Shown here piece by piece: positions 1-64,000 of a stretch of DNA of 64,000 nt; positions within the stretch are counted from its first letter, which is position 1, and each line of letters opens with the position of its first letter. The stretch spans positions 6,418,634 through 6,482,633 of the forward strand of contig JARFYF010000068.1 of NCBI GenBank assembly GCA_030265395.1, in the 5' to 3' direction. Source of the DNA: Rhina ancylostomus. Lineage: Eukaryota. A program made the translations under genes and the position numbers. The notes under the pieces are model-generated. The model was not told the origin of the DNA and did not search any database. It saw only the letters and a list, made by a program, of their open reading frames with translations.

Positions 1-723
1 TCATTGTAGGCCGGTTATCTGTGCATAGTTACAAGCAGCGGAGGATTTAACGTTATTGTCTGATTCAGAGTTCTACTTCCTTATCATGAGATTTTAGGCT
101 GTTGCGATATGAACAAATATATCCCGACTAAGGGAGACCAGCGCCTGGCAGAAATCCTCGTTATCATTCAGTCGTTGGCCAGTCTTTCACGGTAATACTA
201 TGGACATGTCTGGGTCCTGTCTGCCGAGGACACAGTATCAATTAATGCTTTCCGCGTTTCTCTTTTCCTTTTCTCTTATTGTTATGTTTCATAACTGTTA
301 TGCAGTAGCAGCAAAGCCAGGATATTGATGGATGCCATACTATAACGACTTGTGCTTTCTCTGACCATTTATTGGTGTAGATGTGCTAGGTTAAAAGCTT
401 AAATATGCGCAGAAAAAGATAATATACGTTATTGGCCAAGACATCTTTCATACATTTCTTTCGCTGGCATTGATAAAAGATGAGATTTTTACCACATGGA
501 AAACAAAATGCAAGTAAAGAACTTACTGCTGTGTACTAAAAATTATACCAACTCAAGTCCTTTCATGTACCTATCAGACTGGAGGAAATTTAGTCGGGAT
601 GTTTAAGGAATAACTGTTTTACAACTAGCAATGTCAACTATCCGCACATCAGTTGAAGGTAAAAACTTCACTAGTTTTTAGGGAAGTGTTCAAAATATTA
701 GGTAATACCTTTGGGGTTGAGAG

Positions 724-890
724 TCATAGGTTAATGGAGTAATGCATCATGGAAACAGGGCCTTCGGCTAACTCGGCCATGCTGACCATGGTGCCCACCA
801 AGCTAGTTCCATTTGTCCCGTTTGGCTCATACCCATCTGAAACCCTCCATTCCATGTACTTATCCAAGTGTCTTTTAAATGTTGTTATTG
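724..890 (-). mobile_element. HER1/CR1-type LINE 3' fragment
   Basis: Encodes TITTFKRHLDKYM (CR1 ORF2 C-terminus) followed by the typical GAAGGCCCTGTTTCC 3' end. Confidence 0.8.
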
Positions 891-1195
891 TTATTTTATT
901 AACTAAGTTAAACACTTTCTAATAGTAGGCAATGGTGCCTTGTGTTTTTGGTATCACGATAATTTATGGACGTGAGTTTTTATCCAGCTTCTGCCAGTAG
1001 AAGACGATTTTCCAAAACTTGGCATGAACTTCAGAGAGGGCAGAGTGGAGGCTGAAAGCGGCTGTTGAAAGCAAGTTGCCAAGTCAGTTGTTTGTTCGAA
1101 ATGTAATTTTCTCAATAAATATTTAAGTAGGTCCATCAATTTTTGCAATGTGAAAATAGTCAGCGCTGGACAAATCGAAGAAATGCTTTGCTCAC

Positions 1196-1222
1196 CATAT
1201 TGGTCCCTAGCTACTCTCGCAT
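1196..1222 (-). CDS. Microexon 42 (27 nt): (H/D)ARVARDQY
   Basis: T-run then caaattctag|ATGCGAGAGTAGCTAGGGACCAATATG|gtgagc; implies the gene continues past the left edge. Confidence 0.75.
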
Positions 1223-1569
1223 CTAGAATTTGAAAAAAAAAGTATGCCGTCACCGCCTCGCCAATGGAAAGTCGGCAGAATAGGATGTAAATCAAAGCTA
1301 GCCATAGTGCCAAAATGCGTCCGGCAGTTTTACTTTGACAATCACGTCGAGGTTCATTAAATGTAACTTCGCAAGCTTGACTCAACTTGATCGGGCGCAT
1401 GGAATAGGGTGGAAACAGTAAGGGAAACAGGCCTGATTGGCTGCACTTCAGTTGCAATTAGGGTTGATGTGACCGAAGCACTGATATTAAAGTTGAAACT
1501 ACTAGATAGGTAAACAACGTAAATTATCCTTTTAAACCTGATGAAAAATGATTGAATGCAAGGACACAA

Positions 1570-1935
1570 CATCATACGAAAATGAAACAGGAAAAGGGCA
1601 TTCAGATCCAGAGCTTTTCTGGCATTGAAGATAATGCTTCATCACCTTTACTTTCCTTCACTCGTGCACATTCCTTCCTTCTCTCAACAGCTAAAAATCC
1701 AACTCAACTTTCAATATAATGGGCGACCCAGCCCCCACGCAGGGCCTGGGTAGAGAACTCCAAATCATTATTGACTGGGTGAAGAAATCTCTCCTCTTCT
1801 GTCCCGAATGCTACTTCGAGAGTACTCCCTAGTTCCAGACACGCCAGGGAAGACGTCGACTCTGCAGCTACCTGGTAAACCACTTAAGAGTTATGTATGT
1901 TTCAGTAAGATCATTTCTCAGTTCTTCTGAACTCC
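1570..1935 (-). mobile_element. Old CR1-type LINE 3' fragment, apparently resuming at about 2500-2580
   Basis: Degenerate motifs (GGTAGAGAACTCCAAA, GAAGAAATCTCTCCTC, TAAGATCA...TTCTTCTGAACTCCA); interrupted by a younger LINE. Confidence 0.55.
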
Positions 1936-1939
1936 ATAC

Positions 1940-2497
1940 AATAGGAATGCGGGAGGTAAGTTGCGGTTATATACAACGTTGGTGATGCTACACTTGCGTA
2001 CAACTTTGGTCGTCCTGTTACAGGAAAGGTGTTATTAAACTCGAACGAGTGTAGAAAAGATTTACCAGGATGTTGCCTGGAGTTGGGGTCTAAGTTTCAA
2101 GGATAGGTTGCGTAGAGTATATTCCCTAGAATGGAGGAGATTGAGGGATGACCTCATGGAGGTATAAAAGATAATGAGGGGCATAGCCAAGGTGAAATCA
2201 CATTGTCTTTTTCCCTTGGAGGGGTGCTAAAACAAAAGGGCATGTTTAATATCCGAGGTGAGAGGCTTAAAACGGACGTCAGGGGCAGCTTCTTCACGCA
2301 AAGGGTGGTGCGTATTTGGAGTGAGCTGCCAGAAATAGTGGTTGCGGCGGGCCATCTAGATAAGTATATGTATTGGAGATGCTGAGAGGGCCATAGGCCA
2401 AATGCGGGCAGATGGGACAAGCTTCCTGGACAACACAGTCGTCATGGACGAATTGGGTCGAAGGGCCTGTTTCCGTGCTGTTTGACTCTATGACTCT
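1940..2497 (+). mobile_element. CR1/HER1 LINE 3' portion with (GACTCTAT)n tail
   Basis: Encodes RGSFFTQRVVRIWSELPE...HLDKYM; ends GAAGGGCCTGTTTCCGTGCTG-TTTGACTCTATGACTCT. Confidence 0.88.
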
Positions 2498-3283
2498 AAT
2501 ACTGGCCCATGCTGCTCAAATTACCTCATTTGATAGACTCGTCATCTGTTGAACTTTCTCTGCACTCTCTCCATCACAAATATGGGAATGAAGACAACTA
2601 TAATGCACATACGGTATCATCAGTCTGCTGTTTAATTTGGCAGAAACGTTTACATTTTAGCTTTGCTTCATAATGGCATTCAAAATAAGGAGCCAATCTA
2701 GGTGAAGACCAATGTCAAACAGAGCTGCCTAATTGTCAAACATTCTCCCTGCAATTTTTCACCAAATCTTCAACAAGCTTCCTAAAACAATTCTAATTCA
2801 TCTGTGAAACATAATTTTCATTTCATATATTACGCTGAATCTGTACAATCCTGCTATTAATTTCTAAGTATGTGACCAGAACATTCTTAATGACAGATTA
2901 TACGACTTCCGCCGTTGTTAACATCAGAATAATCGGTCTGCCGTTTCTGCCTTTTATGTCTTAAAAGTTGGCGCTGCAATTGCTGCCTTTCAATCTGTGA
3001 ACTGTTCGAGAACACTTTACATTTTGCAAGATGGCCGCCAGAGATAAATTATCTCCATAGTCATCTATTTGAAACTCTTGGGATACTGCTTATCTGTTCT
3101 TCAGGATTTAGCGTCTCCCAGTCGCATTAATTTCTCCAGCGCTAGATTTTTATTGATGAGAATCATGTCAGTTTAATATAAAATATAATACACAATTAAA
3201 CGTAAATTAATGCACATGGTGAATATTTCGATGCCCGAGTCCAAGCGTTGATGCATTCAATTAATTACAGAATTATTTATTTT

Positions 3284-3327
3284 CTAATTTATAATTTGTC
3301 TGCCCTGAAGTTTCGGGGATCCCATCA
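3284..3327 (-). CDS. Candidate alternative terminal exon: LMGSPKLQGRQIIN*
   Basis: ccttgttcattgttttag|TG ATG GGA ... AAT TAG, in phase with exon 41; minus-strand AATAAA at 3276-3281 and 3149-3154. Confidence 0.35.
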
Positions 3328-3600
3328 CTAAAACAATGAACAAGGCTTCTTCGGCAACCGTTCCCTGCAGTGAGTCAGTACTCGTACACACGATTCACAC
3401 TGTCTTGACAACTTTGCTCTGTTATCCTTCAAAGCAAAATAATAATTTGAGAAGCGTTTCCTTGTTTTTCTTATTTGATAGGATCAGTACTTGTTGATTC
3501 CATATTTGCATCGTTCGGATGCACTTTGAATTGAAGGTTATTTTTAACTGAACTGTTGCCACTTGAAAGTTGAAAGGTACTAAAACACACTATTCCTTAC

Positions 3601-3606
3601 GCGTTG
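3601..3606 (-). CDS. Microexon 41 (6 nt): AT
   Basis: tgctttttatttgtttctcattcag|CAACGC|gtaagg; 89-nt intron to exon 40. Confidence 0.6.
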
Positions 3607-3695
3607 CTGAATGAGAAACAAATAAAAAGCAGTAACATGTTATGGTTTGTTGTCCCTGTCTTGAAAGATCAAAACAATTTAAGCACATATTTTAC

Positions 3696-3719
3696 CTTCA
3701 TCTGATCGTCGTGATACAA
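3696..3719 (-). CDS. Microexon 40 (24 nt): VVSRRSDE
   Basis: T-run then catttgaag|TTGTATCACGACGATCAGATGAAG|gtaaaa. Confidence 0.78.
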
Positions 3720-4094
3720 CTTCAAATGAAAAAAAAGGTAGAATAGCATCAAAATGATTATTCCATTTCGAAGCGTGGTCTTATTCAAGTTCTTAAGTAG
3801 GTTTGAATGAAACGCCAATATCCCAGAACTCCCCAGAAGCGCGGCGGGCTTTTCATGCAGAAGGCCCAGCACAAGATGAAGAGAAAGAAAGGAGACATAA
3901 ACGACTGCAGGTACTGGAATCTGACGTAAAAATTAAAAATGGCCGACGGAACACAGCAGGTCGAGAAGCATCTGTGCTGGGAGGGGGGAGGAAATGCTGC
4001 TTCGAATACATAGAATGCAATCTGTCTTATTCATCTACCATTCGCGGCATGGAACAAAGCTCCTCAAATATATTCAGGCCATTTGGTTACTTAC

Positions 4095-4121
4095 CACATT
4101 TCTCACGAAGCCTTTTAATTT
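4095..4121 (-). CDS. Microexon 39 (27 nt): EIKRLREKC
   Basis: cttttacaacctttctag|AAATTAAAAGGCTTCGTGAGAAATGTG|gtaagt; paralog of exon 15. Confidence 0.9.
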
Positions 4122-4917
4122 CTAGAAAGGTTGTAAAAGTTCAGTGTCGTGAGAAACAGTAAAACTCTGTTGTATTTTGTGATTAGGAAGTGCGTGGTGT
4201 CACCAGTAGCTGAACTGAACTAAGTCGACTCATATTCTTCAAAAGTGCAAAGGTGAAATATCCGAATCGCACCAATTGTACAAGTCCTGGTTTTCCATTA
4301 AGATAACGTTTGAAGAGGTTAAAGACAGGCCATGTATTCTGGCCGCTAAGGAAACGTGCCAAATAAACCAACGCTTTGGGGTGCTAAAATTATGGTGAGG
4401 TTCTCATCGCACATTTACACTTGACCACCAACAGAGATTGGAAAAACACTGTGAGCCAACAACTTATAATATTTTAAATAGATGCGGGACACTAAAGGAT
4501 GACTTTTCAAAACCACTGTATTGCTATCGGAAACGGGCGAATTTCGGTTGAGAAAAAGTTTTGCATTTTCGATGTTAATGGCAGTCTTAATTCACAGGGC
4601 AAATATGATGTATATAAAACACAGCTGGTGTGATTTTATCATTGAAACCTTCATATATGGATTTACGAAAACAAGTCTCAACTCATCCTTGAGCAGCGAG
4701 GTGCGGTATGTACGTCATCCTTCAGATATCTGCATGTCATTGAAAGCAGTATTGTGTATAGATTGTAGAATTTTGCATGGGTCAATAAGGAATATACGTT
4801 TTCTTAAACTAATCGCAGAGTAAAAAAGTGCATCTTCTTCCACATGTTCATAATTTGTGGCACTGACTCACATATATACTACAGAAGAATACCAGAATAT
4901 GTTTAAATATCTTTTAC

Positions 4918-4944
4918 CTTCATTCTTCAAACTAAGTAGTTCAG
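4918..4944 (-). CDS. Microexon 38 (27 nt): AELLSLKNE
   Basis: catgctttttttacacag|CTGAACTACTTAGTTTGAAGAATGAAG|gtaaaa. Confidence 0.9.
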
Positions 4945-5129
4945 CTGTGTAAAAAAAGCATGAATCAGAGCAGTATTAGGTCACTGGAATTAAGATTTGT
5001 TCGGTGATGTAGAGTGCTCGAACTACAAGTGTATAATTTGTTGAAGGTAAGCAACATTAATATAAAGCTGAAATTTGACATTCCTCTAACAGCTCAAACA
5101 TTTAGTAAACGTTTAAAGTGGATTTTTAC

Positions 5130-5165
5130 CAACATCTCTCTGAATGATTGTCAGTTTCTCAAGCT
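5130..5165 (-). CDS. Microexon 37 (36 nt): ELEKLTIIQRDV
   Basis: gaatttgtatcttgcag|AGCTTGAGAAACTGACAATCATTCAGAGAGATGTTG|gtaaaa; paralog of exons 13 and 17. Confidence 0.88.
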
Positions 5166-6561
5166 CTGCAAGATACAAATTCATATTGTCCTTCAAGTTG
5201 CGACCAATATCTGTCTGTTTGCCTTAGTAGCAATAATTAATGTACCCCAAAGACCTCTCAAAGAGGAATGCATTACTCCATCGTCACAGACAGTTCGCTG
5301 GAACTGCAGTTTGTAAATTGGGATTGCGCCGGAGTTCAGATGACCCGAGAGCTCTTACAAGCAAAAGTTAGCTTCTGTAATGGGCAAACAAGATGGGGAG
5401 AATTATGACTTTATGCTGAAGTGCCGCATGAATTTCCGATCTCCCCCCAGTGCATCACCATTGATTTGAACGGAGTTGCCCACACAAATTAATCTTTTTC
5501 TTTATTTCAAAGCATATTTAAGTGTGCAATAAATTAATCACTTCATTTCCCCTTAAATATACGTTGTCTCTTTCAAAAATATTTTGTTTTAGCAATTCAA
5601 TACTTCAACTGAAACTCATTTTCCCTACCAGCGACCTTCCAAGTAGTAAGAAAAGGTCTGTATCTACAATCACCTGCACGTGAGGAATCAAGACCCATAA
5701 TATTTGAGCTGATTTTATTTCCCTTCCTATTAGACGAATCAAGCAGGTGCAAATGAATTCAAAGCAAGAAAATTTAGAAGAAGACATCGAAGATCCATTG
5801 GCATGCTCCACTGACCTGCTGCCTCTGCAGCAAATGGGGAAAATTGGTCCAGTATCTGCTGTCTGGTTGATGATATTGTCTCAGTTAAGCGAAATAGCAA
5901 AATGCACGAAACAAATATGGGTAAAGCATCAAACGAGTTCAGTTGAAGCCTGTTAGCAGCAAGAATTAAACGGACAAAAAAGTTTATATCCTACGGAGAG
6001 CATTCTGGCTAAGAACTGGTGCTGCTGCGCGTACATCCAGTCACCTTCACGTCACAGGGAAGGTCTACAGAGTAAATGGATAACATGGTATTACATTGTC
6101 TAAAAAAGGAAACCTTGAAGTCATACAAAAATCAGATGTCCATCGTAGCAAGAAGGATGTATGTTCCATTTGATAAGNNNNNNNNNNNNNNNNNNNNNNN
6201 NNNNNNNNNNNNNNNNNNNNNNNNNNNNNNNNNNNNNNNNNNNNNNNNNNNNNNNNNNNNNNNNNNNNNNNNNNNNNTATGTTCCATTTGCTAAGCAAAT
6301 TTGAAAACAATTATGAATAATTTGATCGGTAAATGTTGGACAAAGTTGTTCTTCCATTTTTGTTCAATGAGAAACAAGAGGGAGAAATATGGTTTTGCAC
6401 TGATGGTTATGATTAACGAGTGCGCTCCTATAATAAAACCAGGTTAGAGATGACGATTGAAATATAATCCTGATGTGAATAATGGACAACAGCTGAACTC
6501 TCCAGGAGTTACTAGAAACTCACCTTGTCTCGGAAAGAGGAAATTCAGCCCGTCAGGTTCA

Positions 6562-6581
6562 CAGCGCCTCCTAGAGGGCGA
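6562..6581. promoter_or_regulatory. Candidate CTCF-binding site
   Basis: CAGCGCCTCCTAGAGGGCGA resembles the CTCF core GCGCCCCCTAGTGG in both orientations. Confidence 0.45.
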
Positions 6582-6928
6582 TCTCGTAATTTTAATTCAG
6601 CGATTCATCATTTGTCTTTGTTCTCGCAACCTACTCTCTCTCAGAGTTTCCCATCATATTCCCACTAATCCTTTTTGTTTAGAGTAGTAATTAAGGCGAA
6701 TGTTAGCCAATTATCTTAACATCGTAGGTCTCAAAGTGAAAGTGGTAACTCCGCATATATAGCATTTTAGGACAGGATCAAAGCAAGGCTCTTGGAATTG
6801 CGAGGTAGCAGCATTTACAACCGCACCTCTGTCGATCTGTATAAAGTAAGTGCATAATAAGACATGATGTGAGTATAAGATTAGAATTTGATTTTGGTAG
6901 AAGAGATAACAGGCATTATAAAAGTTAC

Positions 6929-6955
6929 CTGTCTTGGCTTCACGTATCAATGCTT
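6929..6955 (-). CDS. Microexon 36 (27 nt): EALIREAKT
   Basis: gtgttttttaattaatcatgcag|AAGCATTGATACGTGAAGCCAAGACAG|gtaact; paralog of exon 12. Confidence 0.88.
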
Positions 6956-7045
6956 CTGCATGATTAATTAAAAAACACAAAATCAATGTCAATTTTTAAA
7001 AATATACTGCATATATGCGCGTCTAGTTTAGAGGGTCCAGCACTT

Positions 7046-7095
7046 CATATATATACATATATATATATATAGATATATATGGATAGATAGATATA
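7046..7095. repeat. (TA)n/(GATA)n microsatellite
   Basis: Seen directly. Confidence 0.9.
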
Positions 7096-7749
7096 CAAGC
7101 ATATATTGATTTCGTTTTGCACTTTGAATCGAACTTTGTTTCCCAATTATTGTTCAGGTGTTCAGTCTGAGTTCACACTCGACATATTGGGTTTAATTAG
7201 TGCAGATAAGAATACTCTGAGTGAGATGGTTTTGGATTGTATCCAAAAGTCAATCAATATCCAATCATACAACAAAAATTGCACAAAGGGCAATAATTGA
7301 TGGTCAACAAATGAATAGCTACAATGCAGTTCTGATCATTATCAATTACAAATCCTTACTGTACTTCTCACAATCCTCTTACCGACTATATGGTGGACGT
7401 CTAGTTACTTTGGAAACAGAAATTTAATTGCGATCCTTTGGAAATGGGAATGTACTGGAGTACTTTTAGAAAGGAATTAGAAATAAAAGTAATTCCCAAC
7501 TAGAAATGTGAGGGTAATGGATGGATAAAACTATACGTTTAATTTATATGGTGTTCAAGAGATATGTCACCTAATTTCAAGCACCACAAGGAACTAATTA
7601 AATGGAGGAAATACTTATTTATTTGCATTGTTTATCAGATGATTTTCAAAGACACTTTTCACAAATTGGTGAAATTGCTTTGATTATATTTGTTTGCTCT
7701 GCATCAACGAATCGTAGCAATTAGTTGATTTTGATCTTTGTATTCTCTT

Positions 7750-9150
7750 TAGCAATGAGGGAGGTGCCAGAAGACAGCAGAATAGCAATGTTGTTCCTTT
7801 GTTAAAGACTGGCGACATGGGCTATCCATGAAATTATGGACGGTGAGCTTTACAGCAGTGATTGGGAATTTACTGGCGAAGACTCCTAGGGACAAGATTT
7901 GCTCGAATTTGGAAACGCATGTCTTTGTGTGGGGGAGGTCCTGTCTCAAAAATTGGACTGAGTTGTTTTGAAGAGATGACGAAGATGATTGACGAGGGTA
8001 GGCCAGGGGCTACTATACACATGGACTTTAGCATGGCATTTGACAAACCCCTCATGGTGGACTGGTCCAGAACATTGTCAGATGGAATTCACCGTCAGAC
8101 GGTAAGTTGGACACAAAATTAGTTTCGCCAAAGACAAAAGCTATTAGTGGTGGGCATATGTTTTTATGACTGAATTTCTGTGACCAATGGTGTTCCACAA
8201 GGATCTGGACTGCTCCTCTGCTGTTTGTAATATGAATACGAATAATTTGGACGACAATGTAGGTGGTCTGATGAGTAAGTTTGCAGACGATATGAAAATT
8301 GGTGGATTGCATAGTGTGGAAGATTTTCAAAGGATAGAGCAGGATACAGTTCAGTTGGAAATCTTGGTGAAGAAATGCAGAAGTTTAATCCGGAGAACGG
8401 TGCGATGGTTCATTTTGGGAGGTCAAATGCAAGAGGAAAGTGTACAGGAAATGGCAGAACCCTTAGGAGCATTGATTATACAGAGCCAGTTTGGGATACA
8501 GGACTTTAGCTCTCTGAATGTGGCAATAGAAGTGGATAGAGCGGTAAGGATTGCCTGCTGCACGCTTTCTGTCATCGGTCAGGCCATTCAGCATAAAAGT
8601 GGGCAGGCGCATTCAATGTAAAATTTGGCAAATCACATTGTAGCTGTCTAAAACTTTGGTCAGGCCACATTTAGAGTATTTATACAGTTCTTGTCGCACA
8701 CCAGAGGAAGAATGTGGAGAGAGGGCAGAGGATATTGCTTGGAGTGTGTTAGCTCGAAGGAGAGCTTGGACAAACTTGAATTGTTTTCTCTGCAGCGCTG
8801 AAGCGACTTGATAGAAGTATATAAAATTATCGAGGAAGGTGGATAGCAAGAGTCTTTTCCCCAGGGTGGAAATATCAAATACTAGAAAGCGAAGGTTTAA
8901 TGTGAGAAAGGGCAAGTTTAATGGAGATGTGGGAGGCAGGTTTTTACGGATGCAGTGGATGTGTCTGGGGCGCACAGCTGCAGATGAGGTGCTGGAAGCA
9001 GACATGGTAGCATTTTGACAGACATATGAACAGGCAGAGAGTTGACGGATACAGACCACGTGCAGACATGGGATTATTTAGACTGGCATCATTGTCGGCG
9101 CGGGCACAGTGGGCCGAATAGCCTGTTCTTCTGTTGTACTCTTCCATGTT
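7750..9150 (+). mobile_element. 5'-truncated, frameshifted CR1 LINE (RT domain to 3' UTR)
   Basis: Fragments FEEMTKMIDEGR...MDFSMAFDK and SKFADDMKIGG are CR1 reverse-transcriptase motifs; 3' end GGGCCGAATAGCCTGTT. Confidence 0.9.
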
Positions 9151-10389
9151 ATGATATCACTCCAAATTTCCAGCTTTTCAATATGAACAGGATATAATAT
9201 TTTTATTAATGGGACAATGCATTGACGTCTGGCTGCATAGCATTATAGAAATTTCCAGACCAACATTTCAAGACAAGTTATAACGCAGAATGCCTTTCGA
9301 ACGTTCCTGATGGCATCATGTGTAAAATTCTTCGATCTAGTTAGATCCTTAACCAAAATGTTTCTGGTGCTATATCCTTTACCCAGAATAAATACTGAAC
9401 ACAAAATGTTTGGAATACATATGGAAACCTTCTGAACACATCGTGTTCTAGTTGTGTTATTAATTTATTGCCCACTCATTACACATTGCCAACCTGCTAC
9501 TCGGTATTATAGCGCCATTATTTGGATCTATACAATTTGCAACATACTATCACATTAAGCATGAGCAATACAATATAGGACTTTCCGAATAAATTCGATG
9601 TATCATATGCATCGGAAAATATTTTACATTACCGGCGCTTCCTGAAAGACATTTTAACTGATTCAGCACGTCACGAAAAATCAATGAAATTATAGCTGGG
9701 GCTGTCATTCATTCCATTGATTTATTCCACAGGCCATACGCTAAATTCACTGGTCGGAATTGCTGGTTCCTTTCTTATTTCACCTGGACGGAGTGTTTGG
9801 CTCCGTAATTTTAAGCTTGATTAGACCCAGAAATTGATATACATGTCAGATAGATACTCGAGTTTGTTTATGGAAGAACCATTTTAGACTAGATGTAGAG
9901 GTCACGATGATAGTTTCTTGATTGTTATTGAAAATAGTAGTTTTATTATTCCAGGTCGCTTTACAGTTACTTGAATATGCATTCTCACAACGCCCTGGTG
10001 GTATTTAAACAATAAGTAAGGGATCTGGAACACACATTGACAATTTCGTTTCCAGATCGCCAATTTTTAATACTAGAAGAATCAATAAAATAAACATACA
10101 AATAAGGTAACTTTGAAGTAAGAGCTGACTTGGATGGGACCTCATTATACAAAAGAGAGGTGTGATAAAATGAAATATCCTGGTCCGAAATCAAATGATA
10201 AGCTTTTTTATATTTATTTCCAAGCATGTTATATTACTTAAAGTTAAAAAAAATCTGTACTTTGATCTAATGTCCCTGCTTACTCACCGTCATCTTTTGT
10301 ATGCGAGTCAAGTTCTACAAATCATGATTAATAAAGCAATATTAATACTATTAAACTCTTGCCACCATTGCTCCGAATGTTTCTCTACA

Positions 10390-10691
10390 TAGGTTTTCTA
10401 TGTTTCTATACATTGGTTTAAGGTGCTGGGGAGTAAATATTGGGAGAAGAGGAGATGTCAGGGGTACATCTTTTACTCAGAGAGTGGTGAGTGTGTGGAA
10501 TGGGCTGCCGGAAACGGTGGTGGAGGCGGATACGATAAGGTCGTTCAAGAGACTGTTAGATTGGTACATGGAGCTGAATGAAATAGAGCGTTATGTGTAA
10601 GCCTAGTAATTTCTAGGTTAGGGACATGTTCGGCACAGATTTGTGGGCCGGAGGGCCTGAATTGAGCTGTAGGTTTTCTATGTTTCTATGT
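10390..10691 (+). mobile_element. HER1-type LINE 3' end flanked by a perfect 20-bp direct repeat
   Basis: Encodes FTQRVVSVWNGLPE...FKRLLDWYM; TAGGTTTTCTATGTTTCTAT at 10390-10409 and 10670-10689. Confidence 0.88.
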
Positions 10692-10770
10692 AATTAGCTA
10701 AACGCGGAAATGTACGTTGTACTAAGATAACAGCAGAGAAAAACGAAGCCGTTATCATGAATGACATTAC

Positions 10771-10797
10771 CCTTCTCCTTCTGCTTCAGCTTTCGCT
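10771..10797 (-). CDS. Microexon 35 (27 nt): ERKLKQKEK
   Basis: attgtttttgcttaccag|AGCGAAAGCTGAAGCAGAAGGAGAAGG|gtaatg. Confidence 0.88.
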
Positions 10798-12183
10798 CTG
10801 GTAAGCAAAAACAATTGCAGTATTGTGATTATTTTACCAATGATGAAATTATTATTTGTGTTAGAAACAAGTCGCTGAATTCTACACCAACGTCTGTTTC
10901 CCTGCGTTGATCTTGTATTAACTGGGCTATCTAGATCCGAAATACTTTCTATATGTACTGCGTGTTCCAATACATGCCACTTCCACTGAAGACAGACATG
11001 AAGTGCTGGATGTTTAAATCGCGTTATTATCCCTTGGTAGTAACTTTTTCAACAAAAAAATATGAAAACAAACGAAATGAGGGCAGTCTTTGTAAAGGAG
11101 GACAGGTCTCTGGTCCTTCCACTTGCATGAAAGGATGGAACCTTTTCGGAGATCCGCTCAGAATACTTAATTTGATTTATTTTTCTAATATCCGGCGAGT
11201 AATGTTTAAAGTACGATTCATGAGGATGAACTTCAGCACTCCTATTTCAGTTCATTACTTGCGAGATAACAAAAACATATCCGTCGCCTATTTTTAATAT
11301 CATGGCTTGGGATTTTTCTCACCGCTCTTTGTATTGAGATGCTACGAATAAAATGATTCTTGTCAGTTTGGATATATACATATTTTTAAAGGCGGTATGT
11401 TTGTATTTTGAAATGATGTCTGTACTGTTGATGCAGAGAGCTTGAGGGGGATATGGAGTTGCTTATCAATTGCAAACTGAGTGGAATCGTATGTCTGGGG
11501 ATAGAGCAACGTCCAATATTAAACATCATTAAAGGGAACGTAAAGGAATAAAATACCGAAATTTTAAGAGCTGATTGACATAGTAACGTTTTAAAGTTAC
11601 GCTGCATGAGCAAAAGTTCAGCAGTCCATCTTTGAATGGACCATATTTGCTTTGGTCGGTTAAAGTATGTTGTCTGATGTAATATAGTGGAAATATTATG
11701 CCTTTGCCCGCATACATTGTTTGCCTTAATGACTGTTAGAATATCATTGGCAATTGGCCATTTAATCTACCTGGAGCAGAGACAAAATAAAACAGACTGG
11801 AAGGATTCTAACGAAAGCGCAATTTTTCACGTTGATGGATGACAGTGAATATATTGTAAGGATCTGCACAAATTTTATTAGCAGCAATTGTGTCGCACAA
11901 TGAATATGTGTTAAAGCATATTGCTGTTATATATGCTGATCTGTGCTTTGGCAGGATATCAACTACTTTCATTGAATTTTACTTTCCCTAAGGTTTGTGC
12001 AACTTATTGTACAATTTTTGACACATTTTAATAAGAAAGGATTACATTAACTTTTCAGCATAAGAACATGCCATGAAACAAATTACACGCATTCTTTAGC
12101 ATTTCTTGAGCCTAACATTCTAGTTGTGCACCAATGTGTGCACCACATTGCACCAGAGAGTTTTTGCTCATCTCTTTCCTTAC

Positions 12184-12219
12184 CACATTCCTGGAGTTGG
12201 CTTGTTAGGTTTTCTACCT
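12184..12219 (-). CDS. Microexon 34 (36 nt): EVENLTSQLQEC
   Basis: gctgatttctgtttgcag|AGGTAGAAAACCTAACAAGCCAACTCCAGGAATGTG|gtaagg. Confidence 0.9.
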
Positions 12220-13829
12220 CTGCAAACAGAAATCAGCAGCAACGAAATATTTTTTCATGTGCGTTACTATCTCAGATTTTTGCTTTTATGAACATGAGAT
12301 GTTTATGAGTGAAACCATCCATTGTTATTTTAAGAGAGTATGAAGATTTTTGATCATTTTATGTGTTCCATGCATTGAACATGCACTTAGCGCATTTCTC
12401 CTGGTACATATTGGAGAAAGCGAAGGAGAATTAAAAATACATATGCAGACTAACTGTATCCCACAATGTATTTGCACGTGGTATGTGTTCGGAATGCTTT
12501 TTCGTATAATAAATGAAAAAAATGAACATCTCATCAGACAGGTTTAAAGCAGACAGCCAGGGTGTGGATGCTACTCCACAAGATGAACTACTACAATTTC
12601 ATCGGGCCACGAAATAGAAAAAAAATGGCGATTGAACGTGCAGCATGTTAAACTTTGCTGTTATTATGAATTAATTTTGTCCAGTGGTAATAGTTTCTTT
12701 TTTTCGCTTTGGAGTGCACGGAGATAACAGGCTACTTCTTTAACAGGCCGGTTGGATTAAATTTTTTTTGTGGCTATGCTATTGTTATGGATATCGCATT
12801 ACAATCGGACTACAACACAACAAATGGAAGAGAGCAAATGAAAATAAGGTATTTATAAAACAAAGTGAACACGTCAGACATTCTATTTACCGGTTAATAA
12901 TTTGACAATGTACTTCTCAATGCATTAATTATCTTAAGCATACATAAAGCAGGAAATAAAGAAAACATATTTTTGCACGTTCAACAACTTGTCGTGGCTT
13001 AACGGAGGAGAAACCAAAGGCTATGCTTAACAAAAACAAAGCTTCATTCGACTCTCCACTTTCAGCACTGGGAGGAACCGACAGCACGAATACATCGCCA
13101 ATATTTTATCCTGCCGGCGATTATTTACGTTTACATGTGCTGCATTTAGATATTCCACAATGTGTAAACCTATAACAGTTATTTATTCTGAAGTATACAA
13201 GAATTAAAATAAGTTATCACCTGATATCTTTGCCTTGAGTTTCAACACTGCACCAGAGAGAATTGCATCTTAATGATAGCAGTGCAATGCTGCTTTTAAA
13301 ACGAGCGACAAATATGACAAATAGCACTGGGTAGTCAATTCAAGTTGCAACCCGAGTTAACATTGTTTTGAAAGCATTCAGGGATAGTCACATAGTTGAA
13401 GGCAAAGTATATTATTAAGCTACCATTTGTAGAGATCGAGGCAGGTGTGAAAGAGAAGTGTGTGATATTCTTTCTCGGCACAGCTTGGGTTTTCTCTGCA
13501 GTTCTGATCACCACATTAGAAGACAATGGACGATTACACTCTAAACTGTACAGAAGACATTGCCAACACTGAAAAGAAAATCCAGAAGGTAAGTTTGCAT
13601 TGATAGAGATTGCTTTCTCTGGACGATGGGAAGCCGAAGGGAGCGATAATTTGTCGATATAATGTGATGCTGAATATAGAGTATTCAGAATGACATGATC
13701 ATAAACAGATGGCCGGATATTTCATGTAATGGCTAAACCGTTTTGAGAGGAGATGATCTTTTTTTAACACTCAACAGGCTAGCATATACTCAATGAATAA
13801 TAGGGCCCAGTGGAGGGAAAAGAGGCTGT

Positions 13830-14480
13830 GGTATGGATACCCAAGGATGCATTAAGGTCGAAGCACAAATATATAAATAGGAATATCTGCCTCAGTATCC
13901 CAGGCATAGAATTTACGAGTAGGGAAGCTGTGGTATGACCATATAAAATATGCCACAGCTGGAATTCCATCGTGCAGTTCTGGTCACCACGAAATAGGAA
14001 GAATGTGATGGCATTGGACGAGCGGTAGAGGAGATTCACCAGGATGATATCAGGAATGCAGCTTTTCAGCGACGAGGTGAACCTAAATTGGCTGAATATC
14101 CTTTCATTGGAGCAAAGAAAGCTGATGTGGAAGTTGATTGGGGGGTTCAACAGTATGAAGGGCATACATAGGTCTGAGAGCAAGAACATTTTCCCAAAGC
14201 AGAGGCGGGAAGGGAGTGTAAGGTAAGGCGAAGAAATTTAGGAGGGGATTTGGAGAATGATGTTTTCCAGCCAGAGGGTGGTTGAACCGAAGCAGACGGC
14301 CCGAGGAGGTGACGGATGCATGTATTCTTACAACATATAAAAGGCTTTTATATGAAAAGTTGAAACACCATGTTTTAGAAAGCTTCGGTTTGAGTGCTGG
14401 AACATAGGATTAGAATAGATATGGCCAATGGCCGGCATAGAGGCAGTGTTCCTATTTACAACCTTTATGACTCTATGATG
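13830..14480 (+). mobile_element. Degenerate CR1 LINE 3' portion
   Basis: GTGCAGTTCTGGTCACCA...AGGAGATTCACCAGGATG; tail TATGACTCTATGA. Confidence 0.8.
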
Positions 14481-14655
14481 CTGTGTAGAAAATTAAAAAA
14501 AGCAGGAAATTGCTGCTTCCGATCTAATATGTTTGTTTGAAGTCTACACAACGAGCAGCAAATCAGATGCAAACGCCTCCATTATTCGTCATAACTGCGT
14601 ATTCGTCATAGTCTAACATTTCTGTTTAATTCCATAAGTTCTTTGTATTACTCAC

Positions 14656-14667
14656 CACAGCTGGCAT
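14656..14667 (-). CDS. Microexon 33 (12 nt): DASC
   Basis: ctgttgtattttgttcatcag|ATGCCAGCTGTG|gtgagt. Confidence 0.82.
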
Positions 14668-14796
14668 CTGATGAACAAAATACAACAGTTCATCAGTGGT
14701 ATAGCATATAATTTAGCACTGCACTGAATTGATCTGAGTGAAAGAAGGACATAACATATTGTCGAAGATGAACTGAATCGAAACTGTCGGATTTAC

Positions 14797-14823
14797 CTGC
14801 TTCCCTCTCACGTAGCTTATCCT
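14797..14823 (-). CDS. Microexon 32 (27 nt): EDKLREREA
   Basis: cttatatgtttcttcag|AGGATAAGCTACGTGAGAGGGAAGCAG|gtaaat. Confidence 0.9.
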
Positions 14824-17110
14824 CTGAAGAAACATATAAGTGAGAAAACATGTTTGGTTCTGAGATATCTTTCACAAATTAATTTTTCGTTTTCCGGTGC
14901 CTGGGTAACATTCTGGCAAGGCTGCTTGCAAATCCTGTATTGGAAGCATTTTGGAGTCATAACAAGCGATGGGGAATTCGGGGGACACCTGTTCACTGTC
15001 CATTCCAAAACATTAAACAGTAAAGTATCGAGACCCATAGCTCTTGAATTGACGAGCTTCAGGCGGACTTGCTTTTTCGTATGATCATCATGTGGGTGCT
15101 GCCGATAATGTTGCATATTTTGCCAAGCTGCACGGAAAGGCAAGATCTAATGGATGTGGACAGGCTGATAATTAGAATTCATTGTTTAGTTATTATTTAT
15201 TTGTGGAGAACTGCAGATTGCAAAACCAGTTGTGACCTTTCCCAAGTTGCTTTGTTCTGTTTCTTTATCGCTTCTTTCATTTTATGAAAATATTGAGAAT
15301 TACCAAGGGTTTGCCCATTTTGCTCATTATCCCTCGTCTAAATTTGATAGATTCGTCGAATTGTTGGTTTGATTATCTTATTTTATTCAGGCTCTAAGCG
15401 GCTGCGGTAGCAAGGATTTACACTTATAGTATTTTGTGCTGGCATACAACTGCGTCCATACAACAACAACACTGAAAGAATGAATTCCAAGGAATCAAAG
15501 CAACAGTGGCGCATATTTCCTCCATACCACACGCACATCAAGCTCACCACTATTTTGTGACTGCGCAGGCTCAAACGACCTCAAAGGTTCCCTGCCGCAG
15601 GTCACTGACAGAGTGGTTCTTGTGATAGTGCGATGAATCATACGGGTCTTCCAACAACCGCGTTAGTGGACTCTTGTTGTTGAAGGATTTTTTAATGATC
15701 TCTGAAATTTGATGATGATATGCTAATTTTGAAAATAAAACTAACAAGTAACTAAAATAAATAAAGCTAACTTTAAAAAGACAAACATACTTGAAGCACA
15801 TTTAACCGATGCCAATTAATTGAAATATATGTGGTGAAAAAAGATCAAAAACAAATAAGAAAGGCATTCATTTTTTAAGAAGTTAACGGTCCACGACCCC
15901 ATTTAAATGAACAGAGCCAAATAGATAGCCAAACAGATATTCGGCAAACTTGGCTGACATAATTTGAGGTGCCTCGATATGAAGTGCATCCAGCTTCTCG
16001 ATAAACACGATGAGGAACTGCTGCTGGGTCATGCAGGAACTGGGGGATAGAGCGAGATTTGAAGTGCACCAGTATTTTACTGCTATGTGCTCCAAGTCTC
16101 TGTTCTGCAGTGCATACTCGCATAAATCATTGACCCGTAAGTCACAGCCAGTTGAAGGTTGTTTTCCTGACACAAAACAGCAAAAAGAACCCCCAGTTTT
16201 GAACATTGTAGTTAACCCTCACGTTAGTAAGTAATTAAGGCGAGGAATCGAACAAGGGATAATAAAACAAATCTTATGTAGTTCTTGGACTATAATGGAT
16301 ATTGGAAGTGTGATATTTCTGCCTCCAGTTTAAATATGTTGTCTTCAAAGTACAACATATTTATCTCTGCGCTTAACAACGTAACTTCTGAAAATCTTTA
16401 CACAGTCCTCCCTGAGTTTTTTGTAACGAAATGATATTTAGATGTTGGTCATGGGTTGTCGTCGTCGTTGGAAGTACAGTCTTGCTCACCCCTGATTGCC
16501 ACTTAATCGAGGAAAAAGTTATATGACTACCACGCTTTCTTCCTCAGCAGGCAACAGCTCTAACTTTCCTGATAAATACATTTTTAAAACATTTTATACA
16601 GCCAACACATCCTTCCGTTTTGCGATGAAGCAGAAATATGTAATGTTTACCATTTTATGCAGCTGTTCCATGACGTTCCTACTCTTAAATTCTACACCTT
16701 TAGCAGCAAGAGCAAATGATCACAGATTTATTTAAAACCACCTTATTTACTGGTATCATCCGGTGAATATGTATTCCAGCTTGGCTGCATTCCTTTTCAT
16801 TTCTCAATTCTACACGATTTTTAAAAATGTTATTCCCTCTACTCCATGACACCAAATGCATTATTCCATTCTTCTTCGAATTCAAGTTATTTTGTGCTTT
16901 TCTATGTTCCTGCAGCCTCCTTTTTTTTGTCAGTTTTTAACCACACCAGTAATTGTTCACCTACAATTGCCATGACTACTGTGTTTATCTGCCAACAGGA
17001 TTATATAGGTGTACTGGCAAGCTTTGTTAATAGAAATTGCGCCAAAGACGGAAACGCAGTTATTATAATGCATCCACATAATATATAAAAAACTTCATTG
17101 ATTTCATTAC

Positions 17111-17146
17111 CTAAATCTTGAAGTGCTTTTTTCAGTTTTTTGGCTT
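17111..17146 (-). CDS. Microexon 31 (36 nt): EAKKLKKALQDL
   Basis: attatttcaatttctttag|AAGCCAAAAAACTGAAAAAAGCACTTCAAGATTTAG|gtaatg. Confidence 0.9.
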
Positions 17147-17739
17147 CTAAAGAAATTGAAATAATCGCTTGAGCTACAAAGCTTCTAATTGTACACAGAC
17201 ATTTTTAGATATATGACCTATTTTGGATCAAATTTAACCGGCATTGTATTCAGGATTTCAAAAACTGCATTTTGTGCACCACCATTAGATGTCCATATTG
17301 CCTGCAGAAATCGCTTCCTCACAATACTTAAGTAGTGGATTTATTTCATTTACAATTGTCGTATTACAGCCCTTTTTCAAAGTAAACGTTACAAGAGAAA
17401 AGCCCCTGTTTTGAATGGGGTGCAATGGGGTAAACCCGTATGTTTTCCCGAAAATTAAATGTATTTTGCAATGATCGTTATTCATTCACACCCCATCGGA
17501 AATCAATAACGAGCCTAAGAAAAGAAGGGAACATGACTTCTGTACTGAAATCTAGTTTCTGACAGTTTAAGAGCAACATGATTAAATTTTACTAACAACG
17601 ATGTCATACATTTCAGGGTGTGAAATATCGTACCTGTCCCATTTCAACCGAAAACATTGTGCATTGATTATTTTAAAAATTCTGTTCAGAATGACTAAAG
17701 CAATTTTAGGTATAGTAGCGTCCTCTAACATATATTTAC

Positions 17740-17766
17740 CTTCATCCTTTTTGGTCATCTCTCCTT
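17740..17766 (-). CDS. Microexon 30 (27 nt): EGEMTKKDE
   Basis: gaaattattttacag|AAGGAGAGATGACCAAAAAGGATGAAG|gtaaat. Confidence 0.88.
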
Positions 17767-18277
17767 CTGTAAAATAATTTCATGTAATTCTTGAAGGAAC
17801 AGTGGCAACTGTACAAAATTCATTTCCTAAATCATTCCGGGTACCGTAATGTACAACTTATGATATTAACTACACAATTTAGTGTCGCAAAGAACCATGA
17901 CGACCTTGCACTAATGTAATGGCGGGGTCGGTTTGAGCAGCCAGACGCTCTACTCCTGCTCCTTTTTCCTTGAGCACATGCAATATTTTGAGCACAAAAA
18001 TGGTACATAAAATCTATGTCTGCAAGTAATAACCTAAAGAAACAGCCAAAGTATTTAATGGAAATGTCATACGTCAATATGAGCAATGGGAAATAAATGT
18101 TAAAAATAAATTGAAAAGCAACAGCAATATTGTGACCAATGCAGCACATAATCGACTGGACTTTCAGCGAAAATTATAAATAAAAAATTATGAGCCGGGT
18201 GAGGCTACTTGGCCCTCAAGATTGCTCTACTACTTAATTTGCTCACAACTGATCTGATTATAACCCGGACTGCATTT

Positions 18278-18700
18278 AGAATCAGAATCAGGTTCATTGT
18301 CACTGATATAGGTCGTGAGATTTGTTGTTTTGCAGCATAACACGTCGAATGTCAGTGCAAGACATAAAAATTGCCATAAATTGCAAAAATAAATAAATCG
18401 TGCAAAAGAGGAATAACCAGGTAGTGTTCATGGGTTCATCACCTTTCAGAAATCTGATGGCGGAGGTGAAGACGATGTTCCTATCACGCTGAGTGTGGAT
18501 CGTCAGGCTCCTGTCCCTTCTCCCCCATGATAGTAATGAGAAGAGGGCATATCCCAGATGGTGAGGGTCCTTAATGATGGATGTCGCCTTCTTGAGGCAC
18601 TGCCTTTTGAAGACGTCGTTGATGGTGGGGACCATTGTGCCCGTGATGGATCTATCTCAGTCGACAACCCTCTGAGAGCCTCCATACCAGACGGCGATGC
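18278..18700 (-). mobile_element. Rex1/Babar-type LINE 3' end, nested in an older CR1 fragment (about 18190-19050)
   Basis: Encodes CLKKATSIIKDPHHLGYALFSLL...SAIRFL; (ATTCTG)n tail at 18278-18290. Confidence 0.8.
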
Positions 18701-19062
18701 AATGTGCAGGGTCGAACGATTCCCTTCTGCCCCGATACTATTCAACCCGCACGATTATCAATAATCTCTTTACCGTTGCATAAAAAATGTTCAGAGACTT
18801 TGCTTCCACTGTCCTTCTAGGAAAAGAACATGAAGACTCACGAAGCTCCGAGGGCAGCGTGAGGAACGCCTCATCTCTTCCATAAAAGTGACACCTAATG
18901 GTAATTCTCGTGCAAGAAGAAATATCCTCTTTACACTGAAACTGTCAAGATCCCAAAGAATCATACATGTTTTAATCAAGTGACCCTCACTTTTTTGAAC
19001 ACAAGTAGATACAACATTTCCTCATGAGATATGCTGCGCATTCCAGGTATTAATATGGGTAT

Positions 19063-19113
19063 TAATCTCATGTCAAAGATAGAAGGTGTAATCTCATGTC
19101 AAAGATAGAAGGT
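19063..19113. repeat. Exact 25-bp tandem duplication
   Basis: TAATCTCATGTCAAAGATAGAAGGT twice, separated by one G. Confidence 0.9.
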
Positions 19114-19750
19114 CCACTTAAATAGATGTGAAGAGTTTCAGCAATAGTCCAGACAACATCCATATCAAAGCTGTTCGTTTTAACAGCACCCTACTGATAC
19201 AGGCTACTCAACAGTGCAATTCGGATGAAGTGTACATAAACTCATGAAACGACTTGCTGCGTAGCCCCAACTCTTTCTCGTAAGCACATTACAATCTATT
19301 GTAATATCTGTATAAGTCATACATCATCCTGTTTTGCAGACATAGTGTTGTACTTTTATTGTCGCTGGATCAAAACTTCGGTGTCTCCACAGTAAAAAAG
19401 AGAGGCCGGGATACTTTCCTCATTTAGGTTCCAGAAATGTAAAAGCGTGAATCACTACCATTTTCTCAATGAAAATCAAGTAAGGACAATAAATCGAGGC
19501 CTTCCACGATGGTCCACTTTTTGTCAATGCTTTTGGTATTTGCCCTTTAAAAGTTTATTTTAAAATGAAGTCATGTTTATGATATTTTTTTCAAAGAAAT
19601 TATACAGTCTATCAATAAACATAACCAATTCGATGTCTCCATCTTACATTGACCTTCACCTTTGTTTCGTTATCAACATTTACGATCTACCCATGAGCAG
19701 AGAAAATGCAAAATCATGAATGAGTTATCTTCCACTATTAGCGATTTTAC

Positions 19751-19786
19751 CTGCATCACTCAGCATCCTTCGTAATTTTTCCAATT
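19751..19786 (-). CDS. Microexon 29 (36 nt): ELEKLRRMLSDA
   Basis: gtttacttgcatttcag|AATTGGAAAAATTACGAAGGATGCTGAGTGATGCAG|gtaaaa; paralog of exon 9. Confidence 0.9.
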
Positions 19787-20295
19787 CTGAAATGCAAGTA
19801 AACTCTCTGCTTTAATGACATTGAGTGAAGGAGAGTTTGGTTCGAAAAATAAACACATATATCATCTTGATTCAGGACTGTTGCAAGGGGCGATAGAATC
19901 TGGTGCCTATAATGGTCGAAACTTTGCTATTTTAAAGAGGACTTGTTTCCTGTAAGTAGCCATGGGGGATACCTTCAAAATAATATTTATAACTTAGTTG
20001 GAAATAGTTTGAAATTTCTAAATGTATTGCATTATATAATGTTGCCCAGTAAACCACATAGGGTGAATTATGGTTTTTCACAAATCCTCGTGTATATGAA
20101 TAGCATTGTGCTGCATACAGCCATTAAGGACAAGGCGCAGGAAATTCTCTTGAACCACATTAAATTAATTATAATTTACCCGTTCAAATTGTTAAGATTA
20201 ATTGTTTAACAAATATAGATAACAGAAGAATATGCTATAGAAGGAAATACGCTTATTATCTGCAAGCATCGACTGATCAACATTAATTTACTTAC

Positions 20296-20307
20296 CTTCT
20301 TCTTTGC
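20296..20307 (-). CDS. Microexon 28 (12 nt): GKEE
   Basis: ctgcacttttgtaattcag|GCAAAGAAGAAG|gtaagt (consensus donor). Confidence 0.8.
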
Positions 20308-20666
20308 CTGAATTACAAAAGTGCAGTTCAAAGTGAATGAAAATCGTATTGGAAGGTTGTACAGAATTTATTGTGTTTGAAATGTCAGTACAAGAAATTG
20401 ACTTACTCCTTCTTTTAGTTTAATCAATCTTAAAGCTTTAAATTAATTTCTGTATTTCAGACGTTTCGAGTTTTGAAAATTTGATAACAGGCAATTCTCA
20501 GGGGTGTATAGAACGTTATAAATGCCTTCCTTTGTTCCAGGGCGAAGGCTTGATTAGTTCACATACTACAAAATAATGTCTTATGTTACCACAGGTAATA
20601 ACTACAACTATTTTAATATCTTGCCACAATGCCTGTTTCAAACTCCTGGTCAGTAACTTATTTTAC

Positions 20667-20693
20667 CTGTATCTTGCCGACGGAGTAGTTCCT
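20667..20693 (-). CDS. Microexon 27 (27 nt): EELLRRQDT
   Basis: gttgcctcttaaatctcag|AGGAACTACTCCGTCGGCAAGATACAG|gtaaaa. Confidence 0.88.
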
Positions 20694-21219
20694 CTGAGAT
20701 TTAAGAGGCAACAGATTGCGTGTTATATTTTCAATAATATCGTTGTGTATTTTGCAATAGTAATTGCTCAAGTGCTTAATAATGGGGATTTTAATTCGTC
20801 TGTTGCCTCAGTTATTCAGTGCAAAATACTGAATCCATGACTTCTTTGTATATTCATGGTCTGCATCTGATTTTGCAACGTAGTTTGTTTATGCAGTTAC
20901 TATCGGATTAGAAGTAAGCCGCATATTGTCATATTTAATGGCATTACTACATATTTTCCTCAAAACCATCCTTATAACTGTAAAACAAATGTTATGAATG
21001 AGAATGTACGCAAAAATAAGTAGAACTTGGAAGTAAACGTAAAAATCATGCAATAACCGTAATTTGATAATCAAAGAACAATGTGTGTATTTGCGATAAG
21101 GCGAAAAGACAACTAATTGAGTAAGCACAATAATATCGCATTCTCAAATACCTCGAAAAATTTGCAACCGTTTGCTTTTCAGAGATTACACAAAACGGGG
21201 ACGTTTCACAGAAAAAAAA

Positions 21220-21430
21220 ACCGTAGATGCCGAAATTATAAAATTAAACCGAAACTACTGGAAATACTCAGTGCGCCAGGCCGGATCCGTGGGAAGACAA
21301 CCAGAGCTAACATTTCAGGTTAAAGATCTCTCGTCACAACTTGCCAAAACTGTTTTGACAAAGGATCTTCGACCTGAAACGTTTATATTGCCGCAGATGC
21401 GGCCTGACTGCGGAGTACTTTCAGCAGGCT
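21220..21430. repeat. Interspersed repeat with related copies at about 3890-4070 and 25800-26280
   Basis: Shared motifs TAGATGC...TGGAAATACTCAG...GGATCTTCGACCTGAAACG...GATGCGGCCTGAC; family not identified with certainty. Confidence 0.5.
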
Positions 21431-22273
21431 CTGTTACGGGAAATTTCATTGGTGATATCTTTCAAAAAAGCAGACCAAGAAGAAGCCATCTGAATGGCAT
21501 CTTTGAAAATTCTTGTGGTAGGATTTGAACAGAGTGCATGGCCACCGACAATTTATTTCTTCTCTCATTTATCATTTTTATTTCTTTTTTCTCCAAATTC
21601 ATAGCTGTCCTCCTTCCATATCTCCATAGAGATACCCTGGCATTCCCACGCTGCCCCGATGTGTTGGACTGTTTGCGTTGCCTAAAATATTTCTTTCATG
21701 TTGGGTTATTTTATTTGCACGTCAAAATGTTTCTAAAGTATATCTGTGGTATATTTAATCAAAGCTACCAATACGTGAACATTTTGCATAAGTATGCCTC
21801 GGCAAAAATCAAATAATTACAGACCTGACCACCAATATAATGTGAGTTCCAGGTTTTAAGAGTCACTTACAACAATATTGCAACAGGGTGCCTTCACTCC
21901 CGGATAAAATGCAATAAATTTGCTGATTATTGTCGTTCTTAGACACCGTTCTCCTAAACTTTAATCAGTGATAGACCCGCTGAATTACAACCATGAAGAT
22001 TTAATTCTTATAATTCACATGGAGACTGCGATAGTTTTCCCTTAAGTGCTTGCTCCTCTTTGCACACACAATAATAGATATTGCTGTGTTAAAGCTACAC
22101 CGTGTTTCATAGTTTGGTGACCAGAAATATATAAAAATGAAAACTGACGTTTTAAAATTTAAAAGTCGAAAACNNNNNNNNNNNNNNNNNNNNNNNNNNN
22201 NNNNNNNNNNNNNNNNNNNNNNNNNNNNNNNNNNNNNNNNNNNNNNNNNNNNNNNNNNNNNNNNNNNNNNNNN

Positions 22274-22386
22274 CTGATGGGGCTCAGGTGTGTATTGTTA
22301 TCCAATCAGTCCAGCATGGAATCCATGTGCTGGACAACAAGGCATTAATGTATCCAAATTGAGGGCCAGAACTTAGAACCATGACA
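22274..22386. mobile_element. Right end of a Gypsy-type LTR (same family as 62520-63001); left part in gap
   Basis: CCAGCATGGAATCCATGTGCTGGACAACAAGGCATT...AGAACCATGACA. Confidence 0.75.
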
Positions 22387-23258
22387 TCATCAAGTGAGAC
22401 AGCTTGAGACAGATCAAGAGGGAACTAGAGCTAACGTCATAGATGGAAGGAAAGTTAACATTTCCATCTTTTTTTTTGTCTTCTTCTTTCGAAATGACTT
22501 TTGTACAGTATCTTCAAATTGCACGTCAGGACGCCCCGGAAACACCTGCAAAGATACTTCTTGCTTTATTCTTGCCCCAGCTCTGAAAATTTAGTTGAAT
22601 AGCTAATCAATCCATTAAAGAATAGAATATGCCTTCACATAAATAACTTAAACACTACAATGCATTGGAGACGAATCTGCTTACCAACATTCAGTCGAAT
22701 AGCTTCGATTTTCTTACGTTCTGGGAAGCATATTTCTCATTACCTATTCGCTCAATGATAGCATTTAAAGATGCAATCGAGAGTTTGTTTGCCCGAGGAC
22801 ATAAACGTATATCTGTTGAGTCTTTTAAGGCCAGATATACACTTGAAATTAAGATTGAACTATAACTCAATAGCAACTGTTCCTGCAGCAGTGCAACTTT
22901 CAAAATCTTGTTGACTGCCCTGCCGTCGTCTGTTCGCGAGGTGCGTCAGACCACAAACGGTCAGGATAAGATGAATGCCTCTTTTATAATTTACTGATCC
23001 ACCACTAATTTGATTCTCGCGAAAGCTGCCCTTTCACGCAATTCCATCTCCCCGATATCTTCATGATAATTCCTTGAGTATTTTGCACAGTTTGCGTGTT
23101 CGTTCATTTTATCCTTGCTAACTCAATCCACAATAAAACTGTCGTCTTTAGCTCAAGATTCTACTTCCACATGCGTTCTTCTCCACGGAGAAACTATACA
23201 ATCTAACTGCCGAGACGATAACTCCAAATGAAAGACCAGGAAAACAGAAGTATTTCAC

Positions 23259-23285
23259 CTTCTTGAGTTTCACGTATCTGCTCCT
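23259..23285 (-). CDS. Microexon 26 (27 nt): EEQIRETQE
   Basis: ttcgcttttttcaaacttgcag|AGGAGCAGATACGTGAAACTCAAGAAG|gtgaaa. Confidence 0.87.
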
Positions 23286-23799
23286 CTGCAAGTTTGAAAA
23301 AAGCGAAAGAAAATATATTAACCGCAGCAACGACAGATGTAACTTCGTCGGGTTTTTGCCTTGATTTTTGAAGATTCCCTTCTGCAGCAATTGAATACAA
23401 ATATTCTAATACATTAAGACAACATTCATTACATTGACTATTCATTCCTGTGGTGATCATACCTTCTCCCTTTTCCAATATTTGTTTTTTATTCTGTTTG
23501 CTTGTTAGCTCAAGAGCCTTTTACAATCCATCGTCCATCGTCCGTCAACGTGTTCCTCATGCCCGACAATTCAGTGACAAAGTCGACTTTCATTGCATTA
23601 AGTTACACATGATTCAGTATCTCCATCCTTACAACACTTACAGCCAAAGCCATTCATTTTTTTTTGTGTAAATACTGAATTTGTGTCAGTGAATTCTGTT
23701 GTCTGTTCTTTTGTCCACTTTTAGTTGAGGTGTCGACGTTGCCTGGCAGAGAAATTATTTGCTCCACTTCACTTCTGTTTTTCTTTTAAAAACTATATT

Positions 23800-24022
23800 C
23801 ATACAGCACTGTAACAGGCTCTTCCGGCCCAACGAGCCCGCATAGCTGAATTACACCCGTGTTAAATACCAGCGGTACGTGTTTGGAATGCAGGAGGAAA
23901 CCGGAGCACCCAGAGGAAACTGACGCAGTCACAGGGAAAACGTACAGACTCCTTACAGACGGGAAATTGAACTCCGGTCGCTGGCACTGTAATAGTGTTA
24001 CACTGACCGCTGCGCTACCGTG
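23800..24022 (-). mobile_element. HE1/V-SINE-like tRNA-derived SINE with HER1-type tail
   Basis: V-domain motif GGAGGAAACCGGAGCACCCAGAGGAAAC...GTCACAGGG; tRNA-like head at the right end. Confidence 0.8.
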
Positions 24023-24289
24023 TGTTCCGAAGATATTTCTGAAAATATGTTTTTTCTTTTGTTCTTATGATCACGCTTGCAGTTAGTAGTATAATAAACT
24101 GGAATTATTTCCAGAGTACGCAGTGTTTTTCAGCTCGGTAAACAGAAAAAAAGTAAATTGATTCTGTAAACAATTCATGCAGCAAGTGCAAAAATTTTTT
24201 TTTACAGTGCCATATGAAGCTTATCCAGAGAGGAAATTTACGTTTCTCCTCAGTCTTTAAATTTTGGGCAGTCAATGAATTATGAAGCT

Positions 24290-25110
24290 ATAGACTCAGA
24301 AACTGGCCCTTCAGCCCACGCTGTGAATGCCGCCCATGCAGTCCTGATTTCTTGATCCCATTTACCAGCACTTGGTCGGTAACCTTCTATGTATGAGGGT
24401 TCAAATGCTGGTCTAGATACTTCTCATATGTCGTGAGACTGCTTGCCTCTCAAGCAATGTTTTCCAACTCCACCCGCCCTTTGGGTGGAAAAAATCTCCA
24501 CATATCCCCTCTCAACCTATTACTCATTATCTTACATCAATGCACCCAGGTTACAGACAGCGCTGCTATGGCACAACGATTATTATTGTCGATCCTATTT
24601 ATTCCCCCGCCCCACAAGTTTGTGCACATCTATCTCCCCGCCAAATCTTTCTCTGCTCCAAGAAAAATAATCCCAAACTATTCAATCTCTCCTCAGAACT
24701 GAGGCACTTTATCCCAGGCAACATCCTGGCGAATTTATTCTGCACCCACTCCTGAGAAAACAACTGTACCCAACATTCCAGATGTGGGCTGATTAATGTG
24801 TTACAAATCTGCACCGTAGTTCGCCTGCTCTTGTATTGCATGACACGGTTAATAAAGACGACCTTCTGTAAACCTTCTTTACCACGCTGCTACCTTCAAG
24901 GATATTTCAACTTGTACACCTATATTCCTCTGTTCCTCAAGAATCCCCATTCATTGCGAATATCCTGTCATCATTTGAACTTCCAAAATGCAATACTTAA
25001 TACTTATCAGGGTTACATTCTATTGCCCAACTTACCAGTTGACCAATATCTTCTGTAGCCTACTGTTCTTACCTTCTCTATCCGCAATTCCACCAATTTT
25101 TGAATTTGCA
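24290..25110 (-). mobile_element. Degenerate CR1 LINE 3' portion
   Basis: Encodes PHLECWVQLFS...KFARMLPGIKCLSSEERLNSLGLFFLEQRK. Confidence 0.85.
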
Positions 25111-26343
25111 AATTGTCACTGAGATTATGCATATCTGTAGGCCAGCAATACATATCGCAAATACGAAATGCGAAAAATAATATATCCCTTAAAGTATATT
25201 TTGTGCTTCGAGCTAATGGAAAATGCCGCTAAAAGTAACGTTGAGCACGGTGACTTATTGACAGCATTCCAAGGATGATGTTGAGTCAGTAACATTTATA
25301 TGGAGTTCCCGGAATAATATTATTATCACAAAGCCAACTTACATATTTACAGTTTTCCCTGATCCAGAAGGTATTATTTGCGACAGTAGATGGGGAGAAA
25401 ATAGGATGGGAGAGCTGAAGCTACGGCATTATTTAATGAAATCGGAAGTTGATAGCACTGGCATATAAACGGACTTTATGATGTTTTTCCAACAAAAATC
25501 ATCAGTATGCATATCAATTTATTGAATTATGCGCTCAAATGCTGAAGCTCATTTAATGCTAGATGATAAGAAATGTAGCTTATCTCAATAACTGTTGACA
25601 GTAACCAGCACAACCGCCATTAATGTTGTGCACGAGGAAGCGCCAGACAACAAGGAATGTCGATGTGGGTAAATCAAGAATTCCAGGAGGACGCGCATGT
25701 GGAGGACGTGCAGTGGGCCGCATGACGAGTTTCTGTGCGTTTTTATCTTGTAAGAAATGACTGGAACGCACTGACAGCTACCCGGTGGGTCCGTCACGAT
25801 GAAGAAAGAAACAGACGATGCCAGAGATGGGGAGAGAACCTGGGTTAAGGTTTCTGACCGATAACTTTCTTGAGAACTAGAAAGATTAAGAATTCTAAAC
25901 ATCCTCAGTTGCAGAGCGCTGTGTGTGTGTGTGTGNNNNNNNNNNNNNNNNNNNNNNNNNNNNNNNNNNNNNNNNNNNNNNNNNNNNNNNNNNNNNNNNG
26001 GGAAGGTGGTCGGGAGGGGCGCTGGAGATGGGTTAGAGCGTGACAGGGAGGAGATGAAGGGAAGCAGATGAAGAAAAGCTGAAGTCTTGAACGGGTGTTA
26101 GTGCCCGTTCCCCAGTTCCGATATAACCTAAAGGATGGACGTTTTCTGACGTTTCCTAGTTCTGATGGAAGGTTATTGGCTTGAAAAGTTAACAATCTTC
26201 CTCTCTCCACAAATGGTGAAACTGTTGCGCATTTCTATAATATCTCATTCTTATTTCAGATTTTCAGCATCTGCAACCTTTTTTGTGTTTACGAATTTAA
26301 TGTTTTGAATAGTATCAATTAGTTTTATATATTTTTCATTTAC

Positions 26344-26373
26344 CAGATGTCTTGCATCTGTTAACTAATGTCT
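26344..26373 (-). CDS. Microexon 25 (30 nt): ETLVNRCKTS
   Basis: ttctgtcttaatgtttctgaacgtcag|AGACATTAGTTAACAGATGCAAGACATCTG|gtaaat. Confidence 0.72.
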
Positions 26374-26807
26374 CTGACGTTCAGAAACATTAAGACAGAA
26401 CAAAAAAAAGTCCTCTGGAAACGCTTCATTTGAATGTACTTAAGAATGCAATCCTTAGCTTCCTTAGCTGACGGCATATCTTCATGGACCGATCATGTTA
26501 TTTTGGAAAATGGCGACAGAATTTTACCCGCGGGATATTGGGAATAACGTGATTGGAAACAGTATGGGTGATCTCATACTACGCGAGGCCAACTGGTAAC
26601 ACGGTCGGTTGATAAACCTGGAAGGTCGATGAGCAAGGTATTTGGCATTTACCTAATTTCCTTGTCCAACTCCAAATGTTTGATACTTTCAAACGAGCTA
26701 AACATTGAGGTGAAGCATATGTACGTTTGAATCTTCAACTGACCTGCACTGGTATTTTTAAATATTTCAATCATTGAAACATTGTGACACACGTTTTCAT
26801 AACTCAC

Positions 26808-26834
26808 CATCTTTCTCGGTATGTTTCTGAAGTT
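26808..26834 (-). CDS. Microexon 24 (27 nt): ELQKHTEKD
   Basis: gttcccattttcactctag|AACTTCAGAAACATACCGAGAAAGATG|gtgagt. Confidence 0.88.
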
Positions 26835-26950
26835 CTAGAGTGAAAATGGGAACAAATAATTTTTGGTTAATGTTCAGTTTGCAAAATTTTGAGTTCCTAT
26901 ATCCAAATATGCTTTGAAGCGGTACTTCAACTTGTATTGTTAGTGATTAC

Positions 26951-26977
26951 CTTCTTCTTTGAATTGCAACTCATTCT
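26951..26977 (-). CDS. Microexon 23 (27 nt): QNELQFKEE
   Basis: tttattttgttccaaaag|AGAATGAGTTGCAATTCAAAGAAGAAG|gtaatc. Confidence 0.85.
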
Positions 26978-27979
26978 CTTTTGGAACAAAATAAAAAAAT
27001 CAATAGGTTTTTTTGATCATTTTCCTTAACGATTTGAAAAAAAAACAAGACAAATACTTAGTTGTGCAGGCCACCACAACCCCAGAGTTCATTTCGGTGC
27101 CCCCGAACAAGCTTGAAAAGGCCAACACCAGGAGTGATGCTTGATAATGCATATCAATTGTTCTGCACATTTCCCCCTTTCTCACAAACAGTTTAATCAA
27201 ATCAGAGTTATCTTTTAAATTATTTTTATTTAAAAAAAACTTTTCTACGTAATCAATGACGAGCAGGAAGCCGGTTTATTTCCATCAGGATATCTTACTG
27301 AGCTCATGAGGGGACTGAAGTTCTCGTTGTTGGAAAGCAGTGAGAATACCATGTGGATGTGAGACACATTAAAATCGGCAGCAGAACTAATCTCAAATGT
27401 GTTTCTGCACAGGTAACAAGCTTTTACCACACATGTAAGCCAACTCTGTGATTCTACTAGACACTGACTTATAAGAAGTTCTGGATGAACAAGTCAACTT
27501 GTTTTGCTGATATTCACATAGAAATGTTTCTTCATAGAAATGAAGTTACTGACTTCACAACCTGATTTTTACTTTATAATAGCTAAGATCCCATAATAGT
27601 ACGGAACACTCAGAATCAGAATTATTATCACTACATATGATGTGTAATTCAATTCAACTCGAGTAATTAAATGTGTCATACTACTCTGCCGGTCATCCAG
27701 CAGTTCAGAGGGACGCGTCCACAATCATTCGCCTTTCCAGACTCCTGTTCCTGTGCACTGCAGTGTGGAATTACAGAACATTTGAAGGCCAGAGACGATC
27801 TACTCTGATTTCCTATGNNNNNNNNNNNNNNNNNNNNNNNNNNNNNNNNNNNNNNNNNNNNNNNNNNNNNNNNNNNNNNNNNNNNNNNNNNNNNNNNNNN
27901 NNNNNNNNNNNNNNNNNTTTCCTATGCACTTCCTGGCTCAGACTGAGTTCAAGAGAATCAGTAAGTAAGTGCCTCTTCG

Positions 27980-28160
27980 GTATAGGTATTGGTATTGGTT
28001 TATTATTGTCACTTGTACCGAGGTACAGTGAAAAATGTGCCTTACAAACCGATCGTACAGGTCAATTTATACACAGTGCAGTTACATTGAGACACTACAG
28101 AGTGCATTGATATAGTACAGGTAAAAACAATAACAGTACAGAGTATAATGTATAGTTAGT
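27980..28160 (-). mobile_element. Rex-type LINE or SINE 3' tail
   Basis: (GGTATT)n then GGTTTATTATTGTCACTTGTACCGAGGTACAGTGAAAA: a reverse AATAAA plus short-repeat tail. Confidence 0.6.
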
Positions 28161-28363
28161 GACATAGAGTTTAAATTTAAAAGTGTAGAACGATTACAGG
28201 AAAGGTAATGCGTAGATCTGTAGAGAGCAGCTTGCAACGTGTCGCCAGGCTCCGGCTTCATCTGCACCTAGATTTGGCCGGACTATTACTTCAAATTATT
28301 CAGTCACCTAACCAGCAAAGATTTTCATAAGGTTGATCGAAAGAACAACATCTTTTTTGACAA

Positions 28364-28488
28364 TAGTTTTTCTATGTTTCTATCTATGGGTAGATCTGGT
28401 AATTTCTAGGTTAGGGACATGTTCGGCACAGCTTTGTGAGCGGTAGGGCCTGAATTGTGCTGTAGTTTTTCTCTGTTCTATGTTTCTA
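28364..28488 (+). mobile_element. Very short HER1-type 3' end with tail-like sequence on both sides
   Basis: Matches 10600-10690 (TAATTTCTAGGTTAGGGACATGTTCGGCACAG). Confidence 0.8.
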
Positions 28489-29987
28489 GTTGACAGAGGA
28501 TTGATATTCGTCAACAATTAATTCATCACAACTTCAGTGAAAAGTTAAAGAGTTAAACATTTTATGTTAGTACATTGACGTTAATATCGTTGATTAATCC
28601 TCATACATTGAAATTGGTTTCAAATACATCCATCATCTCTTCAGAGGTTGATTGCGACCTTTAGAAACAGTGGGAAGGGCTTTTTACAGCATGATTTTTC
28701 AGAAGGACTTCAGAACAGTTGATGATTGAGAAATTCGTGATCGCCACGACCAGTCTCGTGGTCACTTGCGGAACACTCAGCTTTATGGACGTCACAGCAG
28801 TGAAGCCGACAGGAAATTGGAAGATGCGCGCCTTCAATGTGGTGGAACACTGGGCATACGGGGAGAGACAATGCGAGTTCAGAACCTTGGCAAGTGCCAT
28901 CCAGCCTATTGAACAATACCCAACGGCGAGAATTGTTAATTGTAAATATGGGTGAAAAAGACATAAAGGTATTTAATGCGTTGTGGATAAATTAATAGGT
29001 AATGCATATTAATCCCCTGTCAATTATCGTCATAAAATATATTAAGTAAAATACCTTTATTAACCTTCAGCTTCAAAGATAATGAGTAGACAGAGTAGAA
29101 AAACTTGCAGGCTATGTGACTGAGTACTTACTTTATAGTAAATAGTGTCTTATTACAGTAGCAGACAGACAGAGGCTTGGAATTTCGTGTTTCTTCCACA
29201 TCCGTTTTATTTGCGGAAGGATTGTCAATCATGCACTACAGATGTCAACGAGCAAACGCTAACATAGGATGGATAATCCGGTTGCTGACCGGTTTCGGAA
29301 CTGAAACGTTAATTCTTTTCTGTCATATTGCTCGTGATAACATCGTTCATAGATATTTAGAGGATGGGGTGATAGACAATTAGTTCTCGCTCATTATGAA
29401 TTCATTGGCACCACATTAAACCGAGTGAATTATTTACTGAGAAGACTGACGTTTGAAACAAAAAGAAAACGAACTTTAGTGGATTTATGCGCCAATGTGG
29501 CACTGGAGCGTGGCGACTCGTTGCAAGATGCCCTCTGCAGATTTATCCAGTTCTTTTATTATAATTGCTTTTTTAAAAAATCTAAATTCTTCGACTATAA
29601 GAATGACTTTATTATGCATTCCATTGTTTTCCCTTATACACTGCTGCAATGAAATGGATGGATGACATGAAAAACAAATTATTTTACTGTAGATCGGGAC
29701 ATGTCTCAATACTAAACCAATTAACCAATTAATGTGCCGCTTCAGTCATACTGTAGATGAATTCAATTATTTTGTATTTCATACTTAATTTTACTCACGA
29801 TATAGAAGGACGTCGTTCTGGCCATCGAGCCGATATCGGCTATCCAAACAACCCCATTATTCCCTTCCTGTCGTTATTTCTCTGTAACCTATTCGCTCTC
29901 TGAAGCACATTAATTTTCCACTGATATTCCTACTTCCCACTTATGCTGGGTGTAATTTATGAAAAGCCTTCAGTAGTCAGGTCTTAC

Positions 29988-30023
29988 GTGCATTCTTCAG
30001 GGCAGACTTGAGAGCTTCAGCCT
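29988..30023 (-). CDS. Microexon 22 (36 nt): EAEALKSALKNA
   Basis: gtttccctttgtcatttcag|AGGCTGAAGCTCTCAAGTCTGCCCTGAAGAATGCAC|gtaaga. Confidence 0.9.
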
Positions 30024-30393
30024 CTGAAATGACAAAGGGAAACATTGTCATACATTCTATTTTGAATCAAATACATTCGTTTTATGTTAGTATTAGCATA
30101 CAATAAAATTTCTTTCCCCGCATATTACTAAAAGTGAATAGTTCCCTGGCCTCGGAATGGAAATCAAAAGTTCGTCCAGGTTTTTTTCAGCTAAGTGGAT
30201 AACGTTATTTTCTTCTTCATTAATAATGAACACAATCAAGGAACGGAATAAATTCCCTGAAAAACGAAAGAGCTGTAAGAAATTTTTTACGCAGAGAAAA
30301 AATGAAATGTGGGATCACTGTGCATGTACGACTTCCAACACTCCTCGATATTAAAGCAATGGAAGGAGGAAATCACAACCGCTATCCATTTCT

Positions 30394-30988
30394 TAGAAAT
30401 AGGAATAGAACAGTGCAGCACAGGATGTTGTGCCGAAGTAATTAATCTAGTAATTAAACGGCTAACTAAGCTAATTCCTTCTGCCTACATAATATCCATA
30501 TCCCTCCATTCTCTGCACACTCATATGCTTATCTAAGAGTCTCTTAAACGCCTCTATCGCATTTGCCTTCACTATTACCCCGACCACGTTTTCCAGCCAC
30601 CCACCACTCTCTGTAGAAAAAACCTTGCCTTGCGCATCTCCTTTGAACTTACCCCCTTTTAACTGAAATGCATGTTCTCTTGTATTAGACATTTCAACGC
30701 TGAGACAAAGATACCGGCTGCTTACTCTATTAATTCCTCTCATAATCTGTCAGGTCTCCCATCAGCCGCCGCCGCTCCAAAGGAAACATCCCAAGTTTGT
30801 CCATCTTTCTATTTAAACACATGCTCTCTAATCCAGGCAGCATCATAGTAAACCTCTTCTGCACCCTCTTAAAATACTCTACATCCGTCCGATAATGGGG
30901 CAACCAGAATTGTATCAAATACTCCAGATGCGGCCCAACTCAATTCCCCGACGGACAAAGGCAAGAATGCACATGCCTTCTTTACCAC
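30394..30988 (-). mobile_element. CR1/HER1 LINE 3' portion
   Basis: Encodes QFWLPHYRTDV...RVQKRFTMMLPGLE and AFKRLLDKHM. Confidence 0.88.
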
Positions 30989-31099
30989 TGTTACGAACCA
31001 GCAACAAAAGAAACACACCGAAACATGTATAAGTGTTAAAAACTACTTTATTAATCACTACTTATGATAATAAGAAAAATAAAAGTAAAAATGTTAGAA
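30989..31099 (-). mobile_element. Probable LTR end (TGTTA terminus) inserted into the CR1; remainder in gap
   Basis: Abrupt switch from CR1 sequence to TGTTACGAACCAGCAAC; reverse AATAAA at about 31047-31052. Confidence 0.5.
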
Positions 31100-31550
31100 N
31101 NNNNNNNNNNNNNNNNNNNNNNNNNNNNNNNNNNNNNNNNNNNNNNNNNNNNNNNNNNNNNNNNNNNNNNNNNNNNNNNNNNNNNNNNNNNNNNNNNNNN
31201 NNNNNNNNNNNNNNNNNNNNNNNNNNNNNNNNNNNNNNNNNNNNNNNNNNNNNNNNNNNNNNNNNNNNNNNNNNNNNNNNNNNNNNNNNNNNNNNNNNNN
31301 NNNNNNNNNNNNNNNNNNNNNNNNNNNNNNNNNNGATTAACAGTTCCTTGTGCTGAATTGTTGACCCTTGTGAACTCAACAAGACCGTGAGCCAACATCT
31401 ATTCGACTTGATTCAATTGACATCACAGTGATAATTGTCAATACGCCCCATTGTACTCTTGAGGTGCATTGAGGTGTTTTGATAACCTTTGAATCATTAG
31501 GTCGAAACTTACAGTTTATAAGTCCTCCATGTCATTTTGTATTTACATGC

Positions 31551-31577
31551 CTGATTTCACTGCGTGTAGATCCTTCT
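31551..31577 (-). CDS. Microexon 21 (27 nt, GC donor): EKDLHAVKS
   Basis: ttttcatatttcatattttcag|AGAAGGATCTACACGCAGTGAAATCAG|gcatgt; very strong acceptor; only the GC donor gives a 3n length. Confidence 0.68.
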
Positions 31578-31675
31578 CTGAAAATATGAAATATGAAAAT
31601 TAAAATGCTAATTATATATGACGAGGCAGAAGAAATCTTAGTTTGCAGTTATCTTTAATTATTTTGCGTTCTTAC

Positions 31676-31696
31676 CGCATTCTTGCACCGTTGTAC
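31676..31696 (-). CDS. Microexon 20 (21 nt): GTTVQEC
   Basis: ttgatgtttgtttttag|GTACAACGGTGCAAGAATGCG|gtaaga. Confidence 0.82.
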
Positions 31697-32259
31697 CTAA
31701 AAACAAACATCAATAATATGGCACATTATTCAATGAGAAAAATTTCCCTGGTTCGTGTTAAAACGAGATGGTACTCTGTTTACAGTTAACACAGTTGAGA
31801 CGAATTAACATTGTCATGCATTTACATGCTTCTCCTGTCCCATCCTCCCCCAGCCAATCCCAACCGTCGATGCACAATGGCTGGGAGAATTTCATATAAA
31901 TGTAGTTAACGTTTGTCCTACCGAAACTGTGAAATTGGGTCCTTCCTCATTTATGAATTGAAAATCAATCCTGATATTGTTTTTTTGGGTTGGGAGACTT
32001 TACATTTATGTAGCATGATGAAGCAAAGGGGTTAATTTTATTTTGTTACAAACGAACCCTCTTGTTTTGTCATTGCCAATACGTTCCATTAATTGTAAGA
32101 ATTCAGATTTTGCACTGTTGAATTATTACCTTATGTTTTCTAATTTGAGGTTATACTCAATGCAACAGTGTCAAGATTAAGTTCAATTGGTCATGCTGAA
32201 TACCAGAAAGAAAGGAAAAAGGATTGTGGAAATTGCGTTCTTCTGATAATTTTACTTAC

Positions 32260-32286
32260 CCTTCTGTCGACGAAGTTCTTCAAGTT
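32260..32286 (-). CDS. Microexon 19 (27 nt): ELEELRRQK
   Basis: catgttttttttag|AACTTGAAGAACTTCGTCGACAGAAGG|gtaagt. Confidence 0.9.
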
Positions 32287-33396
32287 CTAAAAAAAACATG
32301 TCCATATATTAAATTATATTGCTTTAACTCTAATTGCACGCGTTTTCTTGCATCTTATTTCCGCATTAGCAGATAGTAGTCAATGTTAAAACTAATTCTT
32401 CTATCTCTACTGCCCGGTGCAGATTGGATGGATGACTGAAACATATACTATTGCACTGAATGCAAAGCCAGTGAAAATAAATAGAATTCGTGTGTCTGTG
32501 TGCTCTTATTTACGTGAATTGAGGAAACCTAATTTCAGGGGTTCCTCTGCCCCTCTCTACTACAGTATTCACCAATGTACATCCTCCTTCTCATGTTGAA
32601 CCTCTAGTTTCTATTGCCCCAACGTTCCATTGGTTGAGGGAACACTACTGTACAATCGAACAAATTTATGATTGTCTTTTTTAATTAAAAGGCTGCACCG
32701 ATAATAAATGCTTTACTTGGCTTGATTATTCTAACTAAACATCCCTATTTGGTTTTTGTCAACATAGCATGAAAAAAATAATTGCTTCACGCGTTCACCC
32801 CTCTTTCCTTTGTTCCTCATTTTGTTTTTTAGAGTATCTTTTTGTCGTTGTCACCAATGTTTCCCCCATTTATGCAACCATTTATTTCCCGACATGACAA
32901 AATACTGGTCAAACATCGTCTGGATGTTCAAGACTGGAGGTCTGAGTTTGATAAATTTGGGGTCTTAGTGGATGACTGATTGTTGTCGGTCTGAAAATTC
33001 TTTTTAATTGGCTTGTGTGTGTGGAAACCAGCAACAATGGATACGTTTTTGAAAGAAAACCACTCCTGGAGGATTACAGGGGATGAAGAAAACAGTTGTG
33101 GCTAATTCTGTTGACATTAAAGTTTCTGAAAATTCGAAGGTTAAATGTTATGATAGACTAAGCAATGGTAGAACAAGGATGATAAGCAAATATGAAATGA
33201 GNNNNNNNNNNNNNNNNNNNNNNNNNNNNNNNNNNNNNNNNNNNNNNNNNNNNNNNNNNNNNNNNNNNNNNNNNNNNNNNNNNNNNNNNNNNNNNNNNNN
33301 NGAGAGAATTAATTTTGTTTGAAAATGGATAAAATGGAAGTATGAACACGTGATATGACACATAGTCACATGGAAGGCTCGTCGGATAATTTTTAC

Positions 33397-33423
33397 CTTT
33401 ATCTTTCAGTCGCAACAGTTGCA
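33397..33423 (-). CDS. Microexon 18 (27 nt): VQLLRLKDK
   Basis: gcttccatgttcacag|TGCAACTGTTGCGACTGAAAGATAAAG|gtaaaa; paralog of exon 14. Confidence 0.9.
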
Positions 33424-33586
33424 CTGTGAACATGGAAGCAAATTATACATTAAGAGACTTGAAGACCACGACTTTCAGTCACATGGAATGCATCTGGCTT
33501 GAAAATGTCTGGTTAAAAGATACTTTTATCACAGAAAACATAGGTCATAAATACTTATCATTTCAATGGAGTGCACTGAACCTTAC

Positions 33587-33622
33587 CGATATCTCTTTGA
33601 ATAGCTTCCAGTTTATCTTGGT
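33587..33622 (-). CDS. Microexon 17 (36 nt): DQDKLEAIQRDI
   Basis: atatcctatatttcag|ACCAAGATAAACTGGAAGCTATTCAAAGAGATATCG|gtaagg; paralog of exon 13. Confidence 0.9.
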
Positions 33623-34099
33623 CTGAAATATAGGATATATCACTGTTTCTCATTCGAGTGTGCATTGAAGGTAGTCTACGTTTGATGGTCACGATAAAGT
33701 TCAGAGCGGCAAAATAAATGCAAACACAGACAGATTTTTTATAGGGACAAGAACAGCTCAGAGAGAGATGTGAATAATTCCAAAATGGAAAATTTACCAG
33801 TGGGAAATCTACAGGCGTGATACAGGCACAGAAGAAGCAACTTCGGGAAGGGGAATTTAATGTATATTGTTGAATAGTACATACTTTTTAATTGTTTGTA
33901 CAGCGTATAAATATCAGTACTTTTCGAGAAAATGTCTTTTCCTCATTTGTTTATGTCAAATTCAAATGTCTTGAAGTATCATTAGTTAATAGCCACATTT
34001 CAGAACTGTGTGGCACCGGATGCGAAGAGCCATCGGTGTTGTGCTGATGGGACTTCCGCTGGAATATCGCACTTCGCCCGTGGGGCCTCTCAGGAGTGA

Positions 34100-34510
34100 A
34101 ATGTTAGTGCAAGAATGGAGAGCATATGTTTATAGTGTGAGTGTGTGTGGTTGGGGGGGATATTCAATAGGAAATTGAGGGGTAACTTTTTCATGCAATA
34201 TATGGCCAGTACATGGAATGATCTGCCCAAAGAAGTGGCTGAGGCAGGTACATTAACAACATTTAAATGGCAATTGGACAACTGCATGGATAGGAAAGTT
34301 TTAGATCGTTATGGGTCAAACGCGGGATGGGACTGCCTTAGATGGGAATCTTAATAGGCATGGACCAGTTAGACTGAAGGACCTGTNNNNNNNNNNNNNN
34401 NNNNNNNNNNNNNNNNNNNNNNNNNNNNNNNNNNNNNNNNNNNNNNNNNNNNNNNNNNNNNNNNNNNNNNNNNNNNNNNNNNNNNNGGACCTGTTCCCTT
34501 GCTGTATGAC
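34100..34510 (+). mobile_element. CR1/HER1 LINE 3' end
   Basis: Encodes RGNFFMQ...WNDLPKEVAEAGTLTTFKWQLDNCM. Confidence 0.82.
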
Positions 34511-35217
34511 TACATTAGTCGATGATTGTAACTCAGGTCGGATCAGACATGATCGGGACGAATTCAGCTGTCGTGATTTGCTGCATGAATTCGATAGGTC
34601 TCTAAGTTCCTCGAGTTATGCAACAGAAGAAGACGATTCCACTCTATGTGTTCTTGGTTATTTCTCTTCCTGATTTTTAATTTACTCATATTTGGCAACA
34701 ATATCGTCATATATCTTGACCCAAAGTTCCGCAATTTCCTTCAAGTAGATCACCATCTGTCCAGGTCTGCCAATCTCTTCTAGTCTCTGAATTAAATGTG
34801 CTCTCTTGATCAAATGTCAGTACTCGTGTGTCATGTTGGCACATTTCTGTAAGGAAACGGCTACACGTGAATAGTACTGATTATCGTTGTGTTCTATTTT
34901 ATGAACTTCATATTGAAATAGAGTAATGCCCATTCAGGAAAAGTAGCTCTTCTGTAATTTACACTTACATTTGTGACATGAAATATCAAATGATAAATGC
35001 ACAGAATTGTATTTTCAGATCTTCATTCCGTTATGGATTGCCCTGGGTACCTTTACTGAACCTATGTGCCGACTACTAGCATGTTCAGACATTAATAGCA
35101 TTTATGATCTCAAATTAAGTAACAGTAGATAACTTGTTTCCGAAAGTGAATTATTATTCAATCAAAGGCAGAGGGAATAGAATGCAATGGAAAGAAAACA
35201 CCCGGAAGTTAATTCAC

Positions 35218-35241
35218 CTGTTGCGCAATTTTCTTTCGAAT
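35218..35241 (-). CDS. Microexon 16 (24 nt): DSKENCAT
   Basis: gtgttttctctttcag|ATTCGAAAGAAAATTGCGCAACAG|gtgaat. Confidence 0.8.
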
Positions 35242-35969
35242 CTGAAAGAGAAAACACTGTTAGAGTAGTCGTTCTGCAATTTTCTTTTTAACAATTCTTC
35301 ATCCAGATTGAACTCTTCATCAGTGTGGAATAACGCGACCAAAATGACACCTTTCACACATTTACCTTTATATCACAACTCGTAAAGCATACTTCTAAAC
35401 TGAGGATTAACGATTGTATAAATGAACACTCCTATGATCTTTTGTAGTCCATTGGGCCCCAGTCATTGCCAAACAGGTTTGTGAGTCGCCCTCACTACTT
35501 CCACCTTTTAGCCTTCTCTTAGAGGCCTAATGGGGTGGAAGTTGGCGGCTTTTGGAGTTGCAAAGTAGAAAGCGATCGGTGGACCTTGTATCCCTACTTC
35601 TGCACTGTCCGAAATTATTTTTTGACCTGATGTTGACATTGAGTGTGTTTGAACATTTTTAAACATCTCTCGTGATTATAGCTATGTAAAAATGTGTCCA
35701 TAAACTTCCATAATTTGAGTTGTAACATATCTTCAATGTTATTAAATAATTAAAACGCTCCATTTGCCTCAATAAATGCTTACAGGCGGACAATTAAAAT
35801 GTCAAATAAGAGTTAAAAAATACGTAACTCTCAAATATATTCTACTCGCCCACTTTGTATTCGTGAATAAGATGGTGATACATATGCCAGCATTTTGCTG
35901 AATAACCTGACGAAAACAGTCCCTGGATTCTGTCTTGGAGGGGTCGATCTAACGGTCTCCGACTTTTTG

Positions 35970-36320
35970 AGAACCTCTTAACACCACAGAACAGAGCTCC
36001 CCGGCGCACAAGTCTCTACCGCCTATGTGATCATTCGCATCAACCATATTGCTGAACTTATTTCACTCGAACCTATTCTCCCATAAACGGCCCCCTCCGT
36101 CCTCGATACTTCTGCCAAACACCTATACACAGAGCAATTTGCATCGGCCAATTAACATACCATCCAGTACGTCTTTAAGATGTGGGTGGGGGAAATAACC
36201 CACCCACCCCCCAGGATATACCCATCTGGTCACAGGGCGGACTAACAAACAGCAACTGAGTTCAAGATCGAACCTGGAACACTATAGTTGTGCAGCATTG
36301 GCATTAGTTGCTGCCCATTA
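35970..36320 (-). mobile_element. Degenerate V-SINE-like element (similar remnants near 29800-29960, 40680-40900 on +, 55330-55650 and 55860-56020)
   Basis: GTACGTCTTTAAGATGTGGG...GGTCACAGGG...GATCGAACCTGG (reverse B-box). Confidence 0.55.
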
Positions 36321-37312
36321 TGTCGCCGGCAGATTCCGACTTGCTAGCTGCAGTATTCAAAAACATGTTGGGCATTGCTCCGCATTTAGATGGTGGATCT
36401 CCAAGGAATCAACAGCCGAAGGTCAATAAAATTCTCCTAATGTTCAAATGTCACGGGATGTCGCAGATTACCAAGCGACCATTGAATTTACGCGGAGAAT
36501 AACGTTGAAGTTATACCTCGTTATATCCAAATCATAAACATTAGTTAACCATAAACCGCGGCAGCACATTCACAACCGCCCGGTGATTCGATGAACATTG
36601 ATGATATCTTCAAATATTCATCCGACCAACCCCTACCAATTTATGTTCATAATTGAAAACCCTTTTAAATGCTGTCATACTCGAACGAAAACAAAGTACG
36701 CAATAAGTACACACGAGCTCATGTATCTTTTCCATATTCACCGGAACATGAAAGTTGATTTATCCCGATATGAAGTGATTATTGTCTTCTTCTTTCGTAT
36801 GCCATCTCAATTTGCGATTACAACGAGTTTGACATGAAGCTCACCATTACTCTCTTATCTCATAATTTGAAAATAAACGACATTTGTCTTCATGGACTAG
36901 GGCATTAAATGAAATGATCCATTGGAATTTGATCTTGCTCCATTTAACAAGGTTTCCCCAATCTCTTACGCCACTTTGCGTCATGACATTCCCAGCGATA
37001 GAAATAATCTTTTACATTTCCATGCGCATGGAAGCTTTAGCTTGCTGCCAGAATTTAGTATGAATTCGTTATGCCTTTAGAAAAATAAACTTCCTTTCGA
37101 CACCAATACTCAGGGAAAGCAGAACAAAAGCGACAGAAAACATAATGGAAATTGGGGACGCACTTTTCTAGAATGCAGCTGAAATGTATTAAACACTCTA
37201 AAGCCTTAAACTGCATGTTCAATTCCGAACTACTTTCCAATCAAATAAAAAGGAAGTGCTTTTTTAAATGTTATAATAAAGTAATCTTGTGTTTTATTGA
37301 GTTATTACATAC

Positions 37313-37339
37313 CATTCTTTCTCAGCAGTTCTTTAATTT
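37313..37339 (-). CDS. Microexon 15 (27 nt): EIKELLRKN
   Basis: gcatttatttgtag|AAATTAAAGAACTGCTGAGAAAGAATG|gtatgt. Confidence 0.88.
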
Positions 37340-38795
37340 CTACAAATAAATGCATACGCAATCAGAGCAAGAACACAACGAATAGTTCGAGTCAAATTCT
37401 AATGAACATTCAGAATCCGTTCTTTGTTAAACCAATGGCTCGTTGAGTTCTTGTTGAAAACCGTTCTACAAAAGTATCATGGAACGGGCCCTTATCAAAT
37501 TAGTCTCCTGCTGCATTGGAAACAATTTTCAATGGTAATAAGACGGTCATAATTTAATGGGCATCATTTGTGTAAATCAGATTGGGAATTTGAATTCTGT
37601 TAATGTCGTACGTTGTTGAGTAAGAGGATTGCATTCAATATTGATGCTTATGCAAATGGCTCAGAACATGCTCAACATGGTCACTACCAGGCTTCTGACA
37701 TGTAATTCACGTTCGTGCCAATGTGTGGACTTGGCCACTGCGGTTCCCGTACGCAGATGCTTTACAGTCGAGGATGTCCCTCGAAGCGAAACGTGGTCTG
37801 TGGTTGACTGGGCCATGGGTTCCTTCCGCTGCACCTCCGAGCCCGACAGATTTTAACAGCCAACAGATGTTTTTTGAGCAGTTAAGCAATACCTCTGTCA
37901 GTCTGATACATTTCCAAAATCATAAACAGATACAGGAAAATAAACTGATAAGGAAAATAATTTTAATGCATTGATTTGACACACCGCAAACGAATAACTC
38001 AGGAAATCATTAACAAAAATTCACTTAGCTATAATTTGTTTTAATTAACTTCTCAGAGGATACCAATGCAAATATTTCTTAGAAATATTTGGAACCACCT
38101 TCATCAATAAAGACCACTTTCTTTCGTGCGTGCTCTGCTGCATCATCGGAAAAGTCCTTTTTTCAATTTAAGAAGTGAGAAATTAGAATAATAAATTAGA
38201 CGGGATATTATAAAAATCAACCAAGGCTGAACTAAATATTGATGTAGTCGGCAGTTTATTGAGGATGTCCGTTCTTCTGCTCCACCTTCAGGAGAGGAAG
38301 CCTTGAGTCATATGTAACATTGATATACCAAAAACAAGTATCAGTACAGCCTGTACAGTGTTCTTACCAATGGTTTGAATAATTGCTACTGTTTGAGCAA
38401 AAAAAAACGCTTTTTCGTTATACATCCGAAAGTTCCTTGTGTTGAACAAGCACGCTTAGGACAGTGGAGAAATGGGGTTGTCACTGGTTGTTCTGAATAA
38501 GAATACGCAGTCATGATAAAATGCTTACACAACTTGTTTAGGATTCTTAAAGATTTTTCCTGTTAATCTCTATTAGGCATGAATGGTGGGCTTCACGACC
38601 AAACTGGTCTCAATTTAGTGAGAAAATGAGGAAGTTCTACGATGTTCCAGATTTTCATCAACTTTGATTGAAACATAATTTGGCAGAGATCAGCAATGGG
38701 TTGGCAATCCGCCGTTTTATAATTTTGTGCAAGGGAGGTGGATTATCTGTAAAACACCACTGAAGAAATGATAGTGAAAGAAAGCTTTCGTTTAC

Positions 38796-38822
38796 CTGCA
38801 TCCTTGATACGTAATAGTTTCT
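38796..38822 (-). CDS. Microexon 14 (27 nt): EKLLRIKDA
   Basis: ttctgtgcccattctcgcag|AGAAACTATTACGTATCAAGGATGCAG|gtaaac. Confidence 0.9.
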
Positions 38823-39909
38823 CTGCGAGAATGGGCACAGAATTCAGAAAAAAAGGTGAGAGAAATGTCGCAAGTTTTCCGTTGTGGTCACATAGTTCAT
38901 TCTAAGGGCACTGTCATACTACACATATTGTGGGACGGAAATTGATTCCGTATAGGAAGTGGATGAATCGATTCATATGTTGCGATTTTCGAAGTGATAC
39001 AGGACTAATAAGCCAAACATTCTTTCTCTTCTTGGTTGAAATATGTAAGGTAATTCGATTAAAATAACAAAATGCTGAGAATTCTAGATTGCGAAAAATA
39101 CAGAACAAAGCTGGAAATAGCTATCATATCTGAGAGCATGTAGAGTGAGGACAGTCCTCGAAGAACCCTCACAACAATAGATGAAGGATTTTGGAATTGT
39201 CATGGTTCCTGTAGAAAAAAAATGAACTGAAAAGGAAAGAAAATGAAATTCGAAATAAGGAATAGTTCAGACGGGCCAATGAAAAGTACAAATAATGAGT
39301 AGCGGTAAGATGCGGGAACCTGTAAGTGTGAAGGGAATAGATGGAAGAGGTACAGTTGTGCCCAGTGACAACTTGGATTACGTGATATTTATCTCCGCAA
39401 TCAATAGAATTCATGAGAGTATTTTAGAGAAACGACCTTTGAAATTCACAAGGTAATGGTCGACTGGCCAATTAACGTCAGTAGGTTGAAGGTAATTGGT
39501 CGTTTGAACTGAACAAAGGGAGAGGTGCTTTTCCACGAGGTCAGAATTTTCCAGAAATATTTGAAACACGAGTGGAACGGAGGTAGGGATGCCGNNNNNN
39601 NNNNNNNNNNNNNNNNNNNNNNNNNNNNNNNNNNNNNNNNNNNNNNNNNNNNNNNNNNNNNNNNNNNNNNNNNNNNNNNNNNNNNNNNNNNNNNNNNNNN
39701 NNNNNNNNNNNNNNNNNNNNNNNNNNNNNNNNNNNNNNNNNNNNNNNNNNNNNNNNNNNNNNNNNNNNNNNNNNNNNNNNNNNNNNNNNNNNNNNNNNNN
39801 NNNNNNNNNNNNNNNNNNNNNNNNNNNNNNNNNNNNNNNNNNNNNNNNNNNNNNNNNNNNNNNNNNNNNNNNNNNNNNNNNNNNNNNNNNNNNNNNNNNN
39901 NNNNNNNNN

Positions 39910-39994
39910 CTAATCAGTCCAGCATGGAATCCATGTGCTGGACAACAAGGCATTAAAGGAGCCAAATTGAGGGCCAGAACTCAGAAACATGATA
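39910..39994. mobile_element. Right end of a Gypsy-type LTR (family of 62520-63001)
   Basis: Nearly identical to about 22304-22386; terminus TGATA (decayed TGACA). Confidence 0.75.
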
Positions 39995-40508
39995 TTTATA
40001 AGCATGAAATTACAGTCACTGTTGTAAGAAAGTTTTGTATCAAATAGAAAATCACCGAGATTAATAAGAAAAGAACTATACAATATATTAACCCAGTACA
40101 ATAGTTCAGACACATGGAAGGAGTAACCATGCTTGTTTATTGCACATTTATATATTACTTCTTATTTTAGAATCGGTAACCGTAACATTTGTCTCAATTC
40201 AACGTTTCAGGTCGACGTGCATGATCATGAGGAGGAAGGAATAGCATAGCCCAATGAAGAAAGGGCCTGATAAACTTCCATGCATCTGCAAGCCTCATGC
40301 ATTATGGCTTATATTTTTCATTATAATTGTACTTTAGATGTCTTGAACACATCTCCGTAAAACAAACAATCATTGCTATAGTCCAACTGTCTTTTGTTTA
40401 ACCACGAAAATTTATAAAAAATCCACCTAAATATTTATAAAAGGAGCTCAATTTAACGTCTTCACCAGCCGTTTAGGATGACTTGAAATAATTTACATTT
40501 CATCTCAC

Positions 40509-40544
40509 CGATATCCTTTCGAATTGCCTCCAATTGTTCGAGTT
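40509..40544 (-). CDS. Microexon 13 (36 nt): ELEQLEAIRKDI
   Basis: gcatatgcattttcag|AACTCGAACAATTGGAGGCAATTCGAAAGGATATCG|gtgaga. Confidence 0.9.
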
Positions 40545-41346
40545 CTGAAAATGCATATGCTTCGATCACATTCGGTCTATTCACAACAGTCAAACGAAGA
40601 ACTTACTCAAGACCAAAGATGTTCGCAGCTTTTGAGGTAATCCCTCGGATTTGTTATGCCTTTTTACGATGCGAAATTAATGTATGGGTATCCTGCAGGT
40701 GATCCGGTTTCCTCTTGCATCCCAAAGATATGCTCATTGTTTGATTATTTTGCTACTTATCTCAGAGGTAGGTGGATGAAAACAGAACATAGGTGAGCTA
40801 ATTGTCACGTGCGAGAAAATAAATTGCAGGTTATTAAGTGGAAGAGAGAGATTGATGGGATTTTTGAGAAGCAGAGTGGATTGATTGGGCCAAAAGGAAA
40901 TAATTTGTCATGTTATGAAATGATAGAGATGTCAACTCTTACACAGCAGAGACTTTGGAGTTCAAATTAGTCTTGCAATAGATTGCAGTGATTTGCTGTA
41001 ATGCTCAAGATGCTGTATTCGGGGAAAACGCTAACTCAGGAATCCATCTACTTTTGGAGGTTGTCAATGGTGAGCAAAGACGTCCAGGGAGCCTACGCAC
41101 AAATTGTCTGCTTGCTTATTGCAGTAGAACACCGATTGCACTTCCATTAGATTGAATAGATGTAAAACGAACTATTATTTTATGGTATAATTGAACTATC
41201 CCCTGTATTTTGATTTATTGTGTGGGATTGAGTCGCAGCCTGCTTAACGTATTTTTCGAGAAACGGACACTTGTTTAGGGTGTTGAAAGTCATACTGACT
41301 TAACGTACTGTTGGAAGTACGATACGTACAAATTCGAAGAACCTAC

Positions 41347-41373
41347 CTGTTCTTGCTTCTCTCAGCTTCTGTT
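41347..41373 (-). CDS. Microexon 12 (27 nt): EQKLREART
   Basis: gttcattcatcttacag|AACAGAAGCTGAGAGAAGCAAGAACAG|gtaggt. Confidence 0.9.
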
Positions 41374-42016
41374 CTGTAAGATGAATGAACTGTTGGTTAT
41401 ACGCAGTTTACATTGAAAATAAACTTCAAATTTCAGAACATTTACTGAAACGGCGACTTCAATGTAAAGAAAAGTCACACTGCGTCTTATGCACGCATTT
41501 TCCATATTTACTAAATGCATCCTTCTGCACGTGAGACACGTTTAAACAAAGCTAAATATTAACTATCCAAATCTATTTTAGGATNNNNNNNNNNNNNNNN
41601 NNNNNNNNNNNNNNNNNNNNNNNNNNNNNNNNNNNNNNNNNNNNNNNNNNNNNNNNNNNNNNNNNNNNNNNNNNNNNNNNNNNNTCCAAATCTATTTTAG
41701 GATAATCATTTAACAGCTCATTATAAATAAAACTTCGTAAGGGATGTGGTATAAAAATAGACATCGAACATTCTGTGGGATGAAGTTACAAAAAATGGAC
41801 ATATTATTCTTAGAAAACGGACTTACTGCGGTTAACTAGGATGCAATAAACGTAGAACATTGTCTGAGTGGGTTGGCAAGATACTGAATAATGCGGGTAA
41901 ATTGATTACAAACAACTATGGAGATGCGAAAAGGTATAATTTCTGAGTTCTGCTTTCAAAAACAACGTTGGTACAATTGCTTACCTCGTCCCAATCCAAC
42001 GTATTAAATTACTCAC

Positions 42017-42043
42017 CATCGGTTTTCAAATGATCAGACATTT
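42017..42043 (-). CDS. Microexon 11 (27 nt): EMSDHLKTD
   Basis: cactattactatttcag|AAATGTCTGATCATTTGAAAACCGATG|gtgagt. Confidence 0.85.
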
Positions 42044-42074
42044 CTGAAATAGTAATAGTGTTAGTAATAACAAT

Positions 42075-43195
42075 AAACATAGAAAACAGAACATTACAGC
42101 GCAGTACAGGCCATTCGGCCCACAATGATGTGCCGACATTTTATTTTGCTCTAAGATCTAACCCTTCCCTCCCACATAGCCCTCCATTTCTCTATCATTC
42201 ATGTGGCTATCAAAGAGTTTCTTAAATGGCTTTAATGTATCTGCCCCACAACTTCTGCCAACATTGCGTTCCACGCACCCACCACTCTCTGTGTAAAAGA
42301 ACTTACCTATAATATCCCCCTATATCTTCCTCCAATCACCTTGTGTCCCCTCGTTTAAGGGATTGTCGCCATGAAGTCTCTGGCCGTCCACTCGGTCTAT
42401 GCCTCTTATCATCTTGTACACCTCTATCAAGTCACCTCTAATCCTCCTTGGTCCAAAGAGAAAAGTCCTATATTACTCAACGTATCCTTATAAGACATGA
42501 TCTCCAATCCAGGCAGCATCCTGGTAAATCTCCTCTGCACCCTCTCCAAAGCGTCCACATCCTTCCTATAATGAGGTGACCAGAACTGAACACAATACTC
42601 CAAGTGTGGTCTAACCAGAGTTCTATAGAGNNNNNNNNNNNNNNNNNNNNNNNNNNNNNNNNNNNNNNNNNNNNNNNNNNNNNNNNNNNNNNNNNNNNNN
42701 NNNNNNNNNNNNNNNNNNNNNNNNNNNNNNNNNNNNNNNNNNNNNNNNNNNNNNNNNNNNNNNNNNNNNNNNNNNNNNNNNNNNNNNNNNNNNNNNNNNN
42801 NNNNNNNNNNNNNTAACCTTGTATTTTGCCTTCAATTTCGATGTATCACTTCACACTTTTCCTTGTTGAACTCCATCTGCCACTTCTGCATTCTATCAAT
42901 ATCCTGTCGTCATCTGCAAGAACCTTCCACACTATCCACCACACCAACCTTTGTGTCATCAGAAAAATTTCTATCTCACCCTTCCACATCCTCATCGAAG
43001 CCATTTAAAAATCACAAAGAACAGGAGTCCCAGAACAGATCTCTACGGAATGCCACTGTTCACCAACCTCTAGGAAGAATACACCCCATCTACCACCACT
43101 CTCTGTCTTCTATGAGCGAGCCAATTCTGAATCCACACAGCCAAGTTTCCCTGGATCCCATGCCTACTGACTTTCTGAATGAGCCTCCCATGAGG
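42075..43195 (-). mobile_element. Relatively young CR1/HER1 LINE with an internal gap
   Basis: Encodes PHGRLIQKVSRHGIQGNLAVWIQNWLAHRRQRVVVDG; tail at 42075-42095. Confidence 0.9.
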
Positions 43196-44154
43196 AAGTA
43201 TCAAATCATAAGAATAATAACAATAATTACAAGGACAGCAATTTGGGAGGGTGATAACCTGATGCTTCTTGATGGACAATCCAGGGTTCAAACCATAAAT
43301 GGATATAAATTCTGTTCTGGTAGCTGGATAATTTAATTTCAAGCTATGAAATTTTTTCATGTTTAAGTGATGTTGACCATGAAAATGCCGTATTATTATA
43401 ACACCCCAATGATGATCACATAAATCCCTTGGACTAGGATATCTACTATGCTTACCTGAGTCGAGTTTTTTGTGAGCCCAGGTCGATCAATAAGATTGAC
43501 TGTTAACTGCCTCCTTGATTCAAAAGGAACCAGGCATGGATAATATATGCCAGAATTGCCAATGATGCCAGAATAAAACAACAAGTGCATACTGTCTATT
43601 CACTTCCAATATAACTTAGCCTGTCTCTGGAGTTTGTCGCGTGATGATTTAAACTATTGCCTTTATCCTCGTGTCCTTCATAAGAACACAAGAAACGACC
43701 AAAATATGAAATTAGTGTGACGTTCTAGAGCTTTGGTCCATTGGATCCAGACCCACCACTAAAAAAGACTCTGGCTCATCCTAGCCTCAGGCCACATTAC
43801 AACCTGATATACAGATAATGTGACTCTGTGTCAAAGACGTATCACTCTAAACGTATACAATGAGTGAACGTTCAAAAGGTAGAAACATTTAAAGCTCCTT
43901 GCGTGAAAGCTCTCCTTAAATCTGGCGTACTCCACTGCTCAAGGTGTGATCTTACCCACTCATGCAGCACGGCATAAGCCAGTATCTGTTAATTATTACC
44001 TGAATCTCTCGTGATTTAATGTGATGAATTCCTATTCTTTTAAACTCCAGGGGGAACTTTTCATTGTTAAATGTCGTGCTACACAAAATAGAATTTTTTT
44101 CCAAGGAAGTGAAAAGTAGAATCGATTGGAGCAACATTTCTGATATAGACTATA

Positions 44155-44229
44155 TGTCACAATGTTGATCCAGAGCAAACTCACAGAGAACCCAAATGCG
44201 GCACACTGATACAAGACTGGAGTCAGGAT
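44155..44229. mobile_element. Left end of a Gypsy-type LTR (family of 62520-63001); rest in the 538-N gap
   Basis: TGTCACAATGTTGA...CTCACAGAGAACCCAAATGCGGCACACTG...GACTGGAGTCA matches 62520-62595. Confidence 0.8.
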
Positions 44230-44999
44230 NNNNNNNNNNNNNNNNNNNNNNNNNNNNNNNNNNNNNNNNNNNNNNNNNNNNNNNNNNNNNNNNNNNNNNN
44301 NNNNNNNNNNNNNNNNNNNNNNNNNNNNNNNNNNNNNNNNNNNNNNNNNNNNNNNNNNNNNNNNNNNNNNNNNNNNNNNNNNNNNNNNNNNNNNNNNNNN
44401 NNNNNNNNNNNNNNNNNNNNNNNNNNNNNNNNNNNNNNNNNNNNNNNNNNNNNNNNNNNNNNNNNNNNNNNNNNNNNNNNNNNNNNNNNNNNNNNNNNNN
44501 NNNNNNNNNNNNNNNNNNNNNNNNNNNNNNNNNNNNNNNNNNNNNNNNNNNNNNNNNNNNNNNNNNNNNNNNNNNNNNNNNNNNNNNNNNNNNNNNNNNN
44601 NNNNNNNNNNNNNNNNNNNNNNNNNNNNNNNNNNNNNNNNNNNNNNNNNNNNNNNNNNNNNNNNNNNNNNNNNNNNNNNNNNNNNNNNNNNNNNNNNNNN
44701 NNNNNNNNNNNNNNNNNNNNNNNNNNNNNNNNNNNNNNNNNNNNNNNNNNNNNNNNNNNNNNNNNNNGAATTCATTACAATCAAACGAAAGTACCTTCCT
44801 CAGTTCTGACAGCAGGTCAGCAGCCGTCTTTTAAAATCCGAGCGTGTGACCAGGAGAAGCGCAATTATTGTACATCTGGACGGCAGAACGATTTGTTGAA
44901 TACCATGTGCTATTCCAGTCATTAGAAACATGAATTTCATCAATAATAAAAGAACATCAACAATAAAATCAAGCGAAGTAGTAAATTCACTCTGATTAC

Positions 45000-45026
45000 C
45001 TGAATCTTTTTTGCGGAGACGATATT
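45000..45026 (-). CDS. Microexon 10 (27 nt): EYRLRKKDS
   Basis: aaatatgtttacag|AATATCGTCTCCGCAAAAAAGATTCAG|gtaatc. Confidence 0.87.
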
Positions 45027-46494
45027 CTGTAAACATATTTGTTAATTAAAGATACCAACAATATTCATCACCATATTATTGGTAATAAAAATGCGAACAC
45101 AGACGAAATAATTACATTCAACTGACCATTTGAACGTATTACTGATGTTAAATAGGGAGAATTCATAAATTTATAGCTTGGGACATACGACCACAAAATA
45201 AAAGAATTTTCATTGATACCGAGCAACTTCATTTATTGAGGAGGGAGAGAGAAAGGGGGAACTGGGTTTTGTGTGAGGTGAATTCTGAAAATGGGAAGCT
45301 AAGCTAGTACATTTACTTCCCCACCGACTTCAGTAGCTCAATTAAATGTGTGACACAAAAATTGTTTCGGATAGCTTTTCATCCTTCCTATCGATAGTTG
45401 CTTAGTTGGACATTGCATTTAAATATTGGGGAAAATTCCACAGATTTTTATTGTCTGAGAAGATTGCGAGACGAAGAATGAATAAATGTGCCATACAAAA
45501 TGAATAAACAAATTGGGCAAGGGGATACAAGGGCTGTATTGGTGAACATTGCCAACCGACTGGCGTGAACAGTTTACAGGTATTAAAAATGAGATGATAA
45601 AACATGAACACAGTGCTTTGATATGTGATAATAAGACAAACGAAAATGGAAAACGAGTAATTTTATTTCCTGGTGTTACTGCAGGGAAGGGAAATATCAT
45701 GCCACCTATTATACGTCGCAAGTTTCCTCGAGGGAAATGTTAATAAAAATGGACCACAGGTCCGCTAACCCGAATCCGGACTGTTTGTTTCCCCCAGAGC
45801 TTTGATCATACCAATACTGATATTGGTATGATCAAAGTCATACATAATATATTACATGTTGCATTTTTAGAATCTTTTTGGTCAATCTCATCTGGACTGT
45901 TTTGTGCGTAAGGGAGTAAATAGTTTGAGATTGCGTGTGCTTGTGACAGTGGTAAAGATGAAACAAAATGGATGCTGTGTGCTTCTGACTCTTTGGGATA
46001 ACGTGTTTCTTTTTCAAGAAACCACGTGATGTATGCATGGAGAATATGAAGATAAAGAATTATCCAAGTAGCAATTACATTATAAAATAGAAAATAACAG
46101 TAGACATATAAAGACATTGTACTGAAGACGAAATAAAATGGAAAAGAATCATCCATTGTTAGGGAAACATACCTGCACTCCCTGACAGGCATTTTATAAT
46201 AAATTGTCATTTAGCAGCATCGCTTAAAGTCAAAATTAATTTCATTGAACCTCCGATGCCTGGTCAAGCGGAAGACGTTGCTGCAGATTTCCACCAAAGC
46301 AAATGGAGGAGCTTTGGAGAGACTTTCTTCTTCTTTATACTTTGATATGCCGACACTTGCATAAATAGGTTCAGCAAACAATTCTGAACTTTTAATCAGT
46401 ATGCATACAGGTCAACACCAGAAAAATGTAGAACACGTCAACAATTTTGATATAACTATTGAAGTAGCAAAATATTCGTGAGGTGATATCTCAC

Positions 46495-46530
46495 CAGCAT
46501 CCTGCAGACTTTTTCTAAGTTTTTCTATTT
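46495..46530 (-). CDS. Microexon 9 (36 nt): EIEKLRKSLQDA
   Basis: ccattgttggatttcag|AAATAGAAAAACTTAGAAAAAGTCTGCAGGATGCTG|gtgaga. Confidence 0.9.
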
Positions 46531-46816
46531 CTGAAATCCAACAATGGCACAAAGCAGGATTATATCTCTGCAAATCAGAGTGCAAAACATTTCAAAAAGA
46601 AGCAAGTTTAATAATCTAAACCCGCCGAGTTTTAATGAGTTTCTCCGATGAGACGATTTATTTTGATATACAGAACAAATTAAAGGAGAAATCGTGTTTG
46701 ACGTTAAGACTAGAGAGGTAAAGACGGGACCTGTTCCAGAACTCCTACTCCACCATTAGAATTTTGAAATCATTTAACATTTCTTGCAGAGTATATATGA
46801 ATGCCGGCAGACTCAC

Positions 46817-46843
46817 CTTGATCTTTCCTTCGTAAGTCACTCG
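46817..46843 (-). CDS. Microexon 8 (27 nt): ASDLRRKDQ
   Basis: aatgtactcttttacag|CGAGTGACTTACGAAGGAAAGATCAAG|gtgagt. Confidence 0.9.
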
Positions 46844-48766
46844 CTGTAAAAGAGTACATTAACTCAGTAAATCTAATATGTATATGGACTTAGATGATTA
46901 TCATTCATAATGCTAGATAATAGACAGAGACAACATAAATATTATTAATTAAGACAAAATGCTCAGTAGATACAAATGTGATACTTCGGAAATTTAGATG
47001 AACCAGTAACAGTTGAAATGCTCAAATGGAAATGTTAGCGAAGATGTTGAGTGATTGTGGCACCTGTTCCATTTTAAACGGACATATATTTTATATACGT
47101 TCAGTATTGTTATGCTCATGGATGAGCATGGATAAGGAGACAGATGAGAAGATTCCTTTCCTTCAATTTTAAAGGCTATTACAGGAAAGTGATGAGATCG
47201 AGTGAACCGTCGGTTATCATTCTTTGAATGTACCAGGGAACTAACTCGGCCAAGATGTAAAATTACGTCACAAGGAATTTCGACAAAATTTTGTTAAACA
47301 GACAAGGATAGATTTGTTCTCAATCAGATGAGACAGATAACCAATTAATTTCTGCTGTATAATTTTCTGAGCATGCTGTCACTTTTGTAAGAATTTGGTT
47401 TAATATTGTTCTCCATTTCCTATTCCGCTGAAGCTGACATGGACAAAGTCAGAAATGACATTTGTTATATAGCTGTAAACTCGATCCAAAATCAGTTGTT
47501 AAAATCCTCTTCATACATTTCAACAAATATAGCGTTTTCCCTCTCTCAGTGCGTTAGTTACCTTAATTTTAACCTTCCTATTCACAAACAAAAAGATAAT
47601 TTCCTAAAAGCCCTTCATACATTTCACCGCCCAGAATACGATGCTGGACGCAGACTCGGTCTGCACAGCACTTGTTTCTCTGCGATATGACACCATATTC
47701 TGTGAAAAAGAAGTAACGCAGAATAAATTTTATCTCCGGTTGATGGTGACAAAAGAAAAACTGAAGATCGCAGTACGGGGTCAGTAAGTTTCTGAGATGG
47801 GCAGAGATTTGACAAAATAGATTTTGTTGATGCGTGAGGTAAATCAGTCTGGAGAGGATAACGGGAACACGTAACAAATGGTGACATCTCCGAAATGTGT
47901 AAAGATACTGGAGTTTATAGGATCCATCCACGAACAGTGCAAACAGGTCATTAGCTAAATAAGAATATTGATCTCTTTCTATAATACCGACTAATGGAAT
48001 GTAACACAGTGTGTCTTGACTGCTTCGCTCCCGTGGCAGTTCCACGTGTTCAAATGTGAATAGTAATATTTCAGCTGCATTTTTGTTACGACATTGAACA
48101 ACCAGATTGAAAATATATCTCAACAGCCAGCTCCAGATAATTATACCTAGTCTCTGGGCTCAATGCTGCGTCCAACATTTAAGCGCGCTGGCATCTGAAC
48201 TGTAACACATTGCAGAATTCTTCATTTGTAAGCACAGGGATGGAAGAGGAGCAGACGAATTAAATCAGTAATAGCGCGTGAACAGCGTCACCAGAGTCCT
48301 TCGCAATATATTAATCTGGAATTTTAATTACTGTGGATTTTAGACTGGATTTCTGCCTATTACACAATGGAACAAAGTTTGCATGTCCCTAAACAGTGGC
48401 GGACCAATAATGAAAGCAAAGCAATTAGATACAGATTATTTCTGGTGTTCTGTACAGTTGTGCCACCCATTGCAAATGCTCTCTACGTTGATTGCCAGTG
48501 AAATCAGCAGAAACAAACTCACGGGTTAATTTAACACATAGGTTGCTTAATCAAAGTGGCATAGTTATGCCCAAATTATCCACAAATATACTGATATTTT
48601 CCTTCGAAACCTAAATTATCCGAATCATTGTGTACATTTTATTTTAAAAATAAAGCTTTTAATGTCAACATCACTGCCCACGTACCCGTGTTTAAGATAC
48701 CCAAATAAGAAGCCGCGAGTAACAGAAGGTGTCATGGCAAACAAGAAATTACATTATTATACTTAC

Positions 48767-48793
48767 CCAAACCTCAAAGAAGGAAATTCAGTT
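48767..48793 (-). pseudogene. 27-nt exon with in-frame stop (ELNFLL*GL): poison or dead microexon
   Basis: attttgttattcttatgcag|AACTGAATTTCCTTCTTTGAGGTTTGG|gtaagt; shares CTT CTT at codons 5-6 with exon 4. Confidence 0.55.
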
Positions 48794-49479
48794 CTGCATA
48801 AGAATAACAAAATGCATGCAATGGCAGAAATTTTATTAAGGATCTGGCAACGCAAGATTTTTATATCACTTTCACGAAGAGATATTATCAATGTGCTTTT
48901 ATTATTCTAGTTAAATCTAACAGTTCATTTAGAACAAAAAGTTACATTAAAATAATGTCACATTTTTTTCTGCACTTGTTGACTTCTTTAGTGATTTATC
49001 TGCTCAATAAGTATCAGGCTTAAAACAAATTAATTTCAGCACTTATGCCTTGAAGCTATTTTGTCTGAATCGACAAATCTAATTTGGGTAAGTTTTAGTC
49101 GACAGTATAGGCCAAGCAGGCATGGGGATTCTTCGACAGGTATGGAGATCCACCATTTAGAGATAAAAAAAGATCATCAGCCTTTGATCTGGTTGAACTC
49201 GTATGGGATTGCTCAAGATAATACTGGAAATTGCTATGGAATCCCTGTTGTGAGAAAGGGCGACGAATGAAAATAGTTGTGCCAACGTCGAAGAAAAAGT
49301 GGTCGGCCAAACAATATGCAGACAGTAAACAAGACGGGAGTGACTGCTGGGGTGTCTGTAAGCAAGATGACTGCATTGATTGTTTTTAACGATATTATAG
49401 GTGGAAACGGAACATTTGTGACGCACAACCTAGATATGTGATGCAACCTAGATGCATAAGACAGGATTTCATTGAACCT

Positions 49480-49815
49480 TTCAAAATTCTGACAGTGCTG
49501 CAATGACTGTATGTGGGGAGGATATTTTCCTTGGCATCATGTCTCCAGTTATTGGGTAAGAGAGTTAGTATTGAAATGAGGAAAGGTTGTTTCAATAAGA
49601 AGATGATGATCCTTTGGAATTCGCTACCACAATGTGAAGTAGGGGCCAAGCTCACTGAACACATCGAAGAAGAAGATCGATACATTTCTGGATACATAAT
49701 GCCTCAAAGGCATGGGGAACGTGCTGGTAAATGGTACTGAGTTAGGTGATCAGCCATGATCATACTGGATGCCAGGACAACCAGGTACGGTCGAATGACA
49801 TGTTTCTGTTTCTAT
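49480..49815 (+). mobile_element. Degenerate CR1 3' end
   Basis: Encodes EMRKGCFNKKMMILWNSLPQ; GATCAGCCATGATC 3' UTR motif; TTTCTATG tail. Confidence 0.7.
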
Positions 49816-52469
49816 GAAAAGTGGATTTGTGGCAAGATATAGACATGGACATTTAGAATGCCAGGAAAAATTCAAGAAAATGATATTTATTCCTCCTCCC
49901 TCTTTTTTTGTTATTCTACGAATCAATTAAGGTTATTTCCCCGTGTGGATATTTCTTTATTTATGAATGCCTGATTGAATTTGGACAACGAGATTGAATA
50001 TAAAACGGCCAAATTCTCATATGTCTCCCTTTAGGCATTCTACCTACAATTGATTCCATTCACTTCAAAGAAAGCGATTGAATAATATGCCTTGCAATGT
50101 TTGAGTATCAAGGGTCAATGGGAATTTAACAGTCGTGCATCAAGGCTCACACTCATTTTCAACCTCAAATTCACACTTACAATCTTGTCTACCACCACTA
50201 TCAGGAGACTTCAACACCATAGAAAGTGGTGAGGTAAAATCTGATATACAGATTCAAATAAGAAATTCCTATTTGTCGGAGAATCCTGCACAGCATCACA
50301 AAATAAGCAATGATGCACGAGAACTAACGAGGAACGACGCTGGTGATTGAACGGTATTTTAATATTAATGCTCAACAAATAAAAAAATAATCAACGCCAG
50401 GCGAAGTAAGCACCAATGTCTGAGCTTGAAATGCTGGTAAGGTAAAATAAAACATTATTGCCTGGGGCAGGAATTAATCTTGAAAATATGTGCATGCAAT
50501 AGCTTAACGCTGCATTCATCCTAAATGAGGTAATTTTGCATGAGTTATAACATTGTAACAAGTGTTGTATAGGGTTCAACTTCTGCCAATTATGAATCAT
50601 TTGAAGTGCGTTTAAACTGCAGTTTGTGTTGCAACTTTAATTTTGCTTTACCCGGGTTGATCAGGGTAATGCGAGAACGTGTAGGTTCTGCTTACCTTAT
50701 TATTTTATTATGTTTACTGTTCTGAGAATGAAAAATAAAATATGGACAGTATTCCGAAAGACAAATGCGCATTTGCATTGCTAATTTCCAGACGCCTATT
50801 CTCTAAAATTTTATTCCAAACAAGTGCTCTTATTTGTGGTAAGGTGTTGATGCAAGTAGCACCTCAATCAATATGCACACAGCAAGCAGGCAGAAATAAT
50901 AATTGTAACATCAGGTGCACGGATTTGGTCATACAGTTTAACTTCTCTTCACGTCAACGAGATTACTTCCCTTACTATTTTTCGAATAGTGCTCTGGTAT
51001 CTTTTACGATCATCCTCAAAAAATTAGAGGGTGATCAACCATTTTAAATACATCACATTAAGCAGTGCACCTCAAGGAACTTTGAACCTCGTCGGTGCAA
51101 GACTCCAATTCTCGACTCTCAAGTGGGGCATGCACGATTTAAGGGATGATTTGACAGAAGTATTCATTATTTGGTTGAATTTGATAAAGCAGACTAAAAA
51201 TATTTTGCCCAGTAATAACGAGAGAGTGACTGATGTTTAAATACATCAATAAAAGAAGTGTTACGCAACACATGAAGTTAGATTGAAGGGCAGCCTTCAC
51301 CGAGTTGATTGCAAGAACATCCTCAGCGACATTAATGGTCTACGTCTCTTTTGAAGAGCACCTGTCCTCTTGCACAACGCACACACACGTTAGAAAGCTT
51401 TGCTAATTTTGCGTGAAAAACTGCTCAAATCCGTTCCAATCAGGTTACACGGGAACCTCAGTTTTTGCCCACTGCCCTTAGGCTTGATGTTGTATTGGAG
51501 AAATTGTTTGTTCCTCAACCAGTAATGCTGGGCAGCCTGTCAAAACGTTCGTATTCCAGAAAAAGTGGTTGAGTCACAGAGCTTCATACTTTGTGAAGCA
51601 CACGCTGACCAGCACTTGAAGAGCAGCCATCTACAAGGCTACACATGAACTGAGAACCTGAAGTAACAAAAATGAGCTCACTTTAGTCAGCGGGGGAACC
51701 AGAAAATGAATGGTCTCCCTGTGACGTAAGTTAAATAATGCATAATGCCATATTTTTGGGCCAGTTTACAACTTCAGTGCACTAGGTATTGATTGTATCC
51801 CACTTGATTTCATCTGTCTCATATCTGGAAAGTAATTTCATCAGGTAAGCATTGCTTTCTTTTTCTGTTTTTCAGTGAAGAATTTTGGACGGCGTGTTGA
51901 AATTATCGTAAGTTCCCTCCACCCAGCCCAACTTTTTCTATGGACAGCTCTGTAATACAGCCTGACCAGTTCATCTCCCGCTGGAAGGGTTCAAGCATGC
52001 AACAGCTTCAATTAGATATGGCTGCTGCATTAGCAAGCATTTCTCACTGAAGTAAATATGGAAAAGAAATTGTCCGTGGCAAGTTGGTCAGTTTCTGCCG
52101 CTTTGTCCCTTTTCGCCGTCTTGGGGCTCCTTCACCAGCTGAACTGTTGTATTGTGCAAGATGGCAGGAAGTTGGAAGCACCATAGCAACGCAAAGTCAC
52201 TGCAACTCAGAGAATTAGCGCACAAGAGGCGAACACAAGGCGCTGGTGGGTTCCAAAGTTGTCCATTAGGCGCCGATAAGCTCAGCAATTTTGTGGTCAA
52301 GTTACTCGACATACATCTTACTCGACATACATCCAGAGATCTGTACAGATTCTCCACAATATATTGGAACATCTTTTCGAGAGCTGCGGAATTAATACAC
52401 ATCATATGCAATTCAGTACCTGTTATCAGTATTAATGACAATGAACTTAACCTGTGACATATCAATGCG

Positions 52470-52745
52470 ACAGTGAGGGGTGAGAAGTGTATCACTGTGT
52501 TACAGTGAGGGGTGCGGGTGTAACAGGGTTTACACTAGGAATACGGCCTACATCACAGTGTTAAGGTGAGGGACGTGGCATGTATCGAGTGTTACAGTGA
52601 GGGGTGTTGGGTGTATCACTGCTACAGTGTGATGAGGCGTTTATCAAAGTGTTCGACTGAGTGGTGCGGTCTGTATCAGAGCTCTATATTGAGGGCTGTT
52701 TGGTGTATCAAAGCGTGGTCTTGGGGGATGCGGGGTATATCAGAC
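52470..52745 (+). repeat. Degenerate minisatellite, about 32-bp unit, about 8-9 copies
   Basis: Recurring ACAGTGAGGGGTG...GTGTATCA...GTGTT units. Confidence 0.7.
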
Positions 52746-53223
52746 TTGAATCGTTCTGTTATCCTTAAACATTTTGGTATTTATTAGAGACAATATGGAA
52801 AAATGATGACACTATAACTACTCTCTGAAATTGCCTGACAACTTAAGGGAAATTTAACAGGCACACTGAATGCTGACGGAGCCGGCGATGCTTGCATCTC
52901 ATGAAGCACAAATAAGAAAATAAATATTGCTGGCTTGAATTGCATTGCATAACAGCAAGAATCTATGACCGGCAATATTCTATTGATGTGGATTGTGGTG
53001 ATTTGGGCATTTGGTGATGTAAAAAGATTTCATATCCGCCCAACCACCAACAACCTTCCGTTTCAGCGTTTCTGCTGTATTCAAAGCAGCTGAAATAGGA
53101 ATCGATTTTTTTTGTAAATTGCCAATCAAGCTGAATGCACCTGTTTCTTTTTTTCCTGATCTCAAAGTGATGTTAATGCGATCATCAATAAAATGCATTA
53201 GAATTTGAATAAATTGGTTTTAC

Positions 53224-53250
53224 CTTGTTCCTTGGATCGCATGGCCTCCT
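53224..53250 (-). CDS. Microexon 7 (27 nt): EEAMRSKEQ
   Basis: ttttccgtgttgaactttcctgcag|AGGAGGCCATGCGATCCAAGGAACAAG|gtaaaa. Confidence 0.88.
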
Positions 53251-53699
53251 CTGCAGGAAAGTTCAACACGGAAAACAATTAAGTGTTGCAATTTGTGTTC
53301 ATAAAACTCTACCCACAACTAAATGGGTCTTTCAGGCCACGGGATCTTGAACATTAACCCTTGAAATTTAGATTATGTCATGACGACTACTAGTTGGATA
53401 TAAACCTGCAAACAAATTTACCTTGAAATGTACATATTTAGGCGATATTATCTACTTATATTTGTCATTTTGTGGTACATGTTTTATAACACTGAACAAG
53501 AACGACACGCGACATTTCATTAAGAAGACATTCACACTTTGGGAATTTGTATTCGGCTATCAGTAAAATGTTATTTTGTCGTTCGTCGCACTGGCTCTAT
53601 CAATCTACATAAAAGTATACGATTTTTGAACTGACTGTCAAAGTCAAAGCGATTACTATAATTTATCTCGCTTTAACTATGTCTCAATATCAAATAAAC

Positions 53700-53985
53700 G
53701 GAAAAAGACGATGAGCGAAGTACAGAGGGACCCTGGTATTCTTTTTCATAAATCGCAAAGAAAATTATCAGGCAGGTACAGTAAGTTGCTGGGAAGACAA
53801 CGTTGTTTTCGTTGAAAGAAGATTGAAGTTTAGAATTAGGGAAACATTCTTAATGTACTGATCAGGACGGTCCTGAAGTACTGTGCACAGTTATAGTGCC
53901 CTTATTTAAGAAAGGATATATTGGTATTCGAAGCAGTCCAAAAGCGATTCACCATGCTATTTCCTGGATAAGAGGGTTTTAATAC
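53700..53985 (+). mobile_element. Internal CR1 ORF2 fragment
   Basis: GTACAGAGGGACCCTGG...GTACTGTGCACAGTT...AGAAAGGATAT...GATTCACCA. Confidence 0.7.
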
Positions 53986-54692
53986 GAAAACCTTCGGCAT
54001 AATGTAGAACAAATCAACCTGCTTGATTGACTCTCACTCCGGCACAACATGCATTTATTCCTTTCAGCACTTTTGACTTGTGTGTGCACATGCGCGCTAT
54101 CGGTTAAATAGAATCTGTTCTACTGTGACAAGAGCACTCAAAACAGTGACCTCCAGTATTATGAAGGACACCGGACACAGGTGCGTAATATATGACGCGC
54201 AAGTCTCCGCCCAAGTTAAAATACAATCCCGTCTTTACAAAAACATTACTGCTTCCTGATTTCCCTTAGCTCTAGATGCTGAAACTCTCTATCAAACTAC
54301 ATTATGGGGTTGTTTTCATCATAAGGACAGCAGAAAATAACGCAAGATGATCAAGGGCAGTTGCTGATAGACACTTCATGATAATCATTATAATGAACCT
54401 GTAACCAATGAAATAATAAAATAATACTGATTGTCCTAGAGAAGAAGCTAGATAGGATACGTTTTCCAAAGTATTCATCCAATGAGGGAGACGTTAAATT
54501 TGCCTATCGATATTGATGTTTCCCCGAGTCTTTACTGTGCAACAAGTAACTTGCCTCAACTTAGCAATGGTGCTAACGAGGTGCATACGTTTCTTTCTGA
54601 GTGTCTGTTTTGAAGCTGGGAGATAAAGTGAACAATAACAACAACCTACCAGATTTGTCCCAAAGGCAACTCAAAATAAACGAAAGACTTAC

Positions 54693-54728
54693 CAGACTCT
54701 TGCACCTTCGTCGTCAGCTTCCCTATTT
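54693..54728 (-). CDS. Microexon 6 (36 nt): EIGKLTTKVQES
   Basis: gaatgatttgttacag|AAATAGGGAAGCTGACGACGAAGGTGCAAGAGTCTG|gtaagt. Confidence 0.88.
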
Positions 54729-56383
54729 CTGTAACAAATCATTCATATAAGGATTGAATGAAGCTTTGTACGGGCATAATGTGGCATCTCTTTTCACAAT
54801 TAGTGAGCAAAAAGTAATGTATTCGATATAAGTGCATCCTTTTGGTAGCAGAAAACGGAATATTCTCCGTATAATTCCAATAACCAAGATTTCCTGGTGA
54901 TTTTCAAAACAGTTGTACATTGGTAATGCTGAATTGTTAGTCCTATGAAATAAATTTTATTCTGATGGCTTTCTATGAGTATATTTTAAGCTGGAGTGCC
55001 GCTACGTTAGGATTTTGCCATGCACGTTGCAGTCGTTCATGAAATATCCACCGTTTTCCGCAGAAATCAGTTATTTCCTATTTATCGACAGCCAACTTCT
55101 CAAGATCGTTTATGGCTTTAACATCTTATAAGAGTTGATATTCGACTAGTAGAATTATCATTTTTCAATTTATTGTTTATGAGTTGCAAAGGAAGATGAG
55201 AAAATTGGTTGAAACTTGTCATAGACTGCTCATGCCACACATCTAACCTTGTACAGATGCCAACTGTTTAATTGTCGAAGAATTGTCTGACTGCTTGCAG
55301 TTAGTTGAACATGGGATCAAAGTAAAGGTAGATATGGCAAGAAACCAGGCTCATTGACCCACCGAGTTCGCGCCGACTACCTATCTTCACACCTATAGTA
55401 CCTTAACCAATTTTGTTTTCCGTACATTCCAATTAACTCCCCTCATAATTCAGCTACTAACCAGTGAGGACAAATTATAGCGGCTTATAAACTCACTAAC
55501 ACGCACATTTCTGGGATAATATTGCAAAGCAGAGCACCCGGAGGAAACTCACACAATCACAGGAGAATGTGCGAAGTCCAACTGATTATGGAGAAGAACA
55601 GGATTGAACCCGAGTTGGGGAAGCTGTCCATCAGCTGTCCCTCCGCGCCACCCATATTCTATGGCGCATTCTTTCCACTAGGGCGGTGTATTCTTATGTT
55701 TTTGTGAAGAATATGAAATTAAAAGGTGGTAAAATAAAATACAAAAGGTTTTAATCTTCACCACTAGTTGTTGGCATGTATCAAATCAAAACATGCCGAC
55801 GGTTTATTAATGTAGTTTTTATATTCCGGATTTATGGGGCTGTATTATTCCATTAGAAATTATCATTGTATCGCCAACTAGAAAATCGGAGTACCCAGGG
55901 GAAGTGGATAACTGTCACACAGATAACATGCAATTTCTGCAGCACCGGACGCCTGGATTGAACACGGGTCACTGGAGCTGTGAGAGATCAATACTACAAG
56001 CTGCGCCACTTTGACGGCCCAGTGATTTCATGGCATCACTAGCATAGTTGCCTCGCTCAATACCTTTACATAAATCATGGTTGGTATTTACCAAGGTGAA
56101 CATGCGGATTTAAAAGAGTGGGTATGCGCACGCGTCTCTTTGTATTGCTGGTTTCTCGACTTCGAATCAATTTTGCTGCTGAATTTATTTGCCACATAGT
56201 TACCAGTAAATAACAGTTGCAAGCCGTTCTTGATATGTGATTGTATTTGTGGTAACAGCACGGCGCGAAGAAATAACGCAGTGATCATTATTAGGTAAAA
56301 ATCGAAACAAACATTTGGATTGATATTTCGAGTACAACGCATGAAAGGCTGAAAGGGTGTAGATAGACAGATATTATGCTTAC

Positions 56384-56410
56384 CGATATCTTTTACAAGT
56401 AGTTGCCTCA
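56384..56410 (-). CDS. Microexon 5 (27 nt): MRQLLVKDI
   Basis: cgttattcttttgcag|TGAGGCAACTACTTGTAAAAGATATCG|gtaagc. Confidence 0.88.
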
Positions 56411-57005
56411 CTGCAAAAGAATAACGCAACAGACTTAAAAGAATAACACACGATACTACCGTGTAATCTGTATTACTAATATTACACAAATCTCACGTTC
56501 AAACACACATTCACAGTTCGCACTGCCACAAAACACAATATGCAAACCAGCACACATATCGCGATCAGTAGTTAAAGGGTATATTTAAAGTTACTTTCAT
56601 TGAAACAATTTGCATTCTGCAAATTTCGTTTTTGGATGTCGGCTCCTTTAATTATAATTTCCATTCGTAGTTCCAGAACATGGTTTACTCTTCTCAGAGT
56701 TATTGCAAAAAATAGCACGCACGCTGTCATATGTTTCCTCCCATTAATATCAACCCAACTGCTGCCTCAAAATTTCCAGGTAACCTCGGAAAATATTTCC
56801 ATTCTCTCGCCCTCGAAGAATGAATCCGGATTTCGTGAACTCGCAAAAAGGGCCTGTCTTTTGCTTTGGAATTATGTCTGATGACGATGTCCCCTGCCGC
56901 CCATACTCTCCCACGTCACCAACGCAAGCAATCAAAGAAAAATCCAATATAAACAAAGCCATTCTTTGATAAATGTTTGCATTTGCAGTTATATTTTTCA
57001 CTCAC

Positions 57006-57032
57006 TGCTCGCCTGAAGAAGCTTCTTGCATT
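57006..57032 (-). CDS. Microexon 4 (27 nt): ECKKLLQAS
   Basis: attatatactcattag|AATGCAAGAAGCTTCTTCAGGCGAGCA|gtgagt. Confidence 0.8.
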
Positions 57033-60000
57033 CTAATGAGTATATAATTCAAATAAGTAAATAAATGATTTGACAGCACTGAACATTTGGGCAAAGCATC
57101 TTAATGAATTCAAACAACCAGACCATCATACTTCAACCTAAAATTTTAGTGGAGTTTCTTCAAAACGAAAGGTGATGTGACATTATTGTAATTAAACCCG
57201 TGTTATAGTGAAATTGGAATTGAATAAGTTGTTGATGAGATCCATGTTTTTATCATTGCAATTGTTAATAGTTTTTTTTAAATACAGTATATCACTGTTA
57301 ACCTGGATGCTAGGCATAATTAAGTATTGCTGAAGTAATGAACTCAAATCTTGACAAGTTAACATCAATACAAATGGCTTCCGCGCTGTACTAATAACTA
57401 TACCCTTCAGTGAAATGCTGTTATTGTTATTAGCTTATTTTGGCTGACCTGTGCTCTGGATAAAATAACGTGGTTCATCCTTAATTTCCACTTGAGGTAA
57501 ACAGTTACCAATGACCAATAAATCCTGACCAGACCAATGATGCCCAAACTTTGTAATTGCTTGAATATCGGAATTTCGGAGGATTGCTTATGTTTGTGCG
57601 CATTCTCGTCGGAATCCAATGCGTATCATACGATAAAATTGCTATCAGTTTAGGATCTAAAATAAAACTACGTCCATTCCGAAAATACAAAATTATAAAT
57701 GGTTCCTGGTCCAAGAAATCTTAACCTTAATTCCTGGAAAGAATAGAGATAGAGCGGCAGAATAAACTCAAATGGTCAATAAAAAGAGGACCGGAGATTT
57801 CATAACTTGTTTACAACTTTGAAAGAAGGTGAATATTATTGACAGAAAACAACTGGATCAGTCCAATTCATTACAATTAAACACTTTAAAACCTGACAAA
57901 AGTATCATTGTTCGGAATTGCAAATCATGAACACTCTCATATGATTTTATATCAGCTCTTTGCTTTGCTTTCTCGATAGCACCATCTCTATTTTTCCAAC
58001 TTGTCTTATTGCCGTTTATGTGTTTCGTGAAGTAGATAAAAGAGATAGTAGATAGTAGCTGAAAGAGGCTTCATCTGTGTCTATCCTCTTCAACAGGGGT
58101 ATGGTTGACATTTACCTGAACTTCAGGTTTCTTTTGTGCCAGCTGAGAACCATTACCCCAGACTAATTCTCAATTGCAAATCTTCACACATCATCTTTAA
58201 CCAATTACACGCGCTGATTAATCCTCCCACCACCAGTGCCTTACTAAATTTCACCCTGCCAGTGAAATAGGAAAAACACAACCTTACTAAAAGCCATGAC
58301 TACTAAAAGCGAGAAATATTAACAACTTGCTTCTAAAATTTTAATCAGTTGCATCCAAACTACAATTCTTGGTATTGATATCTCTGTCATACCTGTATTG
58401 CACTAACTGTCAGGGCTATACATCATTTTATGCAAGACATCTCGGTTTTTCTCAGTCGCTTTTATTCCATGCATAATGGCCCAACACTAGCAATCTTTTA
58501 TTTAATCCTTATTTGGCAACATTATTGGAAATCTCCTCAGTATCTTTTTTTATTGGAATCATATCCTTCCTGAACAGTGGTTAACGGAACAGGACAATGT
58601 TCTCCGGTTGTAGTTTACCTTGTGTAATATGGAATTTTAGTATAACCATCATGCTCCCATAGGCGATACCTGAGCGAATAACGAAAATGTTTCGCCCAAC
58701 TTTTTAAAATAATATAATGCATTGTTCTGCTATTTTCCGTGTTCGGTAGCATATATTCTCATATTTGATTGCATGTTCGATATTTTCTTGCATGCTTCCT
58801 CCGAAGAAATAGATAAATACACTTATTTATTTATAATGAAAGACATTACCATTGAATGCTTCGTCTTGGTCGCCTGTATTTTCAACGAAATTTAATCAGG
58901 TCAGAGTTGATGAAATTGACAAGAGAATTCAAGGAATTTCATATACGCCAATGCCTCTCAGAAGTTGAACATTAACTTTCCACTTCAGGAGCAATCACTG
59001 AACACAATAATTCAATAGGTTTGCAACTTTATTTGTGGATGTTTTGTATTGTGCACATTTTAAGACGATAAAAAATCACATTTCGCAAAGCTACACCTCG
59101 TCTGCCAATGTGAATCATTGTACTTCTAATGTCTGTATTTCAACGGATTGTTTCACCTGTTCTTAATGTGGAATATGAAGCATGAGTGAGAATATGAGTC
59201 TATGTGTGATGCCACTGGTACTGGCAACCATTTCATATCACGCGGATCAGAGTATCAGTGGCAGAGAGGGCAATGGGAAAAGAAATCGTGACACCGGAAG
59301 ATTTGGAATAGCAATTGAAAAGCTGGCAAATATTTCACCTCCCCTCCCAAGAACCGTATGAAGACATGGGTGTGCACATGCACATAAACATATCCATGGT
59401 AAACCGCCACAGCTGAATTCACCCTTGCCCCATCTGTCCCAGCCCCCTTCACCCTTATCGCAGTGACCCTGCTACCCTCATTCCCCTGCTCATTCTTTAA
59501 ACGGTTTCCTACTCAGACTCCTTCTTCCCTTCTCACATCCGCCTTACTTCAACTATCCCCTTCTCCCTCTGCCTGTGCCTTCTACCTCTTCCTTCTCGCT
59601 CACCCGTTCGCAACTCAACGATTTGATTTTAACATGCAGGATTCAACTTTTAACGATAAATCGTGAGCCTGAATCACGGCTTGCAGTTCAAATTAAACCT
59701 AATCGAAGCGAATAAGAATCAAGAAGAATATCTTACAGATTTGGCTGGTGAACAGAGTGGCGATATGATTATTACAAGCTGATAACATGTCTGTCGGACA
59801 TTATTGCAGGCATTCTTCTAATCAGTGTCTTAGTAAAAAGAGTTGCATCCAATAATGTTCATTATTGTAGGTGGGCACATTGTGATATTAGTTACATGTT
59901 CCATTGCGCACTATTGATACACAAACGCAAGTGTATTGAGGCAGTCTGACCCATGGCAATTATTCAGAATGTTGAATATTTAATGTTCTCGTTATCAACC

Positions 60001-60660
60001 TGAAACATATGCTTTGTTTTCCTCTTTACAGAAGCAGCCCGATACCTGTGCTTCCAAAATTCTAGTTTAATATCTGATATTTTAAAGTATTGTACATGGC
60101 AGTATTATTGAAACATGGCAGTTAACAGTTAATCACTTCCCTGAAATAATGAAAGCATTTTAATGTAAAGGCTTTGAGCATTTTATCCAGATATCAGCTC
60201 GTTATTTAATGAAGAACATGTATGCCCTTTGGTATAATTGTGCAGGTTCATTGGATTGGCCATCGATTAGAGTTTGTTTTAACTAGCAATCTAACTGGTT
60301 CAATCCGACAGTGGAAATTATGAAAATTTTTCCTATTGGATGGCGAAGTTTTGATTTACGGTACACTCTTCTGGAATCCTTTGCGCCTCTGGAGGAGATT
60401 TTTTTCTATGAAACGATGTAATAAAAATAGTCCAAAGAACCTAACAGCAGGGCACTGCCCTTCATATATTTCTTACGGTAAGAACTAATGTTTGTAACAA
60501 CGTCCCAATTTAATTTTCTGCGCAATCCCACAGGTGCATACAATAATACGGGAGTCAGCCCCTGCAGGTAAACATATTGATCTTTGGTAACATGATATGC
60601 CCGTGTGCTAGTGGTACCAAGGTTTCCAAGACGTTTGTATCAAAGTCATTAGAACTGTAC

Positions 60661-60678
60661 CTGTCGATTTCGAATCCG
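60661..60678 (-). CDS. Microexon 3 (18 nt): ADSKST
   Basis: ttttctcttttgtttaatcatag|CGGATTCGAAATCGACAG|gtacag; resembles the DSKENCAT exon. Confidence 0.75.
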
Positions 60679-61052
60679 CTATGATTAAACAAAAGAGAAA
60701 AAAATTATAATCATGTACGTTGGGAAAAAATGTAACATATATTATTGATAAGTATAATTTCTTTAAGTTTTTTATTGTCGACAAGTATTTCCTTCTTGCC
60801 TTTGGCAGAAGGGAAACTGTTGTGTAAACTATATTGTATGTAGTTTGGAAACACCTAAAACGAATCTTTTCATCAACCATTCCCCATGGTAGTGTTTGCT
60901 TTTAAGACGCCGATGGAACTTGGAGACGCCTATCCTCATGGACCTTTCAAATTCCTGATCAAAAACAAAACATCTGGAATCTGGTGTCTAAATTGGGAAA
61001 ACCGATCCACAGATCAGTCAAGCAACAGAATCATATCTTCCAGTCATCATGC

Positions 61053-61325
61053 AGGCACGGTAATGTAGCGGTTAGCGTAACGCTATTACTGTGTCAGCGA
61101 CCCGGGTTCAATTCCGGAGTAAACTGTAAAACGTTTGTACCTTCTCCCCGTATCTGCGTGGGTTTCTTCCGGGTGATCTGGTTTCGTTGCACATTCCAAA
61201 GACGTACGGATTAGGAAATAGTGGCACAGAAAGCGTGGCGGGCTGCCCCCAGAATACTCTACGAAAAGATGCATTTCACTGCGTGTTTCGATGTACATGT
61301 GACTAATAAAGAGATCTTATATATC
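61053..61325 (+). mobile_element. tRNA-derived V-SINE (HE1-like)
   Basis: A-box-like TAATGTAGCGG, B-box GGTTCAATTCC, V-domain GTGGGTTTCTTCCGGGTG...CATTCCAAAGACGTACGG, 3' AATAAA tail. Confidence 0.85.
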
Positions 61326-61459
61326 TGGTGTAACATATCTGGTTTACCAATCAGGAACAATCTTATACAGAGAGTACAGCTGATGAAGAAGTTGCGCATT
61401 CAAGAAGTGAAAACGCTTGCTGTAAAAAGGAGGCAGTTCCTTTCTAAAACAAATCTCAC

Positions 61460-61495
61460 CACTTTCTTTAATCTTTGACTGCAGTGTGATAATTT
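61460..61495 (-). CDS. Microexon 2 (36 nt): EIITLQSKIKES
   Basis: ctacttctccttctag|AAATTATCACACTGCAGTCAAAGATTAAAGAAAGTG|gtgaga. Confidence 0.88.
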
Positions 61496-62162
61496 CTAGA
61501 AGGAGAAGTAGTTTCCAACAATGGGTGTTAGCGTATATTAGTTATCTTTAAGGAGCTTATTTTTAAATATCCATGAAAAAGTACCCCACCACCATCTGAA
61601 TGTACGAAACTAGCAAAGCACATTAAAACATTCGGCCATACAAAATCCAAAGTTCTGCATTGAACACTTGAAATGTCTTCCAAATCATTGACAATTGTGA
61701 AGAAAATAATTCGTGGAAGAGCATTTTCAAAAACAAAATGGGTACGTCAAGGAGAAAATGCAAGTCAAGCCTTGATTGTGTTATTTTGAATTCAAAGCAG
61801 TCATTCCTTCAGTGATGCTTGTTATGTAATTGCAATGATTTACTTATTATCAGTATTAAACAGGGATAAAATATATAAAGTTACATTAATTTCACTGTCA
61901 TGTTACAAAGTTACTATGTTAGCCCAACACAGAAACAACAAAATAAACCTTCAAAATATATTTAAGGCCTTAATATCTCTGGAATGGAATCATAATGGCA
62001 GGTTTCTGAGTTTCCGAAGGACAAATGGAGACAAATTATTAATCTACTAAATGCAACTTTATAATGCTTTCTGAAGATTACTATCAATCACCTGGATGAA
62101 TCTTTCCCTTTTCAGTATATAATATGTTACTATTAAAATAGTTATAATGCTGGACTATTTAC

Positions 62163-62189
62163 CTGCATTTTTTAACAAGATCTGTCGCA
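62163..62189 (-). CDS. Microexon 1 (27 nt, phase 1-1): xRQILLKNA
   Basis: ttatttgactttcag|TGCGACAGATCTTGTTAAAAAATGCAG|gtaaat; paralogous to exon 56384-56410. Confidence 0.85.
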
Positions 62190-62519
62190 CTGAAAGTCAA
62201 ATAACATTGACACATTAGTTCCGGAGGAATTTCAGTCGGAAAAAAAGAAATACATACATTTATGGAAATATCTGATATAACATGAGATTATTTAATCCTT
62301 CTTTAGAATATCACGAACGCAGCTAAAATCCATAATCATTGCACAGAAGTTTTTTAAAAATGTAAATAGAATTTTCCACAACTATTTTATTAGGCTGCTT
62401 GCCAGATTTTGAGGTGGTGATTCCTTGTAAAACAGAATATAATTATAAGAATTGTTATAATTTTATTGATCGTCATGGACAACATTACCTATAAAAATAA
62501 TAAATTAAGTTTGTGATGC

Positions 62520-63001
62520 TGTCACAATGTTGAGCAAAGGGGAAGCTCACAGAGAACCCAAATGTGGCACACTGGTACAGGACTGGAGTCATGATACTTC
62601 CTCAGGAACAAACACTGGCAGCAACTGGAAGGAATCTTGCCTCGGATATCTGAGTAGGAACACCAACACAAACTGAATCTTCAAACAGGAATAGAGAATT
62701 CAGGACTGCTCTAGAGTAGACCACTCTAAGCAGNNNNNNNNNNNNNNNNNNNNNNNNNNNNNNNNNNNNNNNNNNNNNNNNNNNNNNNNNNNNNNNNNNN
62801 NNNNNNNNNNNNNNNNNNNNNNNNNNNNNNNNNTGACCAATACTCTGGCAACCAGTGCTAGAGAAACCCAGGTACTTATGCTAGACACCTGTTGGTGCTC
62901 AAGTGTGTGTCATTATGACATCAATCCAGCATGGAATCCACGTGCTGTACAATGAGGCATCTGAGGAGCAAAATCAAGGGCCAATACTCAGAACCATGAC
63001 A
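62520..63001. mobile_element. Solo LTR (Gypsy-type) with a 5-bp target-site duplication
   Basis: TGTCA...TGACA inverted termini; GATGC at 62515-62519 and 63002-63006; internal 100-N gap. Confidence 0.9.
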
Positions 63002-64000
63002 GATGCATGTCATTTGTTATCAGAAAGACGTGTTGCTTACATGCTTCCCTTGAAATTTTGTCCAACGTATTTTTTTACAACTGCGGGTCATGGCCTGCAT
63101 TTTCCAGCCATCGATTTTTCGCTCTGCTCATCTTTTTGTGGATTATTTCCCACAAACAGTCTATAGTTGTGATCCCATCTACCTACGTCATGAAACTTTT
63201 AGGATCCATACACTCGCGCTTGAGTTTGTTCTGTCCACTGTTTACTTTCTTAATCCCATAGAAATATTGTAAAATTCTAGTCTTGTTTTGCACAGAATTG
63301 AATCAATCTTGTGTAATGTAAAAAAAAAACTACTGTTCCGCACAGACGTTTGCCCGCATCATACAACGGATGGAAAAATAGCTGGAATGCTCCTCTCATC
63401 CCAGCAATTATTGCAGTGACTTAGTTTGGCGTTTGGACACAGATTTGTGAAAGGATTGCATACCACTGTGATCCGCTGACAGTAACCCAAGGAATATTAG
63501 CGTATTCTAATAAAAAAACTCTTTTAGAGTTGTCTATTCTAATAGCCAACTCTTTTTTTTCCTGATACATGCAATGCTGAGGTAGAGCTGTGTGAACATG
63601 GAGCTGCAAATCAAAAGCAATCTGAAGCTCAATGTTCTGTTGTAGATGAAACACATTGCAAAGAATGACTTATACGTCTCCTCTGGAGAAACGTTGCCAC
63701 ATTCTGCATTAGATTCCTTGAACGGATTGGATTTCTAGCAGTCTACAACGGAATATTTTTTGTCTTCTTGTACGTTCACAAGTTTAAAAGCGTCAAGGTC
63801 TGCTTTTGCAGAATAGGTGTCTTAAATAAAATTCTCTCATGATTTTTCAATTTAATTGTAAGAGCAGAGATAATAAGAACACAAACACGCCACCTGCACT
63901 TCGAAACTATGGATTCCATTGAGCTGAAAAGCTCCAAATGCAGTAATTTTCTAGACAATTATCCTGAATCCGCTGCCTGACGTAGACATCTGTTCATATG

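Follow-up and report, generated by a model that had tools for sequence, protein, structure and literature searches.

The whole of a 64,000-nucleotide stretch of Rhina ancylostomus DNA (hereafter the window, meaning all of the DNA first analysed) lies inside an array of minus-strand, phase-1 microexons on an MHC-bearing scaffold, C68. On balance we favour the reading that a real elasmobranch MHC gene, or short train of genes, has these exons as its coding sequence. In this reading it resembles the heptad-exon cytoplasmic tail of butyrophilins and BG proteins in design, probably shares an origin with that tail, and has been expanded by exon-block duplication into a very long segmented α-helical coiled-coil rod.

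Using a splice score trained on the array, we recovered 42 phase-1 microexons on the minus strand of the window, totalling 1,161 nt (25 of 27 nt, 11 of 36 nt, and two each of 24, 12 and 9 nt), the first at 62189 and the last at 1196, with a single GC donor at 31551. The initial annotation had reported the same number, identical limits and one GC donor; its counts of 24 exons of 27 nt, 10 of 36 nt and 1,155 nt in total are nearly matched, being off by one or two exons. With a generic, untrained score, AG..GT candidates of 27 nt numbered 21 on the minus strand versus 3 on the plus strand (mean 1.14 and maximum 5 in 100 dinucleotide shuffles), and those of 36 nt numbered 7 versus 2 (mean 1.25, maximum 5). 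The remaining lengths from 20 to 44 nt averaged 1.35 minus-strand candidates by this score. This strand and shuffle comparison bears out the density of 27- and 36-nt exons noted earlier. Phase 1 was open in 25 of the 28 generic-score minus-strand candidates of these two lengths, phase 0 in 14 and phase 2 in 13. Splicing of the predicted microexons, as read from the DNA, would join the 40 best into 379 stop-free residues (E 17%, K 14%, L 14%, R 9%), in agreement with the Glu/Lys/Arg/Leu-rich open product first proposed, and the coding share, claimed to be under 2% of the span, was 1.5% when computed over a larger set of 122 exons. Candidates of 6 nt at 61595, 42288, 30610 and 3606 scored weakly.

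Table 1. Predicted microexons and exon-like sites in the window.
Feature	Position	Strand	Remark
27-nt phase-1 microexon	62163..62189	-	
36-nt phase-1 microexon	61460..61495	-	
27-nt microexon	56384..56410	-	
36-nt microexon	54693..54728	-	
27-nt microexon	53224..53250	-	
26-nt exon-like site	50696..50721	-	strong splice signals, frame-breaking; probable decayed or skipped exon
27-nt exon-like site	48767..48793	-	strong splice signals, in-frame stop; probable decayed exon; DNA contig identical
27-nt microexon	46817..46843	-	
36-nt microexon	46495..46530	-	
27-nt microexon	45000..45026	-	
27-nt microexon	42017..42043	-	
27-nt microexon	41347..41373	-	
36-nt microexon	40509..40544	-	
27-nt microexon	38796..38822	-	
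27-nt microexon	37313..37339	-	
24-nt microexon	35218..35241	-	
36-nt microexon	33587..33622	-	
27-nt microexon	33397..33423	-	
27-nt microexon	32260..32286	-	
27-nt microexon	31551..31577	-	GC donor
36-nt microexon	29988..30023	-	
27-nt microexon	26951..26977	-	
27-nt microexon	26808..26834	-	
27-nt microexon	23259..23285	-	
36-nt microexon	22685..22720	-	
27-nt microexon	20667..20693	-	
12-nt candidate	20296..20307	-	lower confidence, weak acceptor
36-nt microexon	19751..19786	-	
27-nt microexon	17740..17766	-	
36-nt microexon	17111..17146	-	
27-nt microexon	14797..14823	-	
12-nt microexon	14656..14667	-	
27-nt microexon	13221..13247	-	weak acceptor
36-nt microexon	12184..12219	-	
27-nt microexon	10771..10797	-	
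27-nt microexon	10288..10314	-	
9-nt candidate	9633..9641	-	lower confidence
27-nt microexon	6929..6955	-	
9-nt microexon	5816..5824	-	
36-nt microexon	5130..5165	-	
27-nt microexon	4918..4944	-	
27-nt microexon	4095..4121	-	
24-nt microexon	3696..3719	-	
27-nt microexon	1196..1222	-	
Entire window inside array	1..64000	-	window = C68:6,418,634-6,482,633; array C68:6,372,465 to at least 6,886,921

The array runs past both ends of the window, for 46 kb on the 3' side and at least 404 kb on the 5' side, and measures at least 514 kb in all, with an estimated total of 270-290 exons; the window is only about one eighth of it. A trained-score scan of 324 kb gave 140 minus-strand candidates (74 of 27 nt, 34 of 36 nt, 12 of 24 nt and two of 21 nt) versus 14 on the plus strand, with no candidates beyond the 3' end of the array. 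Given this plus-strand background of about 14 per 324 kb, some of the 6-21-nt calls will be false. When 27- and 36-nt candidates were chosen by splice sites alone, phase 1 was open in 92 of 94 and the other phases in 40 and 45, a count not fully independent of phase since the score was trained on phase-1 exons. Joining 122 exons gave 1,127 stop-free residues, with Glu as the junction codon at 80 of 121 junctions. That the array consists of chance splice-like sites or a repeat element has a negligible probability, the plus-strand background notwithstanding: 27-nt candidates number 21 versus at most 5 in the 100 shuffles, and candidates are restricted by strand, by phase and to two loci, which already refutes this reading for the 24-, 27- and 36-nt exons.

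The hydrophobic residues of the 122-exon product recur with a period of 3.5 (power 24.1, versus at most 11.6 in 30 shuffles). There are three hydrophobic core positions in a 36-nt exon and one in a 27-nt exon, so that a 27+36 pair adds 21 residues, or three heptads, in register. The heptads do not run cleanly along the whole rod, since the commonest transition is 27 to 27 (29 of 121) and runs of 27-nt exons insert stutters into the sequence. Because exon lengths are multiples of three with phase 1 at both ends, the reading frame survives the duplication, loss or skipping of an exon; skipping a single 27- or 36-nt exon would shift the heptad register. A higher-order repeat of exons is suggested by inspection and by one class found 8 times. 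Paralogous exons match at up to 94% while their introns are unalignable, the 80-nt intron flanks aligning in 0 of 3,129 same-length exon pairs. In 26 disjoint pairs chosen by nucleotide identity, pN/pS was 0.56 and differences by codon position were 76/58/94 (p=0.014); a tighter set of 6 pairs gave 0.36 (p=0.25).

Nurim and an RBM4-like pair flank the array on this batoid MHC scaffold, which bears class I genes and, elsewhere, at 0.67-1.7 and 12.3 Mb, ordinary BTN-like genes. Nurim (NRM; 94% to sawfish) lies 3', about 10.5 kb beyond the array end, and the RRM pair and PBX lie 5', in the order seen on sawfish chr34. In the published gene lists the syntenic interval holds no gene in sawfish (0.96 Mb) or white shark (1.83 Mb). 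The catshark interval (3.9 Mb) holds seven unnamed giant same-strand RefSeq models of 177 kb to 1.18 Mb each (LOC119975530, LOC119975529, LOC119976764, LOC119975528, LOC119976528, LOC119976526 and LOC119976524), which end 9.7 kb before NRM, directly upstream of it and on the same strand. These were compared with the array by coordinates alone, so orthology is by position. Six of the model identifiers were sought in the literature and are named in none of the papers covered, and a literature search, with subscription papers and bioRxiv supplements outside its reach, returned no description of the array. Reedfish has tRNA genes and dhx16 upstream of nrm and no comparable interval. The CCHCR1 locus was rejected as the identity of the array, cchcr1 having its own annotation, separated from NRM by 3.7 Mb in sawfish and remote from it in both sharks; MDC1 was rejected as separately annotated, and triadin on the leucine-rich heptads and MHC position of the array.

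A decaying relic, or pseudogene, in Rhina ancylostomus is very unlikely. The frame is broken by three exon-like sites with good splice signals, at 48793, at 50721 and, more weakly, at 19686, of which the first is probably a decayed exon and the second probably a decayed or skipped one, and a database protein was not found. Against decay stand the open phase 1 of 92 of the 94 strong candidates, the conservation of exons beside unalignable introns, the pN/pS below 1 and the catshark gene models at the syntenic place.

These results support the proposal that the array codes for a heptad coiled-coil protein and has both ends beyond the window; they do not establish the further proposal of a single gene. 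About 140 kb 5' of the window, a candidate stop-bearing exon at relative position 203,685 is followed by a 9.6-kb gap and then by an exon opening with ATG at relative position 188,164. Just 5' of the ATG exon, a 126-nt hydrophobic candidate fell below the splice threshold. It is possible, if rather doubtful, that the whole nurim-to-RBM4 interval is one transcription unit of about 270-290 microexons and 2,500-2,700 residues. If the 3.9-Mb catshark train were the same gene, with exons even half as dense as here, it would have about 1,000 exons, well beyond the 363 of titin. Such a unit would be the most exon-rich vertebrate gene known, an MHC-encoded, splice-tunable molecular rod kept by sharks and rays throughout their history and missed by ordinary annotation. 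An alternative of similar, rather low probability makes the interval a run of several shorter genes in tandem, BG-like or TSBP1-like and anchored in the membrane. Their heads, each with signal or Ig exons or with a transmembrane exon only, would lie in assembly gaps or unread DNA, with the window as the cytoplasmic tail of the last, some 1,100-1,200 residues long. The stop, gap and ATG succession, the seven models in catshark and the tandem, same-strand arrangement described for BG genes (PMC8813856) are consistent with a cluster. However, the stop-bearing exon also carries a usable donor (score 5.5), and a genome search with the ATG exon found no paralog, contrary to repeated heads. There was also no Ig match by Pfam in 149 of the 158 minus-strand frames of at least 92 residues, and genome-wide Ig searches, with 150 of 846 V-set candidates scored, placed none in C68 6.3-7.1 Mb.

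All 22 genome-wide matches to a motif pattern (control 11) fall in two clusters on the minus strand, with 13 of them on C68 and the other 9 on a second scaffold, C53. In the 5.5 kb read, C53 has 7 exons in which lengths of 27 and 36 nt alternate. A SPRY exon, present in single copy, lies 24 kb downstream, beyond the last mapped microexon; its nearest solved relatives are the B30.2 domains of BTN3 and TRIM21. Position and strand suggest that this exon is spliced to the C53 array. B30.2 is also common to TRIM proteins and does not single out butyrophilins.

Domain searches found no IgV or IgC exon near the 5' end of either array (150 of 846 V-set candidates scored), and none near either array with C2-set_3 (55 of 55) or C2-set_2 (150 of 160). 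They found no B30.2 at the MHC copy (PRY 122 of 122, SPRY 150 of 152) and no B-box near either 5' end (150 of 191). The DNA read yielded no convincing transmembrane exon, with two minus-strand versus three plus-strand candidates, and no signal peptide was seen. Apart from mobile-element-type matches, the Pfam scan of 149 minus-strand frames returned one weak DUF; nine frames of the most distant 3' locus and 116 plus-strand frames lay outside it. The protein database searched, which includes elasmobranch RefSeq proteins, gave no match to the 40-residue frame of the ATG exon. An alignment of ten 40-residue open frames, each with one 36-nt exon, gave 0 of 7,908 candidates at E<=10 and, against 1.84 billion representatives, two unrelated tandem-repeat proteins; as these queries are mostly intron-derived and weak, absence of protein matches means little. 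For a candidate 3' untranslated region, no RNA dataset was listed as containing the sequence. The one run listed behaves as DNA contigs, covering introns, and is probably the source of the assembly, and is thus not independent support.

It is improbable that the array encodes a structural fibre protein, secreted or extracellular (of skin, egg case, sperm or gel matrix), unrelated to butyrophilins, a vertebrate counterpart of schistosome micro-exon genes (MEGs). The wholly modular symmetrical exons, as described for MEGs (PMC4350168), and the failure to find a head domain would fit, and narrow tissue expression could explain why two of three annotations lack the gene. However, N-glycosylation sequons number 3 versus 3.1 expected, no signal peptide was seen in the DNA read, and the paralog ends beside a B30.2, a domain that is cytoplasmic in butyrophilins.

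In the reading we favour, a butyrophilin/BG-related rod, the expansion unit would be a pair of exons of 9 and 12 residues. By analogy with BG tails, the chains would most likely zip into parallel dimers, giving a rod some hundreds of nanometres long that may act inside the cell as a spacer or as a scaffold linked to the cytoskeleton, with splicing and the birth and death of exons tuning its length. Its cellular role is suggested by that analogy. The family would exist in two forms, as butyrophilin and BG do: the C53 copy ending in B30.2 and the MHC copy without it, the latter appearing, as partly shown, to end in a short basic tail beside nurim. With neither an Ig nor a convincing transmembrane exon found, the grounds for a butyrophilin link are exon design, position in the MHC and the B30.2 of the paralog. 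Cartilaginous fish would thereby gain a BG-like/butyrophilin-like pair, with and without B30.2, which bears on the origin of heptad-exon tails. The elasmobranch MHC serves as a model of the ancestral MHC, and its gene lists have a 1-2 Mb hole beside nurim (sawfish, white shark), probably occupied by the region's largest gene or train of genes. This would be a vertebrate gene class missed by both frame-based annotation and short-word RNA mapping.

Among known systems, TSBP1/C6orf10 is an MHC gene near NOTCH4/BTNL2 with many small exons, of 21 nt, and a transmembrane segment; 'tsbp1' has no match in elasmobranch gene lists. TRIM coiled coils differ in being preceded by a B-box, which was found near neither array's 5' end among the 150 of 191 candidates scored. 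Schistosoma MEGs are described as having a coding region mostly of very small symmetrical exons in long introns (PMC4350168), a design the C68 coding region shares. However, MEGs are short secreted proteins, described as flatworm-restricted, with a signal peptide, a pool of isoforms made by skipping exons, and high dN/dS, whereas the C68 product would be a giant heptad rod with pN/pS below 1, and we claim no homology. Butyrophilins, reported to be MHC-linked in cartilaginous fish (PMC12841164), have heptad exons followed by B30.2, as apparently does the C53 paralog; they differ in having few heptads and an IgV-IgC-TM head, whereas neither IgV-IgC nor B30.2 was found at the C68 copy. BG genes are described as MHC-linked, with a long cytoplasmic coiled coil in many tiny symmetrical exons, no B30.2 and exon birth and death, and a BG tail fragment as acting on actin-myosin (PMC4046983, PMC8813856). 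The C68 array is likewise MHC-linked, lacks B30.2 and encodes a long heptad region (period 3.5) in many small in-frame exons. BG exons are of 21 (sometimes 24) nt, 7 (8) residues and one heptad each, whereas those of C68 encode 9 and 12 residues and are in register only when paired. BG genes have a signal peptide, a single IgV exon and, before the heptad exons, a transmembrane exon, none of which was found in the C68 DNA read, which reached about 6.887 Mb at the 5' side and excluded the 9.6-kb gap, and the C68 array differs further in its extent of at least 514 kb and its estimated 270-290 exons.

We detected a strong strand bias in a generic splice-site scan of the window, with 21 candidate exons of 27 nt on the minus strand and 3 on the plus strand, and 7 and 2 candidates, respectively, of 36 nt. 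Block-wise dinucleotide shuffling of the window (100 shuffles) gave means of 1.14 (27 nt) and 1.25 (36 nt) and a maximum of 5, so that the minus-strand excess stood against both controls named in the initial annotation. Phase 1 was open in 25 of the 28 minus-strand candidates, phase 0 in 14 and phase 2 in 13, in agreement with the phase-1 exons claimed there. A trained splice score recovered 42 exons from 62189 to 1196 (25 of 27 nt, 11 of 36 nt, and two each of 24, 12 and 9 nt), placing the earlier description of 42 microexons within one or two exons of our own. Joining the best 40 gave an open sequence of 379 residues in which E, K, L and R are abundant, as had been proposed. The microexon array is real.

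Several other features of the window were noted. Two similar 6-nt AG..GT sites with similar flanks (42283-42288 and 30605-30610) are probably a repeat element rather than exons, and so is a third such site (10481, plus strand). A perfect 26-nt tandem duplication is intronic (19063-19113), as are mobile-element fragments at 8184-8621 and 42427-43486 and, in stretches outside the window, at L025:7236-7583 and L027:3187-3543. Some of these are CR1/L2-like LINE pieces; one gave a Tf2-type SH3 match of an LTR element.

Constraint on the exons was apparent across the array. When splice sites were the only criterion for selecting 27- and 36-nt candidates, 92 of the 94 were open in phase 1; the other two phases were open in 40 and 45. 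The 122 exons from position 188,164 downward (window numbering carried past its ends) joined into 1,127 residues with zero stops, and 80 of the 121 junction codons encoded Glu. Among 3,129 same-length exon pairs none had alignable intron flanks, whereas exons plus splice sites reached 94% identity, indicating that the duplications are old and that the exons alone have been retained. In pairs picked by nucleotide identity, differences by codon position were 76/58/94, highest at the third (p=0.014); pN/pS was 0.56 over 26 pairs and 0.36 over the closest 6 (p=0.25). These exons show purifying selection; a rival reading takes the array for a relic. Three exon-like sites in the window retain splice signals and contain a stop or lack a base; they could be dead or poison exons, and a few such sites are expected under exon birth and death.

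The array extends well beyond the window, which occupies 6,418,634-6,482,633 of scaffold C68 (adding 6,418,633 to a position in window numbering gives the scaffold coordinate). Over 324 kb of contiguous sequence (-100,000 to 224,000) we found 140 minus-strand candidates, including 74 of 27 nt, 34 of 36 nt and 12 of 24 nt, all from 222,862 to -46,142, versus 14 on the plus strand; a further 30 kb (C68, 6.667-6.697 Mb) contained about 15 additional candidates. An exon-derived 27-nt pattern matched 22 sites in the 2.2-Gb genome, every one on the minus strand: 13 on C68 (6.377-6.886 Mb) and 9 on a second scaffold, C53 (36.33-36.60 Mb). The reversed control gave 11 matches genome-wide, and 25 of 29 matches to a looser pattern fell in the two clusters. 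Among the matches listed for a 36-nt pattern (100 of 118, mostly scattered) were C68 6,712,451, 6,798,307 and 6,886,894. The C68 array thus spans at least 514 kb and, extrapolating from observed density, may comprise 270-290 exons encoding about 2,500-2,700 residues, with the stretch 6.70-6.89 Mb supported by five pattern matches.

The 3'-most exon (-46,142) encodes seven residues and then a stop, with ATTAAA 251 nt further on; a strong donor is also present after 6 nt. Near this end, a younger block repeat (L012-L015, -651 to -30,382) contains near-identical 27- and 36-nt exons, one 36-nt copy shrunk to 33 nt, and 24-nt acidic linker exons bearing proline or glycine. In L028, on the other side of the window, two single exons are duplicated in tandem (C68:6,667,742 and 6,668,745; 6,670,192 and 6,672,062). 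The flanks of these recent copies are still similar, unlike those of old duplicates elsewhere, suggesting that the array is still growing.

Rather than one gene, the array might be a train of several shorter, anchored genes in tandem. A candidate stop-bearing exon at 203,685 (L025:9685) is a possible boundary between two of these, and an exon of 48 or 120 nt opening with ATG at 188,164 (L024:4164) fits such a train; the two exons are separated by a LINE fragment and a gap of 9.6 kb. However, the ATG exon has no paralog.

The predicted product is a segmented coiled coil. Its hydrophobic period of 3.5 had a power of 24.1, versus at most 11.6 in 30 shuffles. Codons 1, 4 and 8 of the 36-nt exons were hydrophobic in 76, 91 and 82%; in the 27-nt exons codon 3 was hydrophobic in 66% and codon 6 was Lys in 40 of 74. 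A 27+36 pair encodes 21 residues, or three heptads, and 45 of 121 exon transitions were 36-27 or 27-36 (27-27, 29). The exons are frame-neutral modules that pair into three heptads. The product is acidic (net charge -40) and almost without proline, its three glycosylation sequons (3.1 expected) represent no excess, and no convincing transmembrane exon was found in the DNA read. A secreted fibre protein is a rival reading.

On C53, 5.5 kb sampled at two places contained seven phase-1 exons, alternating 27 and 36 nt. This second array, a paralog of at least 380 kb, has a divergent B30.2 exon on its 3' side, with an assembly gap inside that exon; together they occupy C53:36,203,769-36,607,000. 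The exon is single-copy (next match about 40%) and closest to the B30.2 of BTN3 (E 2e-6) and TRIM21 (E 6e-6). PRY and SPRY were absent from C68 6.3-7.1 Mb (122/122 and 150/152 candidates scored). Near the 5' end of either array we found no B-box (150/191 scored), IgV (V-set, 150/846) or IgC (C2-set_3, 55/55; C2-set_2, 150/160).

The C68 array lies in the MHC. About 10.5 kb beyond its end, on the same strand, begins nurim, whose adjoining exon shares 94% identity with the nurim of sawfish, 86% with that of a skate and 83% with that of catshark (first exon recognised by inspection, last by sequence search). This places the animal among the batoids, and the shark-type LINE fragments in the introns agree. 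The intervening 10 kb, which contains three nominal 100-base gaps, held no frame above 141 residues and no Pfam match. Elsewhere on C68 are MHC class I genes (9.75-12.8 Mb) and butyrophilin-like genes (0.67-1.7 and 12.3 Mb); butyrophilin-like IgV/IgC exons and TRIM-like B-box/B30.2 exons are densely clustered at 0.59-3.3 Mb, matching sawfish chr34. The order of the RRM pair, PRY and PBX is that of the sawfish RBM4B-like pair, TRIM and PBX2.

Features flanking the two arrays and defective exon-like sites in the window
Feature	Location	Strand	Setting
RRM match	C68 6,939,509	minus	beyond 5' part of array
RRM match	C68 6,958,368	plus	beyond 5' part of array
PRY match	C68 7.108 Mb		beyond 5' part of array
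PBX	C68 7.19-7.22 Mb		beyond 5' part of array
SPRY exon	C53:36,203,769-36,204,080	same as array	24 kb past last mapped microexon
Exon-like site, stop or missing base	window 50696-50721		splice signals present
Exon-like site, stop or missing base	window 48767-48793		splice signals present
Exon-like site, stop or missing base	window 19660-19686		splice signals present

In the supplement of Verissimo et al. 2023 (PMC10751288), the sawfish is gene-free from the NRM start at 7,515,761 to 8,477,394 and the white shark from 92,345,785 to 94,175,162, while catshark (22.22-26.155 Mb) has seven unnamed NRM-strand models of 177 kb to 1.18 Mb each, the last stopping 9.7 kb short of NRM. The catshark sheet is titled chr37, yet c13h6orf136 on NC_052158.1 indicates chromosome 13. 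By position, we infer that all three intervals hold the same array, parts of which the catshark models probably capture. A comparable interval is absent from reedfish. The main text of that paper lacks the terms NRM, butyrophilin, coiled, desert and uncharacterized, and we found no description of such a microexon array in the literature; what is new is the copy in the MHC, with its size and its correspondence to an interval left empty in two published maps of the MHC.

We propose that splicing would join the microexons into a single long mRNA or a small number of them, whose chains may dimerise into a rod of about 375 nm (2,500 residues at 0.15 nm each). The rod would serve as an intracellular spacer or have a role in the cytoskeleton, as has been suggested for BG tails. 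A coiled-coil protein derived from the BG tail affects actin-myosin, and selection acts on variation in the tail (PMC8813856). The array may descend from a butyrophilin-type heptad tail (PMC4046983). Its design and proposed way of working are like those of the BG tail, but BG exons are of 21, sometimes 24 nt rather than mostly 27 and 36 nt, and our searches turned up no Ig or membrane head. We therefore class it as neither a BG gene nor a butyrophilin, but as a variant of the heptad-microexon gene design.

Follow-up and report, generated by a model that had tools for sequence, protein, structure and literature searches.

A giant array of predicted phase 1-1 micro-exons in a ray, probably spliced in order into a coiled-coil rod

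The 64,000-nucleotide stretch of DNA analysed here (the window) sits within a unit of about 490 kb with at least 224 predicted exons, referred to as unit B. The reading that we consider probable as a whole is that of a giant batoid gene whose micro-exons would be spliced in order into a coiled-coil rod, the frame safety of the exons being a by-product. All exons described are predictions made from splice signals and coding pattern, and they are known here from DNA alone.

Results

The window catalogue comprises 44 predicted micro-exons: 27 of 27 nt, 11 of 36 nt, two of 24 nt, two of 12 nt, one of 21 nt and one of 18 nt. Twelve N gaps may conceal further exons, and four of the exons have weak scores (6.6-8.0). 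An earlier note on this DNA, which listed 42 exons, had described them all as symmetric in phase, and as a DNA prediction this is borne out. Its account of the exon ends also stands: in a catalogue whose trained model favours G at -1, 41 of 44 exons end in G (39 of 42 in the note), the others in A (at 57006) and C (at 54589 and 29988), and none in T; 29 of 44 begin with AA or AG, with Glu at 27 of the 43 junctions.

1..64000, no strand: part of a CpG-undepleted domain of about 560 kb; CpG o/e of the window, 0.70
1196..62189, minus strand: the 44 phase 1-1 micro-exons predicted here, forming a central-to-3' portion of unit B
46817..46843, minus strand: 27-nt exon exemplifying class A, with a hydrophobic residue in position 4 and Lys in position 7
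46495..46530, minus strand: example of a class C 36-nt exon, hydrophobic residues at 2, 5 and 9
4095..4121, minus strand: example of a class B 27-nt exon, hydrophobic residues at 2 and 5, like C36 minus three residues
57006..57032, minus strand: A-ending exon, weak generic acceptor
54589..54615, minus strand: C-ending exon, weak call (score 8.0)
29988..30023, minus strand: C-ending 36-nt exon
31551..31577, minus strand: 27-nt exon with a GC donor
48767..48793, minus strand: 27-nt exon-like element outside the catalogue, strong splice sites, in-frame stop in phase 1; it may be a poison exon, a decayed exon or chance

The array is invisible to tandem and direct repeat finders. In an untrained splice-site scan of the window (score >5), 27-nt candidates number 21 on the minus strand against 4 on the plus strand, and lengths divisible by three account for 50 of 81 minus-strand candidates against 18 of 43. 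Across the entire span (score >8, no filtering on stops), such lengths are found in 135 of 172 candidates on the minus strand and 22 of 71 on the plus strand, and these are open in phase 1 in 129 of 135 and 11 of 22 cases, respectively. A scan blind to the last exon base and to exon length (score >10) assigns 171 of 226 minus-strand hits to class 1-1, compared with 3 of 38 on the plus strand; the remaining phase classes on the minus strand are near plus-strand levels, and many of them are alternative readings of the same exons. Sequencing reads over window positions 4000-23900 are genomic, as their contigs cross introns and the joints fall in repeats, and they are uninformative on expression.

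Unit B is predicted to hold at least 224 and up to about 258 micro-exons, encoding 2,150-2,450 residues; at least 224 micro-exons would, we presume, place the gene among the most exon-rich vertebrate genes. A further unit, unit A, runs directly from its start into the rod.

to about +440 kb, minus strand, outside the window: 5' reach of unit B
46 kb past window base 1, minus strand: probable terminal exon of unit B
+504,246 and +453,183: ATG exon and B30.2 exon of unit A, upstream of unit B
+180,059 to +180,024, minus strand: strong 36-nt exon ending in T, the sole T-ender in unit B

Unit B, with a 2.85-kb gap at its start, yielded no ATG exon; UTR-like exons lie at +442.4 and +439.6 kb, and there is a 15-kb stretch without micro-exons. 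Within the span of unit B, 40.5 kb of N could conceal a domain or a gene boundary, and long exon-free stretches occur, such as 10.7 kb without N from +293.8 to +283.1 kb. We found no internal copies of start or terminal exons, no signal peptide in the predicted exons and, in the catalogued exons as distinct from the gaps, no transmembrane stretch (maximum 19-residue hydropathy, 0.98); 143 of the 173 minus-strand ORFs of at least 100 aa gave no match to Ig, RING, B-box or SPRY. An initial model of a single domain-free 555-kb gene was abandoned with the finding of the internal B30.2 exon. The exons are old and diverged, with a median best identity of 64%, and paralogous exon pairs diverge most at the third position of codons (0.38, against 0.25 and 0.17). 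There are also near-identical adjacent exons, C,C at +253/+251 kb (92%) and A,A at +250/+249 kb (96%).

The exons fall into classes A27, B27 and C36, which alternate as A with B or C. Their lengths of 27 or 36 nt are no heptad multiples (of 273 exon lengths, one is divisible by 21 nt), and A27 plus C36 makes 63 nt, that is, three heptads. With classes assigned by a rule set by eye post hoc from exon sequence only, neighbours being ignored, the alternation holds at 28 of 29 native window junctions, against 5 of 29 after single skips and 22 of 29 after double skips; the unit-B figures are 118 of 151, 48 of 152 and 95 of 149. The 33 exceptions among the 151 classified native junctions may reflect missed exons, gaps or alternatives. 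The native-order heptad peak of 54.3, vs 17.3 +/- 5.7 after shuffling, is reached in none of 2000 shuffles, and in unit B the power at period 3.5 amounts to 54.0 vs 23.3 +/- 3.8 (0 of 500 shuffles). In simulations of 20% skipping, with units A and B pooled, the signal of 55 in native order falls to 38.5 when single exons are dropped and to 48.2 when 63-nt pairs are dropped. Given the difference between native and shuffled order, exon order matters, and the exons would not be interchangeable at the protein level. The register under full inclusion shows selection on the predicted full form; skipped forms may still exist, and free mix-and-match splicing is unlikely.

It had been claimed that a junction codon can never be a stop. 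This holds for the 946 ordered pairs of window exons, none of which gives one, whereas in unit B 86 of 24,976 pairs do, through the one T-ending exon. The actual neighbour of that exon starts with AT, giving a harmless Tyr, but joining it to exons further downstream would create a stop in 86 of 120 cases, 29 of the 44 window exons among them; since it suits its own neighbour and not most downstream exons, we count it in favour of ordered splicing. T would be barred at exon ends even under constitutive splicing, because 167 of the 224 unit-B exons (about 75%) start with AA, AG or GA; where T is tolerated, it is the last base in 1 of 64 cases, which is somewhat rare (P 0.03-0.16). Symmetric phase is what permits tandem exon duplication, and G at -1 is the donor consensus. 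With these two properties and the AA, AG or GA starts, frame and stop safety needs no selection for skipping, and it would be a by-product of the way in which the gene grew.

The exon type appears to belong to a batoid B30.2 family. The B30.2 exon of unit A, which is cut by a gap, matches PRY (E 2e-4) and SPRY (E 2e-3) below Pfam cut-offs; its best match among solved structures is BTN3A1 (E 1.7e-14), others being TRIM7/21/58, and its acceptor is in phase 1. A second array, on contig C53, has an SPRY match (E 2.2e-15) about 20 kb 3' of the last sampled exon and probably leads into a B30.2 exon, a link drawn across 20 kb, of which the smaller part was covered. Fusion of the C53 array to an upstream EHD-like GTPase gene was considered and rejected, as the alignment of that gene extends to the very end of its 449-aa ortholog and no micro-exon was found in the 20 kb after it, 4.3 kb of which are N. 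Further paralogs were sought by one genome-wide motif search with class A exons. Downstream of unit B no B30.2 was found in 58 of 68 ORFs or by tblastn, with four gaps of up to 100 N left there, and no second B30.2 was found within the span; the genome-wide PRY and SPRY searches missed the internal B30.2 exon, which makes their lack of matches at the 3' end weak evidence. B30.2 genes abound on the contig (51 of 92 PRY matches). MHC linkage of the locus is only suggested; the main text of PMC10751288 names neither nurim nor RBM4. A weak search with 59 aligned exon-based rows gave no homolog at E <= 1 among 7,999 scored proteins of 71-2000 aa, and further, equally weak searches with this alignment gave one match, unrelated and of low complexity. 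No description of the gene family was found among the records listed by literature searches.

One CpG-rich domain spans units A and B, and both paralogous loci lie in domains of about 0.5 Mb in which CpG has not been depleted as it usually is, suggesting that methylation is low in the germ line. As the gene body escaped CpG decay, the gene is probably expressed in the germ line, a prediction that applies to both loci. This half-megabase escape at two paralogous loci contrasts with the gene bodies of elephant shark somatic tissue, which are heavily methylated (PMC5437953).

Discussion

In the reading that we favour, the gene would have grown as a phase-1 module of two exons (27 + 36 nt, three heptads), of a type found ahead of B30.2 exons in relatives, was duplicated again and again. 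Spliced mostly in order, the exons would yield a dimeric coiled-coil rod, soluble and about 320-365 nm long, the rise of a coiled coil being 0.15 nm per residue. Tolerated skipping, if any, would drop alternating pairs or exchange a B for a C exon. The most likely single role, put forward tentatively by analogy, is that of a cytoplasmic structural or spacer rod acting like the soluble BG tail (a 'zipper protein' that displaces tropomyosin), perhaps pairing with B30.2-bearing paralogs.

Regulated, grammar-constrained alternative splicing could instead be the main function, with tissues dropping A+C or A+B pairs or choosing between adjacent exons of one class, thereby tuning rod length, and with the internal B30.2 exon perhaps used as the last exon in some isoforms of a single 555-kb gene (a short isoform with B30.2, a long one without). 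The two-exon skips that preserve alternation in the window and the near-identical C,C and A,A exons fit this proposal, although the duplicated exons adjoin assembly gaps. The phase-1 B30.2 acceptor fits it as well, and a single gene agrees with the missing unit B ATG exon and with the CpG-rich domain over both units, while the UTR-like exons and the 15-kb stretch suggest a separate start for unit B; on balance we find it unlikely. We hold as speculative a broader proposal in which a batoid family of 0.5-Mb B30.2-derived genes, with hundreds of 27/36-nt exons in germline-hypomethylated domains, would use a two-class splice code (dropping pairs, swapping B for C, ending early at a B30.2 last exon) to set rod length up to about 350 nm as a splicing-programmed molecular ruler, the long form without B30.2 paralleling the BG/butyrophilin split.

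The earlier note saw any-to-any splice compatibility, from which free skipping would produce a repertoire of combinations like that of schistosome micro-exon genes (MEGs). The compatibility holds at the codon level in the window, and the few stops in unit B, the scarcity of T even where tolerated and a B30.2-rich contig, as expected of an immune region, are in keeping with such a repertoire. It does not extend to the protein, where classes alternate and register depends on order: only 114 of 903 skip runs preserve the heptad count and 314 of 637 the class alternation. With a T-ending exon present, and no signal peptide or transmembrane stretch found that would bring exposure to antibodies, unlike MEGs, we regard free skipping as very improbable. 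We give least credence to the view that the array is a relic, decaying or silent, or a set of smaller genes, in place of one giant translated protein. The B30.2 exon not found after unit B, the stop-bearing element at 48793 and the long exon-free stretches are what a relic might leave, but phase 1 is open in nearly all 3n candidates of a scan unfiltered for stops, the register is intact across old, diverged exons, and neither internal copies of the start or terminal exons nor a second B30.2 were found in the searched span.

The locus offers a clean test case of whether micro-exon skipping obeys coiled-coil register, and, in cartilaginous fish, it connects tails of the BG type with B30.2 genes. 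Frame-safe skipping is an ordinary property of exon-duplicated genes, known in tropoelastin and BG; the locus itself is unusual. The analogy with chicken BG drawn in the earlier note becomes closer in one respect, as the relatives lead to B30.2 exons, and looser in others. As described in the available portions of the BG papers (PMC5938342, PMC4046983), both have many phase-1 micro-exons (first codon split 1+2), a cytoplasmic coiled coil, here predicted, and B30.2-family kinship with no B30.2 of their own (none detected in unit B). A BG gene carries 13-36 of these exons after its Ig-V and TM exons, each a single heptad of 21 or sometimes 24 nt, whereas the ray gene has 27/36-nt pairs that are not heptad multiples singly and no fewer than 224 exons, and neither Ig nor TM was found in it. 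The soluble BG tail is the 'zipper protein' and acts on actin-myosin (PMC5938342, PMC4046983), and the BG splicing described in the available part of one source is intron read-through, with no combinatorial skipping (PMC5938342).

Butyrophilin and TRIM-type genes share with unit A, and probably with the C53 paralog, a phase-1 PRY-SPRY last exon after coiled-coil exons; the ray gene differs in having no Ig/TM or RING/B-box found, a predicted rod about ten times longer and a unit B without detected B30.2. In the case of tropoelastin, according to the part of the source available, exon borders are likewise all phase 1:1 and exon types alternate, and it is a precedent for frame-safe exons with documented cassette splicing, but that protein is secreted and disordered, so that order is cheap, unlike the registered helix predicted for the ray (PMC12554196). 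Schistosome MEGs, as far as the accessible text of two reviews goes (PMC8293314, PMC4015677), also consist, over most of their coding region, of symmetric exons no longer than 36 nt; they have no known homology with the ray gene, and are small and mostly secreted, with skipping shown by cDNA, in contrast to the huge cytosolic rod predicted here.

Results

The exons in the window belong to a minus-strand micro-exon array that extends far beyond it, from +504 kb to -44 kb (the window is 6,418,634-6,482,633 of contig C68, and signed positions continue its numbering along that contig), and every exon of this array is a prediction from DNA. An untrained splice-site scan of the window returned an excess of 27-nt exons on the minus strand (21, vs 4 on the plus strand). 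Over the whole span, 135 of 172 high-scoring minus-strand candidates had a length divisible by three and 129 of these 135 were open in phase 1, the plus-strand counterparts being 22 of 71 and 11 of 22; a scan ignoring last base and length placed 171 of 226 minus-strand candidates in class 1-1, vs 3 of 38 on the plus strand. An array-trained model gave 253 exons at score >=10 in 551 kb, with one on the plus strand and none in 183 kb of flank; as the training exons were also those to which the model was applied, the plus strand serves as its control.

The window catalogue holds 44 predicted exons, which end in G (41), A (1) or C (2), start with AA or AG in 29 cases and place Glu at 27 of the 43 junctions, and none of their 946 ordered pairs creates a stop; the earlier note described them accurately. 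NAGNAG-like in-frame alternative acceptors were seen 3-6 nt inside exons at 46524, 17763, 17143 and 6952 (minus strand). Individual features of C68 are listed below.

Features of the C68 array
ends +509,283: first exon, probably non-coding
+504,246: next exon, holding ATG
+453,183 (local coordinates 9183-8936): B30.2 exon, phase-1 acceptor, diverged, cut by an assembly gap
window 48767-48793, minus strand: 27-nt element resembling an exon, splice sites strong, stop in frame; possibly a poison exon, a decayed exon or a chance match

The B30.2 exon, gap-cut as it is, still matches PRY (E 2e-4) and SPRY (E 2e-3), its best solved-structure match being BTN3A1 (E 1.7e-14), and on its account we divide the span into unit A, with about 31 micro-exons and this B30.2, and unit B, from about +440 kb to -46 kb, which includes the window. 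The exon count of unit B is 224 at a score cut-off of 10 and 258 at one of 6, which gives 2,153-2,448 residues. Its probable last exon, at -46,142, is short and carries a stop and an ATTAAA. No B30.2 was detected 3' of unit B by Pfam in 58 of 68 ORFs or by tblastn with two B30.2 sequences of the family as queries. A domain scan of 143 of 173 long ORFs found no Ig, RING, B-box or SPRY; two of its matches seem, by our own reading, to come from repeats. The ATG of unit B was not found in a span of which 40.5 kb is N. Units A and B could be separate genes, or parts of a single gene in which the last exon is alternative. At the 3' end of unit B, from -651 to -30,382, lie young block duplications with exon identities of 78-93%.

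Only one of 273 exons has a length that is a multiple of 21 nt. The dominant classes are A27 (hydrophobic at position 4), C36 (at 2, 5 and 9) and B27 (at 2 and 5), and an A plus a C exon make three heptads. Class A alternates with B or C at 141 transitions, vs 86.7 +/- 6.6 in random order (maximum 109 in 5,000). With unclassified exons omitted (7 of 44 in the window, 50 of 242 in unit B), alternation is kept at 28 of 29 native junctions in the window, after 5 of 29 single-exon skips and after 22 of 29 two-exon skips; the unit B values are 118 of 151, 48 of 152 and 95 of 149. Hydrophobic periodicity peaks at 3.50 residues, reaching 54.3 in the native window vs 17.3 +/- 5.7 with shuffled exons (0 of 2,000 shuffles as high), and 54.0 vs 23.3 +/- 3.8 in unit B (0 of 500). 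The heptad count survives only 114 of 903 skip runs, and a looser class rule 314 of 637. No more than half of the any-to-any combinations would thus be useful, and single-exon skips fare worst. Next to assembly gaps, at +253,429, +251,559, +250,142 and +249,139, two C exons and then two A exons form near-identical pairs; they could be mutually exclusive alternatives, a recent duplication or an assembly artefact.

A genome-wide motif search gave eight matches, seven at the C68 array and one on a second contig, C53. There, another giant array built from these exon types covers at least 36.22-36.70 Mb (32 exons in 90 kb sampled, none on the plus strand); its 5' end was not found. On its 3' side, about 20 kb past the last exon sampled, follows a B30.2 exon in the same orientation, interrupted by a gap that near-identical repeats flank. 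Median best exon identity is 63% between C53 and C68 and 64% among C68 exons themselves; the family is thus old.

Both arrays lie in half-megabase domains that show no CpG depletion (observed/expected, o/e, about 0.7 at GC 0.38). That of C68 covers the whole window and extends from -52 kb to a sharp upstream boundary at about +511 kb. Inside the array, every 20-kb bin has an o/e of 0.63-0.75, vs 0.16-0.29 upstream and 0.43-0.49 downstream; 12 stretches sampled elsewhere gave 0.14-0.64, and the six with GC <=0.42 gave 0.14-0.29. In repeats common to the array and its upstream flank, CpG was kept inside and decayed outside in 284 cases vs 51 the reverse (GpC control, 212 vs 201); for the downstream flank the counts were 132 vs 74 (control, 107 vs 88). 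The C53 array is also CpG-rich (o/e 0.5-0.8), in a domain of about 36.20-36.856 Mb. As a neighbouring GTPase gene falls within this domain too, and a further CpG-rich stretch lies beyond it, CpG richness is not exclusive to micro-exon genes.

Genes in CpG-rich DNA of C53
36,830,564-36,855,850: ortholog of si:dkey-98f17.5, an EHD-like GTPase with a transmembrane segment; lies upstream of the array and is distinct from it
37,004,446-37,005,099, plus strand: single-exon GPCR-like frame, presumably GPR139-like, in the further CpG-rich stretch

One C53 gene is 94-96% identical to batoid orthologs. On C68, nurim (98% to Pristis pectinata) follows the array on its 3' side; together the two identities mark the animal as a ray-like cartilaginous fish. 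Upstream are a V-set exon, which we take to be CD2/SLAM-like, and two genes with RRM and CCHC matches that resemble, and presumably carry the name of, RBM4. The contig holds 51 of the genome's 92 PRY matches. By gene content this neighbourhood is MHC-like, which only suggests a link to the MHC.

Discussion

The earlier note read the stop-free pairing of the exons as a capacity for combinatorial rod-length isoforms. The pairing itself is confirmed from the DNA in the window, but it fails in unit B at one predicted exon, which lies at +180,059, has an acceptor score of 9.0 and a good donor, and ends in T. Its neighbour starts with AT, but the T-ending exon would form a stop with 86 of 120 downstream exons, 29 of the 44 window exons among them; these are the 86 stop-forming pairs of 24,976 over unit B. 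As 167 of 224 unit-B exons start with AA, AG or GA, before which a T makes a stop even under full inclusion, compatibility needs no selection for skipping. Where allowed, T is the last base in 1 of 64 exons (P 0.03 if the background is taken as 8%, 0.16 if it is taken as 5%), a count from a detector biased toward G at that position. The isoform interpretation is supported only in part: frame-safe pairing needs no selection for skipping, and exon order matters at the protein level.

The preserved order shows that the predicted ordered product has been under selection. Skipped forms are compatible with the data too, because the alternation rule is broken at 33 of 151 unit-B junctions and some adjacent exons are near-identical. 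The catalogued coiled-coil sequence is modular, ordered, acidic (net -74) and proline-poor, with no hydrophobic segment. In the model that we propose, the rod would have arisen as phase-1 exon pairs were tandemly duplicated 5' of a B30.2 exon, which unit B would have lost or would bypass, and the unit B product would form soluble, rod-shaped dimers about 320-365 nm long. We regard this architecture, taken jointly with mostly ordered splicing, as fairly probable; a structural or spacer role of the predicted rod, drawn from analogy, is a tentative suggestion. CpG retention over half a megabase suggests long-term low germline methylation and, weakly, germline expression of the array; in elephant shark, somatic gene bodies and repeats are reported to be hypermethylated (PMC5437953).

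Our survey, covering mostly open-access papers, found no description of this gene family. Any-to-any frame compatibility is an already known arrangement: every tropoelastin exon border is phase 1:1, permitting cassette splicing (PMC12554196), BG tail exons have a first codon split 1+2 (PMC5938342), and the exons of schistosome micro-exon genes (MEG) are short and symmetric (PMC8293314). Unlike the MEG, the array has a predicted product that is not secreted, and it differs from TRIM in that no RING or B-box was found among the ORFs scanned. By descent, the C68 array belongs with the B30.2 genes. In its working, unit B would resemble the BG tail, although no TM was found in the catalogued exons and the array is not built of 21-nt exons like those of BG. 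By analogy, the nearest functional precedent for the putative unit B rod would be the soluble BG tail, which in gut cells controls actin-myosin and displaces tropomyosin (PMC5938342, PMC4046983).

Follow-up and report, generated by a model that had tools for sequence, protein, structure and literature searches.

A minus-strand micro-exon array beside nurim in Rhina ancylostomus, probably part of a chondrichthyan rod and B30.2 gene family

We analysed a window of 64,000 nt on contig C68 of Rhina ancylostomus. It probably belongs to a functional protein-coding gene from a family of soluble chondrichthyan proteins that combine a rod encoded by micro-exons with a B30.2 domain and are kin to the cytoplasmic half of butyrophilins. 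We observed an array of exons with an open frame and purifying selection, an ordered succession of head and tail exons, and the in-frame splicing of the same modules in proteins of a neighbouring gene (gene A) and of a paralog. The gene to which the window would belong (gene B) is known here from genomic DNA, with no transcript of its own seen, and its ends and its unity are putative. The array probably works like a vastly expanded butyrophilin or BG tail rather than like a CD23 stalk.

Extent of gene B and coding status of its exons

In window coordinates, the minus-strand array of gene B runs between about +426,000 and -45,300 (~470 kb). It has ~226-247 phase-1 micro-exons (~2,200 aa), and we treat it as one putative gene. 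A candidate stop exon lies at -51,215, and no start codon was found in the assembled sequence. The exons are spaced by a median of 1.6 kb. The sequence is interrupted by 114 gaps, 41 kb of N in all. Around one gap of 9.6 kb, no confident exon was called over 23 kb; elsewhere the spacing does not exceed 7.4 kb. Gene B adjoins nurim (atlas 0.91) in an elasmobranch MHC, where nurim and three RBM4-like genes are arranged and oriented as on the sawfish MHC chromosome. The syntenic nurim-side interval carries no annotation over 0.96 Mb in sawfish (NC_067438.1, 7.52-8.48 Mb) and over 1.83 Mb in white shark (NC_054485.1, 92.35-94.18 Mb); in catshark (NC_052158.1, 22.2-26.16 Mb) it holds seven same-strand gene models. 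Upstream of gene B we saw no Ig-like or membrane exon among the candidates (the V-set scan covered the best 150 of 846), and gaps remain there. No lectin-like ORF was noticed at the 3' end when the ORFs were read by eye.

The 36- and 27-nt exons are real, not chance occurrences. With splice-signal matrices trained on called exons, intronic signals alone identified 118 candidates of 27 nt on the minus strand versus 19 on the plus strand, and 65 versus 13 of 36 nt. The phase-1 frame was free of stops in 116 of the 118 and 60 of the 65 minus-strand candidates; the other two frames were open in 62 and 63 (27 nt) and in 19 and 31 (36 nt). In exon pairs chosen by DNA identity (5-26 pairs), pN/pS was 0.28-0.40 in frame versus 0.83-1.42 in shifted frames, i.e. 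the gene B array is under purifying selection. Among 289 calls, 142 are of 27 nt, 78 of 36 nt and four of 21 nt (versus five 21-nt calls on the control strand). The array shares with BG genes the phase-1 symmetrical micro-exons encoding heptads and lacks their tail of 21-nt exons. Two 30-nt calls (+93,485 and +319,267) lie within a shared repeat and were left out of the register, paralog-pair and periodicity analyses. Isolated pattern matches on contigs C50 (two), C56, C22 and C64 were not arrays (5/5 inspected).

Table 1. Micro-exons of the window, in transcript order (quoted pairs are those of the original prediction).
Feature	Coordinates	Strand
Middle-to-3' part of putative gene B, phase-1 micro-exon array	1..64000	-
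27-nt exon	62163..62189	-
36-nt head exon	61460..61495	-
27-nt tail exon	56384..56410	-
36-nt head exon	54693..54728	-
27-nt tail exon	53224..53250	-
27-nt tail exon	46817..46843	-
36-nt head exon	46495..46530	-
27-nt tail exon	45000..45026	-
27-nt exon, tail by classifier; register and resemblance to exons 26834 and 10314 head-like	42017..42043	-
27-nt tail exon	41347..41373	-
36-nt head exon	40509..40544	-
27-nt tail exon	38796..38822	-
27-nt head exon	37313..37339	-
24-nt polar linker-type exon	35218..35241	-
36-nt head exon	33587..33622	-
27-nt tail exon	33397..33423	-
27-nt head exon	32260..32286	-
27-nt tail exon, GC donor	31551..31577	-
36-nt head exon	29988..30023	-
27-nt tail exon	26951..26977	-
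27-nt head exon	26808..26834	-
27-nt tail exon	23259..23285	-
36-nt head exon	22685..22720	-
27-nt tail exon	20667..20693	-
36-nt head exon, g-start, 12 aa, first quoted pair	19751..19786	-
27-nt tail exon, e-start, 9 aa, first quoted pair	17740..17766	-
36-nt head exon, second quoted pair	17111..17146	-
27-nt tail exon, second quoted pair	14797..14823	-
27-nt exon, weak acceptor (score 15.3)	13221..13247	-
36-nt head exon	12184..12219	-
27-nt tail exon	10771..10797	-
27-nt head exon	10288..10314	-
27-nt tail exon	6929..6955	-
36-nt head exon	5130..5165	-
27-nt tail exon	4918..4944	-
27-nt head exon	4095..4121	-
24-nt polar linker-type exon	3696..3719	-
27-nt exon	1196..1222	-

When contigs from two DNA runs were aligned with region 6278-22173, those of a relative ~4% diverged covered several window exons.

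Module grammar and heptad register

The original prediction started from two successive pairs of a 36-nt and a 27-nt exon. All four exons are flanked by AG..GT in phase 1-1, and it read their translation correctly, as well as the residues at positions 2, 9, 16, 23, 30, 37 and 5, 12, 19, 26, 33, 40. It counted a 27-nt exon after 9 of 10 exons of 36 nt. The order is real, but the window has 11 such exons, and a 27-nt exon comes next in all 11 cases; shuffled exon orders would give 6.4-6.8 (P between 0.0004 and 0.0012 across three score cut-offs). A weak candidate of 18 nt at 60678 scores 12.7, under the cut-off; accepting it would make this 10/11. Over the whole C68 array, a 36-nt exon is followed by 27 nt in 51/78 cases (38.3 expected, P 0.0009), by 18 nt in 10, and by 36 nt in 9 versus 20.8 expected. 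The pattern xxx[LMI]xxK[DE] describes 27-nt exons in the 51 cases where a 36-nt exon precedes them (position 4 LIVMF in 86%, position 7 K in 73%), not all 27-nt exons. The "unbroken heptad core" was overstated: over the 51 pairs, LIVMF makes up 76-90% at four of the six a/d positions, a fifth is small (31%), and Lys occupies the sixth in 37/51.

The proposed unit of 21 aa and three heptads does keep register, but it is one module type among several. Gene B has 42 modules of 36+27, 16 of 27+27, 11 of 36+18 and 3 of 27+18, so 30/72 are not of 21 aa. In the window, 21-aa modules mostly alternate with 18-aa modules (27+27, 36+18), which makes the two-pair run an exception. Exons of 36 nt begin at heptad position g in 56/77 cases, and those of 27 nt mostly at e (69/130) or g (27/130); the latter fall into "head" and "tail" types. 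Heads and tails alternate in 145/191 cases versus 50% when shuffled (maximum 64% in 10,000), using a classifier partly trained on exon order. With register assigned by a simple purpose-written program (penalty 4), putative breaks number 14 in the 867 residues within 36+27 pairs and 55 in the 1463 residues elsewhere, and so are rarer inside pairs, as anticipated. Yet pairs are not free of them: 12/51 contain one (9-20 depending on the penalty). In total, 57-98 breaks were assigned in 2,330 aa, some resulting from missed exons.

Hydrophobic autocorrelation peaks at 7, 11, 18, 21, 39 and 60 (z 2.8-4.7 versus exon-order shuffle). The mean period is 3.50-3.525, and the peaks at lags 11, 18 and 39 depart from an unbroken 7/2 register. 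This suggests a stutter about every 39 residues where 21-aa and 18-aa modules alternate. An acidic g faces a basic e' in 40/78 exons of 36 nt, versus 13 like-charged. The core appears weak because, per 21 residues, one d position is Lys and another is small.

From these sequence signs we infer a two-exon grammar. A module would join two exons: a head of 36 or 27 nt that starts at g (E-[IL]-x-x-L), and a tail, either of 27 nt starting at e (x-x-x-L-x-x-K) or of 18 nt. A 36+27 module would yield three heptads, and 27+27 or 36+18 would yield 7+11, a stutter. Exon lengths, giving 21 or 18 residues, would thereby determine heptads and stutters. Alternating modules would form a 39-residue, slightly unwound and probably parallel two-stranded coiled coil, interrupted by polar 24-nt linker exons; the rod might reach about 320 nm at full extension, its length evolving by tandem duplication of whole modules. 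The weakest step is that the rod may dimerise and act as a spacer or scaffold for C-terminal, ligand-binding B30.2 heads.

Paired skipping of the 36- and 27-nt exons, also predicted, was not recovered: 0/6 internal isoform differences among relatives are of 21 aa. They are single steps of 9, 7 or 6 aa, one being a 6-aa piece directly after a 12-aa exon; the isoforms are short-read gene models, which are weak evidence.

Relatives with a B30.2 domain and known systems

Gene A, the neighbour of gene B across 27 kb that include a 2.85-kb gap, and a ~510-kb paralog on contig C53 share the modules of gene B and end in PRY-SPRY (B30.2). Both assembled B30.2 exons of the family contain gaps. An electric-ray RefSeq protein matches 18 of the 33 exon calls of gene A in strict order, and database proteins splice modules of gene A and of the C53 paralog in frame. 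The gene-A relative begins at the Met of the 25-nt exon, without a hydrophobic segment; an upstream phase-0 ATG exon, initially considered for gene A, is therefore unneeded. Protein P0166 aligns with micro-exons from its start. Database relatives occur in rays, sharks and a chimaera, form one B30.2 clade, and show no Ig domain, membrane anchor or RING; in electric-ray protein P0001 there is no RING or B-box, Pfam finding SPRY alone. They are short (221-460 aa) and miss many exons present in the genomic arrays, which leaves full-length splicing unproven. Among candidate proteins of 652-2000 aa, 0/2,370 scored with the rod of the gene-A relative. A sawfish protein of 1,936 aa (P0002) is an ordinary fused TRIM model. 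A full-text literature search, whose coverage mostly excludes subscription journals, gave no paper on these genes or six locus ids.

Among solved structures, the BTN3 B30.2 scores best (E 7e-27), better than TRIM21 (4e-21). A quick tree separates the nine B30.2 domains of the micro-exon family, which were first picked by motif, from the others by a single branch (SH-aLRT 99). Butyrophilins and TRIMs, too, have a last exon of 27 nt before B30.2. RefSeq names the relatives after TRIM-B30.2 types (A33, TRIM39, TRIM58, TRIM69), and 55/84 SPRY matches are on the same contig. As in TRIM-B30.2 proteins, the product would be soluble, a coiled coil then PRY-SPRY, but no RING or B-box was found in the relatives and the coiled coil is built from micro-exons. 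Butyrophilins (BTN3A, BTN2A, ERMAP) likewise have very short exons before B30.2, and an excerpt of PMC6790196 describes "heptad" exons there. However, no IgV-IgC-TM was seen here, the tail has tens to hundreds of exons, and the B30.2 of the micro-exon family sits on a long separate branch.

The comparison with BG genes made in the original prediction was the right lead. Excerpts of PMC5938342 describe a long cytoplasmic coiled coil of phase-1 micro-exons with split first codon and variable exon number, 27-37 exons per gene of 21 nt (a few of 18 or 24), and a true heptad that crosses exon borders with the first codon at e. Chicken BG genes and their "zipper protein" are also MHC-linked and similarly built. 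The BG tail, however, lies behind an IgV and a membrane segment, without B30.2, whereas here exons of 27, 36, 24 and 18 nt, ~230 of them in gene B, are arranged in head+tail modules, B30.2 occurs in family members, and neither an N-terminal IgV nor a transmembrane segment was seen in the gene-A relative or upstream of gene B. The CD23/FCER2 stalk uses 63-nt exons. It shares the 21-aa, three-heptad unit, but CD23 is an extracellular type II lectin, and this comparison is unsupported: 63-nt candidates in the window are at background (2 minus, 2 plus) and the relatives end in B30.2.

Competing readings of gene B

A B30.2 profile search over 714 kb found one match, that of gene A, and zero in 509 kb of assembled gene-B DNA, where tblastn gave E>=0.35 only; there are unsized gaps at the gene B 3' end. 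The B30.2 exon of gene B may lie in an assembly gap, or may have been lost, leaving a BG-tail-like rod or a partner chain. A possible, though not favoured, reading is that "gene B" is a tandem cluster of at least two shorter genes of the same type, each with its B30.2 exon in a gap. Gene A itself was initially taken as part of a single 555-kb gene, a reading dropped once its own B30.2 appeared. The gaps in both family B30.2 exons and within gene B, the 23-kb exon-poor interval and the seven catshark models are compatible with a cluster. So are database B30.2 subtypes without close copy in this assembly, and a carpet-shark B30.2 protein whose modules resemble, in the same order, exons 42043, 35241 and 30023 of the window (modest scores). 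Against it stand the median exon spacing of 1.6 kb with a single interval above 7.4 kb, the lack of a second start-type 25-nt exon scoring like that of gene A, and the absence of a B30.2 fragment adjoining any gene-B gap. A split at the large gap would still leave the window's gene ~230 kb.

More speculatively, gene B would be one transcript of ~230-250 micro-exons encoding a ~2,200-aa, ~320-nm soluble rod, with orthologs filling the nurim intervals of sawfish, white shark and catshark (0.96, 1.83 and 3.9 Mb), the 21+18 grammar tuning a 39-residue filament repeat and splicing setting its length. If true, gene B and its orthologs would rank with the longest vertebrate genes and those richest in exons, concealed from annotation. 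Apart from that reading, a megabase "gene desert" in the cartilaginous-fish MHC is probably filled by a conserved gene that pipelines miss or fragment. The butyrophilin/BG/TRIM-B30.2 story would also gain a soluble branch, represented in a chimaera, sharks and rays.

A cytoskeletal role for the rod, after the manner of tropomyosin or the BG-derived "zipper protein", is rather unlikely; its 39-residue period would fit the actin subunit repeat, and it would lie along filaments or in a structural fibre, e.g. of sperm. Tropomyosin has periods of ~39.5 and 19.7. The rod resembles it in length, in ~39-residue and ~19.5 charge periods (lag-39 autocorrelation z 4.0; charge power at 19.5, z 4.2) and in weak core positions, and similar exons recur most at spacings of 78, 39, 21 and 132 aa (3-5 cases each). 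Excerpts report that a soluble BG tail displaces tropomyosin (PMC5938342) and that the BG tail affects actin-myosin interactions (PMC8813856). But the 19.5/39 signal, which results from the 21/18 module alternation, is irregular over much of gene B, and the net charge is just -93 over 2,330 aa. Tropomyosin has an unbroken heptad and large exons, and the likeness is one without shown homology.

The strict form of the original prediction, a continuous CD23-like heptad stalk of 63-nt units split 36+27 and skipped in pairs, is already contradicted and very improbable: the 11/11 order and the rarer breaks inside pairs agree with it, but not the modules of other lengths, the isoforms, or a family ending in B30.2 instead of a lectin domain. 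We give about as little credit to a membrane-bound butyrophilin or BG protein with missed upstream Ig and transmembrane exons. The BTN3-like B30.2, the MHC location, a sawfish SLAM-like Ig gene upstream on the same strand and the partly gapped DNA between genes A and B would suit it; RBM4-like genes intervene, however, and neither the N-terminus of the gene-A relative nor the upstream candidates agree. Least plausible of all is a decaying array that has lost expression. Two of the three elasmobranch tables lack annotation and gene B has no assembled B30.2, but nearly all candidates are open in frame and pN/pS is well below 1.

Micro-exons of the window

The 36+27-nt unit alternates with a second module in a giant chondrichthyan gene family that is for the most part unannotated. 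The four exons on which the original prediction relied lie at the positions given there, on the minus strand, and both of their ends are in phase 1. The window (G000:C68:6,418,634-6,482,633) has 11 36-nt exons, all directly followed by a 27-nt exon (11/11; shuffling P 0.0004-0.0012). A splice-signal scan with no reading-frame filter gave 204 minus-strand candidates whose length is a multiple of three and 35 and 29 in the other two classes. On the plus strand, the same scan gave 36/31/31 candidates across the three length classes. An open phase-1 frame was present in 116/118 27-nt and 60/65 36-nt candidates. These scans are mildly circular, the splice matrices having been trained on called exons. 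Between paralogous exons, pN/pS was 0.28-0.40 (5-26 pairs). The introns at window positions ~10,440-10,690 and ~18,280-18,680 contain very high-copy interspersed repeats (binned contig depth >50,000).

Coordinates of genes, arrays and candidate exons (signed positions extend the window coordinates beyond its ends)
Feature	Position	Remarks
Nurim and three RBM4-like genes	L007:3228 to L009:9019; C68:6,067,836, 6,934,428, 6,973,591	arranged and oriented as on the MHC chromosome of sawfish
Gene A	+504,246 to ~+452,600	directly upstream of gene B; shorter family member; 33 exon calls and a B30.2
Candidate 12-nt exon	window 20307-20296	fair splice score; would shift register if used
Candidate 12-nt exon	window 14667-14656	fair splice score; would shift register if used
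Candidate 9-nt exon	window 5824-5816	fair splice score; would shift register if used
Candidate 21-nt exon	window 38388-38368	fair splice score; would shift register if used
Weak candidate 27-nt exon	window 57032-57006	fair splice score; would shift register if used
Second giant array, ~510 kb	G000:C53:36,714,172 down to 36,203,727	88 exon calls in ~255 kb read; last two exons: 27 nt, then PRY-SPRY

Module grammar and heptad register

The 36-nt exons have the consensus E-[IL]-x-x-L-[KR]-x-x-L, with the first residue at heptad position g. There are two types of 27-nt exon: tails (x-x-x-L-x-x-K), starting at e, and heads (E-L-x-x-L), starting at g. Heads and tails alternate at 145/191 junctions, against 50% after shuffling, with a partly circular classifier. 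The 21-aa unit of three heptads is a real module, but the pure-21 run from which it was proposed is exceptional: the norm in the window is 21-18-21-18. Gene B, the array that includes the window, has 42 modules of 36+27, 27 of 18 aa (16 of 27+27 and 11 of 36+18) and 3 of 15 aa. Between +408,000 and +354,000, 36+27 alternates with 36+18 (39 aa), and several heads carry Cys at the second a position. Judging from the registers, the 18-aa module would correspond to the loss of three heptad positions, i.e. a stutter, and the autocorrelation peaks at 7, 11, 18, 21, 39 and 60 are consistent with this. The expectation that register is kept within pairs held only in part: 12 of the 51 pairs have an apparent internal break.

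Of the six core positions, in order I/L, L, L, small, L and K, two are therefore weak points of the coil. In 40 of the 78 36-nt exons a Glu at g faces Lys/Arg at e', which suggests that the chains may be parallel. Considering all exon junctions, the codon split across the junction (G|AA, G|AG) places Glu first in 61/78 36-nt and 95/142 27-nt exons, and this Glu sits at the e and g salt-bridge positions. Gly/Pro/Ser content is 13-14% in 24- and 18-nt exons, against 5-7%.

Joint skipping of the two exons of a pair was not seen among database isoforms, whose six internal differences are of 9, 6, 9, 9, 9 and 7 aa. Duplication does not always move pairs either, since a recent tandem duplication (+248,582 to +253,987; ~90% identity including introns) copied one 36-nt and one 27-nt exon singly. 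The N-terminus of the catshark relative P0169 consists of near-identical 9-aa repeats, which suggests that a 27-nt exon was amplified recently.

Extent of the array and its relatives

In the 714 kb examined around the window, part of a 2.2-Gb genome, the array spans +503,794 to -45,339. Exon calls number 289 above score 14 and 234 above score 18, against 22 and 2, respectively, on the control strand. An electric-ray protein retrieved in a wider database search matched its 5' part and led to a B30.2 (PRY-SPRY) exon at +453,183; the array therefore comprises at least two genes. Of the 33 exon calls of gene A, 18 match this protein in strict order, which validates the exon calling. The electric-ray relative of gene A has five isoforms. 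Gene B, if it is a single gene, has its exon calls from +426k to -45k, 226-247 in number depending on the cut-off, with ~2,175 predicted aa; a candidate stop exon lies at -51,215, and a poly(A) signal 317 nt further on. Profile and homology searches found no B30.2 in the assembled gene-B DNA, and no gene-B transcript was encountered.

Searching the genome for the tail-exon motif gave 35 matches, 14 on C68 (the contig of the window) and 9 on C53 (reversed control 20), and identified on the latter a cluster with the same exon classes. Its 5' end was not found in the ~255 kb read. The best database match of the C53 gene is an electric-ray RefSeq protein (SPRY 79% identical), the N-terminus of which is built of these 9- and 12-aa modules, in order and in frame, and lacks many of the C53 genomic exons.

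Relatives occur in electric ray, skate, catshark, basking shark, a carpet shark and Callorhinchus; those in databases are short proteins. In a quick tree (54/118 domains used), nine family B30.2 domains, eight of them from named chondrichthyans and with family members selected by motif, are split off from 45 others by a single branch (SH-aLRT 99). The solved structures nearest to the family B30.2 are BTN3, then TRIM21.

Known systems and the MHC neighbourhood

A full-text literature search found no published description of these genes. By analogy with what is described in PMC5938342, PMC8813856, PMC6790196 and PMC12841164, the gene would work much as a BG tail or the cytoplasmic half of butyrophilins does. 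It is set apart from BG by exon size, from BG and BTN by their ectodomain, and from TRIM by the RING/B-box, neither of which was seen here.

The array is flanked by nurim and RBM4-like genes. As far as the supplement of PMC10751288 records these regions, the syntenic interval is gene-free for 961 kb in sawfish and for 1.83 Mb in white shark, contains seven large unnamed models on one strand over 3.9 Mb in catshark, and in reedfish dhx16 lies <7 kb after nurim. From synteny, we infer that the gene is present in the sawfish, white shark and catshark intervals. Close to where gene A would lie, an uncharacterized small model is annotated on the same strand in sawfish. C68 carries 55 of the 84 SPRY matches of the genome.
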